Below are positions 1 through 64,000 of a DNA stretch of 64,000 nucleotides, in pieces. Location of the stretch: IMG/VR virus record IMGVR_UViG_3300031922_000090, positions 1 to 64,000 of that record. One strand, written 5' to 3'. Both the position numbers and the translations under genes were made by a program. Numbering within the stretch: position 1 is the first letter of the stretch; each line of letters begins with the position of its first letter. Below the pieces are notes generated by a model that saw nothing but the letters and a program-made list of their open reading frames with translations, was not told where the DNA came from and did no database searches. The DNA comes from a virus.

Positions 1-58
1 TAGAAACGCCTTGAGCGATAGTCTGAACAGTTTGCTGAGTGACTCGGGCGTTAGACAT
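1..58 (-). CDS. partial CDS, N-terminus only (continues past the left edge); unknown late/tail-region protein
   Basis: ATG at 58 (minus) opens MSNARVTQQTVQTIAQGVS... with no stop before the window edge. It lies directly downstream of 101..1150 in the same orientation. Confidence 0.3.
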   Translation of the reverse strand, partial: MSNARVTQQTVQTIAQGVS

Positions 59-100
59 CGTTTATTCTTCAAGGCATGGAAGCCGGAACGGCGGCGATTT

Positions 101-1150
101 TCAACTTCGAAATTCGACGCCCGCTTCCAATCCATTTATCTGAGCGGCGGTCCATGCGGCGGAGGTGTTTGGATTAACGAGGTGAAGTTTCCCGCAAATA
201 TAGTTATATGGTGCAGTCTGAAGCGGACTATCGACGTCGTCGGAATAGTCAATCCCACCTGTTCTAACAAACATTCTGACATTACGCCCGAGAGTATCGT
301 CACGGCGGGCGCGTATAACCGGGAAAACAGCTTCCGGCGTAACAACCGAAGCCGGAAGATCCCCAAGAACAAAACTTGATTTTTGTAAAGCAGTGTTAGA
401 CGCTATGTAATTTGTATCATCATTGTAAGCCGTCTCGCTAACAGACCCCCAATCAGTCGCGGCTCCTGTTGCCGTCCATGCAGAAACGTACCCGTCCGCC
501 GTCGGATGAACGGTAACAATGCGGCGCTCTGCGAGAAGATGACCATTGAACGGCGCGGAACCTACCGGGTCCATGATGATAGTGTCGTCCCATTGAACCG
601 GAGCGGTAGTACCCTGTTGCCAGAAAACTTTATTCACCCAAGCATTAACCGTACTCTGCGTATTCCCGGTAAAGTCGAAAATAAGGTTTCCATCCAGATA
701 TGCCTGAACGCGACCATCGGTGGAGCCGATCTTGATATAGATTGAAAGCCAATACCATGTATTGAGGATTAACAGATCTAAAACCGTTGACCCGATCTGA
801 GTCCCGTTTCGCGTAAACCAGAGGCTCCCTGTCCCGCTAACTCGCATATCGATCTGAACGACGCCAAGGTTGCCATCCTGAAAAATGAGACACTGATTAT
901 CCGTGCCCGTTCCGCTTCGCATAATAGCGGTCGCGAAGTAAACCTCATTTTTCTGTCCCCCGAGGTTCCAGCGTAAAAATTCAAAGTTCGAGATATTCGT
1001 TCTTTTTCCGGAGGCATATCTTGTAGCCGTTGCTGTTGTAGAATATGAGCAATCTTCGCAGAAAGCCCCATCGAAATATCTTTTCCCAACAATATGCGCA
1101 GCGCGACTTGTTGTATGTTCGTCGTAACTTTCGGCGATAAGCAGAGCCAT
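101..1150 (-). CDS. tail-region protein with a LamG/concanavalin-A-like lectin signature (possible receptor-binding or distal tail component)
   Basis: 349-aa ORF two genes after the tape measure. NTWYWLSIYIKIGSTDGRVQAYLDGNLIFDFTG resembles the W..h....G...lYlDG core of LamG-type jelly rolls. By eye only. Confidence 0.4.
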   Translation of the reverse strand: MALLIAESYDEHTTSRAAHIVGKRYFDGAFCEDCSYSTTATATRYASGKRTNISNFEFLRWNLGGQKNEVYFATAIMRSGTGTDNQCLIFQDGNLGVVQIDMRVSGTGSLWFTRNGTQIGSTVLDLLILNTWYWLSIYIKIGSTDGRVQAYLDGNLIFDFTGNTQSTVNAWVNKVFWQQGTTAPVQWDDTIIMDPVGSAPFNGHLLAERRIVTVHPTADGYVSAWTATGAATDWGSVSETAYNDDTNYIASNTALQKSSFVLGDLPASVVTPEAVFPVIRARRDDTLGRNVRMFVRTGGIDYSDDVDSPLQTAPYNYICGKLHLVNPNTSAAWTAAQINGLEAGVEFRS

Positions 1151-1177
1151 AACTGAAATTCCTCCATAGGAATTAGA

Positions 1178-1588
1178 TTAAAGTTTGAAGATCCTGTTCG
1201 AATCGTTCGGCCAACTTACGGTAATGTTCCCGCCGTTCGGAATACAGGGAAGTCCCGTATAATTGTCGATATATGCAATGAGCCGGGAGGTTGTCTCAGT
1301 CCCGGTATGCCTGTAAATGACAATCGCTTCGAACTGATCGCCGGAGACTGCCGGAATCGTATGATCGTCCGCATCGCATACGCCATTCACTGCTGTCTTG
1401 TTTCCCAACGAAGCGGAACTTACGGCAACCCGCGCAATGGCAGGAATGTCGTTAAGAAAATCGTGCGTTGCCTGATCGACTAAATAGTCGGCACTATCGG
1501 CGAAGATCAACCGGATATCGTCTGCGGGCCAATTGATCGCGGCGATTGCGAAACCTTCTCGGCCTTTGTCGTACATGAAAGTTGCCAT
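1178..1588 (-). CDS. hypothetical tail-region protein
   Basis: 136-aa ORF starting 24 nt after the TMP stop, with an AGGAGA SD-like element about 8 nt upstream of the ATG. Confidence 0.45.
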   Translation of the reverse strand: MATFMYDKGREGFAIAAINWPADDIRLIFADSADYLVDQATHDFLNDIPAIARVAVSSASLGNKTAVNGVCDADDHTIPAVSGDQFEAIVIYRHTGTETTSRLIAYIDNYTGLPCIPNGGNITVSWPNDSNRIFKL

Positions 1589-1611
1589 TGTTCATTTCTC
1601 CTGTCAAAGTT

Positions 1612-4600
1612 TTAGATATCAACGCCCCTCGATCTCCAAGTCGAAACCATCTGATTAGCGACCTGCTGAGCGTCGGCGTTATTGACGTTAACGTTAAGGG
1701 AGAGAATCGGCGTCGAAGTGACTCCAGTATAAGGCGCTCCCCAATAGACACCCGCAGGTTGAGCGGGACCGATTCCAGCGGGCGAAGCGAAAAAAGATCC
1801 GGTCGTCTGAGAAACTTTGTTTCCGAGATCGGAGGCGGCATCGACCATTTTCGTCATTGCGAACGAAGCGGATTGTCCAATGGAAGCGGCAGCTCTCTGA
1901 ATAACGTTCCCGGCGCGGGATGCGGCGTCCCCGAGAAGCATGATTGAAGGATAGATCCGGTCCGTTGCAGCATCAATTCTGTAGCCGAACTCCGAGAGAG
2001 AAGAAGCAGCATTCCCGGAAACTTCAGCGATCGCGTGAAGCGGCGGCTCAACAATCTCCGGAAGCGCTTCATATTGCCTGCTCATAATCGTTAGGTTATC
2101 CGAAGCGGAGTTGACCTCGCCGGAGAAAGCCTTCAAGCGGCGTTCGCTTTCCTTGAATGCGCCTGTTACCTCTTTAGTCGTACCAGTAAGATCTTTGAGA
2201 GCTTTTTCCTGTTTTTCTTCCGGAGATTCTCGGCCAGTCACTGTCTTTTCTTCTTTAGCAATTATACCTTCAGAAAAAACACGGAGGATATCTGTGAGAC
2301 GGTCGCGGCATTCCTCAACCGTCGCCATAAGCTGCCCGAAGTATCTAAGATAATCCCACGCCCAATCGTTGAGACCTTGAATTCCTGGCAGGAACTTGTT
2401 AAACAATTCCTGGAACGAAAGAAGCTGACTCTGCATTGCGCGGGTTGTAACCTCGATACGCGCGATATCCTGTTCCATGCGTCGGCCCTGGAAGTACTGC
2501 AATACGCTTGCTACGGCGGTAACAGCAGCGGAAACGGCATTGACTATGTTGAGAGCCTTTGAAAAGCCCGTAGCTACCGCTGTCCCGGCTTTTGCAGCGG
2601 CTCCTCCGGCCTGTGCGGCGCTTTGTGCGGCGGAAGTCGCGGCTCTTGCGGCGTTCGTTGCGGTATCAGCAGCGTTTTTAGCAATTTCCGCAGTCTTCAT
2701 AGCGGTCGCTGCGGCAATTTCCCCGGATTTAGCAAGGTTTGTGATAACCGGCCCGATTTGCGCAAGATTCCCAACACCGAATGTTCCTGCAAAAGCATTA
2801 CGAATCACAGGAATTTTCCGGAGTATTCCGTTGAAACCGTCCATAACAGAACCAAAAAGATTTCTCGTAAGCCAGTCAGAAACACTTTTTGTCAGATTAT
2901 CAAAAATACCCTCGAGTTGCTTACTAAAAGGTTTAGTGAAAATATCACTGAAGGATGACAGCATTGACCGCCCCAGGTTCTGGAAAGATGTTGCAAAACC
3001 TTTGAAGTCCCGGTCAATCAGGTTACCAAAAATATCCTTAAAACCGACATTAAGAGTTTGCCGGAAACCGTTGACAGATTCAGTAAAGGCAAGCTGCATC
3101 GCAGCCCCGGATCTCAGCGAAGAAGAAACAATAAAACCAAACAAACCAGTATTTAATGCCTTAAAATCTTCGATATTCTTGTTTTCTGCGCTTGCTTTTC
3201 TCCGGAGGAAATTAAGATAGGCGTCTTCGATTTGTTTAGCGGATGCAGTACCGGAATCCCGAATCGTTTCGAAGGCCCTCCGTGCTCTATCCGCTTCTAC
3301 CGACAGTTCAGCAAACTGCCCTCCGGAGCGGATAAGCGTTTCATCGAAGGCAATACCAGCGGCACGATAAGCGGCAACTAAGTCGTCGATTGCCTGTTCC
3401 TGTTGCTTCCACTCTCCAATAAAATCGGGAGGAGGAGGAAGTTTGCGAACATCGCTATTTAATTCAGCGATGCGCTTATTGATCTCATCGAGTTCTCTAA
3501 TCTGCTGATCAAAGTCAAATTCCCTCTTATAAAGCCGCATCCGCTCTCGGGCTTCGGTAAGAACCTTTACCTGTTCCTGAATAGCGTTTGCTAAATTTTT
3601 ATGTCCTTTGTTAGCAGCCCGGTTTGCTGCGACTTCAAGATCCGAAATTTCCTCCGTCAATGAGCGTATAGTCCGGTCAACGTTGAAGCCCTCACTCATT
3701 GCTCGCCGGAATTGCTCGAATGTTTTCGGGAGATCCTTCACCCGGTCCTGAACCCGATCAAATACTTTATCGATGGACGCCATCTCTTTAGCATGGTCTC
3801 GAGTTGCTACGGCAGCCTGCTTTTGCGCATCGCGGTATTCCTTCAAGGAAAATGCGGTCTCGCCGACTTTCTTCGTTAAGCTACCGGCAGCGGCACCTCC
3901 TCTCTCCATTGCTTTTTGAGATTCGTCCCCCATAGACTTCATTGCCCCGGCAGAATTCTTCGCAGCGGTAGAAAGCCCATTTAGCTTATTGAGCCAATTC
4001 TCTAAAGCTTTCGCGGTCTCCCCGGCTCCGATTGCACGTGCGGCGGTTAGTGCGCCCTCAACTATCCACTTCAAACCATTCTGAAAAATCGCAACAATCC
4101 CATTCCAGATACTGATAAAGAAAGTTCTAACACCTGTCCAGACTGAGGAAATATAACCGGCAACCCGCGTTCCAAAAGCTTTCTCAATCCATTCCATAAT
4201 CCAACGTCCAAAAGAAGAGAAAGCATTCCCAAGATCTGTCCAGATTCCGAGTAGGACTGCCTTGATATCATCCCAATGTTTGTAGATGGTGTAGGCGATT
4301 GCGGCGAGTGCTGTACCAGCAGCCACAATCGCACCCATGCCAACAGTGACGGGCGCGGCGGCAGCCCCGAAGGCAATTAAAGCAGCTTTAGCAGAGCCGA
4401 GCGCAGCAGAGATTCCTCCAGCGGAGGCAAGTGACGCGATAAAGCCGGTAATCGAGGCTCCGATAGTAGACAGGGCTCCCCGTATGCCTTGCCCTTGGGT
4501 CAGAGACGCGGCGAAACCGGCGATAGCAACCGTCATGCTCTTGAAGCCTTCGGAAAATCGCCTTGCGTTGTCCAAGGCAAATGTCGCGGCGGCAGCCCCG

Positions 4601-6066
4601 AACTCAGCAATTGCCTGTCTTGAACTTGACAGTGCTCCCGGAATGCCCCGGAATCCAGCGATTATCGCGTTACCGAATCCCTGAATTCCTCCTACAACGC
4701 CACCAAGCATCTCTTTTAGGTGGAGCCCCTGGAGGAATGTAGCGAAGCCAGCAAAGATTCCTTTTCCCGTATTAAGATTTGTACCAAGCGTTAAAAACGA
4801 ACTGCCGATACTTGCCAAAATCGGTCCAAGAACTTTAAGTTCGCCTATCGAGCTAACTACCATCCCAAGCGCAACCATCGCCGGACCTGCAACGAGAGCA
4901 AGCCCCCCTAAAGCGATAATGAAAACCTGAATTGATTGCGGCATCCCGGCGAAAGCTTCGGCGAGCTTACCAAGACTATTAACCATCTTGATTGCCATAC
5001 CAAGCAATGTCTGAATCGCCGGAGCTAAAATTTTACCTACCTGGATTCCGACTGTCTCCAGAGATGACATTAGCTCTTCCCACTGGCCTGCAACGCCTCG
5101 CCGGATAATAGATGCCATCCTGTCAGCAGCACCCGTGAAATTTTCAATTTCGGCGCGAGTCCTAATAAACGCGGCTCCACCCTTATCAATAAGTGGAATT
5201 ACCTCAGACCACCGTTGGCCGAAGATCGCGTAGGCAGCGGCAGCATTAGTTGTTAAAGGCTGTAGTTCGGCAATAAGTTCTCTCAGTGGTTTAATTCTGC
5301 CCGTTGTATCCAGAACATTGATACCAAGGGCTTTCATTGTATCCGCCGCTTTCGGTGTCGCGGAGGAAAGATCGTTGATGATATTCCGGAGTGCTGTTCC
5401 GCCTCTCTCCCCACGGATACCGGCGTCGGCAAGAACACCAAGCGCAGCGGCAGCGTCGAGAAAATCCACCCCAACAGCTTTAGCTACAGGACCAACATAT
5501 GAAAAAGCCCACCCGAGTTCTTTGACCGATGTTGCGCCCGTAGCCGAGGTTTTTGCGAGAATATCCGCAATCTTTTGGGTATCCTCTGCTTGGAACCCAT
5601 AACCTTTAAGAATATCCGAAGTGATTTGCGCCGCATCCGCTAAAGCCATTTGCTCAGTGGCAGCGAGAGCCAAAAGACCCGGCATCGCCATGTAAATTTC
5701 GTTCGTCTTAAACCCGGCAGCGGCAAGATTTCCCATTGCCTCGGCAGCTTGTTTCGCTGAATACTGGGTCTTTGCCCCGAGTTCCATGGCCTGATCGGAG
5801 AGCTTTCTTAATTCCTCCCCGAAAATATCGCCAAGAGCGGAAACCCGGTTCATTTCCTTTTCGAAGCCAGCGAAAACCAGCGTAGCAGCGGTAGCAACCC
5901 CGGCAAGTGGGAGCGTGATTGCTTTCGTCATGCCCTCACCCATTGATTGCATCGCCTCGCCCTGCTCACGTAATTTTCTTTGGGTATCCTGAATACCTTT
6001 GGAAAAATCTGTTATGTCCATCCCAAGACGGACAAACAAATCGCCAATTTTGGTCCCCCCGGCCAT
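1612..6066 (-). CDS. tail tape measure protein
   Basis: 1484-aa ORF with TMP core AMELGAKTQYSAKQAAEAMGNLAAAGFKTNEIYMAMPGLLALA, an Ala/Gly-rich hydrophobic middle and a long coiled-coil C-terminal half. It follows the G/GT chaperone pair. Confidence 0.9.
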   Translation of the reverse strand: MAGGTKIGDLFVRLGMDITDFSKGIQDTQRKLREQGEAMQSMGEGMTKAITLPLAGVATAATLVFAGFEKEMNRVSALGDIFGEELRKLSDQAMELGAKTQYSAKQAAEAMGNLAAAGFKTNEIYMAMPGLLALAATEQMALADAAQITSDILKGYGFQAEDTQKIADILAKTSATGATSVKELGWAFSYVGPVAKAVGVDFLDAAAALGVLADAGIRGERGGTALRNIINDLSSATPKAADTMKALGINVLDTTGRIKPLRELIAELQPLTTNAAAAYAIFGQRWSEVIPLIDKGGAAFIRTRAEIENFTGAADRMASIIRRGVAGQWEELMSSLETVGIQVGKILAPAIQTLLGMAIKMVNSLGKLAEAFAGMPQSIQVFIIALGGLALVAGPAMVALGMVVSSIGELKVLGPILASIGSSFLTLGTNLNTGKGIFAGFATFLQGLHLKEMLGGVVGGIQGFGNAIIAGFRGIPGALSSSRQAIAEFGAAAATFALDNARRFSEGFKSMTVAIAGFAASLTQGQGIRGALSTIGASITGFIASLASAGGISAALGSAKAALIAFGAAAAPVTVGMGAIVAAGTALAAIAYTIYKHWDDIKAVLLGIWTDLGNAFSSFGRWIMEWIEKAFGTRVAGYISSVWTGVRTFFISIWNGIVAIFQNGLKWIVEGALTAARAIGAGETAKALENWLNKLNGLSTAAKNSAGAMKSMGDESQKAMERGGAAAGSLTKKVGETAFSLKEYRDAQKQAAVATRDHAKEMASIDKVFDRVQDRVKDLPKTFEQFRRAMSEGFNVDRTIRSLTEEISDLEVAANRAANKGHKNLANAIQEQVKVLTEARERMRLYKREFDFDQQIRELDEINKRIAELNSDVRKLPPPPDFIGEWKQQEQAIDDLVAAYRAAGIAFDETLIRSGGQFAELSVEADRARRAFETIRDSGTASAKQIEDAYLNFLRRKASAENKNIEDFKALNTGLFGFIVSSSLRSGAAMQLAFTESVNGFRQTLNVGFKDIFGNLIDRDFKGFATSFQNLGRSMLSSFSDIFTKPFSKQLEGIFDNLTKSVSDWLTRNLFGSVMDGFNGILRKIPVIRNAFAGTFGVGNLAQIGPVITNLAKSGEIAAATAMKTAEIAKNAADTATNAARAATSAAQSAAQAGGAAAKAGTAVATGFSKALNIVNAVSAAVTAVASVLQYFQGRRMEQDIARIEVTTRAMQSQLLSFQELFNKFLPGIQGLNDWAWDYLRYFGQLMATVEECRDRLTDILRVFSEGIIAKEEKTVTGRESPEEKQEKALKDLTGTTKEVTGAFKESERRLKAFSGEVNSASDNLTIMSRQYEALPEIVEPPLHAIAEVSGNAASSLSEFGYRIDAATDRIYPSIMLLGDAASRAGNVIQRAAASIGQSASFAMTKMVDAASDLGNKVSQTTGSFFASPAGIGPAQPAGVYWGAPYTGVTSTPILSLNVNVNNADAQQVANQMVSTWRSRGVDI

Positions 6067-6067
6067 A

Positions 6068-6813
6068 TTAGGAGCCCTCGCCCAAAATTCGAACGATCTC
6101 TTCTTTCTCCAGAGGCTTCATAGCTGGCGGCAATTTGCCACCGTAAGCAACCGTCAGAGCTTTAGCGATTTCTAACTGCTGTTGCCATGTTTGGCGTGGT
6201 TTCTCTCCTTTTGCCTCCCGGCGCTTAGGCATAAAGTCGGAAATCTTAAATGCTTTCCGTTTCCCACGGTGAGCATTTGCGAAGATTGTAGCGATTAGGG
6301 CAAACCGCGCGTCTTCAATTTCCAGACTCTCGATATAGGCATCGTATAGCCGGAAAAATTCAAACGGAGTAAGCCGGAAGAAAGAGTCGTCGGAAAGCTG
6401 AAGCTGGATCCGGGCAATCTGCCAAAGGCGTAGGTAGTCTAACCGGCCAGCGCGAGAAACGTCTCGTTGCTCATCCCTGCCGGTACTGCTAAAGGGCGGA
6501 CAGATCCGTCCTCCGGGCCGGAAATCGCATTCGTCCATGCTTTTGAGACCTGCCCCATGACGTAAGGCAAGTTTCCGAGATGGAGTAAACGGCCTACCTG
6601 TTTCTCGGTTAGCGTAGGGTCGTCTTCCCGCAAAGACAGCCATAGCATGAGCCGGACATCTGCCGTTTTCATCCCGGACCACGCTTCGGCGTTCATCACC
6701 GAACGCCCGGTTCGTTCTTCGAGTTCGATCAAGGCATTGAAATTTACCCGGAGCATTCGGATTTTGTCGAGTTCGATCTCGACAGAAGGTGTGATATAGC
6801 GCTGCGAAGCCAT
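6068..6813 (-). CDS. tail assembly chaperone, -1 frameshift fusion product (gpGT-like), predicted ~248 aa
   Basis: The G frame (codon starts = 0 mod 3) and the downstream frame of ORF 6068..6838 (= 1 mod 3) differ by exactly -1 on the minus strand. After the slip the sequence reads ...VRP(L/F)SSTGRDEQRDVSRAGRLDYLRLWQIARIQLQLSDD... Confidence 0.55.
6439..6813 (-). CDS. tail assembly chaperone (gpG-like)
   Basis: 124-aa ORF between the major tail protein and TMP. Its 3' end is overlapped by a -1 frame ORF, the canonical siphovirus G/GT layout. Confidence 0.7.
   Translation of the reverse strand: MASQRYITPSVEIELDKIRMLRVNFNALIELEERTGRSVMNAEAWSGMKTADVRLMLWLSLREDDPTLTEKQVGRLLHLGNLPYVMGQVSKAWTNAISGPEDGSVRPLAVPAGMSNETFLALAG
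6490..6496 (-). promoter_or_regulatory. candidate -1 programmed frameshift slippery heptamer C_CCU_UUA
   Basis: The minus strand reads CGC CCT TTA in the G frame, giving X_XXY_YYZ = C_CCU_UUA. It sits 16 codons before the G stop, and the -1 frame is open from here to 6068. Confidence 0.5.
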
Positions 6814-6953
6814 CGCTGGAGATCCTCTCCTGTATCATCTCCGGTCCCCCTTCAGATACCCTGTCTTGTACGCTACGCTGCCCGTAGACGCCCCACAGTA
6901 GAAAAGCGGAGACCAGACCCTCTTCTCTACTGAAAAAGATGCCTCAGACGATT

Positions 6954-7391
6954 CTAGGCAAGCGTCGGCGGGCCGGAAACCTTTGCCGTAACGGACGCCA
7001 TGAGAACCTCCGCCGGATCCGATGACATCTCGAAGCCGGTAAAAATAACCGGGATAGTCCAAGTTGTCGCACCCGTATCCGGAAAAACAATCTGAATGTT
7101 GCGCCGTGCCCGAGTAGTGATGTCCTTCAAAATTCCGGCAGAGTGCGAATGAGTCGGCTCCGTCGGGATGAAGTTTAGCTCGAAGGTTACCTCACCACCG
7201 TCAAGCAGCCCGGCAATGAAACGCCTCCACGGCGTCGGCGTGTTGTGCGTCGTGACGTCGATAGCGTCGGCGGAAATTGAAGGCCCTGAAATAGTGCGTA
7301 ATTCAGCAACAGTAGTGAAATTCTCTACTGGCGAAGCCCCATCTCCAAGCTTAAGAAGCGTCCCGAATGCGGAAACAGCAGCGCTAGACAT
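6954..7391 (-). CDS. major tail protein
   Basis: 145 aa. FGTLLKLGDG...FTTVAELRTISGPSISADAIDVTTHN...GGEVTFELNF is typical of siphovirus major tail proteins. It lies immediately upstream of the G/GT chaperones. Confidence 0.75.
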   Translation of the reverse strand: MSSAAVSAFGTLLKLGDGASPVENFTTVAELRTISGPSISADAIDVTTHNTPTPWRRFIAGLLDGGEVTFELNFIPTEPTHSHSAGILKDITTRARRNIQIVFPDTGATTWTIPVIFTGFEMSSDPAEVLMASVTAKVSGPPTLA

Positions 7392-7436
7392 TTTTACAGA
7401 TCTCCCTTTCTGAAAATCGTTCCTATTCCCTATCCG

Positions 7437-7793
7437 TTACGGACGCGGGAGGTTAATTACAGCAAATCCAATATCGGCGGAAGAAGCTTCAAAGTGAAGT
7501 TTTCCTCCCGACTGTCGCCACCCGTCGAGACTTCTAAACGGCCCGTAAACATGAAATGCCCCGGCAGCAATAGAGTCGGCCACAATATCTTTCGTCCGCC
7601 CTCGCGCATTCGCAACCGAGTTTATCGTCACCGTTGCAGCCCCGGCTCCGGTATTTCGCGCGACGATGATCTCCGCTCCGGTAAGAACGAACTCATTCTT
7701 ACTCGCAACATCAGCGGCGGAAAAAATAACAGCGACACCTGCTGAAGGAAAACTTCCCGGAGCGTTAGTTTTTGTTACATTAGTGCGCGGCAT
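7437..7793 (-). CDS. small virion-module protein, paralog 1 of 3 (unknown function)
   Basis: 118 aa. Shares T(K)T.APGS(F/Y)P..GV...AD...KN.F...G......RN.....TVTINS....GR..DI...S.A.GA.HV(Y/F)GPF....GW.Q.GGKLH with 7816..8178. Confidence 0.6.
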   Translation of the reverse strand: MPRTNVTKTNAPGSFPSAGVAVIFSAADVASKNEFVLTGAEIIVARNTGAGAATVTINSVANARGRTKDIVADSIAAGAFHVYGPFRSLDGWRQSGGKLHFEASSADIGFAVINLPRP

Positions 7794-7815
7794 ATGAAAA
7801 TTTCCTCCTGAGAAG

Positions 7816-8178
7816 TTATTCGTTCAACGGGAGAGCTACAACAGCAAACTTAACGTTGTTGTCTTCACCTTCAAGGTGAAGTTTTCCACCTGTTTGCTGC
7901 CACCCAAGCAGTTCCTTAAATGGACCGAAAACATGAACAGCACCAACAGCGAGAGATTGCGCTGTGATATCCCGGACCCGGCCCTGCGCATCGGGAGAGG
8001 AGTTAATTGTCACGGTTCTAGCAAGCGTAGCGTGCGCGTTGCGCACGAAGAGAAGATCATTCCCTCCCATTGTAAAAGCGTTTTTATTAACCGCGTCGGC
8101 GTCGGTCCATACCATCGTTACACCATCGGCAGGATAACTTCCGGGTGCGGTTGTTTTCGTGATAGGTGATCGCGCCAT
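7816..8178 (-). CDS. small virion-module protein, paralog 2 of 3
   Basis: 120 aa, roughly 40% identical by eye to 7437..7793. AACCGATAATATA motif 22 nt upstream of the ATG. Confidence 0.6.
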   Translation of the reverse strand: MARSPITKTTAPGSYPADGVTMVWTDADAVNKNAFTMGGNDLLFVRNAHATLARTVTINSSPDAQGRVRDITAQSLAVGAVHVFGPFKELLGWQQTGGKLHLEGEDNNVKFAVVALPLNE

Positions 8179-8199
8179 GCCGAGTTTTGCCTCTACACT

Positions 8200-8209
8200 A
8201 TATTATCGG
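8200..8209 (-). promoter_or_regulatory. CCGATAATAT late-region motif (candidate -10-type promoter element)
   Basis: The minus strand reads AACCGATAATATA, the same 13-mer as at 12880-12892. It is intergenic, upstream of 7816..8178. Confidence 0.35.
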
Positions 8210-8229
8210 TTCCGGTTTCCACTACACTG

Positions 8230-8580
8230 CTAAAATGGCGGAGAGACTATGGCAATGAAGATATCTGTATGACTCGGATCAAGATAAAGGTAGCCGTCCG
8301 CTTGCTTCCACCCGCTTAGCATGAATGGACCGTAAAGTTTTTGTTCGCCGGGTAAAATACTTTCGATGATATCCCGCTCGCGATTAAAAAGATCAGGAGA
8401 AGACTGAATTGTTACTGTGTGGGTAAGTGAAGCTGACGTATTCCTGACGGCAATATATTCTCCACCGATAATTTTAACCTTATTACCATTTATCGGATCT
8501 CCCGGATAAAAAACCAGCGTGGTTCCATGATGTGAGTAAGAACCCGGCGCTAAAGTTTTTTCAACAATCGTTCTTGACAT
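8230..8580 (-). CDS. small virion-module protein, paralog 3 of 3 (most divergent)
   Basis: 116 aa. Keeps APGSY, RN, TVTIQSSPD and YGPF..SGWKQ.DG.LYL in register with the other two paralogs. Confidence 0.55.
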   Translation of the reverse strand: MSRTIVEKTLAPGSYSHHGTTLVFYPGDPINGNKVKIIGGEYIAVRNTSASLTHTVTIQSSPDLFNRERDIIESILPGEQKLYGPFMLSGWKQADGYLYLDPSHTDIFIAIVSPPF

Positions 8581-8941
8581 CTTCGGGTAAACCTTCCGCT
8601 ATAAAATCGGGAATTAATGCTTCGAATAAAGCATCATCTGGAATTCCGGCTTCTTCCTCCTGTAGCTTTCCGGAAGCAATAGGAATTTCTTCTATCTTCC
8701 TACCGGCTTCATCGAATAAAAGAGCTTGAGCCGGTCGGGAAACAGCCTCAGATTTCGGAGAAGTATGCCGCGTAAAAACATGGAGTACTATATCATCTTC
8801 ACGAAAAAGATCCTGCGGGCAGAAAATACAACGATAGACTGCTAAGCCTTTCCATTCACCCAGTGTATAACCGCGCTCCCGGTCAAGATCGCTTTTCGGG
8901 TAGTGGCCGAGCATTCCCGGAGAATCGTAGTTCGGCATCAT
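8561..8941 (-). CDS. hypothetical protein with a classical C2H2 zinc-finger-like motif
   Basis: 126 aa. YRCIFCPQDLFREDDIVLHVFTRH fits C-X2-C-X3-L-X5-I-X2-H-X4-H. Acidic C-terminus. Confidence 0.5.
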   Translation of the reverse strand: MMPNYDSPGMLGHYPKSDLDRERGYTLGEWKGLAVYRCIFCPQDLFREDDIVLHVFTRHTSPKSEAVSRPAQALLFDEAGRKIEEIPIASGKLQEEEAGIPDDALFEALIPDFIAEGLPEDVKNDC

Positions 8942-9366
8942 ATTTTTGGTTGAACCTCAAAACGAAATCTAAGTACGAGATGCCGGACATCATCGGCCTC
9001 GGTAAACGCCTCATTTAACTCGATACGGATAGATACGGAATTCCACCCGGTCATCAAAATAGAACGGCGGTCTAAAAGTTCAGCGATTCGTTCAACGATA
9101 AACTTTCCCTCCTTCATGCCCTGATAATTTGAATAGACGTGAATCGTTTGAGTCACGGAGCGGGCAACCGTTGTTAAACGGTCGGCTCCCGCTTCCGTAG
9201 CCTCTCCGATTAGGATATAGGGAAAAGCTATGGGAACTTCCGGAGGAATAGTTCCATCAAAAATTCCTTTAGATCGTTGCTGCAATTCCGGATCCCGAGA
9301 CAGGACGGAGTAAACGCCCGTCTGAACCTCCCACATAGCGGACCCGGCACGAATTGGGTAGCTCAT
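8938..9366 (-). CDS. tail terminator / tail completion protein (DUF3168-like)
   Basis: 142 aa. Its position after the gp10-like gene and the pattern VYSVL...IPPEVPIAFPYILIGEAT... resemble the tail-terminator family. By eye only. Confidence 0.5.
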   Translation of the reverse strand: MSYPIRAGSAMWEVQTGVYSVLSRDPELQQRSKGIFDGTIPPEVPIAFPYILIGEATEAGADRLTTVARSVTQTIHVYSNYQGMKEGKFIVERIAELLDRRSILMTGWNSVSIRIELNEAFTEADDVRHLVLRFRFEVQPKI

Positions 9367-9935
9367 AAATTTTTTGCCGCTTCCTCTACGAGACGCTTAA
9401 CCTTATCTTCATACTTCGGACGAAACATCTCGAAAGCTGGAAACATAAAAGGACGGGCGTGCAAACCGCGCCGTCCAATAGCGCGAGCGATAAGGAAAGC
9501 AAGGCTGCGCATAGCCTGATTCGGATTCTGTCCGCGCGTTACTCTCGGCTTAATGCCTTTACGGCGCATCCAATCAAGGATAACTTCAATTGGAGCCATC
9601 TTTCCTCCGGACCCATGCTGATATCCCGGAGGTAGCGGACCACCAAAAAGATTTCGCTGCTTTCCACGCGGGCCGGTCCCGAATTCAACGAACGCTGCAT
9701 AGCCTGTATTTGTTGAGATATCAGCGGTCATCCCGTTGTTGTAATATGATGGCTGAATCGAAGCGCGAAGACGGCCATAATTAACGGGAGCTAACCGTTT
9801 GGCCTCATTCATAATTTGCGTAGAGTAGTAAGAAATCGTTGCCCGGATCCGGCGTGCGGTTACGTCGTCCAACTTAGCGAGTTTTGCGCTAACCTCATCT
9901 TTGCCGATTAGCTGAGCATGAACGCGGAAATTCAC
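9363..9935 (-). CDS. HK97 gp10-family head-tail connector / tail completion protein
   Basis: APVNYGRLRASIQP...GYAAFVEFGTGPRG is the gp10-family signature. The start is set at GTG 9935 (GGAGGA SD 6 nt upstream, GTGA overlap with the upstream stop) rather than ATG 9971. Confidence 0.65.
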   Translation of the reverse strand: MNFRVHAQLIGKDEVSAKLAKLDDVTARRIRATISYYSTQIMNEAKRLAPVNYGRLRASIQPSYYNNGMTADISTNTGYAAFVEFGTGPRGKQRNLFGGPLPPGYQHGSGGKMAPIEVILDWMRRKGIKPRVTRGQNPNQAMRSLAFLIARAIGRRGLHARPFMFPAFEMFRPKYEDKVKRLVEEAAKNL

Positions 9936-10273
9936 CCTCGTTCCTCCGTTTGAGACTTGATCTCCCGGCACTGGAGAATCATTCTACGTTTCCTCTCCTC
10001 AACATCCTGCATACCCACAATGGCAAAAATACGGTCATCGTATTTAACACGATCTTGCGGAAGAATCACAGTAGAGTAGCGGATCTCAATTGTATGAGAC
10101 TGTTCGATCTGCCGTTGTGCGGCGACCTCAATTTCTCTGGAAGAACTTTGCCGAATATCACCCCAAACGCTACTATACGTTTGAAAGACGCCCTCTCCTC
10201 CCCCGCCCTCGTCAGCCTGAAATGTCTTTCGTTGCAATTCAAGCTGATAGCGTAATTTTCCGGCTTCGATCAT
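9932..10273 (-). CDS. head-tail adaptor / head closure protein (SPP1 gp16-like)
   Basis: 113 aa. GKLRYQLELQRKT...GGG..VFQTYSSVWGDIRQSSSREIEVAAQ...IEIRY...RVKYDDRIFAIVGMQDVEERKRRMILQCRE fits the head-tail joining family pattern. Confidence 0.6.
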   Translation of the reverse strand: MIEAGKLRYQLELQRKTFQADEGGGGEGVFQTYSSVWGDIRQSSSREIEVAAQRQIEQSHTIEIRYSTVILPQDRVKYDDRIFAIVGMQDVEERKRRMILQCREIKSQTEERG

Positions 10274-10929
10274 TAGGAAAAACTCCGGTCAATGTAGGGC
10301 TCCAGCAGAGTAATTACATTAGGTGGAAGATTCCCGGAAAGTTTCTGGGAAACCTCATATTTCGAAACCGGCCCCTGTCCCTCACGATTTTCATAAAAGT
10401 GTCCGCATAGCTGAAACAGGGCGCGGCGGATGTTCTCAGGGATGGCGGCACGGGCGGCAATAAAGTCGCTTTCTTGGGGAGATTCAGGAAGAGGATAGTA
10501 TCCTCCCCTAAAGACCGTTTCCCAGGATGCGAAACCACGGTGAGCCTGCCACCCGGAACGGCAGGCTACACGATTACCGATAGCAACGTAGGAAGAAGCC
10601 GGAAAAATAACTGGAGTATCGATCTCCCACCCTGAAATGTAGCTAATGGAAACAACAGAGATTACAGGCTGCCTATAAAGTTTATACCACCGTCCGGCAA
10701 CCTGATCTTGCGTTTGTTTCCATGTTTGAGAAATAAGACAACGGGAGGTGTAGGCTTCCACCCATTCGCGGGCAGCCTCAAGCAAGGTCTGCAAATCGGC
10801 GTCTTCGGCATTACCTGAAGGAAGCTTGATAGCCTGCTTTAGCTCATCGAGCGTTACCGGCTCCGTTGCTGGAGCTACAATGCGGGTAAGCTTAACGCCT
10901 TGATGTCTTAACGTCGCTGGATTAGCCAT
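10273..10929 (-). CDS. head-tail connector protein (gp6-like, DNA-packaging QLRG-type)
   Basis: 218 aa. N-terminal EPVTLDELKQAIKL...DADLQTLLEAAREWVEAYTSRCLISQTW is typical of gp6-like connectors. First gene after the capsid module. Confidence 0.55.
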   Translation of the reverse strand: MANPATLRHQGVKLTRIVAPATEPVTLDELKQAIKLPSGNAEDADLQTLLEAAREWVEAYTSRCLISQTWKQTQDQVAGRWYKLYRQPVISVVSISYISGWEIDTPVIFPASSYVAIGNRVACRSGWQAHRGFASWETVFRGGYYPLPESPQESDFIAARAAIPENIRRALFQLCGHFYENREGQGPVSKYEVSQKLSGNLPPNVITLLEPYIDRSFS

Positions 10930-10943
10930 GGTTACTCCCTAAT

Positions 10944-10990
10944 AATAATGCCTGCCGGGAGGCGGCGGAGCCACCCCGGCAGGCATTATT
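10944..10990 (-). terminator. strong stem-loop / probable partial intrinsic terminator after the capsid genes
   Basis: Perfect 16-bp stem AATAATGCCTGCCGGG / CCCGGCAGGCATTATT with a 14-15 nt loop, followed by ATTA. Intergenic between 11016..11444 and 10273..10929. Confidence 0.5.
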
Positions 10991-11015
10991 GTATCGAGGC
11001 AGCCCCGCCGAATGG

Positions 11016-11444
11016 TTAGGCAACCGGGAGGTTTCGCGCCCCGCCAAGAACAGCGATTGCGGAAACCGTGATGTCGGCGAGCCCGGTTTCGTCGAAGACG
11101 AGGCGCATATACCGTCTCGTTCCGATTGTCACACCGAATTTGCAGACGGCTCCGGCCAGCGTCGTCGCATTCACAACAAGCTGATTCCCGATAATCCGGT
11201 ACACATTTGCCGTAACTTCGGTGACTCCCGAAGAAAAATTCGCTACGTCGCTTTCCTCCACCCGAACAGTGAAAAAATTAGAGGCGTTAGCGGTTGTCAC
11301 GGCTTCGAGGTAAACCGCGAACATCACGGGACCGAAGTAACCCTGAGTATCGATGACATTAGGCGAATTATCATCAACGGTGAGTTGCGCCCGCGCCCGC
11401 GCGAGTTGCAGTCCGAGAGCGTTAACAAGATCTTTGGCGTACAT
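11016..11444 (-). CDS. hypothetical head-module protein (possible decoration/accessory capsid protein)
   Basis: 142-aa ORF 29 nt after the MCP stop with a GGAAGAAAGGA SD. No recognisable motif. Confidence 0.45.
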   Translation of the reverse strand: MYAKDLVNALGLQLARARAQLTVDDNSPNVIDTQGYFGPVMFAVYLEAVTTANASNFFTVRVEESDVANFSSGVTEVTANVYRIIGNQLVVNATTLAGAVCKFGVTIGTRRYMRLVFDETGLADITVSAIAVLGGARNLPVA

Positions 11445-11472
11445 ATGCGTTCCTTTCTTCCTGCTTCTCCGC

Positions 11473-12732
11473 TTAGGCGGCGATCTTAAGTTTCTTCAGC
11501 GCTTCGGGAAGAACAACCTGCCCACCCACGCGCTTCCGGGCGGAAAATTCGATCATCCCGGTTTCCTTGCTCTTGTACGGATCCACCATAATCTCCATGG
11601 CAATCCGGTCAAGGATGAGGTAAGCCCGGCGGAAATCACCAAACACAACCGGATAGTTCCCCGGCGCGATAGGCGGCATGTCGATTGCCGTCACGTAGGG
11701 ACGATCAAGGATGGTCGCGGGGCGTCCGTCCGTTTTGATTCCGGCAGCCCACAGATAATTACCCTGCCCGTCCTTCAATAGGCGGATGGTCTTCAACGTC
11801 GAGCGGGAGAGCACAAACGTTGAGTTGTTAACGTACTGCTCCTTCACTTCGTAATACAGCCCGATCAACCCATCGCCCGTAATAAGGGAAGCGTGGCCGG
11901 AATTAACTTCACCGACTGAAGAGTTAGCAAGGAATCCTTCAGGCTTCCCGACACCGTTCCCAAGAACGAAAGCGCTTCCCTCCAACACGCCGAACTGTTC
12001 CGCAAACTCCGCGCGGAGGAACCCCTCAAGCCCGAAAACAGCATCATCGAGTTCCGCACGCGAGACTTTCGTCATAGCGTACAGTTCATGCGAGCGAATT
12101 TCGATCATCCCAAAACTCGGATTTACAGTTTCGCCCCGTACTCCGAGTTCCTCCACCCACGCGGCGGAGGCGGTCCCGGTCCGCTTCGGCATCTGGACAC
12201 CAAGCCGGGACGTTGCACGAACACCAGCGATAGCACGAATCGGAGAAAATTCAACAGCGTCCGAAATCATGTCCTGAACATACTCAAGCGGCGCAAGATA
12301 ACCTCCCTGAGTGTCATCTCCAGTAAAGAGAACCTTTTGCTGCTCAGGTGTCAAGATCGAAGTCGACTTGATAGCCTCCGGCGTGTAGCCGGAGCGGAGA
12401 GCCTTGAAGAAGGCAGCGCGAAGTGCCAACTTCGAAGCTTTCACTCCATCATCAGCCCCATCACCAGCATTCGCAGTCCGGCGATTAAGCTTCGCCTCAA
12501 ACTGCTCAAGGTCTTCATTGATCTTCCGCATCGCAGCGTCAATCTGCTCTTTCGCTGCCTTTGCGTTAATCTTAACCTCGATATCATCAAGTTTCGTGTT
12601 CAGTTGATCGACTTTGGCGGTCGTATCACTGAGAGCCTGCCCATAGCGTTTAACCTCAGCAAGCGACGTTTCATGCGCAGCCTTAAAAGCTGCAAACGCG
12701 CCCTGAAGTTCCTGGATCTCTTGAGGCGTCAT
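11473..12732 (-). CDS. major capsid protein, HK97 family (with N-terminal coiled-coil delta/scaffold domain)
   Basis: GGYLAPLEYVQDMISDAVEFSPIRAIAGVRATS...ELYAMTKVSRAELDDAV...FAEQFGVLEGSAFVLGNGVGKPEGF. Start chosen at MTPQEIQ (GAGAGGA SD). Confidence 0.9.
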   Translation of the reverse strand: MTPQEIQELQGAFAAFKAAHETSLAEVKRYGQALSDTTAKVDQLNTKLDDIEVKINAKAAKEQIDAAMRKINEDLEQFEAKLNRRTANAGDGADDGVKASKLALRAAFFKALRSGYTPEAIKSTSILTPEQQKVLFTGDDTQGGYLAPLEYVQDMISDAVEFSPIRAIAGVRATSRLGVQMPKRTGTASAAWVEELGVRGETVNPSFGMIEIRSHELYAMTKVSRAELDDAVFGLEGFLRAEFAEQFGVLEGSAFVLGNGVGKPEGFLANSSVGEVNSGHASLITGDGLIGLYYEVKEQYVNNSTFVLSRSTLKTIRLLKDGQGNYLWAAGIKTDGRPATILDRPYVTAIDMPPIAPGNYPVVFGDFRRAYLILDRIAMEIMVDPYKSKETGMIEFSARKRVGGQVVLPEALKKLKIAA

Positions 12733-12881
12733 ATTGAATTTCCTCTCAAAATAGATTGTTGGCAACCCTCAAGTTATCGAAGTGGTGTCCGCATAGCGTC
12801 TTTAACGCCCGGCCCGGCTTCTCAGCGGCTCCGTCGCGGCTCTGTTTAGGAGTGTTTCGGAGTGCAAGAGTTGTTCTACAT

Positions 12882-12891
12882 ATATTATCGG
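12882..12891 (-). promoter_or_regulatory. CCGATAATAT late-region motif
   Basis: The minus strand reads AACCGATAATATA, overlapping the protease stop codon at the head of the ~150-nt leader before the MCP gene. Confidence 0.35.
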
Positions 12892-13547
12892 TTTGAGTTT
12901 GTCTGCGACATTTCTTCTGACAATTGTCTCATATCTCTAATCATTTGCCGAAGACTTAAAGTCGCCACATCACTCTTAAGCGAACGCAAAAAAGCAGCAA
13001 TTTCTTCCGGGGAAGCTTGAGCCGGGGAAAGCGGCTCTCCATTGTTCTGATCAATCTTCGCGGTTTTAACCGCTTCGATCATCGCTTTGGGATTCATCCC
13101 CCACGCGACTACGGAGACCTCATAAAGTTTGAGTTCTGTCAGATGGCGGATTTTCTCATTCTTGGGGTCAGGCGCGGCCTTCAAAACATCGAAGCCGAAC
13201 GAGAGAGCGTTGAGGATACCTTCCTTAATTTTCGTCCTGATATTTTGCGCTCTTTGCGTCGAAGAGAACTTCGCCTTAAACTTCAAGCCGTGGTCGTCCT
13301 CTTCAGCCTCGGTTACAACCCCGATGATTGCCTCGGTTCCCTCAAAGATAAGGTGTGAGTCAAAGAGCTTAACGTAACCTTTGCGGATTGTCTCAAGCGT
13401 TTTCTTGAACGCCCCTTTTTCAACGACATCTCCGCTAAGATCAACGTTGCCGAAAACAGAGGCGTAGCCTTCAAGAATTCCGGAATCTTCCTCAGATTCG
13501 AGTACCTGGAGTTTCGTATTGTCAGGACAGATCTCACGGTAAATCAT
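12885..13547 (-). CDS. prohead maturation protease, HK97 family (S78)
   Basis: EGYASVFGNVDLSGDVVEKGAFKKTL...KLFDSHL...LNALSFGFDV. Lies between the MuF-like and capsid genes. Confidence 0.85.
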   Translation of the reverse strand: MIYREICPDNTKLQVLESEEDSGILEGYASVFGNVDLSGDVVEKGAFKKTLETIRKGYVKLFDSHLIFEGTEAIIGVVTEAEEDDHGLKFKAKFSSTQRAQNIRTKIKEGILNALSFGFDVLKAAPDPKNEKIRHLTELKLYEVSVVAWGMNPKAMIEAVKTAKIDQNNGEPLSPAQASPEEIAAFLRSLKSDVATLSLRQMIRDMRQLSEEMSQTNSNR

Positions 13548-13565
13548 GAATTTTATCTCTCATTG

Positions 13566-13575
13566 ATATTATCGG
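13566..13575 (-). promoter_or_regulatory. CCGATAATAT late-region motif
   Basis: The minus strand reads GACCGATAATATC, 18 nt upstream of the protease ATG. Confidence 0.35.
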
Positions 13576-13576
13576 T

Positions 13577-13819
13577 CTACCAGACTGCCCCCTCTGGTAA
13601 ATCCTCTATCGGCGGCTCCCAAACAAGAATCTCAACAGTACCAAGTTGCTGAAGACGTTCAACGGCAAGACCTTCCGGAAAGGGGCAATACTCCCGCAAG
13701 AAACCGTTAAAAGCCCTATCAACAATTGATGCTACAAAAGCTTTATAACTTGGGTCAGAAGTAGTAACCTCTAAGCCGGAGATCGTTACATGAACTCCAT
13801 TAAAACGAAGCTGAATCAT
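13577..13819 (-). CDS. hypothetical protein
   Basis: 80-aa ORF whose ATG overlaps the stop of the MuF-like gene (4-nt overlap). Confidence 0.4.
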   Translation of the reverse strand: MIQLRFNGVHVTISGLEVTTSDPSYKAFVASIVDRAFNGFLREYCPFPEGLAVERLQQLGTVEILVWEPPIEDLPEGAVW

Positions 13820-15684
13820 GGTACGGCTACCCCGCGCGCTTTCCGTAACGCTTCCCAGACAGTTTCAAATAATTCGGGATCATCCCGCATAAGTCTAGCC
13901 GGATCCCGGAATAAAAACTCAAAAACAGATGACACTAATTCTGTTGCGCCGAACGCATATTTTTTCCCAATATACGGGTGAACCCATCGGTCTCGAAGAG
14001 TTATTTCGTCCGGACTATACTCATACATTGGAAAATAATCCCGTAAACGTTCGGCGACATCAGCGGCAGTTCTCCGTTTATATAGAGCCGTGACAGCATC
14101 AAAGACTTCAGGCACAGTATTCTCAACAATATGGCCGAATTCATGAAAAAGAACATCCCCGCGTTCTTTGGCCATGATAACTATATTAGATCGTAAACCT
14201 CCTCCAGAAGCATAGGCCCGGTCTACGCCGGATTTGATTGTTGTCCTTATATCTCTATTAGGAAGATTGCCGACAATTTTTCGTATTTCTAGTAAATTCT
14301 CTCTTACTTTTTCTACCATCTCCCGATCACGAGTAATGTTACCGGAAAGCCGTACCGTCCATGACATCCTAGAATCCTGATATAGATATTTTCTTCTAAA
14401 TTCGCGGGTAGCTTCCAAGCCAACATCTAACTGTCTATCTCTAAGAACTTTAACTTTATCCCGAAAATGTTTAAGCTGTTGTCTTGCCTCCCACGTTTCG
14501 GCTCTGGAAAGTTCAAGAGCCCAACGGGATTCCAACAAATTGATTTCCCGGCCTATATCCTCTACAACAGTTAGCGTCTTTAGGAGTTCTTCATCCGCAA
14601 AAAACTCGTCCATAATCTCGCGGGCAGTTGCTTTCGACGGATCAAGCGGCGGACGCGGAGGGGCGGCTTGAGGCTGACGGGCTACCGGCTTTGGTTTTCG
14701 CGGCGCACGTGGTTTACGTGGAGGCTTTGGAGCTACTGGTGGCGGTAATGGGGGAACCTCCCGTTCCTCAACGTTCCGGATAAACTCATCGAGTTTAGGT
14801 GGATAGTAGAGATTTGTACAACGGCATTGAATGATTTCTTTCGGCGATGCCCCTAGAGAGCCATCACCGGGAAACATCAGGAGAGATGTGCCAACGTTAA
14901 ACGGCGCGAGATAATCACGCTCCTGTCCGTCCGCTCGCCGATGTGTCGGGCGCGTCCTCCGATCACCAGTTGCTAACCATTTTTTAGTCATGCCCTTAAC
15001 GGGCATATAACGGCCAACACCGAAGTGAGTCGCAGCGTTCGATACCTGGATAACCTCCGTTCGCGCGATCATAAAGGCGCGAAAATCTGAAAATCCAGTT
15101 CCGGTTCTGATCTCTTTCGCAATATCAAAAATAGATTTCCCATCCCGGACACCTTTTTCTACCACTCTCCGGACGAAGTTTTTTGTATTGTCGGTAACGG
15201 CCTTGATTTTCTCCGCAGTTGTCCGCGCTAGATAGTCCCGCATTTCGGGTATATCATTAGGCCCTACCTCATCCCAGGGATCTGCTTTCGCGCTTTTTCT
15301 TCTAATAGCCTGCGGGATCCTCTGGAGAAAGGCTCTTCCGACTTCATCCTTAAGCAGTGGATAGATACGGCGCAATTCTGGATCAATCGTCCGGTCAACT
15401 TCATTTAAGGTCATGCTCAAAGAAGTCGTTGCGGTATACTTCTCCGAAACAGCTTTTCCAGCGGAGGCAAACATTCTTTCCAGTCTTCCGCCCCACTGAC
15501 GTTCGAACTGACGGCGTAAAGCGTCGTAGGCTTTCCACCCGGCTATGTCACGAAGTCGCGCAAGGGTAGTACTAGCGGGAAGAGGAAAGTAAGCTTCGAT
15601 ACCCCGATGAACATTTCGCGCCCATCTTTGTAAAGAAGGAGAAGCCTCCGCAATCACGAAGCTGGAGTGCAAACGGGACGACAT
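13816..15684 (-). CDS. head morphogenesis protein (SPP1 gp7 / Mu F family) fused to a C-terminal HExxH metallopeptidase-like domain
   Basis: gp7/MuF core ...TRPTHRRADGQERDYLAPFN...PGD...IIQCRCT. Pro/Lys-rich linker at 14647-14760. C-terminal domain carries VLFHEFGHIVEN (HEFGH at 14131-14145). Confidence 0.8.
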   Translation of the reverse strand: MSSRLHSSFVIAEASPSLQRWARNVHRGIEAYFPLPASTTLARLRDIAGWKAYDALRRQFERQWGGRLERMFASAGKAVSEKYTATTSLSMTLNEVDRTIDPELRRIYPLLKDEVGRAFLQRIPQAIRRKSAKADPWDEVGPNDIPEMRDYLARTTAEKIKAVTDNTKNFVRRVVEKGVRDGKSIFDIAKEIRTGTGFSDFRAFMIARTEVIQVSNAATHFGVGRYMPVKGMTKKWLATGDRRTRPTHRRADGQERDYLAPFNVGTSLLMFPGDGSLGASPKEIIQCRCTNLYYPPKLDEFIRNVEEREVPPLPPPVAPKPPRKPRAPRKPKPVARQPQAAPPRPPLDPSKATAREIMDEFFADEELLKTLTVVEDIGREINLLESRWALELSRAETWEARQQLKHFRDKVKVLRDRQLDVGLEATREFRRKYLYQDSRMSWTVRLSGNITRDREMVEKVRENLLEIRKIVGNLPNRDIRTTIKSGVDRAYASGGGLRSNIVIMAKERGDVLFHEFGHIVENTVPEVFDAVTALYKRRTAADVAERLRDYFPMYEYSPDEITLRDRWVHPYIGKKYAFGATELVSSVFEFLFRDPARLMRDDPELFETVWEALRKARGVAVP

Positions 15685-15686
15685 AT

Positions 15687-16154
15687 TTACCGCATTGGCG
15701 TTATGAAGAAATCAACAGATACTACCGGCGCATCCATTTCAGCGTAGTGTTGGATGAAAATAATCTCAGCCCCGTTGCGCGCGTAATCTATCCTCTCCGA
15801 TACCCGCAAACCGTTCAGAAAGACTCGAACGGGATGCCCCGCAACAGGAACAGCGCTCAATACAAATTTCCGGTCCTGCGGCATCGTCAACGGCGCAAAA
15901 GTATCTGTTATCGGTAGAAGCTGTCTAACTGAGTTTGTCCGTAAAATCGGGCGTCCAGTCGGTTTAAAATCCAGAACTATTCCGGCTCCGAGTTCAGCAA
16001 AGACAACGCTCCCAGTTGGAGTCACGATCTGGATAAGCCCTGAAGAAGAAGGGATCCCTCGAAGCTGTCCAGTTGGCATGCTCGTAGTAGATACGGGACT
16101 TTGGGCAAGCATCGGCGCAAATGAGCACAGTAAAGCAAGCTGCCTCAATTTCAT
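15687..16154 (-). CDS. predicted secreted protein (signal peptide), unknown function
   Basis: 155 aa. The N-terminus MKLRQLALLCSFAPMLAQSP looks like a Sec signal peptide. GGAGG SD. Sits between the portal and MuF genes. Confidence 0.5.
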   Translation of the reverse strand: MKLRQLALLCSFAPMLAQSPVSTTSMPTGQLRGIPSSSGLIQIVTPTGSVVFAELGAGIVLDFKPTGRPILRTNSVRQLLPITDTFAPLTMPQDRKFVLSAVPVAGHPVRVFLNGLRVSERIDYARNGAEIIFIQHYAEMDAPVVSVDFFITPMR

Positions 16155-16175
16155 GAAGCCTCCATTATTTGAACT

Positions 16176-17624
16176 TTACAGGATTGAGTACGGTCGAGGT
16201 TTCTGCTTTTTTCCGGCTTCTTCTGAGACGGTAGGTTCCTCCGAACCTTCGTCACTTTCAACATCTTCATCGTCGGGATTAAGTGTGTCTTCGATTTCGA
16301 CATCATCATTTTCTGGAACAGGCGATTCTTCCGGAGGCGTAGGGGGAGCTTCACTTGTCGAAACCGGAACAAGATTTAGCGGCATCCACGCCACGTTACC
16401 CCAAGGTACGTCTTCTAACCCGAGACCGAGCCGCTTATTCACTAGATTGATAGGATAGCTCATATCAAAAAGCGTTTTTGCGGTCGTAACAAGCTGAGCA
16501 AAACTATCCCGGAAAGCGGGCACATTTGAGATATCGTATTCTGCCCGGATATTCTCGCCCCAGTAGATCGCCAGGTGCCCATTGATTTTCGTCTGGAGCC
16601 AGTCGAGCAGCGGTATGATCGTATCTTCCCAAAAAGAAAGTCGGGCAACAGAATAGTTGGAATATGTTGGGTCTTCGTTAGCGCCAATAATCTGAGGAGG
16701 TACGCCAAGGATGGAACAGATCTCGTATTTGTTAATCTTCCTCTGCTCCAGAAATTCCATATCCTTCGGTGAAAGTGAAAGCTGCTCCCAAGTCATCCCG
16801 CCCCAAAGAATCATAGGACGGTGGCGGTTTTCGCCGGTAAACTCCCGCTCAATCTCTTCCTGAATTTCTTTCCGTTCCTCTGCTACAACACCCTGCCCCG
16901 GTACGTTGAGGATCCCGCCCGGCACAGCGTAGTTGTCAAGAATAGCTTTGTTCCAGCGCACGGCGGCATCCTCAATCTCGATTGTCCGCGCGGCAGCACT
17001 CATCGGAGAAACGCCCACGTAAGGGTTCATGGGGTCCACGTAACGAAAATGGGTAATTTCGAATGGCTTCAATTTCTCCATTTTTCCATCGCGGGTTCGG
17101 AATTCATAACCCTTAATAAATGAAACCGGATCCGGAATCGGAGCAATCCAATCAGGGCGGACGTGATAAAGCGTCTTTACCACTGGGCGGCTTGTACCTG
17201 TGATCCGATCAACGACAAACGTTTTCTCCCAATAAGCGTTACCGGCCAGCGATAGATGCGCAATCCACGTCGCAAAAAATTCGGAACGATCTTGATTCGG
17301 GTTCGGGTTATTCAGGAGTTTCTCCAAGGGATGTCTGGAAAGCGGTACTTTCACCCCGCTATCTTCAACGTAGACGACTTTCCATGGGATCGAACCAACA
17401 GCCTGCCCGAGTTCCGTGATGCATCGATAAACCCAAACCTGCGAACGAAAGCCTTTCTCCGTTGCCTCCCGGAATGTGAAATCGCTGAAAATTCCGGAAC
17501 CTACACGGCCACCAAAAACCGCAGATAGTACAGACGCGATCTTCGACTTTGCGCTTGCCGGAGCCGGGTTTGAACGCCGCAACGGCGGCGTCGTGGTGTA
17601 GAAAAGCTTTTCAAGAAACGTCAT
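16176..17624 (-). CDS. portal protein, HK97 family
   Basis: 482 aa. ...LAGNAYWEK...ITHFRYVDPMNPYVGVSPMSAAARTIEIEDAAVRWNKAILDNYAVPGGIL...LEQRKINKYEICSILGVPPQIIG. Acidic C-terminal tail. Confidence 0.9.
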   Translation of the reverse strand: MTFLEKLFYTTTPPLRRSNPAPASAKSKIASVLSAVFGGRVGSGIFSDFTFREATEKGFRSQVWVYRCITELGQAVGSIPWKVVYVEDSGVKVPLSRHPLEKLLNNPNPNQDRSEFFATWIAHLSLAGNAYWEKTFVVDRITGTSRPVVKTLYHVRPDWIAPIPDPVSFIKGYEFRTRDGKMEKLKPFEITHFRYVDPMNPYVGVSPMSAAARTIEIEDAAVRWNKAILDNYAVPGGILNVPGQGVVAEERKEIQEEIEREFTGENRHRPMILWGGMTWEQLSLSPKDMEFLEQRKINKYEICSILGVPPQIIGANEDPTYSNYSVARLSFWEDTIIPLLDWLQTKINGHLAIYWGENIRAEYDISNVPAFRDSFAQLVTTAKTLFDMSYPINLVNKRLGLGLEDVPWGNVAWMPLNLVPVSTSEAPPTPPEESPVPENDDVEIEDTLNPDDEDVESDEGSEEPTVSEEAGKKQKPRPYSIL

Positions 17625-17638
17625 GTTGCCTCTCTTAA

Positions 17639-18223
17639 TTATCTTCGGTCTGAAATAAAAAAGCTTCCTTTAGAGTGCTGAAAAGACTTTCGTAAAAAAT
17701 CCAGAGCTTCCAATCGTAGTAGCCCTACTCGTTTCACGGGAATTCTCAGTTCCTCCGCGATAAGGCGTTCCGGACACTCCTTAAGGTAGAACAGATGAAT
17801 AATTTTAACCTGCTCCGGAAGAAGTTTTTCTCCGGCTATCCGCATAACTTTTTCAAAAAGCGCGCGATTTGAAAGCCGTGCTATGAAATCTTCGGATGAA
17901 ACCAGCTTTTGAGGTAACACCGAAGGGTCAGTCGGAATAAATCGGGAGGAGTAGCGGCGCTCCGAGATAATAAAATCCTTTGTTCCTCCGATAATCCGGC
18001 GATAGGCAAAGGTGGAAAGCTTAACCGGCCCCCCATTATGACGATTTTTTGCCCGGAGCACGGTAACAACAGATTCCGATATCGCGTCTTCAAATGAAGC
18101 GGTTTCTATATTACGACCACCCCAAACACGTCCGGTAAGCTTCACGATGAGCGGGTAAACATCAACAGGACCGTTTCCATTCGGTACAACGAGACTTAGA
18201 CGCGACGCAAACTGCTTTGCCAT
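17639..18223 (-). CDS. sigma-70 family (ECF-like) factor-like protein, late-module copy
   Basis: Region-2-like FEDAISESVVTVLRAK...LSTFAYRRIIGGTKDFI and region-4-like LPEQVKIIHLFYLKECPERLIAEELRIPVKRVGLLRLEALDFLRK. The start overlaps the TerL stop (TAATG). Confidence 0.5.
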   Translation of the reverse strand: MAKQFASRLSLVVPNGNGPVDVYPLIVKLTGRVWGGRNIETASFEDAISESVVTVLRAKNRHNGGPVKLSTFAYRRIIGGTKDFIISERRYSSRFIPTDPSVLPQKLVSSEDFIARLSNRALFEKVMRIAGEKLLPEQVKIIHLFYLKECPERLIAEELRIPVKRVGLLRLEALDFLRKSFQHSKGSFFISDRR

Positions 18224-19587
18224 TATGAGCCTCCTAAACGGGAAACCCCCGGACGAATAGCGGAGTATTCGTCAACAAAGAAACTGAAGGCTCCCGCGAT
18301 TGAGTCAGCCTGATCATCATGGTCGGAATCCGGAACATTCAGGATTTCATCAAACCAATCTGCCTGCCAGTGACCATTGCACACATATACATTTCCCTCC
18401 CGGCATTGCGCCGCAAAAGGCATCCAGCGCGCAAGTTTACTTCCGGACGATGGAATCCCCCGCACGTCCCACCCTGCGAGAAGGCGCACGTAAGAAGCGA
18501 TCAAACTTTTTCCAGATGCGCCCGGCTCTTGTTCAATTCGTATTCTCACTTGTCGAGTATCTAACCGTGCAGTGGAATAGATTTTTTCTTCAACATCGCC
18601 CGGATTAAGACGGAATCGCTGCACATCTTCCACATAGTATCTTCCGGAGCGATCTCTCGCTAAGAGTGTTCCAACAGTATAATCCGGATCCCTTCCGGCC
18701 TTCGGGGCAGTTGCCGCTAGATCCCAGTATCGGACCCTGAAATAAGCTGTGCCTCCGGAAGCGGACGGAGCTTTATCTATAATGCGTCCTTCGAACCATT
18801 CGCGCTTGAAAATTGAGCCTTCCCGGACGGCATCCCAATCCCCCGATTCCCGTTGTTTCCGGGTTACCGGATCAAGCATAGCGAGAGACGCACGATAAGC
18901 CCGCGCATCCAAGGAAGGGTTATCGTCCAGTGTTGCTGGTACGAAAAAGCGGTCTTTCGTCGCGGAGCCGGGAACGATGAAGCGATTCTTCACCCATACG
19001 TGCCCAACGCCTCCCGGATTGGTCGCTGAACGCATCCGGAGCGGAATTGTCGTGTTTTTCAAACGCCGAAGACGCCCGAAAAGAAAACGATATTGTTCTT
19101 CCTGAAAATGTGTAAGTTCATCAAAACCAATAAGCTGAAATGCCGGTCCGTCGTATTGGTAAACATCCTTGAAGTACTGTAGATAACCAAACTGCAAAGA
19201 TGCTCCTGAAGGAAAAACGTAGCGGTTGTTTCCGGCCTCCCACGTCGCATCGGTTCCGCGAAGCCACATATGCGCCCGGTCAAGAATCGAATCCGCTTTC
19301 GTTAACTGCCCGTAAGTCCGGCGAAGAAGTAAAGCAGCATAACCTGGAACATCAGCATATTGAAGCGCAGCCATGAGAAGCGCGTCGCTTTTCCCCCCAC
19401 CAGCGGCTCCCCCATACATACCCTCTAATTTATCGATTAGGAGAAAAGCTGCTTGTTTTGGGTGCGGTTTGTGCTTCCAATAACGATTTGCGCGCGGCAT
19501 CGTAAGGGTACGGAGAGACGGTATTTTCTTTGCCTGCTCTGTCCAGTACCTAGTAAGTTTTGGATCAATTACGTTAGATGCCGACAT
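18223..19587 (-). CDS. terminase large subunit
   Basis: Walker A GGAAGGGKSDAL, Walker B-like LIGFDELTHF, C-terminal nuclease-type region. The start is trimmed to MSASNVIDPK (ATG 19587) because the longer ORF overlaps thyX and a terminator. Confidence 0.9.
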   Translation of the reverse strand: MSASNVIDPKLTRYWTEQAKKIPSLRTLTMPRANRYWKHKPHPKQAAFLLIDKLEGMYGGAAGGGKSDALLMAALQYADVPGYAALLLRRTYGQLTKADSILDRAHMWLRGTDATWEAGNNRYVFPSGASLQFGYLQYFKDVYQYDGPAFQLIGFDELTHFQEEQYRFLFGRLRRLKNTTIPLRMRSATNPGGVGHVWVKNRFIVPGSATKDRFFVPATLDDNPSLDARAYRASLAMLDPVTRKQRESGDWDAVREGSIFKREWFEGRIIDKAPSASGGTAYFRVRYWDLAATAPKAGRDPDYTVGTLLARDRSGRYYVEDVQRFRLNPGDVEEKIYSTARLDTRQVRIRIEQEPGASGKSLIASYVRLLAGWDVRGIPSSGSKLARWMPFAAQCREGNVYVCNGHWQADWFDEILNVPDSDHDDQADSIAGAFSFFVDEYSAIRPGVSRLGGS

Positions 19588-19639
19588 AGTCGTTTTACTG
19601 ACTAGCGGAGCCCCCGCCCGATATCCCGATCTGCCTTTA

Positions 19640-19647
19640 ATTATACC
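19640..19647 (-). promoter_or_regulatory. GGTATAAT element, candidate promoter -10 for the packaging/structural operon
   Basis: The minus strand reads CCGGTATAATTAAAGG. It lies just after the thyX hairpin and 52 nt upstream of the TerL ATG. No TTGACA-like -35 is seen. Confidence 0.4.
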
Positions 19648-19653
19648 GGAATC

Positions 19654-19693
19654 AATGAAATAGGGGTGATCCTCCCGGAGGAGAATCACCCCT
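19654..19693 (-). terminator. intrinsic terminator-like hairpin after thyX
   Basis: 13-bp stem (one G-U) GGGGTGATTCTCC/GGGAGGATCACCCC with loop TCCG, followed by a weak U tract ATTTCATT. Confidence 0.5.
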
Positions 19694-19718
19694 ACCTCAA
19701 TCCGATAATTACAGGATG

Positions 19719-20678
19719 CTAAACCTTCGGATAGCGCACGTCTACATACCTCCCGCGCAAATCGGATAGTGCCAGTTGGACGTCGGCGAAAAGCAGCGGA
19801 CAAACAACCTGAAAAATTTTCGCAACCCGAAGCGCAAGACCGCGAATTTCCGTTTCAGCGTGAAGAGACCCGCGCATATTCAGGAAGTGTCGCCACGCTC
19901 GAAGATTTGCTGAAACTACGATTGGAGCTTCAGCCTCATTCGGCAGTATGGCGCGGGCAACCTGATTGACCATCTTACGGAGATCCGCTTTCGAGCCGAA
20001 AGCGTCTCCGAAATTATCAATCAGCTTTTCCTGTTTCTTCTTTAGTATTTCCGCAATCCGTTCATAGTCTGAAACAAGAAAATCAATCCGCTCCTTAAAC
20101 TCCTCAAATAGAACGGGGTCATCTGAGAATTCGGGACGGCAAACAAACCGGAGTTTGGTCCCATCGACGTAACGTTGCGACACCTGAGAAAAGCTGAATC
20201 CAGCGCGATGCCGCACCAATTCATGGGTCAAAGACCGAGAGATGCCATAAAACAGGAAAGAAAATTGCGCGTGCTCCAGAACCGAACCATGACCTGAAGA
20301 CAGGATATTCTCGAAGTACTGAGCGGCGCTCGCATTCGGCGATCTTTTTGGACCGAAACTCAGGTAACAGAGTTGTCCGGCAAACTTCGTTAGCGTTTCG
20401 GCGTCGGGCAGGGTAGTAGGATCCCGCGCGTAATCGTCAAATTGAAGCCCCGGATCATAGTTATCAAGAAAGCCGGAGTAAACCTCGGACAGGTTAACCC
20501 GTGGCTGCGCAATCAGGACGACGCCCGGCTCCGTAAGATAAGGGGTCTTCTGAAGCGTCTCGTAGACATCGGCGTGAATCGCCGGAAACGCCCCGTCCAA
20601 TTTTTCATTCCCGGTCTTTTCGAAAAGTTCGAGTTGACTATAGTTCTGCACAACTTCTCCTTTCAAAAAAGTCTCCAT
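19719..20678 (-). CDS. thyX: flavin-dependent thymidylate synthase ThyX
   Basis: ThyX signature ELVRHRAGFSFSQVSQRY, 319 aa. Confidence 0.9.
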   Translation of the reverse strand: METFLKGEVVQNYSQLELFEKTGNEKLDGAFPAIHADVYETLQKTPYLTEPGVVLIAQPRVNLSEVYSGFLDNYDPGLQFDDYARDPTTLPDAETLTKFAGQLCYLSFGPKRSPNASAAQYFENILSSGHGSVLEHAQFSFLFYGISRSLTHELVRHRAGFSFSQVSQRYVDGTKLRFVCRPEFSDDPVLFEEFKERIDFLVSDYERIAEILKKKQEKLIDNFGDAFGSKADLRKMVNQVARAILPNEAEAPIVVSANLRAWRHFLNMRGSLHAETEIRGLALRVAKIFQVVCPLLFADVQLALSDLRGRYVDVRYPKV

Positions 20679-21004
20679 TGCATAAGTTTCTGTTTCCGGT
20701 TCTTTACCGGAGGTGAAGCCGGAGCCGGAGCCGGAGATTGTTCCGACTTCTTCCGAACCTCTAAAGTTGGAACATGCGTTACGTGTACGGCTAACTGAGG
20801 ATAGACATTAAACCTGTGCTTTCGTGCAAGCGCGAGCCCCTCTTCTATTACCTCCTCAAATTTTCCCGGTCCGGTTTTCAGCGTACCGGCGCGGAATAAC
20901 CAACGATCTTTACCCGAGCCGTGGGAAAGAGGAGTCATCGAACATGGAATCCCGCGCGGGATCTCCCGGACAACGCGATTCCAAAGTTCAGCGGTAGGTA
21001 GCAT
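20663..21004 (-). CDS. hypothetical protein
   Basis: 113-aa ORF in an operon-like tight array. Its end overlaps the thyX start. Confidence 0.4.
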   Translation of the reverse strand: MLPTAELWNRVVREIPRGIPCSMTPLSHGSGKDRWLFRAGTLKTGPGKFEEVIEEGLALARKHRFNVYPQLAVHVTHVPTLEVRKKSEQSPAPAPASPPVKNRKQKLMQWRLF

Positions 21005-21010
21005 CGGGAA

Positions 21011-21145
21011 CTACTGGTAGAGGTTTGTCTTCGGATAGGTAGGCTCTTTCGGAGGTGTGGACGTGGGCTTCCGCGCAATCCAAGCAAGCGCAAGTACGAA
21101 GATCGCGCCGAACAGCCAAGGACCGATCTCAAGATACAGACTCAT
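21011..21145 (-). CDS. small predicted membrane protein (44 aa; below the ORF-track cutoff)
   Basis: Hand-translated MSLYLEIGPWLFGAIFVLALAWIARKPTSTPPKEPTYPKTNLYQ. The ATG overlaps the MazG stop (ATGA). One hydrophobic helix. Confidence 0.35.
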   Translation of the reverse strand: MSLYLEIGPWLFGAIFVLALAWIARKPTSTPPKEPTYPKTNLYQ

Positions 21146-21717
21146 TCTGATTTCACCTCCGTAAGATTAGTCTCAAGCGCGGCACGCTCGGCTTCGGCGT
21201 CCCGCTCAATTGCCTCCTGCTCTGAGAATTTTTCCGGATACCGGACACGAAGCTTAGCGATGTTCGCCTCCAGAATACCTTCCGGATCCACCCCAAGAAC
21301 ATCAAAAATTAAGGCATTGTACCAAGCGTCGTCTCCCATTTCCTCCGCGATGTTAACCCGGTCGAGCAGCTTTCCCTCACGAACATAGCTGAGCAATGCC
21401 TCGACGAGTTCGCCGACCTCCGTCATCTTTCCCAGTAGGCCGTGTACCAGACGGACGATATCCGGTTCGTTGAGCCGGATAACTTGGGTGCTATCGGCGT
21501 AAGCACCCGGTATCAGGAGCGAACGGAAACCCTTCTCCGGATCCTTCCCGTAGATCACTGCCCGCTTCCAGCGATTGGTGAGTTCGCCAAGGTGGACGAT
21601 CTGATTCAGCAGAAGCAAAAAACTTTTCGCTTCGTTCGATCTGGTCAAGCGCGAAACATACCGCGTGTAGTCAGCCTCGGTCCGAATAGCGGCAGAAACA
21701 TAGTCCTTCAATGTCAT
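21142..21717 (-). CDS. MazG-like nucleoside triphosphate pyrophosphohydrolase
   Basis: KMTEVGELVEAL...AEEMGDDAWYNALI...NIAKLRVRYPEKF, the MazG/all-alpha NTP-PPase signatures. Confidence 0.75.
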   Translation of the reverse strand: MTLKDYVSAAIRTEADYTRYVSRLTRSNEAKSFLLLLNQIVHLGELTNRWKRAVIYGKDPEKGFRSLLIPGAYADSTQVIRLNEPDIVRLVHGLLGKMTEVGELVEALLSYVREGKLLDRVNIAEEMGDDAWYNALIFDVLGVDPEGILEANIAKLRVRYPEKFSEQEAIERDAEAERAALETNLTEVKSE

Positions 21718-21887
21718 CTGGACTCCTTCAGAATTTTTTCGATCTCAACCGTTGTGCGAGCATCATGTATCCGCACCCATGCCCAGTACTTTGGTATCCC
21801 CCATAGTGCAAGGATCAATAGGATGACCGTCAGAAGACAGCCCCAAAATGCAATTTTCTGACGGTCGAGGTAGAGGATTTCCGGCAT
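21714..21887 (-). CDS. small membrane protein
   Basis: MPEILYLDRQKIAFWGCLLTVILLILALWGIPKYWAW... has one TM helix. Start set at ATG 21887, 9 nt after a CGTATAAC motif, because the longer ORF overlaps the upstream gene. Confidence 0.4.
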   Translation of the reverse strand: MPEILYLDRQKIAFWGCLLTVILLILALWGIPKYWAWVRIHDARTTVEIEKILKESR

Positions 21888-21896
21888 ACATCTTCT

Positions 21897-21904
21897 GTTA
21901 TACG
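21897..21904 (-). promoter_or_regulatory. CGTATAAC motif (candidate -10-only promoter element)
   Basis: The minus strand reads GGCGTATAAC. It overlaps the stop of 21898..22383, 9 nt before ATG 21887. Confidence 0.35.
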
Positions 21905-22383
21905 CCAACTTTACGCTTCGCGGAAGCCCGGCGCGGAGCGTCCGTCGAAGGGGCATACGTCGGCCCGTAGATCAGTTCTCCGGCGTCGGAACCGTGCTTC
22001 CCTTCGCGCACATACTGACGGATTGTCCCATCAACCGAGATAACACCACTATCATGCTGTGCCCCTTTGTTGCGGACGATGCACACGCCACGACGCAAAG
22101 TCATTGCAGCCCGATTCTTCCCGTCATGACGCTCGAAGTCGATCTCCCATCCGTGTTTTTGCGCCCAAGAATAGCTAATGCTGAGCGGGTGGCACGAAAC
22201 GTAATCGAGATGCTCCGGCAGCACGCGCTCCCGGCGTTGCGAGTCCCAGTCCGTCTTCGTCCGCGTCAAAAGTTCGGCAAACACCCTCCCGCGATTCAGC
22301 TTACCCGGACGATGCCCTGTGACGTGAATGTAGGCCAGCGCAGCGTCGAGCATGTTTTCCTGAACGATTGTGAGATGCTTCAT
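21898..22383 (-). CDS. hypothetical protein
   Basis: 161-aa ORF with no recognised motif. Confidence 0.45.
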   Translation of the reverse strand: MKHLTIVQENMLDAALAYIHVTGHRPGKLNRGRVFAELLTRTKTDWDSQRRERVLPEHLDYVSCHPLSISYSWAQKHGWEIDFERHDGKNRAAMTLRRGVCIVRNKGAQHDSGVISVDGTIRQYVREGKHGSDAGELIYGPTYAPSTDAPRRASAKRKVGV

Positions 22384-22386
22384 GAT

Positions 22387-22839
22387 CTAGTACTCCTTAT
22401 CTTTCTGAGGATCAAAGCCCTCGGTTGTGCGCCCGGCAGTGGTGAACTTTCGGGGATTGTCAAGATAGAATTGGGCGCGTTCCAGGATCAACCGGCCCAC
22501 GGGAGACGGTTTCGCCCTTACAGCTTCGTGAAAAATATCACGCGAGGTGAGCACTGCCTGTGCCAGTGCCTGTGATTGCGGGCGTACTGTGAACCGTACC
22601 CGTCGGCCAGCGTACCCTAACCGGGCGGGGCGGGCATCGATTACAGCGGCAATCGGACGGATGCCGGTATCGTTCGCAGCGGCGGCAAGCGCTAAGCGTC
22701 CCTGTTCCGCTAAGGTGTCCCGGAGCCCGGAACCGGATGTGACGAAAACCAGCGTCTTGCGCGGAAGCGCGTGTGCGCCGTTGCTGTACCGGTGCTCTAC
22801 CGTGATCCAAGCCATATACCGATCATTCTTTTTTGTCAT
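22387..22839 (-). CDS. hypothetical protein
   Basis: 150-aa ORF with a tight 3-nt gap to the next gene. Confidence 0.45.
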   Translation of the reverse strand: MTKKNDRYMAWITVEHRYSNGAHALPRKTLVFVTSGSGLRDTLAEQGRLALAAAANDTGIRPIAAVIDARPARLGYAGRRVRFTVRPQSQALAQAVLTSRDIFHEAVRAKPSPVGRLILERAQFYLDNPRKFTTAGRTTEGFDPQKDKEY

Positions 22840-22848
22840 TGCTGCCCC

Positions 22849-23106
22849 CTATGTCCGGCGCAAAAGCGATCTGGAAACCTTCTTCGGCTTCTTCCGCCCG
22901 GCGGCTTTCTCCGCGCGTACCCGCTCAGCTTCCTTCTTCGCTGCGAGGTGAAAGATCGCCTCATAGCTCACATCGTAGCTTTGATGCCGGCCCTTCTCCC
23001 GGATGCGCAGGAAGAAAGATCTGAGTTCGACCATGAGGTTCCGGCCCTGAATTTCGCCGAGCGTCTCCCGGCGTGTTACAGCGTCCACTTTGGCAAGTTT
23101 TGTCAT
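22849..23106 (-). CDS. hypothetical protein (basic, coiled-coil-like)
   Basis: 85-aa ORF with its own consensus promoter at 23128-23156 and a GAGAGG SD. Confidence 0.5.
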   Translation of the reverse strand: MTKLAKVDAVTRRETLGEIQGRNLMVELRSFFLRIREKGRHQSYDVSYEAIFHLAAKKEAERVRAEKAAGRKKPKKVSRSLLRRT

Positions 23107-23127
23107 GACGGCTTACCTCTCAATTAT

Positions 23128-23156
23128 AGGATACAGCTTCCCGAAGAAGTTGTCAA
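23128..23156 (-). promoter_or_regulatory. sigma70-type promoter TTGACA-N17-TATCCT with CTTC..GAAG spacer palindrome
   Basis: The minus strand reads TTGACAACTTCTTCGGGAAGCTGTATCCT with an A/T-rich upstream tract. 21-nt leader to ATG 23106. Confidence 0.6.
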
Positions 23157-23197
23157 CAGTTTTCTCCATGCCCGGTAAAAAATTTTCACGGCTCCGC

Positions 23198-23491
23198 TTA
23201 CACCGGGTACTTGAAGCCCTTCACGGTGGCGCGGCGGTAGATCATCGCTACCCGTTGCCCGCTAATGCCGATGAAACGTCCAATCTCCCGGTACGAAAAC
23301 CCGGCGTGCTTCCACTGGACGATACGCTCGTAGATCGCGTTCCGGTCCCCGTACCGTGCCACGCCATGACAGGCGATGCAACAGAAGACCCGCTCGTTTT
23401 CAGCAATGGTTTTTCGCCGGAACACCCGCTTACAAGCCGGGTTCCCGCAAACATGCGTATCCGGACGATCTTTGACAGAGATACCTGACAT
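23198..23491 (-). CDS. Zn-ribbon plus HTH (sigma region-4/LuxR-like) DNA-binding protein
   Basis: CGNPACKRV...CCIACH cysteine cluster, then FSYREIGRFIGISGQRVAMIYRRA HTH. Confidence 0.5.
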   Translation of the reverse strand: MSGISVKDRPDTHVCGNPACKRVFRRKTIAENERVFCCIACHGVARYGDRNAIYERIVQWKHAGFSYREIGRFIGISGQRVAMIYRRATVKGFKYPV

Positions 23492-23503
23492 TATTTCTCC
23501 TTT

Positions 23504-23884
23504 TTAGACTACAGGGCGCACTTTCTGCGGCTTAGTACGCCAGTCACAGGCGTTGAAGACTTGAAGCCGGTTAATGAGGAAGACAACGATATCTACCTCC
23601 TCCGAAGGCTTCAGGGTAACAACCGAAAGCGACTCCGGAAGGATCTCCAGAAACTTCGCCATTTCTTCGTCATCCTCCGGAAAAAGCTGCACAACGGCGT
23701 AGCCGGGTTCGACTAAACCGCAAAAAATACCCCGCTTACCCCTGTAAGCTTGGGACTCCGGCTCTGTACCGTAGAACGCACTGATTTCGACCACGGTTCC
23801 GGTTTCGATGATGCGCACACCTGGCTCACCGAAAGAACCTTCCGGATCAAAGCGGCGCATGACAGCCAAAATTGGATTAGACAC
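23504..23884 (-). CDS. hypothetical protein
   Basis: Start set at GTG 23884 (AAGGAGG SD 5 nt upstream). The longer ORF to 24034 has no SD. Confidence 0.4.
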   Translation of the reverse strand: MSNPILAVMRRFDPEGSFGEPGVRIIETGTVVEISAFYGTEPESQAYRGKRGIFCGLVEPGYAVVQLFPEDDEEMAKFLEILPESLSVVTLKPSEEVDIVVFLINRLQVFNACDWRTKPQKVRPVV

Positions 23885-24053
23885 TTGAACCTCCTTGAAA
23901 ATTCTGGGAGAGAGCCGACTTACCCTCTCTCCCTCCCGGCCCGCGCCGTAGCTTTCGGATCTATGGCTACTTGCTACGGCTTCACGGACCCGGCTTCGCG
24001 GCTTACCTCCTCCCGCTCCTCCTAGGAGGAGCAAGACGTATCCGCCCGGAACC

Positions 24054-24365
24054 CTAAAGAAATCGAACGTCCTTCAGGGAAATCGAAGTCGCAATCCTGT
24101 TTAACATCGACCACCCGAAATGAATCTCCTTCCCGGCCAGCGGTCCGAATTCGATAGGCTCGCCCTTCGGATCCACGAGAGCAAGTTCACCCTGTGCGAA
24201 CGCGACACCAAGTTTCCGCTTTTGCGTCTTCAGGATGAGAGCCAAAGAGTACCTCTCGGAATGCCCGCGATACTGCGGGTAAGCGCTCATTTGCGCTTCG
24301 GCCCGCGCCCGTAAAGAAGCGAGAAGGTCCGCTTTTTCCATTGCGCTGAAGTTGTGCTTTGTCAT
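24054..24365 (-). CDS. hypothetical protein, predicted leaderless mRNA
   Basis: 103-aa ORF. The ATG lies exactly 6 nt after the -10 of the promoter at 24372-24400. Confidence 0.5.
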   Translation of the reverse strand: MTKHNFSAMEKADLLASLRARAEAQMSAYPQYRGHSERYSLALILKTQKRKLGVAFAQGELALVDPKGEPIEFGPLAGKEIHFGWSMLNRIATSISLKDVRFL

Positions 24366-24371
24366 GACTCC

Positions 24372-24400
24372 AGTTTAGCGCTTCCTGAAGAAGCTGTCAA
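24372..24400 (-). promoter_or_regulatory. sigma70-type promoter TTGACA-N17-TAAACT with GCTTC..GAAGC spacer palindrome
   Basis: The minus strand reads TTGACAGCTTCTTCAGGAAGCGCTAAACT, then GGAGTC, then ATG. Confidence 0.6.
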
Positions 24401-24457
24401 TAATTCTTTCAACTTTTTTTACGGACAACGAGACAGTGCCGGAGATACTGGTCATTC

Positions 24458-24802
24458 CTATCGAGCATAACTTCGTACCCGCGCGATCTCCGGCAGATCG
24501 GCTCCAAGCTGAAAGGCTGCGCAGCGGGCATCCTCCGCTTGCTCATCCGAAAGCCATGCCGATAGATGGTTCATCGCCTCGGAACACAGCGCATGAACGC
24601 TATTCTGCATTGCCTTGTAGACAATTTCGGCCAGAAGGTTCATAACCGGATGCAGGCGCTCGGGGTGCGCCCGAAGCAGCCACCAGAGCCTCCACGCGGG
24701 ATGTGGGCAGGTAGCCCACGCCTCCGGCGCATAGCAACGGTGTGCCCAAGTCACCATCGACTCAGGAGCCCCGGCGTAGTGAAAGTAAGCTGCCAAACTC
24801 AT
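24458..24802 (-). CDS. hypothetical Trp-rich protein (weak paralog of 44036..44560)
   Basis: 114 aa. EAWATCPHPAWRLWWLL resembles SAWRECSRPDWMLGW in the 44-kb gene. Confidence 0.45.
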   Translation of the reverse strand: MSLAAYFHYAGAPESMVTWAHRCYAPEAWATCPHPAWRLWWLLRAHPERLHPVMNLLAEIVYKAMQNSVHALCSEAMNHLSAWLSDEQAEDARCAAFQLGADLPEIARVRSYAR

Positions 24803-24820
24803 GTTCCTGTCCTTTCCTGT

Positions 24821-25321
24821 TCAAAACGTCTTCTTCAAAAACTCGGTAGCTCCCTGCGCTCCGAAAACTTCTTCAATCTCGGCGTGCCACTCAGCGAGAG
24901 TCCAGTTGCCCGTCTGAAGAAAACGGACAGTGGCCGTATTCCGGAAAAACCAGCCATCGGCGGATTGCCCGACACAGGACGGACGGCCCGTAAGGCGGTT
25001 TGCCTCCGGTAAGGGATGCGTTTCTCCGGCCCGGCAAGCCTGAATCGCAACCCGGAGAAAGCGCTCCCAAGCTACGGCAGAAAACTTCCAGAACACTCCG
25101 GATTCTTCCACGTAAACAGGCAGAATCGAACGGGTTCCGATGCGGTTATCCCCGTCCATTCGTTTTTTCCGGTCGGCGGACTCGAACCCGGCTTGAATCC
25201 AATCATTCACCATCGCGTACTTCGGCAGTACCGCAATCTCGTCGAAGCGAAGGCCGCAACGGGAAGAACTGGAGCCCACGTTGTGCCAGTGGGTTTTGTT
25301 GGACATCAGCGTCGTTTTCAT
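24821..25321 (-). CDS. hypothetical protein
   Basis: 166-aa ORF with promoter 25340-25368 and a GAGGA SD. Confidence 0.5.
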   Translation of the reverse strand: MKTTLMSNKTHWHNVGSSSSRCGLRFDEIAVLPKYAMVNDWIQAGFESADRKKRMDGDNRIGTRSILPVYVEESGVFWKFSAVAWERFLRVAIQACRAGETHPLPEANRLTGRPSCVGQSADGWFFRNTATVRFLQTGNWTLAEWHAEIEEVFGAQGATEFLKKTF

Positions 25322-25339
25322 TTTCTCGTCCTCAATTAA

Positions 25340-25368
25340 AGAGTAGCAGTTCCGGAGGAAGTTGTCAA
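25340..25368 (-). promoter_or_regulatory. sigma70-type promoter TTGACA-N17-TACTCT with TTCC-TCC-GGAA spacer palindrome
   Basis: The minus strand reads AAACCTCTTGACAACTTCCTCCGGAACTGCTACTCT. 26 nt are identical to the promoter at 25861-25889. Confidence 0.6.
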
Positions 25369-25378
25369 GAGGTTTCTT

Positions 25379-25420
25379 AAAAAAATCGCGTCCCCCGAGG
25401 TGAGCGGGTTACCCCGCTCA
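25379..25420 (-). terminator. terminator-like hairpin plus T7 tract
   Basis: TGAGCGGG-GTAA-CCCGCTCA is an 8-bp stem right after the stop of 25426..25854. The T7 run is 15 nt further on, so spacing is atypical. Confidence 0.4.
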
Positions 25421-25425
25421 GCCTG

Positions 25426-25854
25426 CTACTTAACCTCCGTAATCGTGACGTTGCGGAAGCCTTTCGACACAATCTCGTCCCGAAACGCAATCGCAAGATC
25501 CAATCGAGACCTCCACCCATGGACCCGCCCCTGCCCGGTTTCCTCCTCCTTGGCATACGTCGCGGCAACAGTCTGGTAACACTTCTCGATTGCTTTGTGT
25601 ACCTCGGGAAAGCGCGCGGCCTCCATTTGATACCACTCCAACGATTCACCGTGGCTCGGAACCGGCAACGCTCCGGACGCGATGTCGGCATAGTACTCGT
25701 AGTTCTCTATTTTCCGGGCAAGCTCAAGCTGCCGACGCCTCTCCAGCGTGGCGGCTTCGATGCCCCTTGAAGTGATCACGTACTTGTACTCACGGCTCGT
25801 CCGGCGTGAGAAAGTGCCATTCGGCGTCGAAACGGTCAGTTTGATTGTCTTCAT
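25426..25854 (-). CDS. hypothetical protein, predicted leaderless mRNA
   Basis: Start at MKTIKLTV (ATG 25854), 6 nt after the -10 of promoter 25861-25889. The N-terminal extension in the ORF track runs through that promoter. Confidence 0.5.
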   Translation of the reverse strand: MKTIKLTVSTPNGTFSRRTSREYKYVITSRGIEAATLERRRQLELARKIENYEYYADIASGALPVPSHGESLEWYQMEAARFPEVHKAIEKCYQTVAATYAKEEETGQGRVHGWRSRLDLAIAFRDEIVSKGFRNVTITEVK

Positions 25855-25860
25855 GCGATC

Positions 25861-25889
25861 AGTGTACCTCTTCCGGAGGAAGTTGTCAA
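25861..25889 (-). promoter_or_regulatory. sigma70-type promoter TTGACA-N17-TACACT with CTTCC-TCC-GGAAG spacer palindrome
   Basis: The minus strand reads TTGACAACTTCCTCCGGAAGAGGTACACT, then GATCGC, then ATG. Confidence 0.6.
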
Positions 25890-26156
25890 GAGGTTTCCTA
25901 AGAAAATTTCGTCCCGTACCCGGCAGGTAAGCCGGGACGGGAGAAGAGGAGAGCGATACGGGAGAGGCGCTCAAGCGCGATGTCGAGGCAGGAAGCCAGT
26001 TCACCGTCAGCAACTTCCAGTGAAGAAACGTTGTTTTCCGGCTCCGGGAAGATCCGGAAAAAAGCAGTGTCGGCTTTGTGGACTGAGGGGCGGATGAGCA
26101 CAAAGAAAAAACGATACTGCTCACCGTCGGTTAGCTGGTAGGGTTTCCATGCTTCT

Positions 26157-26186
26157 AGTATCCTACGCTCCGGAGGAACTTGTAAA
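26157..26186 (-). promoter_or_regulatory. weaker member of the same promoter family (TTTACA-N18-GATACT)
   Basis: The minus strand reads TTTACAAGTTCCTCCGGAGCGTAGGATACT, then AGAAGC, then ATG. That ATG opens only 9 codons. Confidence 0.35.
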
Positions 26187-26192
26187 CTAGGT

Positions 26193-27128
26193 CTAACCTT
26201 GATCTTTGTAAACTTTCTGCCCCTGCTGGCGTCGAAATTCGGGGTGATCGCTACCCAGTTGCCTCCACTCCCCGAAGACTTCGCGGGCGGCTTCCTTGCG
26301 CCGCAAGGACAGCGTTGCAGCATAACCCTCCCCGGCAAGAATGCGGAGAGCGGCATCCTGAAAAATCTCTTCAGCGAGCGGTCCCGCGATTCCGGCCTGC
26401 TTGATGCGCTCCCGGAGGATGCCGGAATTTTTTTCAAGGTGCGCGGCCCCGCCCTGAAGGAAACCCTTACCGCAATCGAAGCAAAAACCCCGTCTTCCCC
26501 CGCCCTTCTTTACCCCGTCCGGCCTCCGTCCCGGCCCCCCGTTTTTGGTGTTCGTCCCGCCACACCGTCGGCAAACAAGCGCGAAATCAATCCGCTCCTT
26601 CTCTTTCTTTGGGTAAACCCAGGTTGAATTACAGTCCCTGCAACGGAACATCTGAGCTTTCCCGCGCGTGAAACCGGCGCGAATTATCCGGGTAGCCTCA
26701 GCGGGGCAGCGCGGACAGGCGTCCGGATACGGAATCCCCTCGTTTTTCCTCCAGCGTGGTGAAGCCGCTTCCCGCTCACGAAGAAAAATCTCCCGGCGAA
26801 CGTTACGGATTGCTGAGCGAAGAAGCGGGATTAGATCCTCCGTCACCCGAAGTTCCACAAACAAGTCTTGCTCCTCACGCCGGAGCACCTCAGTAGTACG
26901 GTCGGCGAAACGCTGGCGTGCGGCGCTTACCGTCGGCATCGGTTTCCGTGGAGCCGGAGGCTTCAGCGGGCGCTCTCCGTGCGGACGTAGAGCCCAAAGC
27001 GTCTTACGATGCGGGTTTTTCAGCGGGCGCTTCGGTTTCCTGGAGGTTAAGTTTGCTTCCCGGCGCGATGATGCGGCATATTTCTCCCGCATCTCCTGAC
27101 AGCGACGCTCGAAGGTTTCCCGGCGCAT
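26193..27128 (-). CDS. double Zn-ribbon, basic DNA-binding-like protein
   Basis: 311 aa. CPRCPAEATRIIRAGFTRGKAQMFRCRDCNSTW and CRRCGG...FCFDCGKGF. Very Arg/Lys-rich N-terminus. Confidence 0.5.
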   Translation of the reverse strand: MRRETFERRCQEMREKYAASSRREANLTSRKPKRPLKNPHRKTLWALRPHGERPLKPPAPRKPMPTVSAARQRFADRTTEVLRREEQDLFVELRVTEDLIPLLRSAIRNVRREIFLREREAASPRWRKNEGIPYPDACPRCPAEATRIIRAGFTRGKAQMFRCRDCNSTWVYPKKEKERIDFALVCRRCGGTNTKNGGPGRRPDGVKKGGGRRGFCFDCGKGFLQGGAAHLEKNSGILRERIKQAGIAGPLAEEIFQDAALRILAGEGYAATLSLRRKEAAREVFGEWRQLGSDHPEFRRQQGQKVYKDQG

Positions 27129-27593
27129 TTACGAAAACCGATGCAAAGAAACCGAAACCAGAGCTTCCCGGAACATCTCAAAGATGCGCTCCCGTATATC
27201 GTCCGTAAGCCACCCCGAACCAACATAGGCGTCCATAAAATCGCCATCGACGATAACGCGCGCGATTCCTGCTTGTACAATGAGTTTCGTACATTCGAGA
27301 CAGGGAGTCAACGACGTGTACAGGACGCATCCCGCAACAGGCGTACCAACACGCGCGGCGGCAACAATCGCGTTCGCCTCCGCATGGACAACCCGTTTTT
27401 GCTTTTCTCCCGGATTCCACCTTTCGGGCGGAGTATCCGGGATGCGGCGCGGGAACCCATTGTACCCGGTTGCCCGGATTTCCCGGTGTTCCGGTCCGAC
27501 AATTATTGCGCCTACCTGAGTATGCGGATCCTTAGAACGGACTGCGATCTCACGCGCGAGGTGTAGAAAATAAGTGTCCCAGTCAGGAACCAT
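27129..27593 (-). CDS. dCMP deaminase (cytidine/deoxycytidylate deaminase family)
   Basis: HAEANAI...TPCLECTKLI zinc-binding motifs (H-A-E, P-C-x2-C), 154 aa. Confidence 0.85.
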   Translation of the reverse strand: MVPDWDTYFLHLAREIAVRSKDPHTQVGAIIVGPEHREIRATGYNGFPRRIPDTPPERWNPGEKQKRVVHAEANAIVAAARVGTPVAGCVLYTSLTPCLECTKLIVQAGIARVIVDGDFMDAYVGSGWLTDDIRERIFEMFREALVSVSLHRFS

Positions 27594-27605
27594 AATTAAG
27601 TCTCC

Positions 27606-27944
27606 TTAAGTTTTCGCCGGAGTTTTCCACAGCTTAAACAACCCGTTGACGTAAAGCTGAAGCGTAAATCCCCCGAACATGAGAGCGAGCCCGTTATCAA
27701 CGGGAAGCGCTTTCACTCCGGCCAGTGCGGCAGCGTGCGCAACAGTCTCAAGATTAGGGGCAGGGATATCATTCCGGAGTTTGCGATTCTCTAGCAATAG
27801 CCGGGTATTCTCCTCTTGCAGATCGTTACGGAATTTCCGGAGATACTCCAGTTCCGCGAAAGCGGCGTGAATGGCCTGAAAAATCTCGTTATCCTGCTCC
27901 GTCTGCATGAGCGTTTTTACACCAGCGATGCCCTTGTAAATCAT
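27606..27944 (-). CDS. hypothetical coiled-coil protein
   Basis: 112-aa ORF. CGTATAAC motif 9 nt upstream of the ATG. Confidence 0.45.
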   Translation of the reverse strand: MIYKGIAGVKTLMQTEQDNEIFQAIHAAFAELEYLRKFRNDLQEENTRLLLENRKLRNDIPAPNLETVAHAAALAGVKALPVDNGLALMFGGFTLQLYVNGLFKLWKTPAKT

Positions 27945-27953
27945 CTCTTCTAC

Positions 27954-27961
27954 GTTATACG
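27954..27961 (-). promoter_or_regulatory. CGTATAAC motif
   Basis: The minus strand reads ATCGTATAACGTAGAAGAG-ATG. Intergenic. Confidence 0.35.
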
Positions 27962-27969
27962 ATGCCCGG

Positions 27970-28533
27970 TCAGTAAAGCCGAACTTCCCAGATTAAAACG
28001 TTCCTGCCGACTGCCCACCCGACAGCCCGGCTATAAGCTGAAAATTCTACGACATGATCAGGATACAAGATGAGTAGCTCCTGAAGATCGTCATAGCTTG
28101 CAGGCGAACAGTAACGGCGCAAAAGAATCTCAGCGGTCAGTCCCCGGTACTCCCGCGCCTTCAGAAGAGCCTCCCGCATCCGGATCATTTTTCCGGAATC
28201 TTCCGGCTCCCGAATCGCGGCAAAAAGACGGAGCCCACCAACGTCTTCGAGAAGTTCACCCTGAAGAACAGCGTGCCTATCCGGCGCGGTCTCGTTTGCT
28301 ACCAAATCCGGTTTTCTGCCCGTGTTAAGGTAGCCAGTCCAAAACGGGATAGCGCGGCGAACGGGAAATTCCCAGATGCGGTCAGATCCACCAAGCCGAC
28401 TAACCCGGCGAAACATAAGGCGTCCGGTATAGTTTCCCGGAACATCTTCGGGCCTCGACCACGTCTGGAGCTTGTTCCCAAGCTTCCCGCGATTCCAAGC
28501 CTCGAAAAACGCCCGTTTATCCGGCAGCCTCAA
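27970..28533 (-). CDS. hypothetical protein
   Basis: 187-aa ORF ending ...VLIWEVRLY. No motif recognised. Confidence 0.45.
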   Translation of the reverse strand: MRLPDKRAFFEAWNRGKLGNKLQTWSRPEDVPGNYTGRLMFRRVSRLGGSDRIWEFPVRRAIPFWTGYLNTGRKPDLVANETAPDRHAVLQGELLEDVGGLRLFAAIREPEDSGKMIRMREALLKAREYRGLTAEILLRRYCSPASYDDLQELLILYPDHVVEFSAYSRAVGWAVGRNVLIWEVRLY

Positions 28534-29513
28534 TCTGGAAGGTCTCCTTCGGGCGGAAGTCCGGCGGAAATCGTAAGCTTGATCGAATCGGCAAGGGACG
28601 AGGCGTATTGCATAACAACATCTTCCGGAATTTCCTCTTCAGGCGGAGCGGAGGTTCCGTCAGGCAAATGTTTCCCGATCTCATAGACAAAAACCAAGTG
28701 CTGACGTTCCCCGGCTTCAACCGTCGCACTATCGGCTTGAACCCATCCCGGAAAGGCGAAATCATGGGAGACAACCCGTGCGCCCGGCTTCATCTCGCTG
28801 GAGAGCTTAGCGGCGATCTTCGCATTGGAGGCTGTCAGCAGGTAGACGAAGACGACATCGGCGTCGTCGATCTTCGCATCCTGAATCAACCCCTCTACAA
28901 CCTCGCCCCTTGCCGATAGCTCCATCGCTTTCAGCAACGCACGCGCAACACGGGCGCGGTCTTTGTTCATCTCGACGCCCCGGACGCGGGCACGGTAGCG
29001 GTCTCCGGCAACAGCGAGTACACGTCCGTCTCCGGCTCCCAGATCGACCAGCAGTTCCCCCGGATTCAGCTTCGCTTTCGCCAGCGCAACTTCGATTACC
29101 AGTTGATCCGTAGAAACAAACGGCGCGAGAGAATTCGGCTCGTCCTCATAGCCTCGAACCAAGTTCATCATGAGATGAAGCGCTTCCTGGAACTGGTGAA
29201 TGTAGATCCCCGCTCCGACTTCCTCCTCCGAAATCGGACCCTCCGGCGCGATACCGTTCTCAGGGTCTCCTTCAGCGGCGGTCTGCAATCCCGCCCACAG
29301 AAAAAGCCGGAGATCTGCTACCGACTTCGGGATGAACTCACCTTTCAGAAGATCGCGCCCCGTCCGCTCCTGAATTAAATCGATAGCGTTGAAGTCGAGT
29401 TGTAGCGTCCGGAGCTTCCCGCCGAGAAAAACCTTGAATCGCTTAGGGGCGGTATTACCGATGACAGGCTTTTTCCCGCCCGGCATTGTGACAACATTAC
29501 TCATCTCGATCAC
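28530..29513 (-). CDS. class I SAM-dependent methyltransferase fused to an N-terminal tail-assembly-chaperone (gpG)-like domain
   Basis: Motif I LLVDLGAGDGRVLAVA, later VVFVYLL and PGARVVSHDFAFPGW. The N-terminus KLRTLQLDFNAIDLIQERTGRDLL...VADLRLFLWAGL aligns with gpG 6439..6813 (IRMLRVNFNALIELEERTGRSVM...TADVRLMLWLSL). Confidence 0.65.
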   Translation of the reverse strand: MIEMSNVVTMPGGKKPVIGNTAPKRFKVFLGGKLRTLQLDFNAIDLIQERTGRDLLKGEFIPKSVADLRLFLWAGLQTAAEGDPENGIAPEGPISEEEVGAGIYIHQFQEALHLMMNLVRGYEDEPNSLAPFVSTDQLVIEVALAKAKLNPGELLVDLGAGDGRVLAVAGDRYRARVRGVEMNKDRARVARALLKAMELSARGEVVEGLIQDAKIDDADVVFVYLLTASNAKIAAKLSSEMKPGARVVSHDFAFPGWVQADSATVEAGERQHLVFVYEIGKHLPDGTSAPPEEEIPEDVVMQYASSLADSIKLTISAGLPPEGDLPD

Positions 29514-29692
29514 TGCAATTTCTCCGTTTCCGTAGCAAAAATTTCAAGAACCACGATCAACCCCCGTAGCCGGAGAATTATATCGGCGTCGGAGATTTCC
29601 GTGACCGTTTTTGCGCGTTGTTCTGTCAATTTGCGGAGCCTCCGCGCGGCATCCTGGAGGATCTCAACGGACTGTTGGGTTATATCTCGCAT
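29510..29692 (-). CDS. hypothetical small protein
   Basis: 60-aa ORF whose stop overlaps the next gene's ATG. No SD seen. Confidence 0.3.
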   Translation of the reverse strand: MRDITQQSVEILQDAARRLRKLTEQRAKTVTEISDADIILRLRGLIVVLEIFATETEKLQ

Positions 29693-29782
29693 TGGTAGGG
29701 TTCCCAGAGTAAAGCCGGAGATAGCTGGAGACCCTTGTCGATTCCGGCCACCCCCGGCCTCGTCAGAGCGGCTCTTGAGGCG

Positions 29783-30013
29783 TCAATCGCACCCTTCTCT
29801 GACAACGTTACCGGCAGGATGCTCAGTAGCAAGACTACGCACAACACGGAGATACTCTTGCGCGTCGGCACCTGCCGGAAGCTTAAAGCTGAAGGACAGA
29901 ATCAGATCCCCATACTTGGACATCTCCACGTGAAAGCCCACAAAGTCGCCAAACGTAAGGCTCCGTCCCTTAAGCCGTACAGCATTTTCGCGCTCGTAAG
30001 GGGGAACTGTCAT
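29783..30013 (-). CDS. hypothetical protein
   Basis: Start at MTVPPYE (ATG 30013, GAGGAG SD). The longer ORF overlaps the upstream gene. Confidence 0.4.
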   Translation of the reverse strand: MTVPPYERENAVRLKGRSLTFGDFVGFHVEMSKYGDLILSFSFKLPAGADAQEYLRVVRSLATEHPAGNVVREGCD

Positions 30014-30023
30014 ATGCGTCTCC

Positions 30024-30941
30024 TCATTGCCGCTGGTCAAAGCTACGCTGCAATTCGATCAAACGCTGCAAGATCTCCGAAACACGGCGCGGCATAGCGA
30101 TAACATCGGCTTGGGCGTGCGCCTCAGTGGTGTCCGTCCGCTCGACCATCGGCCCCGAAAAAGGAGTACCGATGATAAAGCGCTCGTTAAGGTACAAGGC
30201 GCGTTGCGGAATCGGGATCTCCGGGCGGAGATCCTGCTCGCCAGCGTCGGTCGGAACGTCGGGAATCCAACGCAAGTAGTGATCGCTGATAAGATCCCAC
30301 CTTCCGGGTGCGCCAACACCATGCACGTAACGTGCGCGAAGCAGAAGCCCAACACTCATGGATTCCCCACGAATGATAAAATTCCAGAACCGGCGTCGTT
30401 CGGTATCATCGAACCGGACGGCGAACGGACCACCAAGAACGGACTCATACGGTTCAGGAATCTCGCCGATACCTTCTACCCGTTGAAGTTCCGTCCTCAA
30501 CGCGAGAGCATCGCCATGATGCGAAAGCGCATCAGGCAACAGGTATCTCTTCTCTCCCGTTGCGATGCCGTTTTCGTCAAGAACAGGCTGCCATGCGCCC
30601 GAAGGAGCGGTAACATGCTTCGGCCAGCGGAAGACTCCGGGCAGGTTCGGAACAGCAGCTTCGGCGTTTGTGATCACGGTATGCGACAAAACAGGCAGCC
30701 CGTTAGCCCCCCGGACGTAGTGATAAACGTAGTACGGTTCCTTCGGTGGTAGAGTCCCGGCAGAGGAATCAAACCAGCGTTGAATCCGGCGAGTCTTGTC
30801 CCATGCCGGAGCCTGCTCACCGTAAAGCTGAAAGTAGGCGGCACGGGTCAGTCTGGGAAAAAGGCTGAGTTCCGTAAGCGGGTACTGTATCGTATCCGGT
30901 TGCGGTAGCACGGTCGGGATTGAATGGGGAACAGGTTTCAT
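30024..30941 (-). CDS. hypothetical protein
   Basis: 305-aa ORF with an AGGAGAG SD. CGTATAAC motif 16 nt upstream. Confidence 0.5.
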   Translation of the reverse strand: MKPVPHSIPTVLPQPDTIQYPLTELSLFPRLTRAAYFQLYGEQAPAWDKTRRIQRWFDSSAGTLPPKEPYYVYHYVRGANGLPVLSHTVITNAEAAVPNLPGVFRWPKHVTAPSGAWQPVLDENGIATGEKRYLLPDALSHHGDALALRTELQRVEGIGEIPEPYESVLGGPFAVRFDDTERRRFWNFIIRGESMSVGLLLRARYVHGVGAPGRWDLISDHYLRWIPDVPTDAGEQDLRPEIPIPQRALYLNERFIIGTPFSGPMVERTDTTEAHAQADVIAMPRRVSEILQRLIELQRSFDQRQ

Positions 30942-30957
30942 AGCTCTCCTACAATAA

Positions 30958-30965
30958 GTTATACG
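30958..30965 (-). promoter_or_regulatory. CGTATAAC motif
   Basis: The minus strand reads AGCGTATAACTTATTGTAGGAGAGCT-ATG and overlaps the stop of 30959..31399. Confidence 0.35.
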
Positions 30966-31399
30966 CTGATACCACGGTCGGCCAGCAGGCGGCGTGCAAT
31001 TTCTCGCTGGTCTGTCTTCGAGTCCATCACAGCGTTACGGACTACCTCGAAGCCGTGACGCAGCAACGAATCCGGACGGCGTGGGTTTGGCGCGTGGAAG
31101 TCGAGATCGATCTCCACGAAATACTCATACCCATCTTGCTCTTGCGGCGGAATCCGATGAATGCAAACCTGAAGAGCGGGGGCAGCGTGCGGCTCACGAT
31201 AAGCGGCGGCAACGCTCTCACCATGATGATGACGCGCGATAAAATCGCTGTCAACACGCCAGTCGTGTAGGACAACATGAGAGAGGAGCCTGCCTTCGGT
31301 GTCCCACCCGTAGACCCTATCTTCCTCCTCCCGTGTAATCACCACACCCCGCACCCCAAGCGTGCGGAGAACAGCCTCGATGTTAGCCTTAGCAGTCAT
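30959..31399 (-). CDS. hypothetical protein
   Basis: 146-aa ORF. Confidence 0.45.
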   Translation of the reverse strand: MTAKANIEAVLRTLGVRGVVITREEEDRVYGWDTEGRLLSHVVLHDWRVDSDFIARHHHGESVAAAYREPHAAPALQVCIHRIPPQEQDGYEYFVEIDLDFHAPNPRRPDSLLRHGFEVVRNAVMDSKTDQREIARRLLADRGISV

Positions 31400-31677
31400 T
31401 CCGGTTTCCTCTGATTCCTCTGGAATTCCAAGCGGAGATCTGGAATAACGGCTCCCTTGGGCACCTCCTCAAAATCGTCGCTTGCAATTTTGAGGCGGAT
31501 AACCTCCCACTCTGAATCGAAGGCTACGCCAGCAACTTTAGCGTCTGCTGGAAGCCCGTGTAGGGAAATCCAGTCATCCGGCGCGGTCGCGCTAACGAAA
31601 TTCTTCAGAAATTCGATAAAGGCGTCCGGACTAAGAGAAAGAACCCTAACCCGGCGAGAAGATGTTAGAGGCACCAT
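31396..31677 (-). CDS. hypothetical protein
   Basis: 93-aa ORF with a 4-nt overlap with the downstream gene. Confidence 0.4.
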   Translation of the reverse strand: MVPLTSSRRVRVLSLSPDAFIEFLKNFVSATAPDDWISLHGLPADAKVAGVAFDSEWEVIRLKIASDDFEEVPKGAVIPDLRLEFQRNQRKPE

Positions 31678-31684
31678 AAAAATT

Positions 31685-32095
31685 TTACCACTCCACTGTT
31701 CCGTTCCGGATACTGGCGATACCGAAGATACAGGCTATGGCGATGTCGGCAAGTTCCCGCTCAACGCATCCGAGATTATCCGCGCACACGGCAGCCACCA
31801 ATTCAGACCTCTCCTCCTCAACAGCCCCGAGAATCTCATGCCGGGAAGCAAAGGTTCCACGGCCTTTCTGATTAAGACGCCGCATCATGAGATTGTTCAA
31901 AATTTCGAAGGAGTCAGAGAGAGCTTTTTCCGTCACTGCTTTGCGCAAAGAAGACGGTAACTTATCGGTACTCCGCGATTCCCATATACCCTCAACAGCC
32001 CGAGCCTCATCCGAATTTATCGCACGCCAGCAGGAAGGGCACACTTCGCGCTCTGCATTAAACATCTGGTAACAGTAGATACAGGTTGTCATCAT
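31685..32095 (-). CDS. Zn-ribbon plus possible all-alpha NTP pyrophosphohydrolase (MazG-like) domain
   Basis: N-terminal CIYC...CPSC. C-terminal SRHEILGAVEEERSELVAAV...VERELADIAIACIF resembles small phage MazG-like NTP-PPases. By eye only. Confidence 0.35.
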   Translation of the reverse strand: MMTTCIYCYQMFNAEREVCPSCWRAINSDEARAVEGIWESRSTDKLPSSLRKAVTEKALSDSFEILNNLMMRRLNQKGRGTFASRHEILGAVEEERSELVAAVCADNLGCVERELADIAIACIFGIASIRNGTVEW

Positions 32096-32763
32096 GCTTT
32101 TCTCGCCCTCCGTTCCGCTTTGAAGACACCGAACGAGGTTGTCAGCACACGAGCTAGAGCAACAGTCATCCGGACATCGTTTAGCGCATCGTGGAGTTTT
32201 GCGTCCCCCGGCAAGGAGATCCCGAAAAACTTTGTGACGGCATCAAGCGTCAACCGCTTGGGACGGCGCAATTCAACCGGCGCGAGAGGATCTGCTACAG
32301 CTTTCGTCTCATGGAAGTAGAAATACCATTCGGCAAGCTGCTTAAGACACAGCGGGCGCGTATCAATCGGGATATAGATAGCTCGGCCAAATTTCCGAAG
32401 CGCGGTCATGGCGTCCATCAAAAAACCGATGTCAAAGTGCGCGTTGTAGGCAGCGCTCCGCGCGACGTAGTAAGGGTTCCCGGTTTTCTGAGACCATCTC
32501 CGGACGATATCCCCATCCTTTTTGACCCATGCGGCAAACCCGCCAAAGGCTTCCTCCGGAGGAAGCCCCTCCCGCTTCCATACTTCGCGGTCGTAGTGGT
32601 TCACAGCGAGAGCTTCCTGAGTTGCCTCCGACTCCTGAAACAGAAGTTTGACCTCGAAGGTATCGAGAATCTTCCACTCAACCGGCTTAACGCGGGCAGC
32701 GGCAAGTTGGATAATCGGCCTGCCCGGCTCAACCCCTCCGGTTTCCAGATCGAAAACAATCAT
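32092..32763 (-). CDS. DEDDh 3'-5' exonuclease (DnaQ/epsilon-like)
   Basis: Exo I MIVFDLETGG, Exo II AAYNAHFDIGFL, Exo III HDALNDVRMT. Confidence 0.8.
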   Translation of the reverse strand: MIVFDLETGGVEPGRPIIQLAAARVKPVEWKILDTFEVKLLFQESEATQEALAVNHYDREVWKREGLPPEEAFGGFAAWVKKDGDIVRRWSQKTGNPYYVARSAAYNAHFDIGFLMDAMTALRKFGRAIYIPIDTRPLCLKQLAEWYFYFHETKAVADPLAPVELRRPKRLTLDAVTKFFGISLPGDAKLHDALNDVRMTVALARVLTTSFGVFKAERRARKA

Positions 32764-33182
32764 GATTCCTGAAGCCTCCGTGCCTTGCGGTCGATTTTAG
32801 CCAGCAGTTCAAGCCTTGCGGCGTGGTTACGTTCCTTCTCCTCCCGCAATTTCTGAGCCTCGCATTGAAGATCGTTGAAATAAACCCAATCTTCGGCGAA
32901 CTCGGGAAGCTGGCGGACATTACCCGGGAGAGCGACATAGACATCGAGATCCCGGCCCGTCTTCGGGTTAACCCGAGGCTTCACGCGCTTCCGGATCCTT
33001 CCCTCGTCAATCAACATCTGGAGACACTTATCGGTAGAGTGAGAGACGATTCCGGTTTCCCGGACGATCTCAACCCGCGTCGCGCCGTGGTAGCCGATAT
33101 CGCGGATGAGACCGAACACCCGCTCCTTTTGGCTGTCCCGGAACGGAAGCCCCTTTTTCAGCGAAGCCCGGCGAGCATTCAT
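32760..33182 (-). CDS. winged-helix DNA-binding protein
   Basis: FGLIRDIGYHGATRVEIVRETGIVSHSTDKCLQMLIDEGRIRKRV is a MarR/wHTH-like layout. Confidence 0.45.
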   Translation of the reverse strand: MNARRASLKKGLPFRDSQKERVFGLIRDIGYHGATRVEIVRETGIVSHSTDKCLQMLIDEGRIRKRVKPRVNPKTGRDLDVYVALPGNVRQLPEFAEDWVYFNDLQCEAQKLREEKERNHAARLELLAKIDRKARRLQES

Positions 33183-33739
33183 GCTGCTACCTCATCGATC
33201 ATCCGGAGAAGCGTTGCATACTTGGCGCGATATTTCTTGATACTCAGGAAAAAATAGTACTTCGTCTTCCACGACTTCAATTCAGAGTGCGCACGCTCCA
33301 GCATGGAGTCGAGGTGCGCGTCGTTATTGATGTCGAACAGGGCAGTCCCGCGCTCGTTCGGATGCTTTGAGTTTGCAATCGGAGTTGTGAAAAACATCGG
33401 AATAGGCGTCCCGACCACCTTCCGGCCAGCGGACGTTACCTCGATGATCCGGCGTTCAAGCCCGGTACGAAGCTGCCCCGCGATGCCCCGGTAATAGCAG
33501 AAAGCGGCTTCCTTTTCACTGGGGAAAAATCGGGAGGAGTAGTACTGCGAACGATTATTGACGATTTCTTCGGCGATGATATCGGTCGTCAGATTCTCGT
33601 TCTCAAAATCACCAAACCCGTGCTTTTGGGCAATCCGGGCAAGGTCTTCCGCGATGTGCGGCGCGTCAACGTTGCTGAAATGGTAACCGGGACGCGCGAC
33701 AATCTCGACTTCGTGTTTGATCTTCGGCTTTGCAGGCAT
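33179..33739 (-). CDS. hypothetical protein
   Basis: Start at MPAKPKIK (ATG 33739, AGGAGA SD, CGTATAAC 15 nt upstream). 186 aa. Confidence 0.45.
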   Translation of the reverse strand: MPAKPKIKHEVEIVARPGYHFSNVDAPHIAEDLARIAQKHGFGDFENENLTTDIIAEEIVNNRSQYYSSRFFPSEKEAAFCYYRGIAGQLRTGLERRIIEVTSAGRKVVGTPIPMFFTTPIANSKHPNERGTALFDINNDAHLDSMLERAHSELKSWKTKYYFFLSIKKYRAKYATLLRMIDEVAA

Positions 33740-33754
33740 CGTATCTCCTACTTC

Positions 33755-33762
33755 GTTATACG
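33755..33762 (-). promoter_or_regulatory. CGTATAAC motif
   Basis: The minus strand reads GTCGTATAACGAAGTAGGAGATACG-ATG. Intergenic, preceded by an 8-bp-stem hairpin GGAGCGGG...CCCGCTCC. Confidence 0.35.
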
Positions 33763-33806
33763 ACACGGAGCGGGAGATCCCCGGAAGAATCCCCCGCTCC
33801 AGTGCC

Positions 33807-34412
33807 TCAGACGGCAACGTGTTGCACACTATCGACGCGAAAACGCCCGAACATCCCGCGTTTCTCAACGCGGAATGAACCGAGCCCGATTGAGAAACCG
33901 GCCTGCTGGAAGTGCTGAATCAATTCGTCCAGCGTGACGAACTCCGGCACGAAATCAACGACAAAGGACATCGACCACTGGTCAAAGCGCGGCCTTGGAA
34001 CGCCGATAGCCTGTCCTTTGGCATTGACGGCACAGCGCACGTCCCGCGTCGGCGGATTCGGCGCTTCGATCACGACGTACTCTTCCGGAAAAACCAGCGT
34101 TCCAGTCAGCTTCTTTCCCATGCCCTTCTTCGCCCCGAACGTGATCGCGGCAGAGATCAGGGCGCGGAACATACCAACAGTCGGGAAGAGGAAACGCTTA
34201 CCCTCCATCCGGACCTTCTCCTCCCATCTCACCAGCGCATCTTTCTTCGTTCCGAGTCCTTCCGCTTTCCGGTTCAAGGACTCGATGATTCGGGGCGGCA
34301 TGGCGTTACACAGCAAGGGAGAGATCCCCGCTATGGTGATACAGACGCGCCGTGAAACGATGGGGTCAATCGTAACCACATCTTTCTCGGCGTTGACGGC
34401 TTTCTTCGGCAT
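33807..34412 (-). CDS. hypothetical protein; possible RAMP-like/RNA-binding fold (unverified)
   Basis: Start at MPKKAVNAEK (ATG 34412, AAGAAAGG SD). Features RVCITIAGISPLLCN, FLFPTVGMFRALISAA and a C-terminal glycine-rich GLGSFRVEKRGMFGRFRV. It is the first gene after the tandem RNA cassettes. Confidence 0.5.
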   Translation of the reverse strand: MPKKAVNAEKDVVTIDPIVSRRVCITIAGISPLLCNAMPPRIIESLNRKAEGLGTKKDALVRWEEKVRMEGKRFLFPTVGMFRALISAAITFGAKKGMGKKLTGTLVFPEEYVVIEAPNPPTRDVRCAVNAKGQAIGVPRPRFDQWSMSFVVDFVPEFVTLDELIQHFQQAGFSIGLGSFRVEKRGMFGRFRVDSVQHVAV

Positions 34413-34516
34413 AAATCTACCTTTCTTGGGAATACTGCGGGAGCCCGGAGGCTCCCGCCATTGCGTTGATTTGCTGTGCAAAGCGACGCGGGGCGAAGCA
34501 TTACACTAACACCACC

Positions 34517-34545
34517 AGCATAGCTCATCTGGAGGAGGAAGTCAA
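34517..34545 (-). promoter_or_regulatory. cassette promoter P1 (TTGACT-N17-TATGCT), drives the leader and CDS 33807..34412
   Basis: The minus strand reads TTGACTTCCTCCTCCAGATGAGCTATGCT. The ~100-nt leader contains hairpin GCGGGAGCC-TCCG-GGCTCCCGC (34437-34458) with no U tract. Confidence 0.55.
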
Positions 34546-34548
34546 CAG

Positions 34549-34583
34549 AAAAAAATGATGCCGGAATCCCGAAGGATTCCGGC
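34549..34583 (-). terminator. intrinsic terminator T1
   Basis: GCCGGAATCC-TTCG-GGATTCCGGC 10-bp stem, then ATCATTTTTTT. Confidence 0.8.
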
Positions 34584-34640
34584 CATTGATTTACTTTACT
34601 CCACAAAGCAATACAGCGCGATACGAGGCATAATCTCAAC
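34549..34640 (-). ncRNA. predicted small RNA 3 (~92 nt), promoter P2 to terminator T1
   Basis: Approximate transcript GGUGGUGUUGAGAUUAUGCCUCGUAUCGCGCUGUAUUGCUUUGUGGAGUAAAGUAAAUCAAUG plus hairpin and U7. Only an 11-codon ATG ORF. Ends are inferred, not measured. Confidence 0.45.
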
Positions 34641-34646
34641 ACCACC

Positions 34647-34675
34647 AGCATAGCTCATCTGGAGGAGGAAGTCAA
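34647..34675 (-). promoter_or_regulatory. cassette promoter P2 (TTGACT-N17-TATGCT)
   Basis: Identical to P1 and lies within the 85-nt repeat. Confidence 0.55.
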
Positions 34676-34678
34676 CAG

Positions 34679-34713
34679 AAAAAAATGATGCCGGAATCCC
34701 GAAGGATTCCGGC
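34679..34713 (-). terminator. intrinsic terminator T2
   Basis: Identical hairpin and U7 tract to T1. Confidence 0.8.
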
Positions 34714-34775
34714 CATTGATTTGAGATGCTGTGCTTCACATTACTACGCCGCACACCACTTTGTCCAACACCAAC
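34679..34775 (-). ncRNA. predicted small RNA 2 (~97 nt), promoter P3 to terminator T2
   Basis: Approximate transcript GAAGAUGUUGGUGUUGGACAAAGUGGUGUGCGGCGUAGUAAUGUGAAGCACAGCAUCUCAAAUCAAUG plus hairpin and U7. The 5' AGAUGUUG can pair with CAGCAUCU. Only a 13-codon ORF. Confidence 0.45.
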
Positions 34776-34781
34776 ATCTTC

Positions 34782-34810
34782 AGCATACCTCATCTGGAAG
34801 AGGAAGTCAA
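34782..34810 (-). promoter_or_regulatory. cassette promoter P3 (TTGACT-N17-TATGCT)
   Basis: The minus strand reads TTGACTTCCTCTTCCAGATGAGGTATGCT. Confidence 0.55.
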
Positions 34811-34813
34811 CAG

Positions 34814-34847
34814 AAAAAATGATGCCGGAGCCCCAGGTGACTCCGGC
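34814..34847 (-). terminator. intrinsic terminator T3
   Basis: GCCGGAGTCACC-TGGGGCTCCGGC hairpin (GCCGGAG/CTCCGGC arms), then ATCATTTTTT. Confidence 0.7.
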
Positions 34848-34914
34848 TATCAGATTACTTTAATGCGCCAAATAGGGAGGCAGGTTACCCTACTGTACGT
34901 GACGGCGCATTAAC
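34814..34914 (-). ncRNA. predicted small RNA 1 (~100 nt), promoter P4 to terminator T3
   Basis: Approximate transcript GAAGGUGUUAAUGCGCCGUCACGUACAGUAGGGUAACCUGCCUCCCUAUUUGGCGCAUUAAAGUAAUCUGAUA plus hairpin and U6. Perfect 10-bp internal stem UUAAUGCGCC/GGCGCAUUAA. Confidence 0.45.
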
Positions 34915-34920
34915 ACCTTC

Positions 34921-34949
34921 AGGATAACCCACCACACCCTGAACGTCAA
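34921..34949 (-). promoter_or_regulatory. cassette promoter P4 (TTGACG-N17-TATCCT)
   Basis: The minus strand reads TTGACGTTCAGGGTGTGGTGGGTTATCCT and starts 9 nt after the DNA methylase stop. Confidence 0.5.
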
Positions 34950-34957
34950 GAACTTTT

Positions 34958-35974
34958 TCAGGAAGAACTCGGAGCCAACGCTTCTTCAAGATCCGCGTAC
35001 CGCGAAAAATGCTCCAGACGTTTGAGTGCAATGGCAACGTAGCCCGGCTCCCGCTCGATGCCCGTAACCCGCTCCCACCCGGCAAACCGCGCTCCGATCA
35101 TCTCGGAGCCACTCCCGGCGAACGGCACCAGCAGGCGTCCACCCGTGGGAGGCAGGATCAACTTTGCGAGGTACTGGGTCAGATAAAGCGGCTTCACAGT
35201 CGGATGGTCGTTATACTCACAGCGGTCCTTTCGAGCTTTCCCACAGTAGAAAAATCTGGAAGAACCCGGAGCTTGAGCCTCCAGCATCTCAACCGGCTCG
35301 CCAGCTTCGAACAGGACGTTAACGGGATAGCGCCCTTCGGTAATCCGCGTACCGTCAATGTTCAAGCCACCCGTCCCGTACTGAACAACGTTATCGCACA
35401 CCGGGCCGGTTACAGGTTTCCGCGCGAGAATGATCGGCTCCCATCCCGGCCTCAGAGTCGTGTTGTAGCCGTCCCACAGCGCAGCCTCGGGAGATCCCGG
35501 CAACGTCTTCAGGCGGTTACTTCCAGAAAAATCACCCTCGTAGCCGATGGAGTTGTGATCGTGCGCGGCATAATTCCGCTCCCGAGGTTCGGCTCCGGGC
35601 GGACAATACTGTGCCCCGGTCTCCCGGACGATACCTTTCTTCCGGTCGATGAGCTTACCGAGATCCTGTCCCTTCGGAAAACCATTTCCGTACAGCCACA
35701 TCAGGCAGTCAACAATCTCAAACCCTCCGGCTTCAATCGCCACGGCTAGATGATGGAAGGTCCGCGTGCCCCCGAACGCCAGCAACGGCGCTCCCGGCTT
35801 CAAGACCCGGCAAACCTCGGCCCAAACAACGGCGGACGGAACCCCATGGTCCCATTCCCGCCCGAGAAATTTCAGCCCGTAGGGCGGATCCGTAAGCACG
35901 GCGTGGTACTGTTCCGGCTTCTTCCGCTTGAGAACAGCAAGCACGTCGCCGGTCTCAAGTAAAATCCCCGCCAT
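34958..35974 (-). CDS. DNA N4/N6 methyltransferase (ParB-less, beta-class order)
   Basis: VLTDPPYGL catalytic motif near the N-terminus and LLVPFAGSGSEMIGA SAM-binding motif near the C-terminus. 338 aa. Confidence 0.85.
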   Translation of the reverse strand: MAGILLETGDVLAVLKRKKPEQYHAVLTDPPYGLKFLGREWDHGVPSAVVWAEVCRVLKPGAPLLAFGGTRTFHHLAVAIEAGGFEIVDCLMWLYGNGFPKGQDLGKLIDRKKGIVRETGAQYCPPGAEPRERNYAAHDHNSIGYEGDFSGSNRLKTLPGSPEAALWDGYNTTLRPGWEPIILARKPVTGPVCDNVVQYGTGGLNIDGTRITEGRYPVNVLFEAGEPVEMLEAQAPGSSRFFYCGKARKDRCEYNDHPTVKPLYLTQYLAKLILPPTGGRLLVPFAGSGSEMIGARFAGWERVTGIEREPGYVAIALKRLEHFSRYADLEEALAPSSS

Positions 35975-35977
35975 CTT

Positions 35978-36379
35978 CTAAAGCTGCCCCTCCGGCGTCC
36001 ACCAAAGCATGGAACCGAGAATCACGTTGGACGAGTACACCTCACGCGCTCCGGCCCAGTGATACCGCGCGATGATCACTCCCCGCTTCTTCAGCAAGAC
36101 CTCGAATGTTCCGGACTCGAACTCCATCGCCCGGACACCAGAGACTGCCGTAACTGCTTCCGGCTTCTTCGGCACGCCAGCGTCCAGAAATCGCGCCCCC
36201 TGATAGCCGAGAATCTGGTCAGTCGGGGTAAGCTGCTTCAACATCTTCGGCTCCTCAAGCTTGAGCCATGCCCGGACGTTCTTGACCAATTCCGGAGGAT
36301 ATTTCCATGCGTCATCCTGAAGAAGCGGAACCGGGTACGTTTCGCCCGGCGGCAGCTTCCACTCCATGACCCGAATCAT
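35978..36379 (-). CDS. hypothetical protein
   Basis: Start at MIRVMEWKL (ATGA overlap with the upstream stop). Confidence 0.45.
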   Translation of the reverse strand: MIRVMEWKLPPGETYPVPLLQDDAWKYPPELVKNVRAWLKLEEPKMLKQLTPTDQILGYQGARFLDAGVPKKPEAVTAVSGVRAMEFESGTFEVLLKKRGVIIARYHWAGAREVYSSNVILGSMLWWTPEGQL

Positions 36380-36711
36380 GTAGGCTCCCCGCCAACAGAA
36401 CTTTGTGAGGAGCACTCCGCATCAAACATCAACAGGCAACGGTCTTCGTACTGCTCGAGCGTCATATCCTTCGGAACAACGTCAAGTAGTACGGGTTGCA
36501 TCATATCCCCGAAGGTTGAGACCGTCAGAAGGATATCGGCTCCAGCGGCGATCTGAACGCGCTCTTCCGGCGTCGGCTCCCAACGCGACATGATAGGCAC
36601 CCGCTTCCCGCGCTTTATCAGCCCCGGAATCGGGAAGTAGATTGGTTTCTGTTGCTCAACGGGCCTCTCGAACTCCCGTTTGTCAATAAAAACTGGCGAT
36701 ACAGGTTTCAT
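36376..36711 (-). CDS. hypothetical protein
   Basis: 111-aa ORF immediately after the stop of 36712..36969. Confidence 0.45.
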   Translation of the reverse strand: MKPVSPVFIDKREFERPVEQQKPIYFPIPGLIKRGKRVPIMSRWEPTPEERVQIAAGADILLTVSTFGDMMQPVLLDVVPKDMTLEQYEDRCLLMFDAECSSQSSVGGEPT

Positions 36712-36969
36712 TCAAGTTCTCCATGACACAAGACAGATTCGGCCTTGCTGCGTCTTCCCGGCTATCGTCCGGTAAACAAGCCTTGATTCTCCCTCAATCC
36801 TCATCCCCGGAGGAAGCGGCTCCCCGTCCCAAAGCGTGATCGTCGTCGCCCGGATATGCCGGTCAGTCGGATCCGTACTTAGCCCGCTACCGGAGCAAGC
36901 CCCGCAAATATGCGCAGCGCGGCGTCCGGACCCGGAACAAATGTTGCAGCGTACCGAGGTGTGATTCAT
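36712..36969 (-). CDS. small protein with DnaJ-type CxxCxGxG zinc-finger repeats
   Basis: CNICSGSG and CGACSGSG repeats. 85 aa. Confidence 0.5.
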   Translation of the reverse strand: MNHTSVRCNICSGSGRRAAHICGACSGSGLSTDPTDRHIRATTITLWDGEPLPPGMRIEGESRLVYRTIAGKTQQGRICLVSWRT

Positions 36970-37232
36970 GCGTCGAAGATCCCCGGCTCATGCGAACAGC
37001 CCGGCGTAAGCAGATCTACAACATCAAGCGGCATCGGCCTTCCGGCCCGCGCGTTAGACAGAATCTTTTTTATCCGGCGTTGCAGAGAGGAAAGTATCAC
37101 GGCAGCCTGCCCGGCGTCCCCCGCCGAAAGAACGTAAGAAGCATAGTCCAGCGCGATGTCCGCGAAGTGAAGCCCGGCGCGATATCGGGCAGCGGCGGAT
37201 AACGGCACCCGTGCCCGGCGTTTGCGGCTCAT
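36966..37232 (-). CDS. hypothetical protein
   Basis: 88-aa ORF with 4-nt overlaps on both sides. Confidence 0.4.
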   Translation of the reverse strand: MSRKRRARVPLSAAARYRAGLHFADIALDYASYVLSAGDAGQAAVILSSLQRRIKKILSNARAGRPMPLDVVDLLTPGCSHEPGIFDA

Positions 37233-37543
37233 CTCTCCTGCTTCTTCCGGAGGAAGGAAGCCTCGGCCAGCGAAGACGGGAGGCTTACCGCGAAGACCAT
37301 CTGGGCATCGGGTACACCATCGGGAAACTTCCGGCCAAAGTCGCGCTCCACAATCGGCAGATCGTACAAAGCGCTATCTTTATTTCGCCACACGCGCCGT
37401 GAAGATACCATCACCGATTCTTCACCAATCTTAGCCCGGACAACAGCCTGATAAAGAGTCTCCCGGCGCGAAAAGTAGAACGCGACGAAGCCAGCGGTAG
37501 CGATGAGCACGCCTATGGCAAGCCCGGCAAAGAAATGGGTCAT
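37229..37543 (-). CDS. small membrane-anchored protein
   Basis: N-terminal TM helix FFAGLAIGVLIATAGFVAFYF. Confidence 0.45.
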   Translation of the reverse strand: MTHFFAGLAIGVLIATAGFVAFYFSRRETLYQAVVRAKIGEESVMVSSRRVWRNKDSALYDLPIVERDFGRKFPDGVPDAQMVFAVSLPSSLAEASFLRKKQER

Positions 37544-38079
37544 GATACGCCCCCGCCTCCTTTGGACTGGCGTTTGATCACCGAACGTAGAATCTGTTGG
37601 TTGTAAGCGAAACCGAAAGCCTTGTAGCGGAAATCCATCTCGATTTCTACCTCCAGCTTACGAGCCCAAGCAGGCTGTAGCTTTTCCCATGCTGGAGCAA
37701 ACCGGATAGATGCCCGGAAATCGGAGTCGTAGATATTCAGGAAATCGCGGAACCGGCGCGGAGTCAGATACCCAATCCGGCCAGTGGAATGAACCCGGCA
37801 GTCCTTTTTCTTGCAGACGGTATCATGCAAGCCAACGTCGTCACCGAAGCGCATGAAGAAATCGTGCGCTTCAAGCTTATCTTCGATAGTCTCGGGAAAA
37901 AGCTTGAAGACTCTGAGCAAGTACTCAAGCTTATCGTCCGATAGCAGCACCCCGTCAGGCTGAGCGGCAGGCAACGCGGGACCGAACAACACTACTGGAA
38001 CGGCGAGAGGTTGCAGCGGCTCCGGCATAGACGGCTTGGGTTTCGCGGGAGCGAATAGAGTATCAAAGTCTTCGTCCAT
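37540..38079 (-). CDS. hypothetical protein
   Basis: 179-aa ORF. CGTATAAC motif 21 nt upstream of the ATG. Confidence 0.45.
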   Translation of the reverse strand: MDEDFDTLFAPAKPKPSMPEPLQPLAVPVVLFGPALPAAQPDGVLLSDDKLEYLLRVFKLFPETIEDKLEAHDFFMRFGDDVGLHDTVCKKKDCRVHSTGRIGYLTPRRFRDFLNIYDSDFRASIRFAPAWEKLQPAWARKLEVEIEMDFRYKAFGFAYNQQILRSVIKRQSKGGGGVS

Positions 38080-38100
38080 TTTAACGGCGCCTTAAACTAC

Positions 38101-38108
38101 GTTATACG
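38101..38108 (-). promoter_or_regulatory. CGTATAAC motif
   Basis: The minus strand reads GTCGTATAACGTAGTTTAAGG... and overlaps the stop of 38102..38947. Confidence 0.35.
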
Positions 38109-38947
38109 ACGACCTTCTCCGCAGAGACGGCTTCGGCCTCAACCGTGATCGTTTCCCCAGTTTTTTCTTCCGGAGCTGCTGGAGCGGGTAACTGTCCCAC
38201 GGCCTGCAAGATCGCCAAGATTGCGCCCGCTTCCTCCGGCGATTGAGGAATAATCTCATCCTTGCGGTCGGCCTGCTCGACCACGCCCCCGACGAGAATC
38301 TGCTGTTTAGCGCCCCAACGATGCGGGAAGCGGCGTTCAAGCAGCGAGAAAAGATTGCCCCCATGGCGCGCTCCGAGCTTGATCAAACTGACATCGGCGA
38401 TTTCAGACTGCGCTTCAGCGATATCCAGCGCTCTTATGAACTTTGCAAACTGCGAATTACCGTCCTCAATTTCCTCCACACCACGGTCGCGCCATGCCCG
38501 GTATTGCGATGCCGTGATGCCAATTGCCCGGCAGGCGATCTCCGCATGGAGCCCCGCACCCACCCACCGGGTAGCAAGCCGAATCATCTCGTCCGTCGGC
38601 CCTTCCTTAAACAGGAATGAAGTAGGAAGGCCGGAGAGCGAAACCGGCTTAGGTAGATCTTCCTTATAGAGATTTTTAAGCTGGCGGCGCATCTGCAAAT
38701 ATGCGCCGTTCACCAAACCCTTTCTCCCGTTCGGCTTCCCGTTTGGCGTAGTTCCGGAAGAGGAGGATTTACGAAAAGCGGAGAAGTCCGGCGCTGCTTT
38801 TTTAGCCTTCGGAACCTTACTACTGGGTCCGGCTCCACCCCCGGACGCGGCCTTCCGGGTGGATTTTGATCTTGGTCCGGCTTTAGCAGCGCTTTTATTT
38901 TTAGAATTACCCGGCCTCCCCGGCTTCTTAATTGGCTTTTTACCCAT
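38102..38947 (-). CDS. Lys-rich N-terminus plus HTH protein, terminase-small-subunit-like (tentative)
   Basis: IACRAIGITASQYRAWRDRGVEE...FAKFIRALDIAEAQSEIADVSLIKLGA...LLERRFPHRWG resembles HTH-type TerS proteins. By eye only. It is far from TerL. Confidence 0.3.
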   Translation of the reverse strand: MGKKPIKKPGRPGNSKNKSAAKAGPRSKSTRKAASGGGAGPSSKVPKAKKAAPDFSAFRKSSSSGTTPNGKPNGRKGLVNGAYLQMRRQLKNLYKEDLPKPVSLSGLPTSFLFKEGPTDEMIRLATRWVGAGLHAEIACRAIGITASQYRAWRDRGVEEIEDGNSQFAKFIRALDIAEAQSEIADVSLIKLGARHGGNLFSLLERRFPHRWGAKQQILVGGVVEQADRKDEIIPQSPEEAGAILAILQAVGQLPAPAAPEEKTGETITVEAEAVSAEKVVV

Positions 38948-39014
38948 TAGACACCCATATTACGACATAGCGGGAATACTATCTCGCCGATATTCTGGAG
39001 GAACCTTACAGCTT

Positions 39015-39284
39015 TCAACAAACAGAAAGCGGAAAATTCAGGTAACGATATACCTGTATCCACTCCCGCGCGATAACCAGATAGCAGCGCAGCCCGTAAG
39101 CAGGCGGCTCTGAGTGGTATACCGAACGTGCCACATCGGTTGAAATCTCTTCCAATACAGGACGGCCACCACAAATAATCTGCCCCGGCCTTAGATTCTT
39201 CTCACTCCAGACTACAGCAACGTTTTTCCTCTTGAGGAGGATATTCCCGTCCTGAAAAAGCATCTCACGGCGATAGTGCAACAT
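39015..39284 (-). CDS. hypothetical protein
   Basis: 89-aa ORF with a GAAGAGGA SD. Confidence 0.35.
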   Translation of the reverse strand: MLHYRREMLFQDGNILLKRKNVAVVWSEKNLRPGQIICGGRPVLEEISTDVARSVYHSEPPAYGLRCYLVIAREWIQVYRYLNFPLSVC

Positions 39285-39371
39285 AGTTCCTCTTCATGAA
39301 CGCTCGAAGGATTCGTAGAGAACTTCCCCCCCCCCCCGGCCATCCTTCGGCCCCACTTCCAGAATTAAACT

Positions 39372-39722
39372 CTATTCACCTTCCTGTCTACCTTGCGAAA
39401 GATAACCCGGCAGGATACGGCGGAAAAACGAATACTCAGGCTCCAGCTTCGGAGCGGACTCCGCTCCCCGGATAACAGGCGGATAACGGCGTTCCGACAA
39501 AGGAACCATGGTGAATTTCCTCCGGACGGAGTAGTACTCCCGGACACCAGCGTCAACAGCCCGGACAACGGCGTAAAGCCACAGTACGCCACGATACAGG
39601 CGCAATGTCAGATTCTGAAGCATCCCCCGGCGTTTTCCCGGCTCCACGTCGCCGAGAAAAAACACCAGAACGGCGGCAAGGAAAATCGTGACAGCGAAAT
39701 AGAACAACGGCTCATTTACCAT
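39372..39722 (-). CDS. membrane protein
   Basis: N-terminal TM helix LFYFAVTIFLAAVLVFFLG. Confidence 0.45.
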   Translation of the reverse strand: MVNEPLFYFAVTIFLAAVLVFFLGDVEPGKRRGMLQNLTLRLYRGVLWLYAVVRAVDAGVREYYSVRRKFTMVPLSERRYPPVIRGAESAPKLEPEYSFFRRILPGYLSQGRQEGE

Positions 39723-39931
39723 TTGCTTTCTTCCTTACTGGTCTCCTTAATCAGTTTCCTCCGGATATAGTTGTACCGGCTCAAGAGTACCTTGAGGATC
39801 TGCTTTTTGAACTCGGCACCATCCGGCCCGCGCACCCGCATATAAGCCTCGATATCGAACATCACCCGCGCGTAGTCGGCTAGAAGCTGCGAGAGACGCT
39901 TTGTATCTCTGACTGCCAGTTTAACCTTCAA
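39716..39931 (-). CDS. hypothetical protein
   Basis: 71-aa ORF. Confidence 0.4.
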   Translation of the reverse strand: MKVKLAVRDTKRLSQLLADYARVMFDIEAYMRVRGPDGAEFKKQILKVLLSRYNYIRRKLIKETSKEESKW

Positions 39932-40115
39932 GCTTTTCCTCCTGATCAGGTTCTACGATTTCAAACTCCCGTCCGGCGTCCATCCCGGCGAAAATTCCTG
40001 GAACCTCCTCAAACGGCACAATCGGAAAACCAATGGAGCGGGAGAGACTCGCTGCCGAAAAACTCCGGTACAGCGTCAAAATGGGGAGCGTATCCTCCTC
40101 TTCCGGCTCATACAC
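39921..40115 (-). CDS. hypothetical acidic protein (GTG start, uncertain)
   Basis: 64-aa ORF with no clear SD. Confidence 0.3.
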   Translation of the reverse strand: MYEPEEEDTLPILTLYRSFSAASLSRSIGFPIVPFEEVPGIFAGMDAGREFEIVEPDQEEKLEG

Positions 40116-40204
40116 GAAGTAGCGGTAGCCTTCCTCCGACTTATTCCGGAGGAAGTCGGGGGAAGATCCTTAAGAGAGACAATCTTCAATGGGCACATTG
40201 CCTG

Positions 40205-40327
40205 TTAGCCCTCCATTAGCCGGTTGATAAAACGCTCCCGGCGTCGTTTCCTGCGCAACGCGGAAATACCGGAACCAAACGCGAACAGCGCGGCTCCTGA
40301 AAAAATAAACACCATGATCTCGTTCAT
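40205..40327 (-). CDS. small membrane protein (40 aa; below the track cutoff)
   Basis: Hand-translated MNEIMVFIFSGAALFAFGSGISALRRKRRRERFINRLMEG. ATGA overlap with the upstream stop. Confidence 0.35.
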   Translation of the reverse strand: MNEIMVFIFSGAALFAFGSGISALRRKRRRERFINRLMEG

Positions 40328-40887
40328 ACGGGTATTGGTATCCTTGTAGTCTTCTTTTTCGGTTGATTGAACGTCGACAACTTATCCTTGAGATAAGACT
40401 CCCGGAGCGGGCGCGGATTTTTCAGCGGAACCCTTATGCAGGCTCCGGCCACGTCGGGATAACACTGAAAAGCGTGCCCCTCCTCCCACGGTACGGGAAA
40501 CATGGCACGAAGTATTCTCGAACTCACCCACACCGACATACGGGTGTGAACCGTCATGCAGGCTCTGAGTAGCCCGAGTTTCCGGCGTTCCTTAAGAGAC
40601 TTTTTCGTCTCGGCGTCGGAGATCCTTGGATAGATGAAAAACGTTCGATTGGAACGCTTGAACAGAAACTGGAGATCGAGCTTCGTCTGCTTGAGATCAA
40701 GGTCCGGCATCTTCATCACCTTCCGGATTTGAGACAACGGGACCGTAATAGCGTGCTGTCTCGCCCGTACCCGGACGTGATTTGATTGCGAGTACCATTG
40801 CCCGAAATCGAGAGGCTTAGGGATATCGACCTTTGAACGCCGCATCCTAACCTTTTTCTCCTTCGGTTTGTCTTTCTTCTTCCTCAT
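40324..40887 (-). CDS. hypothetical basic protein
   Basis: 187-aa ORF. An alternative start at ATG 40845 would remove the overlap with the upstream gene. Confidence 0.45.
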   Translation of the reverse strand: MRKKKDKPKEKKVRMRRSKVDIPKPLDFGQWYSQSNHVRVRARQHAITVPLSQIRKVMKMPDLDLKQTKLDLQFLFKRSNRTFFIYPRISDAETKKSLKERRKLGLLRACMTVHTRMSVWVSSRILRAMFPVPWEEGHAFQCYPDVAGACIRVPLKNPRPLRESYLKDKLSTFNQPKKKTTRIPIPV

Positions 40888-41545
40888 GAGGAGCTTTCAC
40901 CTTTAGCGATTGAATCACAAGTCCTTTCTCCGCGTTTCCGCGAATGTGCTGTGCGAAAAAATAAGTTCCGGTTGCCGAACCGAAAAGAGGTTTCGCGGGC
41001 GTATAAGTCTTGAAGTGCCCTCGAACAAAGTGCATTGCCTTCCGGAGATCGGCAGCGGCTCCCGGCTTCCGGCCCGTGCCATGATCGAGAATCTTCCGGA
41101 ACGGCTCGTTGTCGATGACCCGGTATCGAATCAGATCGCACCCATGACGGCGGCGGTATGCCTTCTCGAATTTTTCGTCGCGGGCAAGCGGCTCTGAGAT
41201 GTGAACATTCTTGCAGTTCAGGAATGTTAGAGCCATCAACGGAACGGCGAGATACGCCGAAAAACTCGAATACATTTTCTCTGCATCTGGTGTCAGAGAA
41301 TCCTTCGGCACAGGCAGGATAGTCTGGGCCAGCATCGGAGATCTGTCCGCGTCAATTCCGAGAAAAGCGTGGAGAGCGGGACCAAGCAGGTAGTCCCCCG
41401 GAATTCCAATATCCGGGACGGCACGTGTACGGAAGTACATATCGGCCACGAAAAACCAGCGCATTTCCGCGATAAAAGCCTTCAGCACCGGAATGACCCT
41501 ATACCTGATCTCCGGCTCCTTTGGAGATTTCTTTGAGGCTCTCAT
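40847..41545 (-). CDS. hypothetical protein
   Basis: Start at MRASKKSPKE (ATG 41545), 18 nt after a strong extended -10 promoter. Contains HFVRGHFKTY. Family not recognised. Confidence 0.5.
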   Translation of the reverse strand: MRASKKSPKEPEIRYRVIPVLKAFIAEMRWFFVADMYFRTRAVPDIGIPGDYLLGPALHAFLGIDADRSPMLAQTILPVPKDSLTPDAEKMYSSFSAYLAVPLMALTFLNCKNVHISEPLARDEKFEKAYRRRHGCDLIRYRVIDNEPFRKILDHGTGRKPGAAADLRKAMHFVRGHFKTYTPAKPLFGSATGTYFFAQHIRGNAEKGLVIQSLKVKAPHEEEERQTEGEKG

Positions 41546-41563
41546 GCGGGAAGTCCTTTCTGA

Positions 41564-41591
41564 ATTATACAAAAAACAAACAGAGTGCAAA
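41564..41591 (-). promoter_or_regulatory. strong sigma70-type promoter with extended -10 (TTTGCA-N16-TGTATAAT)
   Basis: The minus strand reads GTTTGCACTCTGTTTGTTTTTTGTATAATTCAGAAAGGA. It lacks the TTCC/GGAA spacer palindrome. Confidence 0.55.
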
Positions 41592-41613
41592 CAGTGAAAC
41601 ATCAAAGGCGCTG

Positions 41614-42093
41614 TTAAGACACGTTAACGCGCAAACCGTAGTTCTGAGCAAGTAAGCGGATGCGCGGAACCGAAGCTGCCCAGGTAGTCTCCAGCGTGCG
41701 GCGGCAATTATCATGCGTCGTCAGCATCCAATACCGGCCCTCCAGACGATAGTGCCACTGGTAAGGCTTACCGTCCGCGCCTTGCAAGTACAAGGTACGG
41801 TAGCGTTGCCCCTCCGCTTGCACAATCAAGCGCACGTAACGCGGGAGCCCGGCAGTCCACTTGCCTGAAAGCAAAGCCGGACGGGCAGCAACAAGCGCGG
41901 AAACGGGCGTCAAAGCGCAGGGAACGGCCTCGATAGCATCCTGCCCATACTTACGGAGCATCTGACGGACGTACCGCGCACCGTTTCCAATTAACGTATC
42001 GCCGACCACCATATGCACGTGGGAGCATTCCTGCGCAATCGTACCGTCGGCACGGCGGCACTCAACCACAATGGCAACGAGGTAAGTGGGCAT
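41614..42093 (-). CDS. hypothetical protein
   Basis: 159-aa ORF. Confidence 0.45.
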   Translation of the reverse strand: MPTYLVAIVVECRRADGTIAQECSHVHMVVGDTLIGNGARYVRQMLRKYGQDAIEAVPCALTPVSALVAARPALLSGKWTAGLPRYVRLIVQAEGQRYRTLYLQGADGKPYQWHYRLEGRYWMLTTHDNCRRTLETTWAASVPRIRLLAQNYGLRVNVS

Positions 42094-42098
42094 CGCGC

Positions 42099-42329
42099 TT
42101 AGACCCCCGTACCAAGCTTCGATTTCGGCGCGGCAAGCGCTTGCAATTGCGCCCGCAAACCGTGTAGCGTGATGGCGGACAGAAAAATCCCCGGCCCGGT
42201 CGCGCTCCAGCGGAAGCGGGATGCGCCCTTTGGGTTTATCGCGCCCTCAACGCGAATGAGCCCGTAGCCCGGAATGTGGACGGTATAGCGCTGATAGCCA
42301 GCGCGATGCAACGTGACGGTGGTGTGCAT
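42099..42329 (-). CDS. hypothetical protein
   Basis: 76-aa ORF. Its start overlaps the upstream stop (TAATG). Confidence 0.4.
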   Translation of the reverse strand: MHTTVTLHRAGYQRYTVHIPGYGLIRVEGAINPKGASRFRWSATGPGIFLSAITLHGLRAQLQALAAPKSKLGTGV

Positions 42330-42571
42330 TATTTTTCCTCTGAAACACGAACGTTAGCCGGGTGTGAGACCAACAGGAGATCTCCCCGGATGAACAGGTA
42401 GCTTGAGAAATCCCGGCTCGGCTCAAAGACACACTCATTGCCCTGGAAGACGGTCTCCTTACCGAGCTTGGTCGCCTTTAGCGCCCCGAAAACTCCGGTC
42501 TCAGCATCGCGCTTAGCGGTCTGAACAGCGCTTCCAGCGCGGAGTACGTAGGTTTCCTTCGATCTTTTCAT
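42329..42571 (-). CDS. hypothetical protein
   Basis: 80-aa ORF with a GGAAAGGGAG SD. Confidence 0.45.
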   Translation of the reverse strand: MKRSKETYVLRAGSAVQTAKRDAETGVFGALKATKLGKETVFQGNECVFEPSRDFSSYLFIRGDLLLVSHPANVRVSEEK

Positions 42572-42619
42572 GGCTTCTTCTTTCTCCCTTTCCTATTTAG
42601 AATGTCTTGCGCCCCCCGC

Positions 42620-42644
42620 CCGGACTCTCCTTGTGAGAGTCCGG
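42620..42644 (-). other. perfect 10-bp stem-loop without U tract (RNA stability/processing element or factor-dependent terminator)
   Basis: CCGGACTCTC-ACAAG-GAGAGTCCGG, intergenic between 42665..43018 and 42329..42571. Confidence 0.45.
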
Positions 42645-42664
42645 ACGCCAGCGCAAATCGAAGG

Positions 42665-43018
42665 TCAGTCATCCTCTCCCAACACGAACCGGCCATGACT
42701 GTCTCGGTAGGACATGCCCCCGGCGTAGCGGGAGCCACCCTCACGGCGCTCGATGCTGCAATCGCGGCAGTAACGGTAGCCGGAGCGAACGGCGTCTCCG
42801 CAATCGGGGCAGGTTCCAGACCCGGACCCAGTACCGGACGCGGGAATAATCGAACAAAGCGCGATCTTCCCATCCGTCCACACCACGCGGTCGATGCGCT
42901 CGTTCTTGGCCTCGCCCGAACGCTTCACGACATTGACGGTCTGCCCCGGACGCACTGTGCCCGTAACGCGCACGCCCCAGTCGCCAGAGCGGAGTTTCGT
43001 GTAGGTTGCTGTCTCCAT
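42665..43018 (-). CDS. Zn-ribbon protein, predicted leaderless mRNA
   Basis: CPDCGDAVRSGYRYCRDC. The ATG lies 6 nt after the -10 of promoter 43025-43053. Confidence 0.5.
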   Translation of the reverse strand: METATYTKLRSGDWGVRVTGTVRPGQTVNVVKRSGEAKNERIDRVVWTDGKIALCSIIPASGTGSGSGTCPDCGDAVRSGYRYCRDCSIERREGGSRYAGGMSYRDSHGRFVLGEDD

Positions 43019-43024
43019 GCTTTA

Positions 43025-43053
43025 AGAATAGCGCATCGTGAGGAACCTGTCAA
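43025..43053 (-). promoter_or_regulatory. sigma70-type promoter TTGACA-N17-TATTCT
   Basis: The minus strand reads AAAAAAATTTTTTGAACTTTTCTATTGACAGGTTCCTCACGATGCGCTATTCT, then TAAAGC, then ATG. The spacer motif is degenerate (GTTCCTC). Confidence 0.55.
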
Positions 43054-43075
43054 TAGAAAAGTTCAAAAAATTTTT

Positions 43076-43309
43076 TTAGACCCGGCACCCTTCCGGCGTG
43101 CGGTACTCCGGCCAAACGCTCGGACCTGCTTGTATCGCCCACGTCTCCCAGTCGTCCTCCCATGCCGCACGAGCGGCAGCACGGGATTCGAACACAAGCG
43201 CGGTCGCTGGATTCTTAACCAGCTTTTTTCCGGGACCGACATATCCCATCCAAAATTCATGTCCGCTATATTTCGCGGAATGATCGAACACGGAAAGCAG
43301 AACTTTCAT
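43076..43309 (-). CDS. hypothetical protein
   Basis: 77-aa ORF with a GAGG SD. Confidence 0.4.
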   Translation of the reverse strand: MKVLLSVFDHSAKYSGHEFWMGYVGPGKKLVKNPATALVFESRAAARAAWEDDWETWAIQAGPSVWPEYRTPEGCRV

Positions 43310-43316
43310 AATTACC

Positions 43317-43679
43317 TCATTTCAAGCGGTCCTGTGGAAATGCCTCAAGAAACACCTTGACGGCCTGCTGTTTGACATCATCCTGAAAAGACGCCTCACG
43401 GTGAGTATCCCCCTGCTGAATACCAGTCGAATCACCCTCTGCCGGTATCGAGCGGATACTCTCCGCCACCGATGCCGTTGTATACAAATATCCTAAATCC
43501 TCCATGATATTCCCCCATTCCGGAGCCGATGCCAAAGCAAGTACTGTACGCTTCAATTCGTAATCGTAATCTACGCTACCTTGAATCATTATTGAGAAAG
43601 ACGCTATCTTACAGTGAAGAATGGAAACCAGTCTTATTAAGCGCGTAGCCCGCTCGTTAATATCAGTGCTCATAATCAA
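43317..43679 (-). CDS. hypothetical protein
   Basis: 120-aa ORF. Confidence 0.4.
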   Translation of the reverse strand: MIMSTDINERATRLIRLVSILHCKIASFSIMIQGSVDYDYELKRTVLALASAPEWGNIMEDLGYLYTTASVAESIRSIPAEGDSTGIQQGDTHREASFQDDVKQQAVKVFLEAFPQDRLK

Positions 43680-44043
43680 ACCTCCATTTATTCCAGCGTT
43701 CCAGCAATCGCTTCTTCGCAGTCATACTAAGGCCCTCAAGACAGCCCGTTGTCATCCTTGGGAAGAGAAATTCTTCAAGATCTCCCCAGATCCCATCGAA
43801 CAACCACGAACCATCACAGGAAAACTTTGTACGAATTTCGACACACACTAAACAAGTTCGATATCTGGACACCTCACCGTCCCACTTGCCAGTTGCCCGC
43901 TCGTACTCCTCCCCCGGCGCAATCTCAGTACCGCATTCCGTACAAGCGTGCGGCTTTCGCGCCCGCACAATCTTAAGGTGGCAAAACTCACTGGCGAGCC
44001 CGTCCCCGTCAGCCCTGATAGCACAGACGTTGCAATTAGACAT
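43663..44043 (-). CDS. Cys-rich (Zn-binding-like) hypothetical protein
   Basis: Start at MSNCNVCAIR (ATG 44043). CNVC...CHLK...HACTECG...CLVC clusters. Confidence 0.45.
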   Translation of the reverse strand: MSNCNVCAIRADGDGLASEFCHLKIVRARKPHACTECGTEIAPGEEYERATGKWDGEVSRYRTCLVCVEIRTKFSCDGSWLFDGIWGDLEEFLFPRMTTGCLEGLSMTAKKRLLERWNKWRFDYEH

Positions 44044-44560
44044 TATTCTCCTCCGTCCATGGCGGATCCGGCCATCGCTGGCGGATAGCCTCACACCAGC
44101 GGATATCCTCATCGTCGCCAACAGCCTCAATCGCCCAAGCGGCGGCACTGCTAACGGCCCATGGTGCCCGGTCAGCACTCATAGCAGCGGCGCTCATTGC
44201 CCATGCTGCCCTTGCGGCGGCTCCACAATTGAGCGTAGACCTGGAGAAAAACCACGCCTTCTCTGCGGCCTGCCGATGCTCTTCCGTGGGCTCCAATGCC
44301 CACCTTTCTGCGACATCTAAAGCATTTTTGCAAGCTGCGAGATACTCCAACAGCACACACGGCAAGGTACGCGCCCGAAGCTGCCCTACCGCAAACAGGA
44401 TCAAAGCGGCTCGCTGTTTGGGTTGCGCTGCTATTCGCCACCCCAACATCCAATCGGGACGCGAGCATTCACGCCACGCTGAAGCAGAGTCACGCTCGCC
44501 TACCCAGTCCACCATCTCTTTCCAAGCATGAATTTTCGCTAGATGATCGCGGAGAGTCAC
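44036..44560 (-). CDS. hypothetical Trp/Ala-rich protein (weak paralog of 24458..24802)
   Basis: Start set at GTG 44560 (GGAGG SD, GTGA overlap with the upstream stop). Contains SAWRECSRPDWMLGW. Confidence 0.45.
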   Translation of the reverse strand: MTLRDHLAKIHAWKEMVDWVGERDSASAWRECSRPDWMLGWRIAAQPKQRAALILFAVGQLRARTLPCVLLEYLAACKNALDVAERWALEPTEEHRQAAEKAWFFSRSTLNCGAAARAAWAMSAAAMSADRAPWAVSSAAAWAIEAVGDDEDIRWCEAIRQRWPDPPWTEENNV

Positions 44561-44838
44561 TTGCACACCTCCGTATCCGAACACTCCCGCGCACCCAGGT
44601 AACGAATGCACATACGCTCGTCTGCCCCCAAACGGCGAACACGCGCTTGAGCCCTCCGGCCCATGCTATGACACGTCGTATAGGCCCGCGCGACGTCATC
44701 GTAGACCCACACCGTGTTTTCGCCTTTGTAGAAGAAAAACGAATACTGTCCATAGCGGTAGCCGGAACGCTGCCGTGATCCGAAAGGATCACGCGCAAAC
44801 GCCCGCACGTGAATTATCGAAGGATTGTTTTTGCTCAT
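44557..44838 (-). CDS. hypothetical protein
   Basis: 93-aa ORF with a GGAAGAGG SD. Confidence 0.4.
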   Translation of the reverse strand: MSKNNPSIIHVRAFARDPFGSRQRSGYRYGQYSFFFYKGENTVWVYDDVARAYTTCHSMGRRAQARVRRLGADERMCIRYLGARECSDTEVCK

Positions 44839-44861
44839 GGTTGCCTCTTCCTAAACCTCGA

Positions 44862-45245
44862 CTAGTAAATTGCGGAGCAACTTCTCCGCACAGTCCGAAC
44901 CTGATGGGCAACAGAGCCACGGAGATGCTTCTCTCCGGCAATCTGAGCCCGGACAGCCTCATCTGTCCATAGCTGGCGTTCGATGCCGTTACGGTACAAA
45001 TTCCGGCCCTTGCGCCGCGTCTCCACCCCGGCAACGAGCGGTTGCACCCCACTGGACTCAACCACGCGAAACGTAAAAGTATGCTGTTGCTTACCTGCTC
45101 CGTAGCTCTCCCGGAGAATTTCGGCAACGATAGTCCGGTTACCGGCATACTTCGGTGAACGGAAGGATCCGGAAAAAACCGCTTCCGTAAAGCGCACGAC
45201 GTCGCCTCTAACCACATCGCCAGTTGCGTCTGTCCACTCAATCAT
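44862..45245 (-). CDS. hypothetical protein
   Basis: 127-aa ORF with a GGAGG SD, preceded by a long G/C-rich imperfect hairpin. Confidence 0.45.
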   Translation of the reverse strand: MIEWTDATGDVVRGDVVRFTEAVFSGSFRSPKYAGNRTIVAEILRESYGAGKQQHTFTFRVVESSGVQPLVAGVETRRKGRNLYRNGIERQLWTDEAVRAQIAGEKHLRGSVAHQVRTVRRSCSAIY

Positions 45246-45332
45246 AATGCCTCCAAATTGACGGAGGAAGGGGGAAACCCTCCCCCTCCTTCAGATCGCG
45301 GTCACCCGCGTAAGAACAGTCTCCCTACGTCC

Positions 45333-45340
45333 GTTATACG
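45333..45340 (-). promoter_or_regulatory. CGTATAAC motif
   Basis: The minus strand reads TTCGTATAACGGACGTAGGGAG, in the 250-nt low-coding gap 45246-45498. Confidence 0.3.
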
Positions 45341-45385
45341 AATCGTGCTTCTTCACCGTCCCCTTCAATTTGTAGCTCTGTCCGG

Positions 45386-45490
45386 TCACCAGATCAGAGC
45401 GGTCGCCGGAAGCAAGCCAGTCCGGCGCACGATCTCGCAAACCTCCTGGAGATCCGCAATGGCATCTTCGATGAGTTTAGTTACGTGCAT
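45386..45490 (-). CDS. possible 34-aa small protein (below the track cutoff)
   Basis: Hand-translated MHVTKLIEDAIADLQEVCEIVRRTGLLPATALIW. Strong GTAGGAGG SD 5 nt upstream of the ATG. Confidence 0.3.
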   Translation of the reverse strand: MHVTKLIEDAIADLQEVCEIVRRTGLLPATALIW

Positions 45491-45498
45491 AGAGCCTC

Positions 45499-45864
45499 CT
45501 ACAAACTCCGGATTATCCCGGCAAGATTCTGCCCCACTGGCAGCCCGTGGATTTCTCGCACAACGGTCTTCGTCAGAGCCCGGAAGTAGGCGATTGGATC
45601 ACGCTCGAAAAACCGGAGAAAAGCCTCCCGCTCCTCCGGCACCATGGCCTGAAGCTTGAGCGTCTCGACCTCGAGAATACGCTGTGCGATAGCAGCGCAC
45701 ACGTCCCGTGCCAGTTCAGAACGCGCAACGGTTAGCTCATCAATCGGCGGCTTCACCTGTGCAAGCAGCCCCGGCCCTCCCATAGACATGAAAAAATCCT
45801 CAACTTCTTCCTTATACTGCTCGCGGGCAGCCTGAAAACGAGCGGTCGCGCCTGTCAAGTCCAT
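45499..45864 (-). CDS. hypothetical protein
   Basis: 121-aa ORF. Confidence 0.45.
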   Translation of the reverse strand: MDLTGATARFQAAREQYKEEVEDFFMSMGGPGLLAQVKPPIDELTVARSELARDVCAAIAQRILEVETLKLQAMVPEEREAFLRFFERDPIAYFRALTKTVVREIHGLPVGQNLAGIIRSL

Positions 45865-45892
45865 AGTCTTCTCTCCTTAATTATGCGAAAAA

Positions 45893-46222
45893 TCAGTCCC
45901 AGTAACGCCCACCGAATATAGCCGGTTTAACACCAGCGGAGCGGTCGAGGTACTCCCGGCGATAACTGGGACATCCCGGAATAAAGATACCCTCATAATG
46001 CGGTAGGGTAAAAAGCCCAAGCAGCTTCCCTAGGGCTACCCGCTCGTCAACATTCATCCTGTGAGTAGCGTTCCGGGCGGTAATCTTGATCCACCCATAA
46101 GCAGTACCCCGCCCTCCAGTAACGGACCAACGGATGCCGATGCCCTGCTCGGCGGAACGCCGCTTGAGATTGTCGTGAATCGTCTGAATCACGGCATTAC
46201 GGTCATAAATTGGGTCACTCAT
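45893..46222 (-). CDS. hypothetical protein, predicted leaderless mRNA
   Basis: 109-aa ORF. The ATG lies 6 nt after the -10 of promoter 46229-46257. Confidence 0.5.
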   Translation of the reverse strand: MSDPIYDRNAVIQTIHDNLKRRSAEQGIGIRWSVTGGRGTAYGWIKITARNATHRMNVDERVALGKLLGLFTLPHYEGIFIPGCPSYRREYLDRSAGVKPAIFGGRYWD

Positions 46223-46228
46223 GCTATC

Positions 46229-46257
46229 AGTTTAAGTCTTCCGGAGGAACTTGTCAA
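46229..46257 (-). promoter_or_regulatory. sigma70-type promoter TTGACA-N17-TAAACT with TTCC-TCC-GGAA spacer palindrome
   Basis: The minus strand reads TTGACAAGTTCCTCCGGAAGACTTAAACT, then GATAGC, then ATG. Confidence 0.6.
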
Positions 46258-46275
46258 GCGCTATCTTCATTTTCT

Positions 46276-46309
46276 AAAAAAAAAATAGCGGCTCCCCCGA
46301 AGGGGAGCC
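46276..46309 (-). terminator. intrinsic terminator
   Basis: GGCTCCCC-TTCG-GGGGAGCC 8-bp stem, then GCTA plus T10. Lies after 46336..46866. Confidence 0.8.
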
Positions 46310-46335
46310 ACCTTTCACCGTGCAAACAACGGTCG

Positions 46336-46866
46336 TCAGACCTTCGGGAAAACTTTCATTTGCACCATACCGGGCGCGGTCCGCTCAACGCGAAACTGCC
46401 CGGAAAATTCCCCACGCCGGATAATGTACTGGAGCATCCGAGCGGGATCCGCTACCCGGACGGGCGCACCATTCGATGTCGTCAAGCCACCGAACAGGGT
46501 CATGAGATCGAATTCCTGCCCCGTCATGAGACGGTCGAAAGCAAGCGCGAAAACCGAGTCCGAACGGAAAATCGGCTTCTTCGGCGGAGCATCGGGAAGG
46601 ATCCCGAGAGGTATCTCCTGTTTGGCTTCCTCCGGAACCGGGCACACCTCCCGCTCCTTTGCCTTCTTCGCGGCGAGCTTCTTAATCAATGGGCTGTAAG
46701 GCTTCCTCATGCCGATCTTCTGTTTAGCCGGAGCATCCGGCTTAAGTTTCGTTGGCGCGGTAGGCTTCTTTGCCTTGGCGTTCGTGGGCTTCGCAGCTTT
46801 CGGTTTTACCACCGGAGCGGAAGCGGGCACGGATGCCTTCACCTCCGGTTTCGTTGTCTCGATCAT
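46336..46866 (-). CDS. Lys/Ala/Pro-rich (histone-H1-like tail) protein with a globular C-terminal domain
   Basis: Start at MIETTKPEV (AAGGAG SD). KPKAAKPTNAKAKKPTAPTKLKPDAPAK low-complexity region. Confidence 0.5.
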   Translation of the reverse strand: MIETTKPEVKASVPASAPVVKPKAAKPTNAKAKKPTAPTKLKPDAPAKQKIGMRKPYSPLIKKLAAKKAKEREVCPVPEEAKQEIPLGILPDAPPKKPIFRSDSVFALAFDRLMTGQEFDLMTLFGGLTTSNGAPVRVADPARMLQYIIRRGEFSGQFRVERTAPGMVQMKVFPKV

Positions 46867-46928
46867 AATTGCTCCTTTCAAAATTCAACTTAGGGGGAGC
46901 GGGAGAACACCTACCACTCCCCAAAAAA

Positions 46929-47894
46929 TTAGCGCGTCCACTGGAAATCAATCCACCCGTTCCGGAACTTACTCAGCCTCCACTGTCCCGTTGCGGCTCC
47001 TTTCGCAGCGATGAAACTAACCATGCGCGTGACATCGGCGGCAGCAACTCTCCTCCGGATCTCATCAATGTGGATTGTGCCCTCACAACCGGCGATCAAT
47101 TCGAAGATCTCGGCCATCTTCCCGCGATACCAGATATTCTTGACAGCGGCAGGCTTCGCCTCTTCCCGGTTAACCGGGACAGCAGGCTTCACGGTCGCGC
47201 CGAGACTATCAACGAATCGAACCATGAGACGGGCACCCTTCACAGACGCCTCGGCCATCTTTGCAGCATCGAAGATGAACCCGCCTTTAGCGTCTCTGGA
47301 GATCGACGCCGCTTTCAACACCAGCGGGAAAATCTCACCCATGACTACCGCGAAAATCCCGGACTCATCCCGGAGCTTCAGCAGATCGTCACAATACTCC
47401 GTCGAAAAAACAATGTTCCCGTCTCCGTCAAACTGGCGAGCTTTGGCAGCCCCCGCCCGCACCTTAAAAGTGAGCCCAAGTTCACCACCGTAGGCACGGC
47501 TCAGCGCATCCAAAATAGGGGCATACTTGACGCGGAGCTTCGCGTCCTTCGCCTCCAGTTCAGCCTTACGCTCCGCGTATAGCTGGTAGTACATATCGAT
47601 GGATACCGAACTGCCGACACCGAATCGAGCCATGATGCGAGCAAACAAACGAAGCGTCATCAGAAGCGCTGTCTCAGCCTCCGGTTTCGGAGTCCCGGCC
47701 CCGAAGCCGAGATTCTTCGTGGAAAGCGATTTCTGAAACTTCGCTTCCTCATCCGGAGTAAACTGGAGACGATGAGACGGAATGAGCATCTCATACCACA
47801 CCACGGCTTTCTTCAGAGCGGTAATGCGGGCGTCAACATCCAAATCGATGACGCCTGAAAAAATCGCGCGAAGATCCTTCTCCTGTTTGGTCAT
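46929..47894 (-). CDS. hypothetical protein
   Basis: 321-aa ORF downstream of the vWA gene. Confidence 0.5.
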   Translation of the reverse strand: MTKQEKDLRAIFSGVIDLDVDARITALKKAVVWYEMLIPSHRLQFTPDEEAKFQKSLSTKNLGFGAGTPKPEAETALLMTLRLFARIMARFGVGSSVSIDMYYQLYAERKAELEAKDAKLRVKYAPILDALSRAYGGELGLTFKVRAGAAKARQFDGDGNIVFSTEYCDDLLKLRDESGIFAVVMGEIFPLVLKAASISRDAKGGFIFDAAKMAEASVKGARLMVRFVDSLGATVKPAVPVNREEAKPAAVKNIWYRGKMAEIFELIAGCEGTIHIDEIRRRVAAADVTRMVSFIAAKGAATGQWRLSKFRNGWIDFQWTR

Positions 47895-47938
47895 GACGGC
47901 TCCTTAATTTTATCCTCTTCCTGAATAAATTGCAAGCC

Positions 47939-48949
47939 CTACTTGATCCGTTTTTGCGGCGCGTTCAGGAGCAACGGACGGCGAGACGACTCAACGAATT
48001 TCTGCCGGAAAACACGCGCGGAGTCGACGCGCGTGTAGGTTCCACCCGTAGCCTCGCACGCTTCCTTCAACTTATCCCAGGAATTCGCGTCCTCTACGAG
48101 TTCATTCGGCGAAAGGACGTGAATGAAATCAAGGACGATTCTTGCGTCGAGCAGCCTCGGCACCAAACGAAGAACGTATGCGGCTCCGTGGTCGAGAGCA
48201 TCCGAAACGAAAACAACCTGATTTGCTCCAACAGGAGACGGGTTGCTCTCAACAATCTTGATGACGGCCTCAAGCGCGGCGGTAATGTTCGTATCCCACC
48301 CAGGAGCGGAAAGCCGAGCGATCTGCCTCTTCAAATCGGCAATGCCGCAAGGTTTCCGGTAACGAGGCTCTGTGTCGAACTCCACAATGTGCAGATCGGC
48401 TCCCGGATTCTTCGCAAACCTCTCTTGCACCATCTCACCGAGGTACTGCTGTACGGCCTCGATTTTCGAGAGTCCCAGATAACCCTCAAAATGCTTGATG
48501 CCGAGCTCCTTCACGAGCTCTTGAGCAACAGCCTCGGCTTTCAGCAGTTCATCGTTCGCGTTCTGAAGACGCACCCACAGCAGATCATTTTCGATGTTCT
48601 CTTTGGAAATCTGGTGTGGTACGGTAGCATGGAACGCCGAAAGATCCTCACCATCTTCCGAGATGAAAGCACCCAAGGTGCGCGCTTGCATCGCTGCCAC
48701 CCGGACAGTAGCGTTCTCAATGCGGCGGCGCATGAGTGCAATGTTGGCCGGAGAAAAATCGTAGCTCTCCACGTCCCCCACTGCGAGCAGACGGGATGTC
48801 ATCGAATTCGAGGTATCGATAACATAGATGAGCTTTTTCCCACGGTCGTACACGACCTCAAGCATCTGCTCGGGCGCGGCGGTTACGTTGAATTCATCGT
48901 CCGTCGTAGCGTCGGACGGCTTCTTCCCGAAATTGTCAAGGTCTAACAT
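47939..48949 (-). CDS. von Willebrand factor A (vWA) domain protein
   Basis: MIDAS-type LIYVIDTSNSM (DxSxS). 336 aa. GGAAGGAG SD. Confidence 0.6.
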   Translation of the reverse strand: MLDLDNFGKKPSDATTDDEFNVTAAPEQMLEVVYDRGKKLIYVIDTSNSMTSRLLAVGDVESYDFSPANIALMRRRIENATVRVAAMQARTLGAFISEDGEDLSAFHATVPHQISKENIENDLLWVRLQNANDELLKAEAVAQELVKELGIKHFEGYLGLSKIEAVQQYLGEMVQERFAKNPGADLHIVEFDTEPRYRKPCGIADLKRQIARLSAPGWDTNITAALEAVIKIVESNPSPVGANQVVFVSDALDHGAAYVLRLVPRLLDARIVLDFIHVLSPNELVEDANSWDKLKEACEATGGTYTRVDSARVFRQKFVESSRRPLLLNAPQKRIK

Positions 48950-49000
48950 ATGGCTCCTTCCAGAGATTGAAGAGGGGCAGGAAACCCACCCGCCATCTCA

Positions 49001-49029
49001 ACGATAGCAATTCCGGAGGAAGAATGCAA
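49001..49029 (-). promoter_or_regulatory. promoter-family member TTGCAT-N17-TATCGT with TTCC-TCC-GGAA spacer palindrome
   Basis: The minus strand reads TTGCATTCTTCCTCCGGAATTGCTATCGT. ~50-nt leader to ATG 48949. Confidence 0.45.
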
Positions 49030-49087
49030 TAGTACTTTAGTACTAAAAAGAGCTCGATCTGAAAAAAAAAAGGGGGGGGGGCACCCT

Positions 49088-49669
49088 TCACAACGACGTC
49101 GGCAGATCAACCTCACGGCTCCCGCCGTCGGAAAGCTTGGACTTAAACGGCCTGCCCATCCGTACCCGCTCACCGAGCATATCGAGAAACGGTTGAAACG
49201 GCAGCATCAACCACGTTTCTTGTTCCCTCTTCCCGGCAACGTCAGCGGAGGCAAGCACCAAGACGGGACGAACGCGGAAAATTTTAGCGTCGAAATACCG
49301 GAAAAGATGGGTAAAAGGGCCAGCGACGAAAATCTCCGTCCGGTTACCTCGCATGATCAACAGAGGTACTTTTTCCCCCCGTGCTGCCTTGTACGTCTGA
49401 AGGATCCATGCGCGTTCTTCTCCGCGCGGCGCAAACATAACCCCAGGGTGCCAGTCCCGGCGATGCTTACATTCAACAGAAAACGGAAAGTATGGAAGGA
49501 GCTTTTCCGAAATCTGAAGATCGCCAGCGTCGGCGTAGGGATGCCCTCCAGAAAGAGGAGTCCGGTAACAGTCCTTCTTTTCAAATTTCGCGGCTTCGAT
49601 AATCTTATTCGCCACGAGATTTTCAAAGGCACTGCCTTTCTGTTTTCCCCGCCCCCGCCTAAGTGACAT
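49088..49669 (-). CDS. PD-(D/E)xK nuclease, Holliday-junction-resolvase-like
   Basis: KGSAFENLVANKII...RTPLSGG...AGDLQ...FSVECK gives a D...E-x-K arrangement like Hjc/RecU-type resolvases. Start set at ATG 49669. Confidence 0.5.
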   Translation of the reverse strand: MSLRRGRGKQKGSAFENLVANKIIEAAKFEKKDCYRTPLSGGHPYADAGDLQISEKLLPYFPFSVECKHRRDWHPGVMFAPRGEERAWILQTYKAARGEKVPLLIMRGNRTEIFVAGPFTHLFRYFDAKIFRVRPVLVLASADVAGKREQETWLMLPFQPFLDMLGERVRMGRPFKSKLSDGGSREVDLPTSL

Positions 49670-49877
49670 TCTGGGGACCACCCTTTCGAATGTTACGGAA
49701 ATAATCAGGGCCGTGCTTCAAGTATAGCTTCATGCCTCCACGCTTGCCGTTCCGGCTCATATGCTCGGGACCATATTTCGCAACTAAAGCTAGACCACCT
49801 TTACGAGCACGCTCCCGGTAAACCGGGTTTCCGGCTCCGGTCCTTTGCGCGAGAGCATCTTTCTGTTTTTTATTCAT
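49659..49877 (-). CDS. small basic protein with KGG-like repeats
   Basis: ARKGGLALVAKYGPEHMSRNGKRGG resembles stress-protein KGG repeats. Weak. Confidence 0.35.
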   Translation of the reverse strand: MNKKQKDALAQRTGAGNPVYRERARKGGLALVAKYGPEHMSRNGKRGGMKLYLKHGPDYFRNIRKGGPQNVT

Positions 49878-50320
49878 ATCTTATTCCTCTTGATAATAGT
49901 ATTGTCCCACCCGTACACAGCATACGGAGCGGAAGAACCTTCCAAACGTGATACAAGATCCTCAATTTGTCCAATCCTGGAACGGGTTGTGAAGATGTGG
50001 AATTCTTCCCCGATATCACAGAGAGCGGCGTGACGGGTCAAATATAAAAGTTCATACTCCGGTCGTGGAACCCGGTCTGAAAAACGGAATAGAACCTCGG
50101 CCACCCCAAAGCCAAGTTCAACAGCAACAGCCTTAATCAGTCTTCCAAAACCCCGATCACAACCTTGAGTTATGATATACGCTTCCGGATTTTTAAAACG
50201 AACATCGTCGAGAATTGTCTTCAAAAAAGCATGATCTTCAGGACTACCCTCCTGATCTCCATAACCCTTAGCGTCATTCCACCCGCGATGTCGCGCTCCG
50301 GCGATAACTACCCGTTTCAT
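49874..50320 (-). CDS. hypothetical protein (possible SLOG/DUF2493-like fold)
   Basis: RVVIAGARH...IITQGCDRGFGRLIKAVAVELG pattern. By eye only. Confidence 0.35.
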   Translation of the reverse strand: MKRVVIAGARHRGWNDAKGYGDQEGSPEDHAFLKTILDDVRFKNPEAYIITQGCDRGFGRLIKAVAVELGFGVAEVLFRFSDRVPRPEYELLYLTRHAALCDIGEEFHIFTTRSRIGQIEDLVSRLEGSSAPYAVYGWDNTIIKRNKI

Positions 50321-53127
50321 ACCCTCTGAAGCACCTCGCTAATTTTGTTTTTCTTCCGGATAACCAATTGCGCAACATCGGACAATTCCGAAAGAATAAC
50401 GGGATTATGAGTAGTCAGAAAGATCGATTGATAACGCTCCGCCAATTCGCGCATCCCGGCGGCAAATTGCCGCGCGTTACGCTCATCAAGACCTTCCCCC
50501 GGCTCATCCGCGATAAGGAGATTGCACGGCGCAAGAACATCACGAAGGACAAAGGAGACGATCAAGGACGCAAGACGGGTCTCCCCGTTCGATTGATCGT
50601 CGAGAGATTCCCCGCCGTTTTCGTTGGTAACCTTGATATCGATATCTTCGCCCGACATCACAAACTGGACACCGATTTCACCCTCGGTAAATAGCTGTGA
50701 ATAGTATGCGGCACTCCGGTTGAGGCGCGGATAGAGCCGTGCTGAAATATATGCGGGAATCCCGTCTTTCGCAAATGCCTTACCAGCAAACGAAAGAAAG
50801 CTGCTCTCAGCGTCAAGAGCGGTAAGACTGCCCGTATACTTCCGGATTTTATCATCCGCCTCCAAAAGAGCCTTCTGGTAATGAATGACACCCCTGTCCT
50901 CATCCGAACGGAGAGCTTCCAGTGCGGCCCGCGCCCTCTTCAGATCCCGGCCAGCGCTCTCATAGGCCGCTTCGGCCCTCTGGTGTGCCTTGCTGGCGTT
51001 AGCAAACTCAGACTCAAGCGGAGATAGGGTACTAGCCTCGAAAGCGCTGTGAGCCTTACGAGCAGCCTCAGCGGCAGCCTGCGCTTTCCCCGTTTCCTCA
51101 ATCAATTCTCGCGCGTGACGCTTAAATTTTGATGCGTCAATCTGCTGTTCGCACGTTGGACAGATACCTTTTTCATGAAGATCTGTAATTCGCGCGAGTT
51201 CTTTGGCCTTAAGAGCTACGGCAGTTCTCAAACCAGATAACGTCTCGCGTAGTTCTTCCGATTCCTTCCGGACGAGAGCCAGCTTCTTCTGGAGATTAGC
51301 TACTACGGTAGCTGTACGTTTTACTTCAGTCTCGGCATTGGTAACCTGTGTCCGGATATCCGTAATCCGCTTTTCCGCCTCAGCAACATCGGTCTTTACT
51401 TTAGCCCTCAAAGTTCCCAGAAATTCCCGGTACTGCATTGCGGATGCCTCAGCCACTGATAACAGTGCGCCAACTTCCCGGCGCTCCGTCTCCAGCTTCT
51501 TCGCCTCAACCTTGATCGCCTCAAGAGCTTTCTGGTAACGTTCAAGATTCAGAAATTGCGCGAAGATCGCCTTACGGTCGGCGTCGGTTCCTGTCAGCAT
51601 CCGGTTCAAGTCCCGTTGATCGATATACAGCGCGTTTGTGACGGTCTCAAAAGTCAGCCCGGTTAGAATCTCGATGTTCCGTTGAATCTCCCGGTCTCCC
51701 ATGCCAGAAGAAATGTCCCGATCATCAAGGAACAACGACGTCGTCTTCGGTTGCCGCGAACGAAGGATACACAGCTTCCGCCCATCCGGAAGCCGGAGCG
51801 TCGCCCGGATAAACGATTTCGCTGAAGACGAAATCCCGCAACGCTTCAAACGGTCGGCAGCCTGCCCCTTGAGCGTTTTCCCAAACAGCGCGACCAAAAG
51901 AGCTTGAAGATAACTCGTCTTCCCACTCCCGTTTGAACGGCCCTCCCAGTCATCATTGCGTCCGGAGATAAGCCGAAGCCCTTTTGGATTTTCGTAATCG
52001 ATAGAGAGCCGTTCGAAACTCAGGATATTTTCGGCCTCCAACGACACAATCTCAACACCGTCAATCGAACGCGAAACATTGGAAACCTGTGCAAGTTGAT
52101 ATGTCAGATAGGCGCACAACTTATCCTGTTGACCGCTCAAAGATTCCGGCACAGATGAAGTAATCCAGTCACTAATGATTTCACCATCTGAAGCATTCTT
52201 CCGGATCTTCAGTCCTACTGTTTCTGCCTCGGCAACCTCGGGTACAACAAAAATTCGCGCACCTGGATACGCTGCCTCCGCTTTCGCTTTGGCGGCAACA
52301 AGAACAGCAGGCACGTTCTGATCATCTTTTTCCACCGGAACCTTGAGTCGAACCGAGGCTCCCGCCCAAGTCTTAGGCGGGGTGAAATCTTTCATTCCCG
52401 GATCATACATTCCCGGAATCCGGGAAGCGATCTTCCGGATCTTCCCCGTACCGGCGTCAAAAATTAGAAAACCCTTCGCCTCGTTTGCCTCCCCCCAGTC
52501 GGTCGCAAAAGGGGAACCGATATACCACACGCCCGGTTTAATCTCCTGCTGACGGTGAAAGTGCCCACCGAAGACAGCACTATAAGCTTCGGGACTAAGA
52601 GCGTTGAGCGGAAGCGCGTCGTCGCCCTGATAGGATCTTCCGGCATTGATCTTCGCGCCGTGAATCCCGGCATGAAAAACCAAAATCGTATTTTTATGTT
52701 TCCGTACCCGCGCGGCAAGGTCAGCAGCGGCTTCCTGGAGCTTTCCGGCGTCGCGCATAAAAGGCAGGAAAGCGATAGACACCGTTTCTCCGGCCTTAAC
52801 GATACAGGGTTCGGTAAAACACTGAACACCCGCTCCATGCAACACCGGAAAGAAATTATCGGCACCCTCCGACGTTGCGAGCATGTCGTGATTCCCGAGA
52901 TTTGCAAGCAGGTTAATCTTCCGGAGAGAACATGCACTAGCAAAATCAATAAGACGGTTCAGCACACGCCCATCAATAGGGTTGAGATTATGCTTGATAT
53001 CGCCCCCATGGACTATATAGCTAATACCCTCTTTTCCGGCAATCTCCAGCAAGTGAGCAATTGTCGCATCAACTTTTTGAAGATTTGAGAAAGTGGCCTG
53101 CCAGTCTGAGGTAAAAAGAATTTTCAT
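50317..53127 (-). CDS. fused SbcD/Mre11-like nuclease and SbcC/Rad50-like ATPase (single 936-aa polypeptide)
   Basis: N-terminus: phosphoesterase motifs TSDW, GGDIKH, LGNHDM, VFHAGIHG, GGHFHRQ. C-terminus: Walker A GRSNGSGKTS, coiled coil with CPTC zinc hook, signature SNGETRLAS, Walker B LLIADEPGEGLD, H-loop LTTHN. Confidence 0.8.
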   Translation of the reverse strand: MKILFTSDWQATFSNLQKVDATIAHLLEIAGKEGISYIVHGGDIKHNLNPIDGRVLNRLIDFASACSLRKINLLANLGNHDMLATSEGADNFFPVLHGAGVQCFTEPCIVKAGETVSIAFLPFMRDAGKLQEAAADLAARVRKHKNTILVFHAGIHGAKINAGRSYQGDDALPLNALSPEAYSAVFGGHFHRQQEIKPGVWYIGSPFATDWGEANEAKGFLIFDAGTGKIRKIASRIPGMYDPGMKDFTPPKTWAGASVRLKVPVEKDDQNVPAVLVAAKAKAEAAYPGARIFVVPEVAEAETVGLKIRKNASDGEIISDWITSSVPESLSGQQDKLCAYLTYQLAQVSNVSRSIDGVEIVSLEAENILSFERLSIDYENPKGLRLISGRNDDWEGRSNGSGKTSYLQALLVALFGKTLKGQAADRLKRCGISSSAKSFIRATLRLPDGRKLCILRSRQPKTTSLFLDDRDISSGMGDREIQRNIEILTGLTFETVTNALYIDQRDLNRMLTGTDADRKAIFAQFLNLERYQKALEAIKVEAKKLETERREVGALLSVAEASAMQYREFLGTLRAKVKTDVAEAEKRITDIRTQVTNAETEVKRTATVVANLQKKLALVRKESEELRETLSGLRTAVALKAKELARITDLHEKGICPTCEQQIDASKFKRHARELIEETGKAQAAAEAARKAHSAFEASTLSPLESEFANASKAHQRAEAAYESAGRDLKRARAALEALRSDEDRGVIHYQKALLEADDKIRKYTGSLTALDAESSFLSFAGKAFAKDGIPAYISARLYPRLNRSAAYYSQLFTEGEIGVQFVMSGEDIDIKVTNENGGESLDDQSNGETRLASLIVSFVLRDVLAPCNLLIADEPGEGLDERNARQFAAGMRELAERYQSIFLTTHNPVILSELSDVAQLVIRKKNKISEVLQRV

Positions 53128-53172
53128 CGATTGGGTCTCCCGGTTTTAGCAGGCTCCTACCCGCTCAATGAA

Positions 53173-53180
53173 GTTATACG
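53173..53180 (-). promoter_or_regulatory. CGTATAAC motif
   Basis: The minus strand reads GTCGTATAACTTCATTG. It overlaps the clamp-loader stop, 45 nt upstream of ATG 53127 (GGGAGA SD in the leader). Confidence 0.35.
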
Positions 53181-54160
53181 ACGCCAACACGAAAAGAACG
53201 AATATGCTGTGAAATAATCGCTACAAGCCATGCGCTAAACGCAGGATCCTCATACGGTGGCGGGCCGGATAACGCAAGAATCAACTTAGCAGCGGGAGCG
53301 GAGATATCCGAACCCTTCAAGACGCACCCGCGAAGATAGCCCATTAACGCAAGTCGAAATCCCCGCAGTGCTTCAGCCTCTGAATCCCGGAGGAAGGACT
53401 TAACGGCTCCCCAATCGGCGCGTACAACCGCTTGACAAGCGCTATATGAATTGACGGAGTTGTCACCTGCCGTGAGCGATTTCTTCGCTGGCATACCAGC
53501 GGCGAATTTTTCAAAGGCATTCAACAGCGAACGCGGAGACGTAACCCCATAGTCAACCACAGCCTCAAAGAATGAAGTCAAATCCCCGTGAAACTTAATA
53601 GCCTCCGAAGCACGCCCGATAAGTTTCTCGATTCCATCCGGATCAAGCACCTTCATCTGTAAGGCATAACAACGGTCGCGGAGAGTCTTCAACATTTTCG
53701 ATGGGTTAGTCGTTGCGAATATCCAAAGCGTCGATAGCGGCGCATCTTCCACATACTTCAAAAGTACGTTCTGCGACGCATCGGTCAAACGGTGGCACTC
53801 ATCGATAATGTAGACCCTACGACGACTTCCGGGCGGCGGAACGTAGCGGCTCTCGTCGGCAATCGCCCGAATCTCGTCCACGCCATTCACGTCAGAAGCA
53901 TTAATTTCCCGGATAGCATAAACAGCGTAGTTGTCCCAATCAGCCTGTAAAGGAGAGCCGAAATTTTTCGGCACCTGATAGCTGAGAGCGATCAACCGGG
54001 CAAGTGATGTCTTCCCGGTTCCGGCATCCCCGCTCAGCAAAAAAGCCTTCGGATCACGCCCGGCATTAAATTGATGCCGAATCGCATCGGTATTAGTGTC
54101 CTGTCCGACCATCTCGGCAAAACTACGCGGGCGCAAAGACAGCGATAAAAGATCTCCCAC
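53174..54160 (-). CDS. AAA+ clamp loader subunit (DNA pol III gamma/tau / RFC-like)
   Basis: Walker A GDAGTGKTSLARLIA, DExx box VYIIDECHRLT, sensor-1/SRC-like TLRDRCYALQ. Confidence 0.8.
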   Translation of the reverse strand: MGDLLSLSLRPRSFAEMVGQDTNTDAIRHQFNAGRDPKAFLLSGDAGTGKTSLARLIALSYQVPKNFGSPLQADWDNYAVYAIREINASDVNGVDEIRAIADESRYVPPPGSRRRVYIIDECHRLTDASQNVLLKYVEDAPLSTLWIFATTNPSKMLKTLRDRCYALQMKVLDPDGIEKLIGRASEAIKFHGDLTSFFEAVVDYGVTSPRSLLNAFEKFAAGMPAKKSLTAGDNSVNSYSACQAVVRADWGAVKSFLRDSEAEALRGFRLALMGYLRGCVLKGSDISAPAAKLILALSGPPPYEDPAFSAWLVAIISQHIRSFRVGVV

Positions 54161-54161
54161 C

Positions 54162-54434
54162 TTAAAATCCTTTCAAAAGATTTGTTGCCACCGACGTCAC
54201 ACGCCCGAGAAACATTCGCGCCTCCGCTTTAGCATCATCGAGTTTTCGTCCCGAAAATTGCTCAAAGTATTCCTGAATCTTCGCCTCGGCGATAGCTTCG
54301 GTTACTTTGTTGTCTGCGCGCTGCGCGAGAAGGAAAAATACAAAACCCTTCGGGGGCAAATCATATTCGGTTTGCAGGGAAGCCGCATTCTCCGGAGCTT
54401 GAACAGATAGTGTATCAACACGTTTTTTAGGCAT
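54162..54434 (-). CDS. hypothetical protein
   Basis: 90-aa ORF with a GGAGGA SD. GGTATAATAT element upstream. Confidence 0.45.
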   Translation of the reverse strand: MPKKRVDTLSVQAPENAASLQTEYDLPPKGFVFFLLAQRADNKVTEAIAEAKIQEYFEQFSGRKLDDAKAEARMFLGRVTSVATNLLKGF

Positions 54435-54449
54435 ATTTAATTCCTCCGG

Positions 54450-54459
54450 ATATTATACC
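54450..54459 (-). promoter_or_regulatory. GGTATAATAT element (consensus -10-like)
   Basis: The minus strand reads GACGGTATAATATCCGGAGGAATTAAAT-ATG. Intergenic after the RecA-like gene. Confidence 0.35.
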
Positions 54460-54462
54460 GTC

Positions 54463-55380
54463 TTACGCCTCGTCCTCACCCCGCAAAACAGTTGCATCCA
54501 GAAAGGATGTCTTCCCGTCAAAGTAAATCTTGAAACCTATTTCCGTACCCTCGATTCCACCAGCTTTATTCTTGTCATTACGGAGAATGCCCTTAACCCC
54601 TACAACCTTCCCTTTCTGAAGAATCCGGCCCCCCTTAATCCGGCGCATCCGCACGCGCGAATGAGCATAAAATAGAAGCGCGTTCCCACCCGGCGTATAA
54701 TCCGGATCACCGTACAGCACCCCCGGTTTAGTACGTAGTTGATTAATGAACACGGCAATAGTTCGAGTCTCCCCGCACAGCGCAATCCAGCGGCGAAGCA
54801 GCTTACCAAGCATCACAGGTAATGCCTGATTAGTCCGCATATTCTGTCCTGTCAACCCGGCTTCCGCCTCCTCCTCAACCAACATTGCCGTCACACTATC
54901 GACGATAACCATTTGCCGCACGTCCTGATCTGTCTTCTGTGCAAGAACCATTCCGGCTTCAACCTCTTCCAGTAATTCCTGTGCGGTACAAAGCCGTTCC
55001 TCTTTTTCTTTCCCGAATTTTCCGACATAAGGCTGATACACGTGTACCTTTAACGGGTCAAGCCCACGGCGCGAACTCCAGTCCGGATTAAAACTCCTCT
55101 CGAAGTCAGCCCAATGAATGACGGCCCCGGTAGCCTGCCCGAGTGCAGCCACATCAATAGCTAGGGCACTCTTCCCATTAGATTGCTTCCCGGAGATCTC
55201 GATAATCTGTCCAAAAAACAAACCCCGGTCCGGATCCCCAAGAACAGAATTCAACCGCTCATCTCCAAGACTGAGATATTCGGTCGGCTTCATTTCGTGA
55301 GTCAAGTGACCGAGTTTTTTACGAATCGCTGTCACAAAATTAAGCGGCGCGGTCGATTGTGTTGTTTTCTTTGTTGGCAT
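54463..55380 (-). CDS. RecA-family recombinase
   Basis: Walker A SGKQSNGKSALA, Walker B MVIVDSVTAM, and FINQLRTKPGVLYGDPDYTPGGNALLFYAHSRVRMRR, which matches the RecA FINQIR...GG.ALKFYASVR block. Start at ATG 55380. Confidence 0.85.
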   Translation of the reverse strand: MPTKKTTQSTAPLNFVTAIRKKLGHLTHEMKPTEYLSLGDERLNSVLGDPDRGLFFGQIIEISGKQSNGKSALAIDVAALGQATGAVIHWADFERSFNPDWSSRRGLDPLKVHVYQPYVGKFGKEKEERLCTAQELLEEVEAGMVLAQKTDQDVRQMVIVDSVTAMLVEEEAEAGLTGQNMRTNQALPVMLGKLLRRWIALCGETRTIAVFINQLRTKPGVLYGDPDYTPGGNALLFYAHSRVRMRRIKGGRILQKGKVVGVKGILRNDKNKAGGIEGTEIGFKIYFDGKTSFLDATVLRGEDEA

Positions 55381-55431
55381 TTTCCCTCTTGAGTCGGGGG
55401 CGGAACCGTAGTCCCGCCCCCAATACAACCC

Positions 55432-56526
55432 CTAACGCCGCTTCACGATCTTCTTCACGGGCGCGGTCTTCGTCGCCTCGCGTTCCGACTCTACTTCCGG
55501 CTCAGCAACCTTGCTCCGCTTTTTCCCCGGCGCGGGCAGAGGAGTATTAACCGGAGGATCATCGAGTTCGTCGTCGTCTTCGAACGGCGAGTCTTCATCG
55601 TCATCTTCTTCCGGCTTGCTCTTACCGCGCGGCAAATCGTCGTCGTCATCGTCGTCTAACGCTGGAGCCTTCTTCGATTTCGGGGCGTCCTCATCCTCAT
55701 CTTCGTCTTCATCTTCAAACCTGGACACCTTCTTAACGGGAGCGTCGCCCTCATCGTCATCGTCGTCGAACGCGGAAGCCTTCTTCGATTTTGCTTTTGT
55801 TGGCGTGGCGTCCTCATCATCGTCTTCATCCAACTTACGCCGGGTTGAACGCTCCTCTTCCTCATCGGGATCCGCTCCGAAAAACGTCTTCTTCTGGTCA
55901 GCAACGGAGTACTCGCCGATCACATCTGAGAATGGCTTGATTTTGGCGAGAATGTGCGCGGGCACGGCGGAAGGTTCGTCGTCCGGCTCCAGCGGTCCAT
56001 ACCGCGTATCGCGCGGCCCCGTACCAGTCCGTGTAATAGTGAAGTTCCTGCCCTTCTTGGGATGTTCGTAATCACGGCCATCACGGGACAGTTGCGTCAT
56101 GAGACGTGTTCCCAACGAATTCGAACCACCCGTCGGAATGTACCAAACCAGCGGACCATCGAAGTCTCCGGTCTTCGCGTTGACTGTTGCCACGAAGGCA
56201 ACGGTCGCCTCCTTAGCCACTATCGCCTCGGCCACGGCACGCTTAGCCCTGTTGCCGGACTCCTCAAGCTTCGGGATCATCACATCGCAGAGCCAACACT
56301 TACCTTGCCCGAAAACATCCTTGCCGCAACGCACGAGCCTCTTATTCGGCCCAACATCACGGTGTACCAAGTACTCAAACAGAGGCGGCTCATCGAGACC
56401 TTCGGCATTGGGCAAAATACGAATGACGTTCTCACCCTCGGCAAGCTTGAATTTGCCTCCTGACGACTTCTCTTTCGCGCGTTGCCGCATCCGGTCTTTC
56501 CACGCGGAACGTTTTTCTTGATCCAT
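55432..56526 (-). CDS. ssDNA-binding protein, T4 gp32-like, with a long acidic C-terminal tail
   Basis: FKLAEGENVIRILPN...YLVHRD...RCGKDVFGQGKCWLCD (Zn-site-like H/C cluster), then ~120 aa of D/E-rich tail. Confidence 0.5.
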   Translation of the reverse strand: MDQEKRSAWKDRMRQRAKEKSSGGKFKLAEGENVIRILPNAEGLDEPPLFEYLVHRDVGPNKRLVRCGKDVFGQGKCWLCDVMIPKLEESGNRAKRAVAEAIVAKEATVAFVATVNAKTGDFDGPLVWYIPTGGSNSLGTRLMTQLSRDGRDYEHPKKGRNFTITRTGTGPRDTRYGPLEPDDEPSAVPAHILAKIKPFSDVIGEYSVADQKKTFFGADPDEEEERSTRRKLDEDDDEDATPTKAKSKKASAFDDDDDEGDAPVKKVSRFEDEDEDEDEDAPKSKKAPALDDDDDDDLPRGKSKPEEDDDEDSPFEDDDELDDPPVNTPLPAPGKKRSKVAEPEVESEREATKTAPVKKIVKRR

Positions 56527-56671
56527 GCTATCTCCTATTCAGGCATGAAATTTTTCAGACTCTCGATTTTTCTTCGGAACCACTCCCCGATTACCTCCCG
56601 AAGAAGAAAACGAATTAAGACATATACCACGATGGACTGGAGTGTGAACACCGCAAGATCCGATAGATAGT

Positions 56672-57187
56672 TCATGGCGTTTTTCCGGGATAGCGTTTCT
56701 TCATACGCTCGCGCACTATGCGCACATCCTCAAGTTCCTCCATACGGCCAAGAGAAACCCGGCCAAGATACGCCTCCGCGTTCCGTTGCTCGGAGATAAC
56801 CTTCAACACGTCCCGGCGCTGACGGAAAGCTTCCACTAAGAGTTTGGCAAATTCCTCCTCTTCTTCAGCCCGATGCAGCTTTCCGGCAATCTCGGTAACC
56901 GCTTCATCCTGAAGAATCCGGGACGTGATGTGCGCCTCCGTCAGCTTCTCCCCTAACTCAGCATGTTTCCGGCGAATGCGGAGCCCGAGCGATGCCTTCT
57001 TCGCTTCCAGCATCGATTCATAGATGCGTCTGGAACGCATCTTCTGAACCCGAATCCGGGCAGCTTCTAAAAATAGCTTCGGTTGAACCATGGCGGCTTT
57101 CTCAAGCAGATCCGCATTGATGTCAAGCGCATCGATAAGAAGCGATGCGTCGCTATCTACCGCAAGAATCTTATCCAGAGCAGCCAT
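56672..57187 (-). CDS. hypothetical coiled-coil protein, predicted leaderless mRNA
   Basis: 171-aa ORF. The ATG lies 6 nt after CGTATAAC with no SD. Confidence 0.45.
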   Translation of the reverse strand: MAALDKILAVDSDASLLIDALDINADLLEKAAMVQPKLFLEAARIRVQKMRSRRIYESMLEAKKASLGLRIRRKHAELGEKLTEAHITSRILQDEAVTEIAGKLHRAEEEEEFAKLLVEAFRQRRDVLKVISEQRNAEAYLGRVSLGRMEELEDVRIVRERMKKRYPGKTP

Positions 57188-57193
57188 ACCTAG

Positions 57194-57201
57194 GTTATAC
57201 G
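57194..57201 (-). promoter_or_regulatory. CGTATAAC motif
   Basis: The minus strand reads TAGGCGTATAAC-CTAGGT-ATG. Intergenic after polA. Confidence 0.4.
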
Positions 57202-57202
57202 C

Positions 57203-59896
57203 CTAAACGAAAAATTCCTTTGCCATCTTCGCATCTGTAGCAGCATTCGCTGTAAGCCACCCGGCAAGAAATTCCTCCCGACTTCCCCCAAAGTAATCCT
57301 CCAGAACCCCATACCGGAAGCCAGCGGAACCCTCCGAAACCAGCGGCACCCGGAGGTTCAGATCGAAAACACGCCGGGTATAATCGACGACACCCCCCTC
57401 AAGTAGCGTCTTCGCCTGAACGTAGGCTTCCGGAAGATCCCGGAATTTTACCCGAAAGACGAGAGCGTCGTGTACTTCCATTATCGGAGTTGAGAGTAAA
57501 GGAAATAGGGAAGGAGTCTCATCAAGAATTGCCATTGAACAGAGAAGCAACGTATGGGCTGCCCCCTGAATTGGAGAGTTGATAGCCTGATTCAACGGAT
57601 TAGTTGTGCGGTCTTCATCATAATCGTTACCAATCCGACGCCGAAAACCAAAGATCGTATCAACATACCCATCCCGCTCGGCCTTCGCCCGCATTCGATC
57701 AATGTATGACGCTACGCCCCGGTATCTTGCAAAATAGTCCCTATGAAAACGGGCAGCCTGTTCTTCCGTTGCCTTTATACCCTTGGCTTTAAGGTAATAA
57801 TACAGACCTTTCTCCGAGAGACCGTAGATTAAGCCGAAGTGACAGTTCTTGATAAACGTCCGTGTATCTTTGTCTTTCTTGATGAACTCGAATGACCACG
57901 CCGGGTTAATAGCGTTTCCGACTGCGCAGTGAATATCCAAGCCCGCGTTGAATTGCTCAATCAAAAGAGGATCACCGGAGCATTCCGCCAGCATTCTAAT
58001 CTCGATCTGACTATAATCGAAGGCCAAGAAGAGATCGATTGCAAGAATATCTTCCGGTAATTCCTGCCCGGCTTCCCAAAACAGCACCTCGCACCATTTC
58101 GCATCGGAAACCAAAAGATTCTTCAGGAATGGGGAACCATGGAGATTCTGCATATTAACCACACCGTGTATCCCATCCCTTGTACCACCCGAGCGAAGAC
58201 GGCCCGTAACAGCACCCGTCAAATACCATTTCGTTCTCAGTTCCCCGGAATGCATCCCGGCACTTTCCCGATAACCCCTGAGATAGGTTGAATCCATCTT
58301 TGAGAATTTCCGGTAGTCCAGAACATACTGGGGAAAAGGATGCCCGGTCGCCTGCGCAATAATCGAAAGGGTGCTTTCTTTCGTACTTCGCGGGCTTTCC
58401 TCATTTGCAAACTCACTTGAAACCTCGGGAAGAGTAGGGAGCTTTAATTTATCGTACATTGCCCATGCAATCTCAGTGGGCGCGTTCGGGTTGAGATCAG
58501 GTTTCCCGGCCAGTTGCCGGATCTTGGACGCTAACTCGCTAATCTTATGCGGTATAATCCGTTCCGCCTCCGCTTGATGCTCCATATCCAAAGTAGGCCC
58601 GCGTCTCTCCATCTGAAACAACGTTCGCCCGGCTCCGATATAGACGCGCACCAACGGCGCGGATACCTCATCCCTGTTGTCAACTTCAATCCTTTTAGTC
58701 AGTGCAGCATCGGCTCCGTTATATTTAATAAGCGTCGGCAGTGGGCAGGCAGCGAGCCCCTCCGCGCGTGAATAGAATCCCTGAACAATTTGTTTGTACC
58801 CCGCGTAATGCGGATAGTGAAGCGTCGCTATTGTATCCAGACTATGACTCCGGATGAACGTGTTGGCTAAATAATGCGCGTAAGTTGTGTCGAATGTATA
58901 TCCCCTAACTTGAACTCCCAGAGCTTCCTGAAGATGGATTGTGTCGTAAGACCCGTAGTGAAAAATCTTCTCAATTGTCTCGTCTTCAAGAATTTGTTTA
59001 AGAAGTCTCCGGACCTTGCTTATCTCCTCCTGAGACACCGTATTTTCCGGATGGTCAAGAACGACTACGGCGGCTTCATTCTTTGCCCATGAAAAACCAA
59101 TGACGAGAATCTTAGTCTCCCCATCAATTTTTGCATCCTCAATATCTACAGCTATCCGCTCTCCGGAACTACGCATCTCAGAGATAACCTTCTCAAAAGT
59201 TGCGGCCCGCTTAATTACCCGAATCGGGAGAGCATCTAACCAAGCGTAACGCCCGGAATTTTTAACATGCCATAAAGCAGCCCGAAGACGTTGAGCCCAC
59301 GCTTTATATTTCCGCCCATCTTCACTAAGAGCTTCCACTACTTCCGGAGGATCTAAAACAAAAATCTTAGCGGACAGTTTATCACTCCAGAATATGGGGC
59401 AATCCTTTTTATACTCGCGCCCAAAAAGAGCGGCGGCGGCAACCTGCCCGAAAACAATATGGGTTCCAGCAGCACCCAAATTCAACCTCAGTGCTGTATC
59501 GGTATGTGCCCGGCAGTGCGCTATCTCTTCCTTAGCCGGTTCCCGCTCGATCATATACCCACTGACATCACTTACCGGACGGCAGCGAACTATCGTCTGC
59601 ATATCGAAGTCTTCGCGTGTTAACCCGGCTTGAGACAAATGCCTCCAAAGGAATCTACCCGCACGGCCACTCAAGTACTGCCCCGCTACAATATCTGCCT
59701 TCGTCGGCGAGATACCCCATATCATAGCCGGACGCTTCTTAATCAGATCATGACCGAGAAGCTTACGCCGCTTCTGCAACGGACAACCCTGACACCCATA
59801 ACCAAACTTCCCGAATTTTTTCTTAAGCTGTTTACCCGCTTTGTCGGCCTCCAGCGCACACCCATCACCGATAACCGACAGCCAAAGTTTAGGCAT
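57203..59896 (-). CDS. family A DNA polymerase with N-terminal UDG-family-4-like domain and 3'-5' exonuclease domain
   Basis: N-terminus CQGCPL...GISPTKADIVAGQYLSGRAGRFLW...VRCRP. Exo I IAVDIEDAK. Pol motif A DYSQIEIRMLA, motif B RTFIKNCHFGLIYG, motif C MEVHDALVF. Start at ATG 59896 (ATGA overlap). Confidence 0.9.
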   Translation of the reverse strand: MPKLWLSVIGDGCALEADKAGKQLKKKFGKFGYGCQGCPLQKRRKLLGHDLIKKRPAMIWGISPTKADIVAGQYLSGRAGRFLWRHLSQAGLTREDFDMQTIVRCRPVSDVSGYMIEREPAKEEIAHCRAHTDTALRLNLGAAGTHIVFGQVAAAALFGREYKKDCPIFWSDKLSAKIFVLDPPEVVEALSEDGRKYKAWAQRLRAALWHVKNSGRYAWLDALPIRVIKRAATFEKVISEMRSSGERIAVDIEDAKIDGETKILVIGFSWAKNEAAVVVLDHPENTVSQEEISKVRRLLKQILEDETIEKIFHYGSYDTIHLQEALGVQVRGYTFDTTYAHYLANTFIRSHSLDTIATLHYPHYAGYKQIVQGFYSRAEGLAACPLPTLIKYNGADAALTKRIEVDNRDEVSAPLVRVYIGAGRTLFQMERRGPTLDMEHQAEAERIIPHKISELASKIRQLAGKPDLNPNAPTEIAWAMYDKLKLPTLPEVSSEFANEESPRSTKESTLSIIAQATGHPFPQYVLDYRKFSKMDSTYLRGYRESAGMHSGELRTKWYLTGAVTGRLRSGGTRDGIHGVVNMQNLHGSPFLKNLLVSDAKWCEVLFWEAGQELPEDILAIDLFLAFDYSQIEIRMLAECSGDPLLIEQFNAGLDIHCAVGNAINPAWSFEFIKKDKDTRTFIKNCHFGLIYGLSEKGLYYYLKAKGIKATEEQAARFHRDYFARYRGVASYIDRMRAKAERDGYVDTIFGFRRRIGNDYDEDRTTNPLNQAINSPIQGAAHTLLLCSMAILDETPSLFPLLSTPIMEVHDALVFRVKFRDLPEAYVQAKTLLEGGVVDYTRRVFDLNLRVPLVSEGSAGFRYGVLEDYFGGSREEFLAGWLTANAATDAKMAKEFFV

Positions 59897-60954
59897 CAGG
59901 CAGACCTCGGAGAAATAAGAATCCGGGTACTCCCATCGGTAAAACGATAAGGCCCTCCCGGCTCCCAAGCGATAGCGATATCCTCTGCTTTCGATTCAGC
60001 CACAAAAGGCCGAATCGAAGGCAACAGAAAACTCTCGGCAAGATCACCTGACAACGGTCGTAAAGCCGGTACTTTCTCGATAAATGTTGCCGAATCGGAA
60101 ACAGAACTCAAGCGGACCACCGTCTCGCCTTTCAGCCCGGTTACGTTAGCAACGGCGATATCAGCCCCAAGCTTCGCCAAACGGTCGATAGCGCCAAGAA
60201 ACTCCTCCCGCGACAGCCTAACCTTAGTCTTCCACTGCTTAGCGGCATCGAACATCGCTGAAAGTTTGGCAAGCGGAAATTTTAGAGCGTCCTCACTGGA
60301 AAGATGCAACAGCCACCCGTTAGCCGAGAGAAAACGAACCCCATAAGCAGAAATGTTAAGACAATCGCCTGCGGACAATAGCGGTACAAACTTTGGCGGT
60401 ATGCCGACATCAGCGTCAAGAGTATCTCCAAAAGAAGCCTGAAAGGCCGAGAGACGATTTGTCGCCATAACTACCTTTCCCGATTTGAAAATGTGGACAA
60501 GAGATAGTCCCGGAATCTCCGCGTCCTCAGTGCAATACTTCGACGCAATACATAAGGCGGAACATAACTCGGAAGAGATAGGAATTTTAACTTCCTGAAG
60601 ATCGGGAGGAAGGGTGCCATAACCAGTCGGCGATATCGCTGGAAACGTAAACTTGGCTTCCCGGCGTCCCCCTTTTATACGCACCTCGGTATCCGTTTTC
60701 AGGATGCGCAACGCTAAATCCCCGAAACCCTTACCGAGAAAGGTACGAAGCGGTTTACGCGCGATAAACGCAGTCCAGACTGTTGAGTCCGTCTCAGCAG
60801 CGATTCTCACCTCCCCTAGAAAATCGCCTGCCAGCGCTAAGGACACCTCACCCCGGCCTGATTTTACCCGGAAAAATTCGGATGAAAGGCTCTTCTTCCC
60901 GATCACATCGAGAAATTCGATACCCGTTAGAAAATCTGCGGCGGCAATGCGCAT
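59896..60954 (-). CDS. sliding clamp (DNA pol III beta-like), predicted leaderless mRNA
   Basis: 352 aa, the right size for a three-domain beta clamp. Located between the sigma/Cys-rich genes and polA, with a clamp loader nearby. The ATG lies 6 nt after CGTATAAC with no SD. Identity by context only. Confidence 0.45.
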   Translation of the reverse strand: MRIAAADFLTGIEFLDVIGKKSLSSEFFRVKSGRGEVSLALAGDFLGEVRIAAETDSTVWTAFIARKPLRTFLGKGFGDLALRILKTDTEVRIKGGRREAKFTFPAISPTGYGTLPPDLQEVKIPISSELCSALCIASKYCTEDAEIPGLSLVHIFKSGKVVMATNRLSAFQASFGDTLDADVGIPPKFVPLLSAGDCLNISAYGVRFLSANGWLLHLSSEDALKFPLAKLSAMFDAAKQWKTKVRLSREEFLGAIDRLAKLGADIAVANVTGLKGETVVRLSSVSDSATFIEKVPALRPLSGDLAESFLLPSIRPFVAESKAEDIAIAWEPGGPYRFTDGSTRILISPRSA

Positions 60955-60960
60955 ACCAAA

Positions 60961-60968
60961 GTTATACG
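60961..60968 (-). promoter_or_regulatory. CGTATAAC motif
   Basis: The minus strand reads GGCGTATAAC-TTTGGT-ATG and overlaps the stop of 60962..61534. Confidence 0.4.
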
Positions 60969-61534
60969 CCAGTGCCCGATGGGCGCACAGTCAGCCTGTC
61001 CCCATCCCGCTCTACGGTCCATTCGTGACCACGACTATATCCGAGATGCAGCTTACGCAGGAGCACCTTGGAGTTTGCGCCGATATCGGCGCACAGCTTC
61101 TCAAGCTCAGAAATGGTCGTACCCTTCAGTGCCATAGTGTAAAGCTGAGCGATGATCGAACCACGCTGGAACGGAGACTCAGCGGGAGCTTTTGCTTTAC
61201 GGCGCAATCGCGCAACAGCCCGGCGGCCTGCATCAAACTCCTGCAACAGGGTAGCTCGCACCTGTGCATTGGTCTTAAGTTTCATATTTATCTCTCCTGA
61301 CTGAAATTCCGGACATACCAATCTATCCGGGCAATTCACACGGCACTCCGGAGCCTCCTCCGAGTACCTTTTCCCAAAACAGGAAGATGTGGATTCATGC
61401 ATCTCCCGGTAGCAAGCAAGACACACCAGAGACTCGAAGAAAAAATTTGTCCCAAGATCAATAGGACTAAATACACGAAAACAAACCGAGCAACGAATAC
61501 CGGCTACGCTCATACCGGCGTTGCTTGCAGACAA
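60962..61534 (-). CDS. Cys-rich protein with a C-terminal wHTH-like domain (possible sigma-factor partner)
   Basis: CSVC...CLACYREMH...C...C..CP..LCP clusters. C-terminal TTISELEKLCADIGANSKVLLRKLHLGYSRGHEW. Overlaps the sigma-like gene by 25 nt. Confidence 0.45.
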   Translation of the reverse strand: MSASNAGMSVAGIRCSVCFRVFSPIDLGTNFFFESLVCLACYREMHESTSSCFGKRYSEEAPECRVNCPDRLVCPEFQSGEINMKLKTNAQVRATLLQEFDAGRRAVARLRRKAKAPAESPFQRGSIIAQLYTMALKGTTISELEKLCADIGANSKVLLRKLHLGYSRGHEWTVERDGDRLTVRPSGTGV

Positions 61535-62061
61535 CGGAAGTCATCCGCACTAACCGAAGACCGTTTACGGGCGGATGCAACCTGCGCACGAAGACGCCGC
61601 AAGGTTGCCTTGGGCAAACGAGCGTAGTCTTCCCCGCCAAAATAATAACTCTCGATGATCTCCCGGCAATCGGTAGAAAGAGTAAGCAGGAACGCTTGGA
61701 CACGACGTCGGGCATCAAGCTGTAGCTCCGTAGACGGATGCATGGAAATCTTCGATGGGTGTACGTCTTCCAATGCTACGGTGACACCCGGCGACGAAGG
61801 CTTGCCCATGCGGTACAACTTCAGCGTATCGCGGTAGCAGTTCACTACCACTGTGTAGGCGAACGTTGAGTACTGGCAGCGGGCCGGATCATACAGCGCG
61901 TGCTTACGTACCAGTTGCAGAATCCCAATTGAGGTTAGATCCTCACGGCTCATGAAGGCCCTGACGGACTGGGGCAACGAAAGGTAGAACTTCGCTGCGA
62001 GGTGTGCTGCGATTTTAGCTCCAATTTTTTCATCCATGAAGTGACGGCTCCAGAATTTCAA
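61510..62061 (-). CDS. sigma-70 family (ECF-like) factor-like protein, replication-module copy
   Basis: Region-2-like EDLTSIGILQLVRKHALYDPARCQYSTFAYTVVVNCYRDTLK and region-4-like LSTDCREIIESYYFGGEDYARL. Confidence 0.5.
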   Translation of the reverse strand: MKFWSRHFMDEKIGAKIAAHLAAKFYLSLPQSVRAFMSREDLTSIGILQLVRKHALYDPARCQYSTFAYTVVVNCYRDTLKLYRMGKPSSPGVTVALEDVHPSKISMHPSTELQLDARRRVQAFLLTLSTDCREIIESYYFGGEDYARLPKATLRRLRAQVASARKRSSVSADDFRCLQATPV

Positions 62062-62076
62062 CTTAACGGTACAACG

Positions 62077-63075
62077 TTACGCCCGGATAGAGATGCCCGA
62101 GAAAAACTCGCGCTTCCGGCTCAGCAGCGTACCAAGTTCGTACCGCATAAGAAAGCGTACCAGAGAACGGAGCCGTCTGTCAAGACTCTCGCGGGACATT
62201 TTCCGGAAACGGTTCCGGCCCAAGAAACCAAGGGATGCTTCGGCGGCAGCCTGAAGAGCCGGAGGAAGACTGGTACAAGCGGCGGAACGTGGGATCCGGG
62301 CAAGCAGGTAACATGTATGGATCATCTCCCAGTGCGGCGCAAGTTTCGCTGTAAACGCCTCCTGAACCGTCACAGGGTGCTCCTCCCATCGTTCAAGAGA
62401 TGGGTCCACCCCGGCAGCGAGATACTTCAGTGCCCCTTTTTCAGCGAGACCACGAACCGGCTTATAGTTATCGCTGGAATCGCCAGCGAGGGCCTTGAGG
62501 TGTGGCACCCTCGCGGGCCGGACACCAAGACGCTCCTCAACGATATGGGAGGAGATCTCCTCCACCCCTCCGCCACCCCTCGGAGCAACAAGACTGATTT
62601 TCCGCCCAACTAACTGATACAAGTCGCGGTCGTTGGAGTAAATAAAAACATGCGGCACATCGGGATCATTCAATAGAAATGCCGAACCTATACCCAAAAG
62701 ATCGTCGGCTTCTAAACCAGAGCATCCAAGTTGAAGATACCCGAGAATATAGAGAAAACGGCCAAGAGCGGGTAACTGTTTATAGGCTTTCTCGGCCTCG
62801 GCATTACGCTCACGGTTATTTTTGTACTCAGAATATAGCGTCCGTCTCCACAAAGGAATTCGCGTATCCTGCCCGGTAATCGGATAAGGCGGGGGACCAT
62901 CCCAAACTACAACATAGTCAGCCTGCCCGGCAAATTTCTGAATATCGAGTAGAAGAAGCGGGAACCCGTGAAGGACGGAAGTGGATAGCCCATCTTCAGT
63001 ACTAAGATCTTTGAAAGCATAATGAGCACGAAAAAATAGATTCTTGGCATCAATTAGAACAACAGGCTTTTTCAT
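62077..63075 (-). CDS. 5'-3' exonuclease / flap endonuclease (Pol I N-terminal-like)
   Basis: VVLIDAKNLFFRAHYAF, GLEADDLLG, SNDRDLYQLV, LAGDSSDNYKPVRGLAEKGALKYL (H3TH). Confidence 0.8.
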   Translation of the reverse strand: MKKPVVLIDAKNLFFRAHYAFKDLSTEDGLSTSVLHGFPLLLLDIQKFAGQADYVVVWDGPPPYPITGQDTRIPLWRRTLYSEYKNNRERNAEAEKAYKQLPALGRFLYILGYLQLGCSGLEADDLLGIGSAFLLNDPDVPHVFIYSNDRDLYQLVGRKISLVAPRGGGGVEEISSHIVEERLGVRPARVPHLKALAGDSSDNYKPVRGLAEKGALKYLAAGVDPSLERWEEHPVTVQEAFTAKLAPHWEMIHTCYLLARIPRSAACTSLPPALQAAAEASLGFLGRNRFRKMSRESLDRRLRSLVRFLMRYELGTLLSRKREFFSGISIRA

Positions 63076-63983
63076 ATGGCATCTCTCTTAAGCCGGAAAC
63101 GTAGACTATTAGTAAAAGGCTTCACACTTTGAAAGTGGGCGCGAATTGTAGTGGGGGATAGTTCGTCGGCTTGGGCTTCCGGAATGGGATATATAATGTT
63201 CGGAAATATACAGTGCTCTAGAAGTTTCTCCGCAATCATAAGCGTGCCCCGAATACCAGCAGCATCGGGATCTGAAAAAATAATCACTTCTCTGAAACCA
63301 GCGTCATGAATCTGTTCGATCTGCCCATCTGTTATTGAATGCCCCAATACGGCACAGGAGCAAACACCCGGCATAGCGGCCTCAATAGCTAGAGCCTTAA
63401 AACAGCCTTCGGAAAGTACAAGCTTTTGCCCTGCTGTTTTCTCTTTAAGATTATAAAGCGCTTTCTCTCCGGAAGAATTTAGATACTTCGGCTCAGCGTC
63501 AAGCCACGTCCGGGCAACGATACCTTTTAACTCACGGCGGTAGTGAACCGGAATAACAATCCGGTAGGAAAATCGTCCGAGAAGGGTTGCTCCCAAAAAA
63601 TGAACACGAATCTGATTAGCCGAAACCCCACGGCGAAGAAGATAACGGCGCGGATCATAGAATGGAGAGCCGTCGTCTTTGGAAATCTCGGATAGGAGAA
63701 AAAAACCTTCTGGAAGATCGAGTTCTTTTTTTCCGGTTTCCTCTTCCTGAAGATCGCCCCCGGAAATCGTGACATCGCCAAGATTCAATTGCCGGAGCAA
63801 CAAACGTATAGCGTTCCGGCTTTTCCAATCGCAATTGAAACAGTGGCCTATTCTTCTTTCTATATTAATGCCGAGACGAAAACGCTTCTCACCGCAAAAA
63901 GGACAACAGACATTTATTTCACCTGGAGTTGCCCCACGACGCCAGCGGACCCCACGAAACGTTAACAATTCACGGATGGTCAT
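63072..63983 (-). CDS. DNA primase (Zn-finger plus Toprim)
   Basis: CCPFCGEKRFRLGINIERRIGHCFNCDWKS zinc finger. Toprim LVLSEGCFKALA (E) and IIFSDPDAAG (DxD). Confidence 0.75.
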   Translation of the reverse strand: MTIRELLTFRGVRWRRGATPGEINVCCPFCGEKRFRLGINIERRIGHCFNCDWKSRNAIRLLLRQLNLGDVTISGGDLQEEETGKKELDLPEGFFLLSEISKDDGSPFYDPRRYLLRRGVSANQIRVHFLGATLLGRFSYRIVIPVHYRRELKGIVARTWLDAEPKYLNSSGEKALYNLKEKTAGQKLVLSEGCFKALAIEAAMPGVCSCAVLGHSITDGQIEQIHDAGFREVIIFSDPDAAGIRGTLMIAEKLLEHCIFPNIIYPIPEAQADELSPTTIRAHFQSVKPFTNSLRFRLKRDAI

Positions 63984-64000
63984 GTCGGCCCGCTCCCATT

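Follow-up and report, generated by a model that had tools for sequence, protein, structure and literature searches.

What does the octamer CGTATAAC do at the gene boundaries of an uncultivated phage in which nine copies on the coding strand lie a short distance ahead of a start codon? We approached this question in a contiguous stretch of 64,000 nucleotides (positions 1 to 64,000 of IMG/VR virus record IMGVR_UViG_3300031922_000090; hereafter the window), all called genes of which lie on the minus strand, and in related loci from other phages.

A sharply defined octamer at gene junctions

An exact search recovers the motif at nine minus-strand positions (Table 1) and at a single plus-strand position, 312-319, the same set of nine copies and one opposite-strand copy that the sequence-only reading had listed. 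That reading had further placed every copy at a gene junction, 6-87 nt before the next ATG, with the TAA of the motif often serving as the stop of the preceding gene and GTAG(G) often following, and these claims held up throughout. All nine minus-strand copies lie at junctions on the coding strand, and the distances, measured to the first ATG that opens a genuine ORF, form the same list. The TAA of the motif terminates a long upstream ORF in five of the nine (60961, 53173, 38101, 30958 and 21897), while the remaining four (57194, 45333, 33755 and 27954) are found in short gaps. GTAG occurs within 25 nt downstream in six of the nine, and four of the six coding-strand occurrences of GTAGGAG or GTAGGGAG likewise sit within 25 nt downstream of a motif copy. 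Near 21897, the ATG at 5 nt begins an ORF of no more than 42 aa, and the called gene shares its frame with the ATG at 9 nt.

The ten matches in the window compare with an expectation of 0.90 +/- 0.99 from dinucleotide-preserving shuffles, none of 100 of which contained ten. The genome-wide k-mer test that the sequence-only reading had proposed ranks CGTATAAC as the 8-mer with the highest junction enrichment: seven of the nine copies fall in a junction mask that takes up 7.8% of the sequence (p = 5e-7), and the two outside it are at genes whose provisional starts had been set too far upstream. When up to one mismatch is allowed, 42 matches, including the 10 exact ones, are seen against 30.5 expected, which is the background level; hence, the motif is sharply defined. 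The only one-mismatch sites near junctions are CGAATAAC at 7815, which forms the stop of the gene at 7816-8178, and CGTAGAAC at 39950. The 20-kb structural module is devoid of copies. The plus-strand copy is located within a minus-strand gene, is followed by no ORF on its own strand and could be a chance occurrence (expectation about 0.45 per strand).

Chi and similar strand-specific 8-mers, or nick sites of the T5/tf type, are not restricted to gene junctions. We rejected a Chi-like or nick-site motif, as CGTATAAC is confined to junctions and flips strand together with an opposite-strand gene (see below). The dispersal of a duplicated intergenic segment was also rejected as the source of the copies, their flanks being unrelated.

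Table 1. Minus-strand copies of CGTATAAC in the window and the gene for the sigma-like protein (SD, Shine-Dalgarno sequence)
Feature	Coordinates	Strand	Motif to ATG (nt)	Upstream context	Downstream context
Copy 1	60961..60968	minus	6	TAA is the stop of a 190-aa gene, which lies downstream of the sigma gene	352-aa clamp-like gene, no SD; then DNA polymerase gene
Copy 2	57194..57201	minus	6	starts 1 nt past the TAG stop of DNA polymerase A	171-aa gene, no SD; then SSB-like, RecA and clamp-loader genes
Copy 3	53173..53180	minus	45	TAA is the stop of a clamp-loader-like AAA gene	GTAGGAG 12 nt downstream; fused SbcD/SbcC-like gene (936 aa)
Copy 4	45333..45340	minus	87	within a 257-nt non-coding gap	GTAGGGAG, then a strong hairpin, between motif and gene
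Copy 5	38101..38108	minus	21	TAA is the stop of a 281-aa gene	179-aa gene
Copy 6	33755..33762	minus	15	short gap	GTAGGAG from 3 nt downstream; ATG at 33739
Copy 7	30958..30965	minus	16	TAA is the stop of a 146-aa gene	GTAGGAG begins 5 nt downstream; 305-aa gene
Copy 8	27954..27961	minus	9	short gap	112-aa gene, its start with the weakest SD pairing measured (97th percentile); then dCMP deaminase gene
Copy 9	21897..21904	minus	9	TAA is the stop of a 161-aa gene	57-aa gene; heads a unit with MazG-like, thymidylate-synthase-like, large terminase and portal genes
Sigma-like gene	61510..62061	minus			183 aa (175 aa from the database start at 62037)

Copies beyond the window and conservation in relatives

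The locus L016 belongs to the same phage as the window (0 mismatches over 12.5 kb) and contributes two further exact copies, bringing the correctly oriented copies in this phage to 11. One of these is on the opposite strand, 6 nt before the in-frame ATG of an opposite-strand gene, showing that the orientation of the motif is locked to that of the genes. The second, 313 nt from the first and in the opposite orientation, comes after a GC-rich hairpin and heads an operon coding for a 180-aa protein, DnaB, primase, an exonuclease and the sigma-like protein. A search of the 316-nt gap between these divergent copies for sigma-70-type promoters gave none for either gene.

The closest relative (relative 1), whose DNA polymerase is 59% identical to that of this phage, has seven exact copies in 29.7 kb, every one at a junction and on the coding strand, the other strand being free of them. 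Three of the seven junctions correspond by orthology to those at 60961 and 57194 of the window and 3013 of L016. The junction of copy 1 retains the motif in the relative L004 (at 5814), and the post-polymerase junction (57194) carries CGTATAAn or CGTATnnn in L004, L019, L021, L022, L024, L006, L013, L014 and L007. In the distant relatives, CGTAT(AA) is kept at this junction despite flanking DNA that can no longer be aligned, and GCGTAT is the 6-mer most enriched at their junctions. All 13 relative loci code for a sigma homologue; the conservation at orthologous junctions that the earlier reading had suggested checking is thus found in relatives that keep the sigma gene.

Beyond this circle the phage is isolated. 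Megablast against GenBank phages gave no close relatives, and in a tblastn search of the same phages its polymerase found only matches of about 25% identity. A first scan of IMG/VR with the polymerase as the sole query yielded only the distant loci L001-L003, whose single copies of CGTATAAC are intragenic and seem to be due to chance. A homologue search with a 321-aa protein returned no match except itself, and a scan of metagenome_contigs gave no matches.

Features of a proposed single-element promoter

Across 20 exact sites (11 in this phage, 7 in relative 1, and those in L019 and L022), the eight motif positions are invariant and no further column is conserved from -50 to +20. A -35 element was sought in these 20 sites both in fixed columns, none of which exceeds 0.35 bit upstream of -4, and as a k-mer at variable spacing, none of which rises above shuffled controls between -42 and -18; both tests bear out the earlier remark that no conserved -35 accompanies the motif. 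The element is best read as CGTATAAC, optionally preceded by R and K (G/T). Its hexamer TATAAC, lacking a -35, departs from the host sigma-70 pattern of a TTGACA-like -35 combined with a -10 ending in T. Sigma-70-type promoters with terminators do exist elsewhere in this phage as a distinct set; hence, a second promoter class is to be expected.

The spacing to the downstream gene is constrained as well. Gene starts are never less than 5 nt past the motif among the 20 exact sites, and in nine of the 20 they fall at 5-7 nt (the distances for the window, L016 and relative 1 come from ORF-checked starts and a first-ATG list). At 4574 of L022, an ATG 4 nt on is not the gene start, as the 369-aa ORF begins at 18 nt. 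A pyrimidine-A step with the A at +6 to +8 is present in 13 of the 20 sites against a background of 0.24 (p = 1e-4). Where the ATG is at most 9 nt from the motif, the SD pairing of the gene ranks among the weakest 3-15% in the genome. Start codons 5-9 nt past the motif and devoid of an SD suggest leaderless mRNAs, and about half of the sites would give rise to leaderless or nearly leaderless messages.

A divergent sigma factor as the candidate reader

In the sigma-like protein, a sigma-70 region 2 is joined by a disordered linker to a conserved helical domain at the C-terminus. The Pfam family Sigma70_r2 is matched by the window protein (E = 2e-4), by 12 of 13 orthologues and by 54 of 61 members of the wider family, none of which matches any Pfam family of region 4. 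A profile run against the PDB matched only sigma factors (best E = 1.6e-8). With the AF2 model (mean pLDDT 79.5) as query, all top Foldseek matches are ECF-type sigmas, at weak E-values, and both the Foldseek and the HMM alignments with ECF sigmas extend into the C-terminal helical domain, in the place of region 4. The family is small, with 762 representatives of 1.84 billion at E <= 0.001, and the protein has no detectable sequence similarity to proteins of GenBank phages.

The earlier suggestion of a phage-encoded sigma as the reader agrees with the presence of this gene, whose product has a region 2 but nothing recognisable as region 4. Each of the 13 relatives has both the motif core and the sigma gene, and it is from this co-occurrence that we infer that this sigma reads CGTATAAC. 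A phage RNA polymerase in that role was rejected, there being no candidate among the large proteins or in the gene lists of the relatives. The 190-aa gene adjoining the sigma gene has no match in PHROGs or the PDB.

The sigma gene itself lies in an operon headed by a copy of CGTATAAC; searches of the window upstream of the gene, and of the upstream gap, yielded no good promoter of the sigma-70 type. Hence, a bootstrap source, for example read-through from the early helicase unit, must be assumed.

Proposed course of transcription

Taken together, we consider CGTATAAC to be probably a -10-type single-element promoter of middle or late genes, used by the phage's own small sigma. In such a scheme, the early genes would be driven by host sigma-70-type promoters (TTGACA-N17-TAnnCT); the phage sigma would then associate with the host core RNA polymerase and redirect it to the approximately eleven CGTATAAC sites, placed at the ends of genes in the region for replication and nucleotide metabolism, with one heading a unit that runs into terminase. 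Region 2 would read the eight base pairs, rendering a -35 contact unnecessary, and transcription would start 6-8 nt downstream of the motif, usually at an A after a pyrimidine. Where the ATG is 5-9 nt past the motif, this would produce a leaderless or nearly leaderless mRNA, whereas at the other sites the mRNA would begin just 5' of the SD. We infer the position of the start, its timing and the leaderless translation from the arrangement of the sites. The sequence-only reading had proposed a -10-only promoter read by a phage-modified or phage-encoded sigma, by analogy with T4 late promoters, and concentrated in the replication and middle region. Orientation, conservation, the missing -35, the encoded sigma, the lack of RNA structure and the Y-A step all agree with this and make it the probable reading; the analogy has shifted, the closest parallels being phiEco32 gp36 and the -10 element of SigW rather than T4 gp55 as such.

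Certain observations sit less comfortably with a sigma-dependent promoter. Invariance of eight positions in 20 sites is stricter than in most promoter classes, and four window sites require translation without a leader or with one of 1-3 nt. The C-terminal domain of the sigma aligns with ECF region 4, and ECF sigmas normally need a -35. Further, a strong hairpin separates the copy at 45333 from its gene.

One could go further and envisage a cassette of stop codon, promoter and leaderless start, an extension that we put forward tentatively and hold to be doubtful. Here, divergent small sigmas made up of region 2 and a C-terminal domain other than sigma-4 would read an 8-11-bp element that is at the same time the Val-stop of the upstream gene; transcription would begin from the A of the next ATG, with the clamp/polymerase and other replisome units being expressed leaderless and other genes with an ordinary SD.

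Comparison with known systems

The late promoters of T4 (TATAAATA) consist of a -10 element only, 8 bp long and almost invariant, and lie within units that are transcribed earlier; their reader, gp55, is a small sigma of about 185 aa whose relationship to other sigmas is confined to region 2. CGTATAAC would likewise be an 8-bp, near-invariant element of the -10-only type within earlier units, with a candidate reader of similar size in which region 2 alone is detectable. The two differ in that CGTATAAC would serve replication genes along with a packaging-bound unit, which is middle plus late rather than strictly late; no counterpart of gp33 is among the proteins identified, and a clamp gene is present in this phage.

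In phiEco32, the gp36-dependent middle/late promoter is a single element, tAATGTAtA, with start sites 6-8 bp downstream, and the lack of region 4 homology in gp36 is the explanation given for the single-element promoter (PMC8948821). The resemblance lies in a phage-encoded sigma without a recognisable region 4 and in elements that share the core GTATA. The motifs nonetheless differ in sequence, and the element described here often includes the upstream stop and abuts an ATG lacking an SD. Moreover, the present sigma forms a small family of its own, in an uncultivated, siphovirus-like phage with its own replisome. A phage sigma of the same general kind, gp47 of phage 7-11, uses late promoters of the form GTAAtg-N16-aCTA at conserved genome positions (PMC8948821); those are bipartite, in contrast to the single element CGTATAAC.

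A cellular parallel is offered by the group 4 (ECF) sigma SigW of B. subtilis, which recognizes TGAAAC-N16-CGTATA (PMC8769915). Its -10, CGTATA, equals the first six bases of CGTATAAC, and ECF sigmas are the best structural matches of the phage sigma. ECF promoters are, however, bipartite and depend on a strict -35 element (AAC, in a GGAAC/GAAAC type of sequence) 16-17 bp further upstream, which is absent here at any spacing.

Alternative explanations

The match to an ECF -10 element raises the question of whether the promoter has another reader—a host alternative or ECF-type sigma, sigma-70 with a phage activator, or a further phage factor—with the phage sigma serving CCGATAATAT instead. CCGATAATAT occurs exactly three times, always in gaps before genes of the structural module and also followed by GTAG, pointing to the existence of a second non-canonical class; the sigma might in fact act at this second motif, leaving CGTATAAC to another factor. 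Such a reader would also ease the bootstrap problem posed by a sigma gene that lies downstream of a CGTATAAC site. However, TATAAC lacks the last -10 T kept in all sigma-70-type promoters of the phage, cellular ECF sigmas would want the -35 that CGTATAAC sites do not have, and the motif core accompanies the sigma gene in every relative, whereas CGATAATAT is absent from the 15 loci in which it was sought, which are mostly replication-region stretches and include a few unrelated phages; we accordingly regard another reader as quite unlikely. That the signal acts in RNA, as an endoribonuclease processing site or a translational-repressor operator in the manner of T4 RegB/RegA, is also unlikely. 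The motif is strand-specific, reads in the sense of the mRNA, precedes the start codon by 5-21 nt in seven of nine cases and is often followed by the GGAG-containing GTAGGAG, all of which an RNA signal would accommodate. The motif, as GCGUAUA, can also pair with UAUGC at the start codon in three or four of the nine sites, although this is not significant. A structured RNA was rejected: the motif regions have no match in Rfam, fold z-scores at the sites range from -0.8 to +1.7, and the orthologous junction gives no consensus structure. An invariant single-stranded RNA site of 8 nt would be unusual, and no nuclease or RNA-binding protein was seen among about 45 proteins scanned. The divergent copies in L016 have no other promoter in their gap to supply the RNA, and an RNA signal predicts neither the lower bound of 5 nt to the ATG nor the Y-A step at +6 to +8.

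The stoperators of L5 and other cluster A mycobacteriophages are asymmetric, occupy short spaces between genes and point in the direction of transcription (PMC9283540), and CGTATAAC shares each of these properties, as would be expected of a DNA site at which a phage protein blocks elongating RNA polymerase in one orientation. We nonetheless think this very unlikely. Stoperators are 13-bp repressor sites of temperate phages that stop transcription and are also found at promoters, those of L5 doubling as operators. By comparison, CGTATAAC is an 8-10-bp site (8 bp in its invariant part) that overlaps none of the sigma-70-type early promoters, is missing from the structural module and keeps a fixed spacing of 5-7 nt to SD-less start codons for which a roadblock offers no explanation. 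Further, no integrase or repressor was detected among the approximately 45 proteins scanned, a set that did not take in every small ORF, and a full replisome with nucleotide metabolism genes looks virulent. Finally, the use of the TAA as an upstream stop in five of nine copies, together with SD-less starts at 5-9 nt, the usual SD-to-start spacing, might betoken a stop/restart cassette or an SD substitute for reinitiation at that TAA. This we hold to be highly improbable: the other four copies are not the stop codon of any real gene, where the ATG is 15-87 nt away, the gene has an SD of its own or the leader is long, and apart from UAA, inspection shows nothing in the motif that would pair usefully with the anti-SD. 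Copies after hairpins, at operon heads and on the opposite strand would, moreover, have no upstream ribosome to restart. The single-element promoter read by the phage's own sigma is the explanation we favor.

Implications

The pairing of CGTATAAC with its sigma is most likely a new example of a known phage strategy and not a new kind of system; it extends the paradigm of T4 gp55 and phiEco32 gp36 and does not overturn current understanding. Sigma/promoter pairs are of interest as orthogonal expression parts and as an aid in the annotation of metagenomic phages, and, if confirmed, this one would constitute a new sigma family whose 8-bp promoter is sharply defined and easily transferred. The spacing of the motif to SD-less starts would, again if confirmed, be a further instance in which the leaderless expression of replication genes is programmed. 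For this lineage, which is known only from metagenomes and has no relative in GenBank, confirmation would provide a readable transcription programme, leading from host-type early promoters through the phage sigma to CGTATAAC.

Genome context of the motif

The phage of the window is a new, siphovirus-like phage, all of whose called genes in this stretch lie on the minus strand; no relative of it was found among GenBank phages. Along that strand come first the genes for a primase, a 5'-3' exonuclease, a 183-aa sigma-like protein and a 190-aa protein, followed by those for a clamp-like protein, DNA polymerase A, an SSB-like protein, RecA, a clamp-loader-like AAA protein and a fused SbcD/SbcC-like protein. 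A stretch of roughly 25 kb, made up mainly of small genes of unknown function, comes next and includes a methyltransferase, an exonuclease subunit, a dCMP deaminase, and MazG-like and thymidylate-synthase-like genes; the large terminase, portal, MuF-like protein, capsid and tape-measure genes come last. The small-terminase-like gene is located in the early/middle region, distant from that of the large terminase. In one relative (L012), GTP cyclohydrolase I (7566-8180) adjoins the clamp gene, a hint that some members of the phage family modify their DNA with 7-deazaguanine.

The window is rich in CCGG-type words (TCCGGA, a palindrome, 108 vs 17 expected; CCGGAA, 125 vs 16; CCGG, 737 vs 305), and GGCC is rarer than expected (173 vs 305). 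As TCCGGAA is spread across all three codon frames of the coding strand, codon usage does not explain the excess. A signature of the host genome is a possible explanation, and so is a word related to methylation, as the phage encodes a DNA methyltransferase. CCGGAAG recurs upstream of genes in two relatives as well (L006 and L007). The two G runs may reflect either sequence prone to slippage or an artefact of assembly.

All nine minus-strand copies of the 8-mer CGTATAAC, which contains CGTATA and ends in TAAC, were re-found, as was the single plus-strand copy. These 10 matches compare with 0.90 +/- 0.99 expected from dinucleotide-preserving shuffles, none of which reached 10 (0 of 100), and a k-mer enrichment test, proposed in the sequence-only reading, ranks CGTATAAC as the most junction-enriched 8-mer in the window. 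Allowing up to one mismatch gives 42 matches in total against 30.5 by chance; since the extra matches are about as many as chance predicts, CGTATAAC is a sharply defined 8-mer rather than the top of a fuzzy motif. All eight motif positions are invariant in logos of 13 and later 20 sites, which further show a weak R at -2, G/T at -1 and an A/T-rich stretch directly 3' of the motif, with no other conserved feature around it. Duplicated segments are ruled out as the source of the copies, whose flanks are mutually unrelated. The nine copies span 60968 to 21897, in keeping with their earlier placement in the replication and middle region; the copy at 21897 heads a unit running into the terminase, and none of the nine falls in the 20-kb structural module. 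The plus-strand copy lies within a minus-strand gene (101-1150) and is followed by neither a plus-strand ORF nor a pyrimidine-A step; it is compatible with a chance match, and an antisense start is conceivable. A one-mismatch variant at a tail-module junction, CGAATAAC, could be coincidental or a weak site.

Features of the window and of L016, a database locus holding the same phage
Feature	Position	Strand	Remarks
Sigma-like protein	61510-62061	-	183 aa; Pfam Sigma70_r2, weak match, E = 2e-4
190-aa gene	60962-61534	-	directly 3' of the sigma gene
DNA polymerase A	57203-59968	-	UDG-superfamily (UDG-like) domain at N-terminus
936-aa protein	50317-53127	-	SbcD-like (Metallophos) and SbcC-like (AAA_23) parts fused
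281-aa protein	38102-38947	-	small-terminase-subunit PHROG match, E = 3e-17
DNA methyltransferase	34958-35974
Large terminase	18223-19803
CGTATAAC, plus-strand copy	312-319	+
CGTATAAC variant CGAATAAC	7815-7822	-	TAA is stop of gene 7816-8178; AGGAGG-type SD follows
CCGATAATAT	8200-8208	-	before 120-aa gene (8178)
CCGATAATAT	12882-12890	-	before capsid gene (12765)
CCGATAATAT	13566-13574	-	before 220-aa gene (13547)
Host-type sigma-70 promoters	gaps before genes starting 46222, 43018, 34793, 34481, 25321, 24365, 23106	-
Three tandem units	34478-34871		~130 nt each; terminator hairpin GCCGGAATCC..GGATTCCGGC and T-run, plus TTGACT-N17-TATGCT promoter
Strong hairpin GGAAGGAGGGGGA-gggttt-CCCCCTTCCTCC	~45250-45300	-	between motif copy 45333 and gene start (ATG 45245)
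G run, 12 bases	39326-39337	-	in intergenic gap
G run, 10 bases	49072-49081	+
CGTATAAC in L016	3013		9 nt before 180-aa gene heading operon DnaB, primase, exonuclease, sigma; after GC-rich hairpin
CGTATAAC in L016	2693-2700	opposite	adjacent gene likewise opposite-strand; reads CGTATAACctcggtATG, in-frame ATG 6 nt downstream

Spacing and predicted start sites

The motif-to-ATG distances noted earlier stand, at 6, 6, 45, 87, 21, 15, 16, 9 and 9 nt to the next real ATG. A total of 20 exact sites was assembled from this phage (11), its closest relative (seven) and the loci L019 and L022 of other relatives (one each). At all 20 the downstream gene starts at least 5 nt from the motif, and at nine it does so at 5-7 nt; a nearer ATG, 4 nt after the L022 site at 4574, is not the start of the 369-aa ORF, whose first codon is at 18 nt. 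In the phiEco32 element, start sites lie 6-8 bp downstream (PMC8948821), and with a comparable start here, a message whose ATG lies at 5-7 nt would open with that codon and have no leader. Consistent with such leaderless messages, window genes starting within 9 nt of the motif rank among the weakest 3-15% of all ATG-start genes in anti-SD pairing energy. At spacings of 15-22 nt the Shine-Dalgarno begins at or just past +6, and the GTAG(G) said to follow the motif recurs in that four of the six coding-strand GTAGG(G)AG copies occur within 25 nt downstream of it. Bacterial RNA polymerase usually prefers Y at -1 and R at +1. Of the 20 sites, 13 have a pyrimidine-A step with its A at +6 to +8, compared with a background of 0.24 (binomial p = 1e-4). 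The hairpin downstream of the 45333 copy may be a 5'-UTR stabiliser or attenuator.

The TAA within the motif serves as the upstream stop codon in five of the nine copies, as the sequence-only reading had it for many of them, and the remaining four occupy short gaps. A combined stop/promoter/leaderless-start cassette is a tentative reading of this arrangement, and a stop/restart signal acting in translation is highly improbable.

Conservation in relatives and orientation

Relatives, identified via the polymerase, belong to a family known from metagenomes only. Within 29.7 kb, the closest (IMGVR_UViG_3300049855_000380; polymerase 59% identical) has seven exact copies, every one at a junction and on the coding strand, with none on the other strand, and all extending to CGTATAACTA, at 5, 7, 10, 22, 6, 5 (or 25) and 5 nt from the ATG; the motif is thus junction-bound in a related genome too. 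Three of these junctions match those of the window phage (before the clamp, after the polymerase and before the DnaB operon), and the remaining copies are lineage-specific, as expected under promoter turnover. Elsewhere the junction after the polymerase gene carries CGTATAAC (L019), CGTATAAT (L021), CGTATAAA (L022), CGTATAAG (L024), CGTATGGT (L007) or, in the L006/L013/L014 clade, CGTATyyy; MAFFT found the DNA around this junction not alignable. An unbiased ranking of junction enrichment in the distant relatives, in which some loci are interrelated and counts therefore not independent, places GCGTAT as the top 6-mer and CGTAT as the third 5-mer, behind Shine-Dalgarno-like words.

Over 12.5 kb, L016 has the same sequence as the window; it then continues for another 4.9 kb, where it holds two more exact copies pointing apart across a 316-nt gap. 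The arrangement at the opposite-strand copy nearly equals those at 60961 (tttggtATG) and 57194 (ctaggtATG) in the window. A consensus scan of the gap found no sigma-70-type promoter for either flanking gene. The motif hence follows gene orientation, and no conserved candidate start signal other than CGTATAAC is present for either gene.

The sigma-like protein

A homolog of the sigma-like protein is found in the same neighborhood in all 13 relative loci, and 12 of 13 orthologs match Sigma70_r2 clearly (best E = 6e-9). Against PDB, a six-orthologue profile retrieves sigma factors alone (FliA, SigH and ECF sigmas; E = 1.6e-6), and a 61-member profile improves the match to 1.6e-8. In the AlphaFold model (mean pLDDT 79.5), a disordered linker (residues 80-101) separates a helical domain at the N-terminus from a four-helix domain at the C-terminus. 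The top Foldseek matches of the model in PDB and BFVD are all ECF-type sigma factors, with weak E-values (0.006-0.02) and with low TM-scores, as the two domains are oriented differently to each other. An exhaustive profile search gave 762 representatives at E <= 0.001 among 1.84 billion, 88 of them at E <= 1e-10, defining a small, distinct family matched over the full length in most members. Of 61 family members scanned, 54 match Sigma70_r2 and none matches a region 4 family; the C-terminal domain is conserved. In phiEco32 gp36, which reads single-element promoters, the lack of region 4 homology is given as the explanation for the missing -35 (PMC8948821). The adjacent 190-aa gene keeps its position in most relatives (169-185 aa) and has no Pfam, PHROGs or PDB match; that its product is a co-factor of the sigma is speculative.

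Host-type promoters and a second junction motif

Several intergenic gaps contain textbook host-type promoters, TTGACA-N17-TAnnCT, which are probably early promoters. A conserved spacer, (ac)TTCCTCCGGAA(g), is common to them, and most are preceded by a hairpin and T-run terminator and then an A/T tract. None overlaps CGTATAAC, which is therefore an element different from ordinary early promoters. Very short transcripts, or peptides, are possible products of the tandem terminator-promoter cassette. Another motif at junctions, CCGATAATAT, has exactly three copies, all in structural-module gaps; its TAA is a stop codon in one and GTAG comes next in two. It is absent from 15 loci compared, mostly replication-region stretches and including a few unrelated phages, and is a candidate for a second class of non-canonical (late) promoters. 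The gap preceding the gene that starts at 54434 has the related GGTATAATAT.

A probable single-element promoter and its rivals

The earlier proposal of a -10-only promoter read by a phage sigma emerges as the best-supported mechanism, given that a sigma is encoded, the motif tracks gene orientation and junctions are conserved. From these sequence comparisons we consider it likely that CGTATAAC is a single-element, -10-type promoter read by the host core polymerase with the phage sigma. The main weaknesses of this reading are the conserved C-terminal domain of the sigma, the existence of CCGATAATAT, which could be its true target, and a bootstrap problem, as a CGTATAAC site precedes the sigma gene and the stretch between them contains no good sigma-70-type promoter. 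It is quite unlikely that some other factor reads the same promoter.

An RNA processing or translational operator site is unlikely, since it would still need an unseen promoter in the 316-nt gap of L016. Rfam gives no match, the nine 70-nt contexts fold no better than shuffles (z-scores -0.8 to +1.7), and RNAalifold finds neither a pair nor a consensus structure at the orthologous post-polymerase junction. The same unseen promoter would be needed by a stoperator-like roadblock (PMC9283540), which we regard as very unlikely.

Functionally, the putative promoter resembles those of phiEco32 gp36 and T4 gp55. It also resembles the -10 of ECF promoters in sequence, CGTATA being listed as the -10 of SigW, an ECF sigma (PMC8769915), but fails their -35 requirement. 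A full-text literature search for the 8-mer gave no phage or promoter study among the best 10 of 270 matches. The strategy is already known; the novelty lies in the motif, in the family of the sigma and in the lineage of the phage. In this phage, host core polymerase carrying the phage sigma would read CGTATAAC as a single -10-type element, and the promoters so formed would serve replication, nucleotide-metabolism and packaging-proximal units, with the resulting mRNAs often being leaderless or having a minimal leader.

Follow-up and report, generated by a model that had tools for sequence, protein, structure and literature searches.

The minus strand of this uncultured phage carries, far beyond chance, a family of predicted near-consensus promoters with a common spacer core, and this core is about as conserved as the -35 box (1.26 bits per position over spacer positions 3-14 versus 1.44, with 0.90 in the -10 box and 0.3-0.56 in the flanks). 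The family comprises about 15 predicted promoters, 13 within the window (the whole 64,000-nucleotide stretch that was analysed) and 2 about 4 kb past its end (L018). We see an even chance that they form a coordinated set for the main sigma factor of the host, in which the position-locked spacer element docks a trans-acting factor. The exact pattern TTGACA-N17-TANNNT is found 6 times on the minus strand (23128-23156, 24372-24400, 25340-25368, 25861-25889, 43025-43053 and 46229-46257) versus 0.12 expected, and 0 of 100 shuffles reach 6. All eight minus-strand sites listed in the original prediction are present at their positions: the six exact matches, 49001-49029 (TTGCAT-N17-TATCGT) and 26157-26186 (TTTACA-N18-GATACT). 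TTCC-N3-GGAA occurs 10 times versus 2.05 expected. Members absent from that list are 47907-47935, 34517-34545, 34647-34675, 34782-34810, 34921-34949 and the two in L018. The predicted promoters of the window and their terminators are as follows.

49001..49046, minus strand: P49029, AGTACTAAAGTACTA-TTGCAT-tcTTCCTCCGGAAttgc-TATCGT; 51-nt leader bearing a Shine-Dalgarno (SD) site, then the VWA-domain gene 47939..48949.
47907..47935, minus strand: P47935, TTGCAA-tttaTTCAGGAAGagga-TAAAAT; upstream of gene 46929..47894.
46287..46312, minus strand: intrinsic terminator, 11-bp stem and T10, directly upstream of P46257.
46229..46257, minus strand: P46257, TTGACA-agTTCCTCCGGAAGact-TAAACT; ATG of gene 45893..46222 6 nt past the -10 box (predicted leaderless).
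43025..43053, minus strand: P43053, TTGACA-ggTTCCTCACGATGcgc-TATTCT; ATG of gene 42665..43018 6 nt past the -10 box (predicted leaderless).
34921..34949, minus strand: P34949, TTGACG-N17-TATCCT; without the spacer core.
34517..34810, minus strand: TTGACT-tCCTCCTCCAGATGagc-TATGCT, present as three promoters in tandem whose -35 boxes begin at 34810, 34675 and 34545.
34690-34713 and 34560-34583: terminators between the tandem copies.
26157..26186, minus strand: P26186, TTTACA-agTTCCTCCGGAGcgtag-GATACT; 18-nt spacer with a perfect CTCCGGAG.
25861..25889, minus strand: P25889, TTGACA-aCTTCCTCCGGAAGagg-TACACT; ATG of gene 25426..25854 6 nt past the -10 box (predicted leaderless).
25340..25368, minus strand: P25368, TTGACA-aCTTCCTCCGGAACtgc-TACTCT; 18-nt leader with SD (GAGGA), gene 24821..25321.
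24372..24400, minus strand: P24400, TTGACA-gCTTCTTCAGGAAGcgc-TAAACT; ATG of gene 24054..24365 6 nt past the -10 box (predicted leaderless).
23128..23156, minus strand: P23156, TTGACA-aCTTCTTCGGGAAGctg-TATCCT; SD-bearing leader, gene 22849..23106.

An ATG lies exactly 6 nt past the -10 box, with C at -1, at 7 of the 15 promoters and at many in related phages, implying leaderless mRNAs; independent gene calls start at such ATGs (L018 771; L013 83, 2483, 2905 and 6663; L017 57; L015 4531 and 9575). Hairpin and T-run terminators stand directly upstream of several family promoters, and the A/T-rich upstream tract of P46257 is the T-run of terminator 46287..46312. P49029 is the sole member in the window with the upstream GTACT repeats known from relatives. 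The predicted cassette would open with a terminator T-run or A/T tract (instead, a GTACT-N3-GTACTA repeat in relatives and P49029). The -35 box (TTGACA or TTGCAT) would come next, then 17 bp of spacer, TAnnCT and 6 nt; the A of the gene's ATG would be +1 in about half of the cassettes, giving a leaderless mRNA. The predicted leaderless geometry and the cassette layout are both evident at the sequence level; neither figured in the original prediction. Tandem copies 34810 and 34675 lead to predicted non-coding transcripts of about 90 nt and copy 34545 to gene 33807..34412, P34949 leads to a predicted structured RNA of about 100 nt ending at terminator 34824-34847, and the ATG 6 nt past the -10 box of P26186 begins an ORF of just 9 codons that precedes about 250 nt of non-coding DNA. 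We propose that these are lineage-specific strong promoters that would be recognised by the host housekeeping sigma factor (sigma-70/SigA type), dispersed over what may be the early, accessory section of a new tailed-phage genome with a single direction of transcription. Almost all ORFs of the 21-50 kb region are orphans; gene 24054..24365 has a homologue in relative L013.

The spacer core occupies a fixed position in 12 family promoters. Over the window and the L013 set (18 promoters), T4, C5, T7, C8, G11 and A12 are invariant, and the unit conserved across phages, at about -27 to -18, is the asymmetric YTCCTC(C/A)-N-GA. A frequent form of the core in this phage is TTCCTCCGGAA, an 11-mer with 7 occurrences on the minus strand versus 0.39 expected under an order-4 Markov model; 3 exact copies lie outside promoters on the coding strand, for which 0.39 are expected in total. 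The genome is rich in CCGG (2.4-fold) and TCCGGA (6.4-fold, 108 copies), which raises the background for TTCCTCCGGAA but leaves its fixed place inside promoters unexplained. P47935 bears a weak, shifted version of the core, and at the orthologous sites L198_8174 and L199_2014 CTCCGGAG is displaced 3 nt toward the -10 box.

Homologous promoter families, located via TerL homologues and DNA patterns, are found in five related uncultured phages (identity 60-65% for TerL where measured, 39-45% for VWA), four of which keep the core. The 11 family promoters of L013, L102 and L103 all have TCCTC at spacer positions 4-8 and 10 of them GA at 11-12, while GGAA and TCCGGA occur in none; a relative devoid of TCCGGA reads TCCTCCTGA in the spacer. 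TCCTC is present in both promoters of L104. L017 and L198 have TCCGGA at the equivalent spacer positions 7-12 in 4 of 5 promoters, and the spacer of the L017/L198/L199 subclade is CTCCGGAG, with its symmetry centre elsewhere. The pattern derived from a relative, TTG-N6-TCCTC-N2-GA-N6-A-N3-T, has 7 matches in the window, all on the minus (coding) strand, versus 0.00 expected. When P49029 is aligned with its orthologues in L198, L199 and L104, AGTACTATTG, TCCTCC and GA are invariant; all three thus persist before the VWA gene in four phages with just 39-45% identity between their VWA proteins, a divergence at which neutral DNA would be randomised. This argues for selection on the core, which in turn makes coordinated regulation plausible. 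L015 retains the leaderless geometry and, upstream, the GTACYA-TTG module, yet its spacer is not conserved, so the core is dispensable in at least one lineage. Position-locked and conserved across phages in these alignments, the one-sided spacer motif is probably functional, because related phages keep it, and YTCCTC(C/A)-N-GA would be under purifying selection.

Promoter copies are more alike within one phage than between phages, and duplication or gene conversion therefore inflates the within-genome conservation. Paralogy is clear: sites 25368 and 25889 share the 26 identical nt already noticed in the original prediction (AAACCTCTTGACAACTTCCTCCGGAA, found twice), tandem copies 34675 and 34545 are identical, and P43053 has about 40 nt, including non-functional positions, in common with a paralogous divergent promoter beyond the window (L018 position 666). 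Multi-copy promoter cassettes with spacers common to the copies also occur in L144, an unrelated IMG/VR phage, consistent with duplication. That the common spacer is a functionless relic of recent within-genome duplication is nevertheless very improbable, and already disfavoured by the cross-phage comparison: divergence is seen in the flanks and spacer ends (0.3-0.56 bits) but not in the core, and the core persists in orthologous promoters beside the divergent VWA proteins. We regard as equally remote a role of TCCGGA as a methylation or restriction site, whereby spacer methylation would tune the promoters and the same system would cause the genome-wide excess. TCCGGA is the top over-represented palindromic hexamer here and reaches 78 copies in 14.5 kb (17-fold) in L017, it is missing from L013, L102, L103 and L104, the base at spacer position 10 follows the genome (G if it tolerates TCCGGA, T if it has none), and phage gene 34958..35974 encodes a predicted N6/N4 DNA methylase. 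However, the excess covers CCGG-containing words generally, and TCCGGA as such cannot be a requirement, since the remainder of the core is retained in relatives that lack it.

The original prediction took the spacer for an inverted repeat, TTCC-N3-GGAA or CTTCC-GGAAG, serving as the operator of a co-regulated early regulon. The regulon survives in part, as one promoter family with a selected core for which coordination is plausible, but the dimeric-repressor reading with its symmetric operator is not the best supported, and the palindrome as shared conserved unit is not kept in the relatives. We consider it unlikely that the spacer is such an operator (TTCC-N3-GGAA, or better CTCCGGAR centred between CC and GG) at which a dimeric phage or host repressor would block RNA polymerase at all family promoters. 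Its place between the -35 and -10 boxes would be the classic one, and dyad arms of at least 4 bp are present in 17 of 27 spacers versus 6-9 expected from shuffles, a significance overstated by the paralogy of the copies. CTCCGGAG or ACTCCGGAGT is found in L017, L198, L199 and P26186, and promoters of divergent switch-like regions contain perfect 10-bp spacer palindromes, CCTGATCAGG (L018) and CCTCATGAGG (L103). Against this, only 5 family sites have TCCGGA and only 4 the full dyad, the remainder having CTTC/GAAG arms or, as in P43053 (whose CCTCACGAT variant recurs in L013_2870) and the 34.5-kb copies, no dyad. In the combined set, the information at the right-arm spacer positions 13 and 14 falls to 0.5 and 0.2 bits, and arms, centres and loop lengths vary between promoters, a pattern that a single dimer with fixed half-site spacing would not give. 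In L013, L102, L103 and L104 together, GGAA or TCCGGA is found in 0 of 13 promoters, TCCTC in 13 and GA in 12. The palindromic look in this phage is largely due to G at position 10, the base that completes TCCGGA, and no hexamer is more over-represented in the genome. We are likewise doubtful that the core acts as an intrinsic element of the promoter. Its pyrimidine-rich TCCTCC tract and its GA at -19/-18 would then set spacer conformation or contact the host holoenzyme, making the promoters unusually strong or supercoiling-sensitive with no need for a separate factor; we know of no basal element with this sequence or spanning -27 to -21. The asymmetry of the core fits such an element, as does its strictly constant placement with respect to the two hexamers in 12 promoters of the window and 13 of relatives. 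The invariant GA falls in the region near -18 at which residue R451 of E. coli sigma-70 senses the spacer (PMC3130263), and T4 early promoters have extra consensus regions besides the hexamers, considered to optimise RNA polymerase contact (PMC2988021). The exact promoter-plus-spacer pattern has 6 genome matches, 4 of them in Oscillospirales, where they precede strongly expressed units (tRNA-Leu twice, T-box leuC and T-box pheS); however, 6 matches in 185,579 genomes are rare, versus roughly 1-2 expected by our own estimate, other strong promoters at the same host loci do without the core, and so does relative L015.

The preferred reading, a factor docking on the spacer element, would have that factor recognise the family promoters as a class and switch them together. 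Its likeliest role would be shut-off or timing of early transcription, since near-consensus promoters need no activator, and because the conserved part is asymmetric it need not be a symmetric dimer. Fixed position is also expected of an element contacted by RNA polymerase and so does not by itself establish factor binding. Comparison of about 60 proteins, most from 21-50 kb, with Pfam tied no window protein to the motif and gave no repressor-like one, a further point against the symmetric operator. The binders suggested originally fared poorly: 23198..23491 has only sub-threshold HTH matches and a low-confidence helical model, 26193..27128 only weak zinc-ribbon matches, and 32760..33182 no family match and a low-confidence model with no confident fold; in the relatives' DNA examined, all three lack homologues.

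Leaderless units are known from Thermus phage P23-45, actinobacteriophages, and Deinococcus and actinobacterial genes, with a TANNNT -10 box 6-7 nt before the start; the -10 box 6 nt before the ATG (predicted +1), the absence of an SD and the lineage-wide recurrence are alike here. To our knowledge those systems have not been described with a conserved spacer element, and the middle and late promoters of P23-45 have no -35 box. Multi-site phage repressor systems include the conserved inverted repeats of phiC31 and the stoperators of mycobacteriophage L5. As there, a short motif is repeated across the genome, at a dozen or more promoters or intergenic sites and mostly in the same orientation, implying by this comparison control by a single factor, but here the motif is locked in the promoter spacer rather than variably placed, with few copies outside promoters, and no cognate repressor was found. 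MerR-type operators also place a dyad-like sequence between the boxes, but their spacers are over-long (19-20 bp) and untwisted by the regulator, a mechanism not applicable to the optimal 17 bp found here (18 bp at one site). T4 middle promoters likewise combine a host-type -10 box with a phage-specific element upstream of it, and the relatives' TTGCTT or TTGCAT resembles TGCTT of the MotA box (at -30, with sigma appropriation). However, that box lies about 12 bp from the -10 box, while the hexamer here is at a true -35, 17 bp away, and in the window is the consensus TTGACA; the same Pfam scans gave no MotA or AsiA match.

Another likeness is to the early promoters of T4 (and T5 and T7 A1-type), which are very strong sigma-70 promoters with UP, -35 and -10 elements: the family, too, occurs many times in the putative early region, with near-consensus boxes 17 bp apart, a tract rich in A/T upstream and, as in T4, extra conserved positions beyond the hexamers that define a phage-specific class (PMC2988021). 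Unlike these, the family has no TGn extended -10 box, its extra conservation is a GC-rich pyrimidine block in mid-spacer, about half of its units are predicted to be leaderless, and no Alt-like modifier was recognised. What is new here are the predicted leaderless starts at 7 of 15 promoters, the terminator-adjacent sites and the homologous family in five relatives, four of them with the core.

The promoters at issue, named here by the minus-strand coordinate at which the -35 box starts, are real and well defined, and the main points about them are a spacer element conserved across phages and a systematic leaderless design. Exact matches to TTGACA-N17-TANNNT number six on the minus strand, all at coordinates proposed originally, against 0.12 expected. 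Thirteen window sites have at most two mismatches to TTGACA (eleven have at most one), with spacers of 17-18 bp. Looser scans added 49029 (TTGCAT), 47935 (TTGCAA), 26186 (TTTACA, spacer of 18 nt), a tandem set of three TTGACT sites (34810, 34675 and 34545), and 34949, which lacks the spacer core. The window sites are all intergenic and oriented with the coding (minus) strand, and each is followed at once by an ORF or a short non-coding unit; their -35 and -10 hexamers lie 17 ± 1 bp apart and they stand upstream of coding-strand genes, as sigma-70/SigA-type promoters do. Judged from sequence, it is near certain that these sites form a promoter family. The window covers the greater part of the genome of a novel tailed phage. 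Nearly all of its transcription is from the minus strand, and its layout is as follows:

0.1-20 kb: structural genes (TerL, portal, HK97-type capsid, tape measure)
21-50 kb: small, mostly orphan genes
50-64 kb: replication genes (PolA with a UDG domain, SbcCD-like, RecA-like, clamp-loader-like, primase/helicase, 5'-3' exonuclease)

Megablast found no close GenBank phage, TerL and PolA are less than 60% identical to those of known phages, and no close DNA relative was found in the phage collection. Among 5.8 billion proteins the nearest relatives are about 61% (capsid) and 65% (TerL) identical, and the database entry for the capsid protein comes from a 77.6-kb contig. Exact-protein look-ups gave no match for three of the window ORFs tried, nor did Rfam and tRNA scans of the window. 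The N-terminal UDG-superfamily domain of PolA (57203-59968), together with a dCMP deaminase (27129-27593), a MazG-like pyrophosphohydrolase (21142-21717) and ThyX (~19.8-20.7 kb), makes up a nucleotide-metabolism set that could point to modified or unusual DNA base content. A Logan contig of this phage (L018) reaches 4.9 kb past position 64000 and carries two further, divergent promoters, a paralogue of 43053 and a second one that has a different spacer palindrome, CCTGATCAGG, and drives a helicase gene. The divergent pair at L018 341-771 (~4.2-4.6 kb beyond window position 64000) resembles a genetic switch: downstream of its leftward family promoter is a leaderless orphan of 96 aa, and the rightward promoter, TTTACA-actagCCTGATCAGGgt-TACACT, serves the helicase gene, likewise leaderless. 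At the equivalent place, locus L103 of a relative has a perfect spacer palindrome, CCTCATGAGG.

The promoters 46257, 43053, 25889, 24400 and 26186 and the L018 pair all have an ATG exactly 6 nt past the -10 box, and this ATG opens the downstream ORF; in the relative represented by loci L013, L102 and L103, an ATG stands 6 nt past the -10 box at 8 of the 11 sites, with C at -1. Independent gene calls begin at these ATGs, the L018 helicase gene included. Because of this exact spacing, the A of the ATG is the predicted +1 and the mRNAs are predicted to be leaderless. With the start codon at the predicted +1 and no Shine-Dalgarno (SD) site before it, these would be leaderless genes, an architecture known from certain phages and from genes of Deinococcus-Thermus and actinobacteria. 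The remaining family members have ordinary leaders with an SD site. The A/T-rich upstream tract of the original prediction is present; part of it consists of the T-run belonging to a strong intrinsic terminator just ahead of the promoter (for example at 46287-46312, with three more at 34.5-34.85 kb), so that the units are terminator-promoter cassettes. Neither these cassettes nor the leaderless starts had been part of that prediction.

Four tandem promoter units lie on the minus strand at window 34410-34950, a repeat at which the Logan assembly of this phage breaks. The first three are predicted to give structured non-coding transcripts of ~90-100 nt, with a 5' hairpin, a terminator hairpin and differing bodies; these had no Rfam match and, within the phage, neither a clear target nor significant complementarity to one. 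Promoter 26186 is followed by a 9-codon ORF only and then, as far as the next promoter, by a highly structured non-coding RNA of ~250 nt (predicted MFE of -85 kcal/mol at 25895-26150, minus strand). An unrelated phage with 46% GC and no protein homology to the window (IMGVR_UViG_3300038314_000906) carries more than ten TTGACA-N16/17-TATAAT promoters on the minus strand at 4800-11800, mostly with an ATG within 6-7 nt and so leaderless, and with whole cassettes repeated.

Within the spacer, a core in fixed position is common to 12 of 15 promoters. After one duplicate copy was dropped, spacer positions 3-14 carried 1.26 bits per position, with 1.44 in the -35 box, 0.90 in the -10 box, and 0.30-0.56 in the upstream flank, the spacer ends and the stretch from -10 to ATG. 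We fetched relatives via TerL and VWA homologues and via DNA patterns, and found a homologous promoter family in five related phages (GTACT-N3-GTACTA, TTGnnn, N17, nAnnnT, N6, ATG). The L013/L102/L103 phage, whose TerL is 65% identical, has 11 family promoters, with TCCTC at spacer positions 4-8 in all of them and GA at 11-12 in 10 (examples are TCCTCCTCCTGAAAGCC and TCCTCCTCACGATCCCA). In L104, a locus syntenic with window 45.5-49.7 kb, two promoters read TCCTCCTCCTGA; in L017/L198 and L199 the spacers are (A)CTCCGGAG(T), and TCCGGA occupies spacer positions 7-12 there just as it does in the window; and L015 retains the upstream module and the geometry of leaderless starts but has no conserved spacer. 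In an alignment of the orthologous promoter upstream of the VWA gene, AGTACTATTG, TCCTCC and GA are invariant across four phages whose VWA proteins are only 39-45% identical. The relatives-derived pattern TTG-N6-TCCTC-N2-GA-N6-A-N3-T recovers 7 window sites against 0.00 expected. Selection on the spacer core is well supported, and the unit so preserved is asymmetric: YTCCTC(C/A)-N-GA, spanning roughly -27 to -18. Since the family was found neither in 80 IMG/VR loci of more distant relatives retrieved with a TerL profile nor in relatives L099 and L101 (TerL 61-62% identical), it appears confined to a small clade. IMG/VR searches with the promoter pattern including the spacer, and with two early proteins singly, gave no match, a literature search on the 11-mer TTCCTCCGGAA returned unrelated eukaryotic papers only, and no paper was found to mention the sample accession.

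The original prediction had taken the spacer for a dimeric repressor operator built on a TTCC-N3-GGAA (or CTTCC/GGAAG) palindrome. That dyad arises where position 10 is G, which creates TCCGGA; it is specific to this phage and not the unit kept by selection. It is lost in L013, L102, L103 and L104 although TCCTC..GA is kept, a different dyad, CTCCGGAG, is found in L017, L198 and L199, and the right-arm positions carry 0.2-0.5 bits, whereas symmetric operators of the lambda, 434 or LexA type have a conserved dyad. In favour of symmetry, inverted repeats with arms of at least 4 bp occur in 17 of 27 spacers, against 6-9 expected from shuffled controls. Because the arms differ (TTCC/GGAA, CTCC/GGAG, GCTTC/GAAGC, CCTC/GAGG, CCTGA/TCAGG, CCTCA/TGAGG), loop length varies between 0 and 8 nt and the copies are paralogous, this excess lends weak support to a single symmetric operator, and we regard such an operator as unlikely. 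TCCGGA itself is the most over-represented palindromic hexamer here (108 copies, 6.4x) and reaches 17x in L017; it is absent from the TCCTGA-type relatives L013, L102, L103 and L104, and neither GGAA nor TCCGGA occurs in any of the 11 L013/L102/L103 promoters, TCCGGA being missing from all of that phage's DNA examined. That the spacer is a methylation site seems to us highly improbable. CCGG is 2.4x over-represented in the window, and CTAG stands at 0.13x. Restriction avoidance is suggested by the complete absence from the 64 kb of at least ten other palindromic hexamers (GGGCCC, CTGCAG, CAGCTG, CGGCCG and others). A very-short-patch-repair-type drive for TCCGGA was rejected, since the window shows no depletion of TCTGGA and TCCAGA, the deamination neighbours of that hexamer. 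Stoperator-like dispersed repressor sites would be expected as numerous asymmetric copies away from promoters, all oriented alike relative to transcription. Exact copies of TTCCTCCGGAA outside promoters lie at 9238, 37245 and 40144 (minus) and 46627 (plus); the three on the minus strand, against 0.39 expected strand-wide under an order-4 model, are a marginal excess given the CCGG bias of the genome. On the minus strand at window 40130-40165, CTTCCTCCG-gaataagt-CGGAGGAAG forms a 9-bp hairpin that would sequester the SD-like GGAGGAAG, and a perfect 16-nt palindrome, CTTCCTCCGGAGGAAG, lies at 32550-32565 inside gene 32092..32763.

A relic of duplication would also place the same core in several spacers, and the 26-nt identity claimed between two copies was confirmed (sites 25368 and 25889); with the core invariant upstream of the diverged VWA genes, we give this explanation very little credence. 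We consider it doubtful that the core is intrinsic to the promoter, acting through RNA polymerase contact or spacer shape; in favour of this, the invariant GA lies at -19/-18, where E. coli sigma-70 R451 senses the spacer (PMC3130263). We also entertain, as a rather speculative possibility, that YTCCTCC-N-GA at -27 to -18 is an undescribed promoter element, whose reader would be either the holoenzyme of some bacterial host lineage or a new small phage-encoded factor on RNA polymerase; the block would then mark a whole class of leaderless early units that is switchable as a set, and whether position 10 makes TCCGGA or TCCTGA would depend on the restriction landscape of the individual host. An antisense SD with a mini-ORF and an RNA hairpin in read-through transcripts were considered and dropped, as no evidence supported either. 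The reading that we favour, with confidence and doubt about evenly balanced, is that promoters of the housekeeping-sigma type, set in cassettes and many of them leaderless, carry a selected element locked in position within the spacer, most likely the recognition site for a factor that controls the promoter class together. Its role would probably be shut-off or timing, because promoters so near consensus need no activation; both the binding of such a factor and its negative role are what we infer.

About 60 proteins, most of them from the 21-50 kb region, were scanned against Pfam for candidate factors. Recognisable functions in that region comprise two methyltransferases, an RNase T-like exonuclease, a dCMP deaminase, a MazG-like protein, a PDDEXK nuclease and a VWA protein; the remaining proteins there are orphans, as are most early ORFs. 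The search for a repressor yielded one weak HTH candidate only, 23198..23491, with sub-threshold Sigma70_r4, HTH_38 and PHROG HTH matches and a low-confidence, all-helical model whose best fold matches are HTH domains, none significant. Protein 26193..27128 had weak zinc-ribbon matches only, and 32760..33182 had no family match and a low-confidence model without a confident fold; no homologue of any of these three was found in the relatives' DNA examined. A sigma-like gene on the minus strand between TerL and portal (17639..18223; weak Sigma70_r2 and PHROG sigma matches) keeps that position in all relatives examined. Since these include relatives without the family, it is unlikely to read these promoters, and it was rejected as their reader: the hexamers agree with the housekeeping consensus, and an ECF-type -35/-10 geometry does not fit.

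The exact promoter-plus-spacer pattern had 6 matches in 185,579 genomes, 4 of them in Oscillospirales, and a metagenome scan gave 5, mostly at the same loci. The Oscillospirales matches (L001, L004, L005 and L006) are TTGACA-WW-TTCCTCCGGAA-N4-TAnnAT promoters directly upstream of tRNA-Leu(TAG), tRNA-Leu(GAG), the T-box leader of leuC and the T-box leader of pheS. The motif was not found at neighbouring promoters in these loci, and a host-wide promoter feature was rejected on this ground and on the small number of genome and metagenome matches. The Oscillospirales pattern, which may be a host regulon or a coincidence, is a weak host lead, and the relatives of the phage also bear names from unrelated phyla.

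MerR-type operators have a sub-optimal promoter spacer of 19-20 bp, whereas the spacers here are 17 bp, or 18 bp at 26186. In MotA-dependent T4 middle promoters, a MotA box centred at -30 replaces the -35 box ~12 bp from the -10 box, whereas the family has a true -35 box, the consensus TTGACA, 17 bp from it (PMC2988021). The family therefore belongs to neither type. The closest known analogue is the class of phage early promoters, such as those of T4, whose consensus extends past the hexamers (PMC2988021).

The family offers a compact cassette in which an ATG at the predicted +1 follows a terminator and a consensus promoter. From phage early promoters come very strong, portable promoters as well as factors that redirect the host RNA polymerase. 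A promoter spacer is usually treated as sequence-neutral, whereas here selection has held a spacer element constant across phages with proteins diverged to ~40-65% identity. Should the element have little effect, the family would remain a clean natural set for the study of leaderless expression. If it is a site for factor binding or polymerase contact, it would provide a testable example of class-specific control through the promoter spacer, and a handle on how a dozen independent leaderless units may be coordinated.
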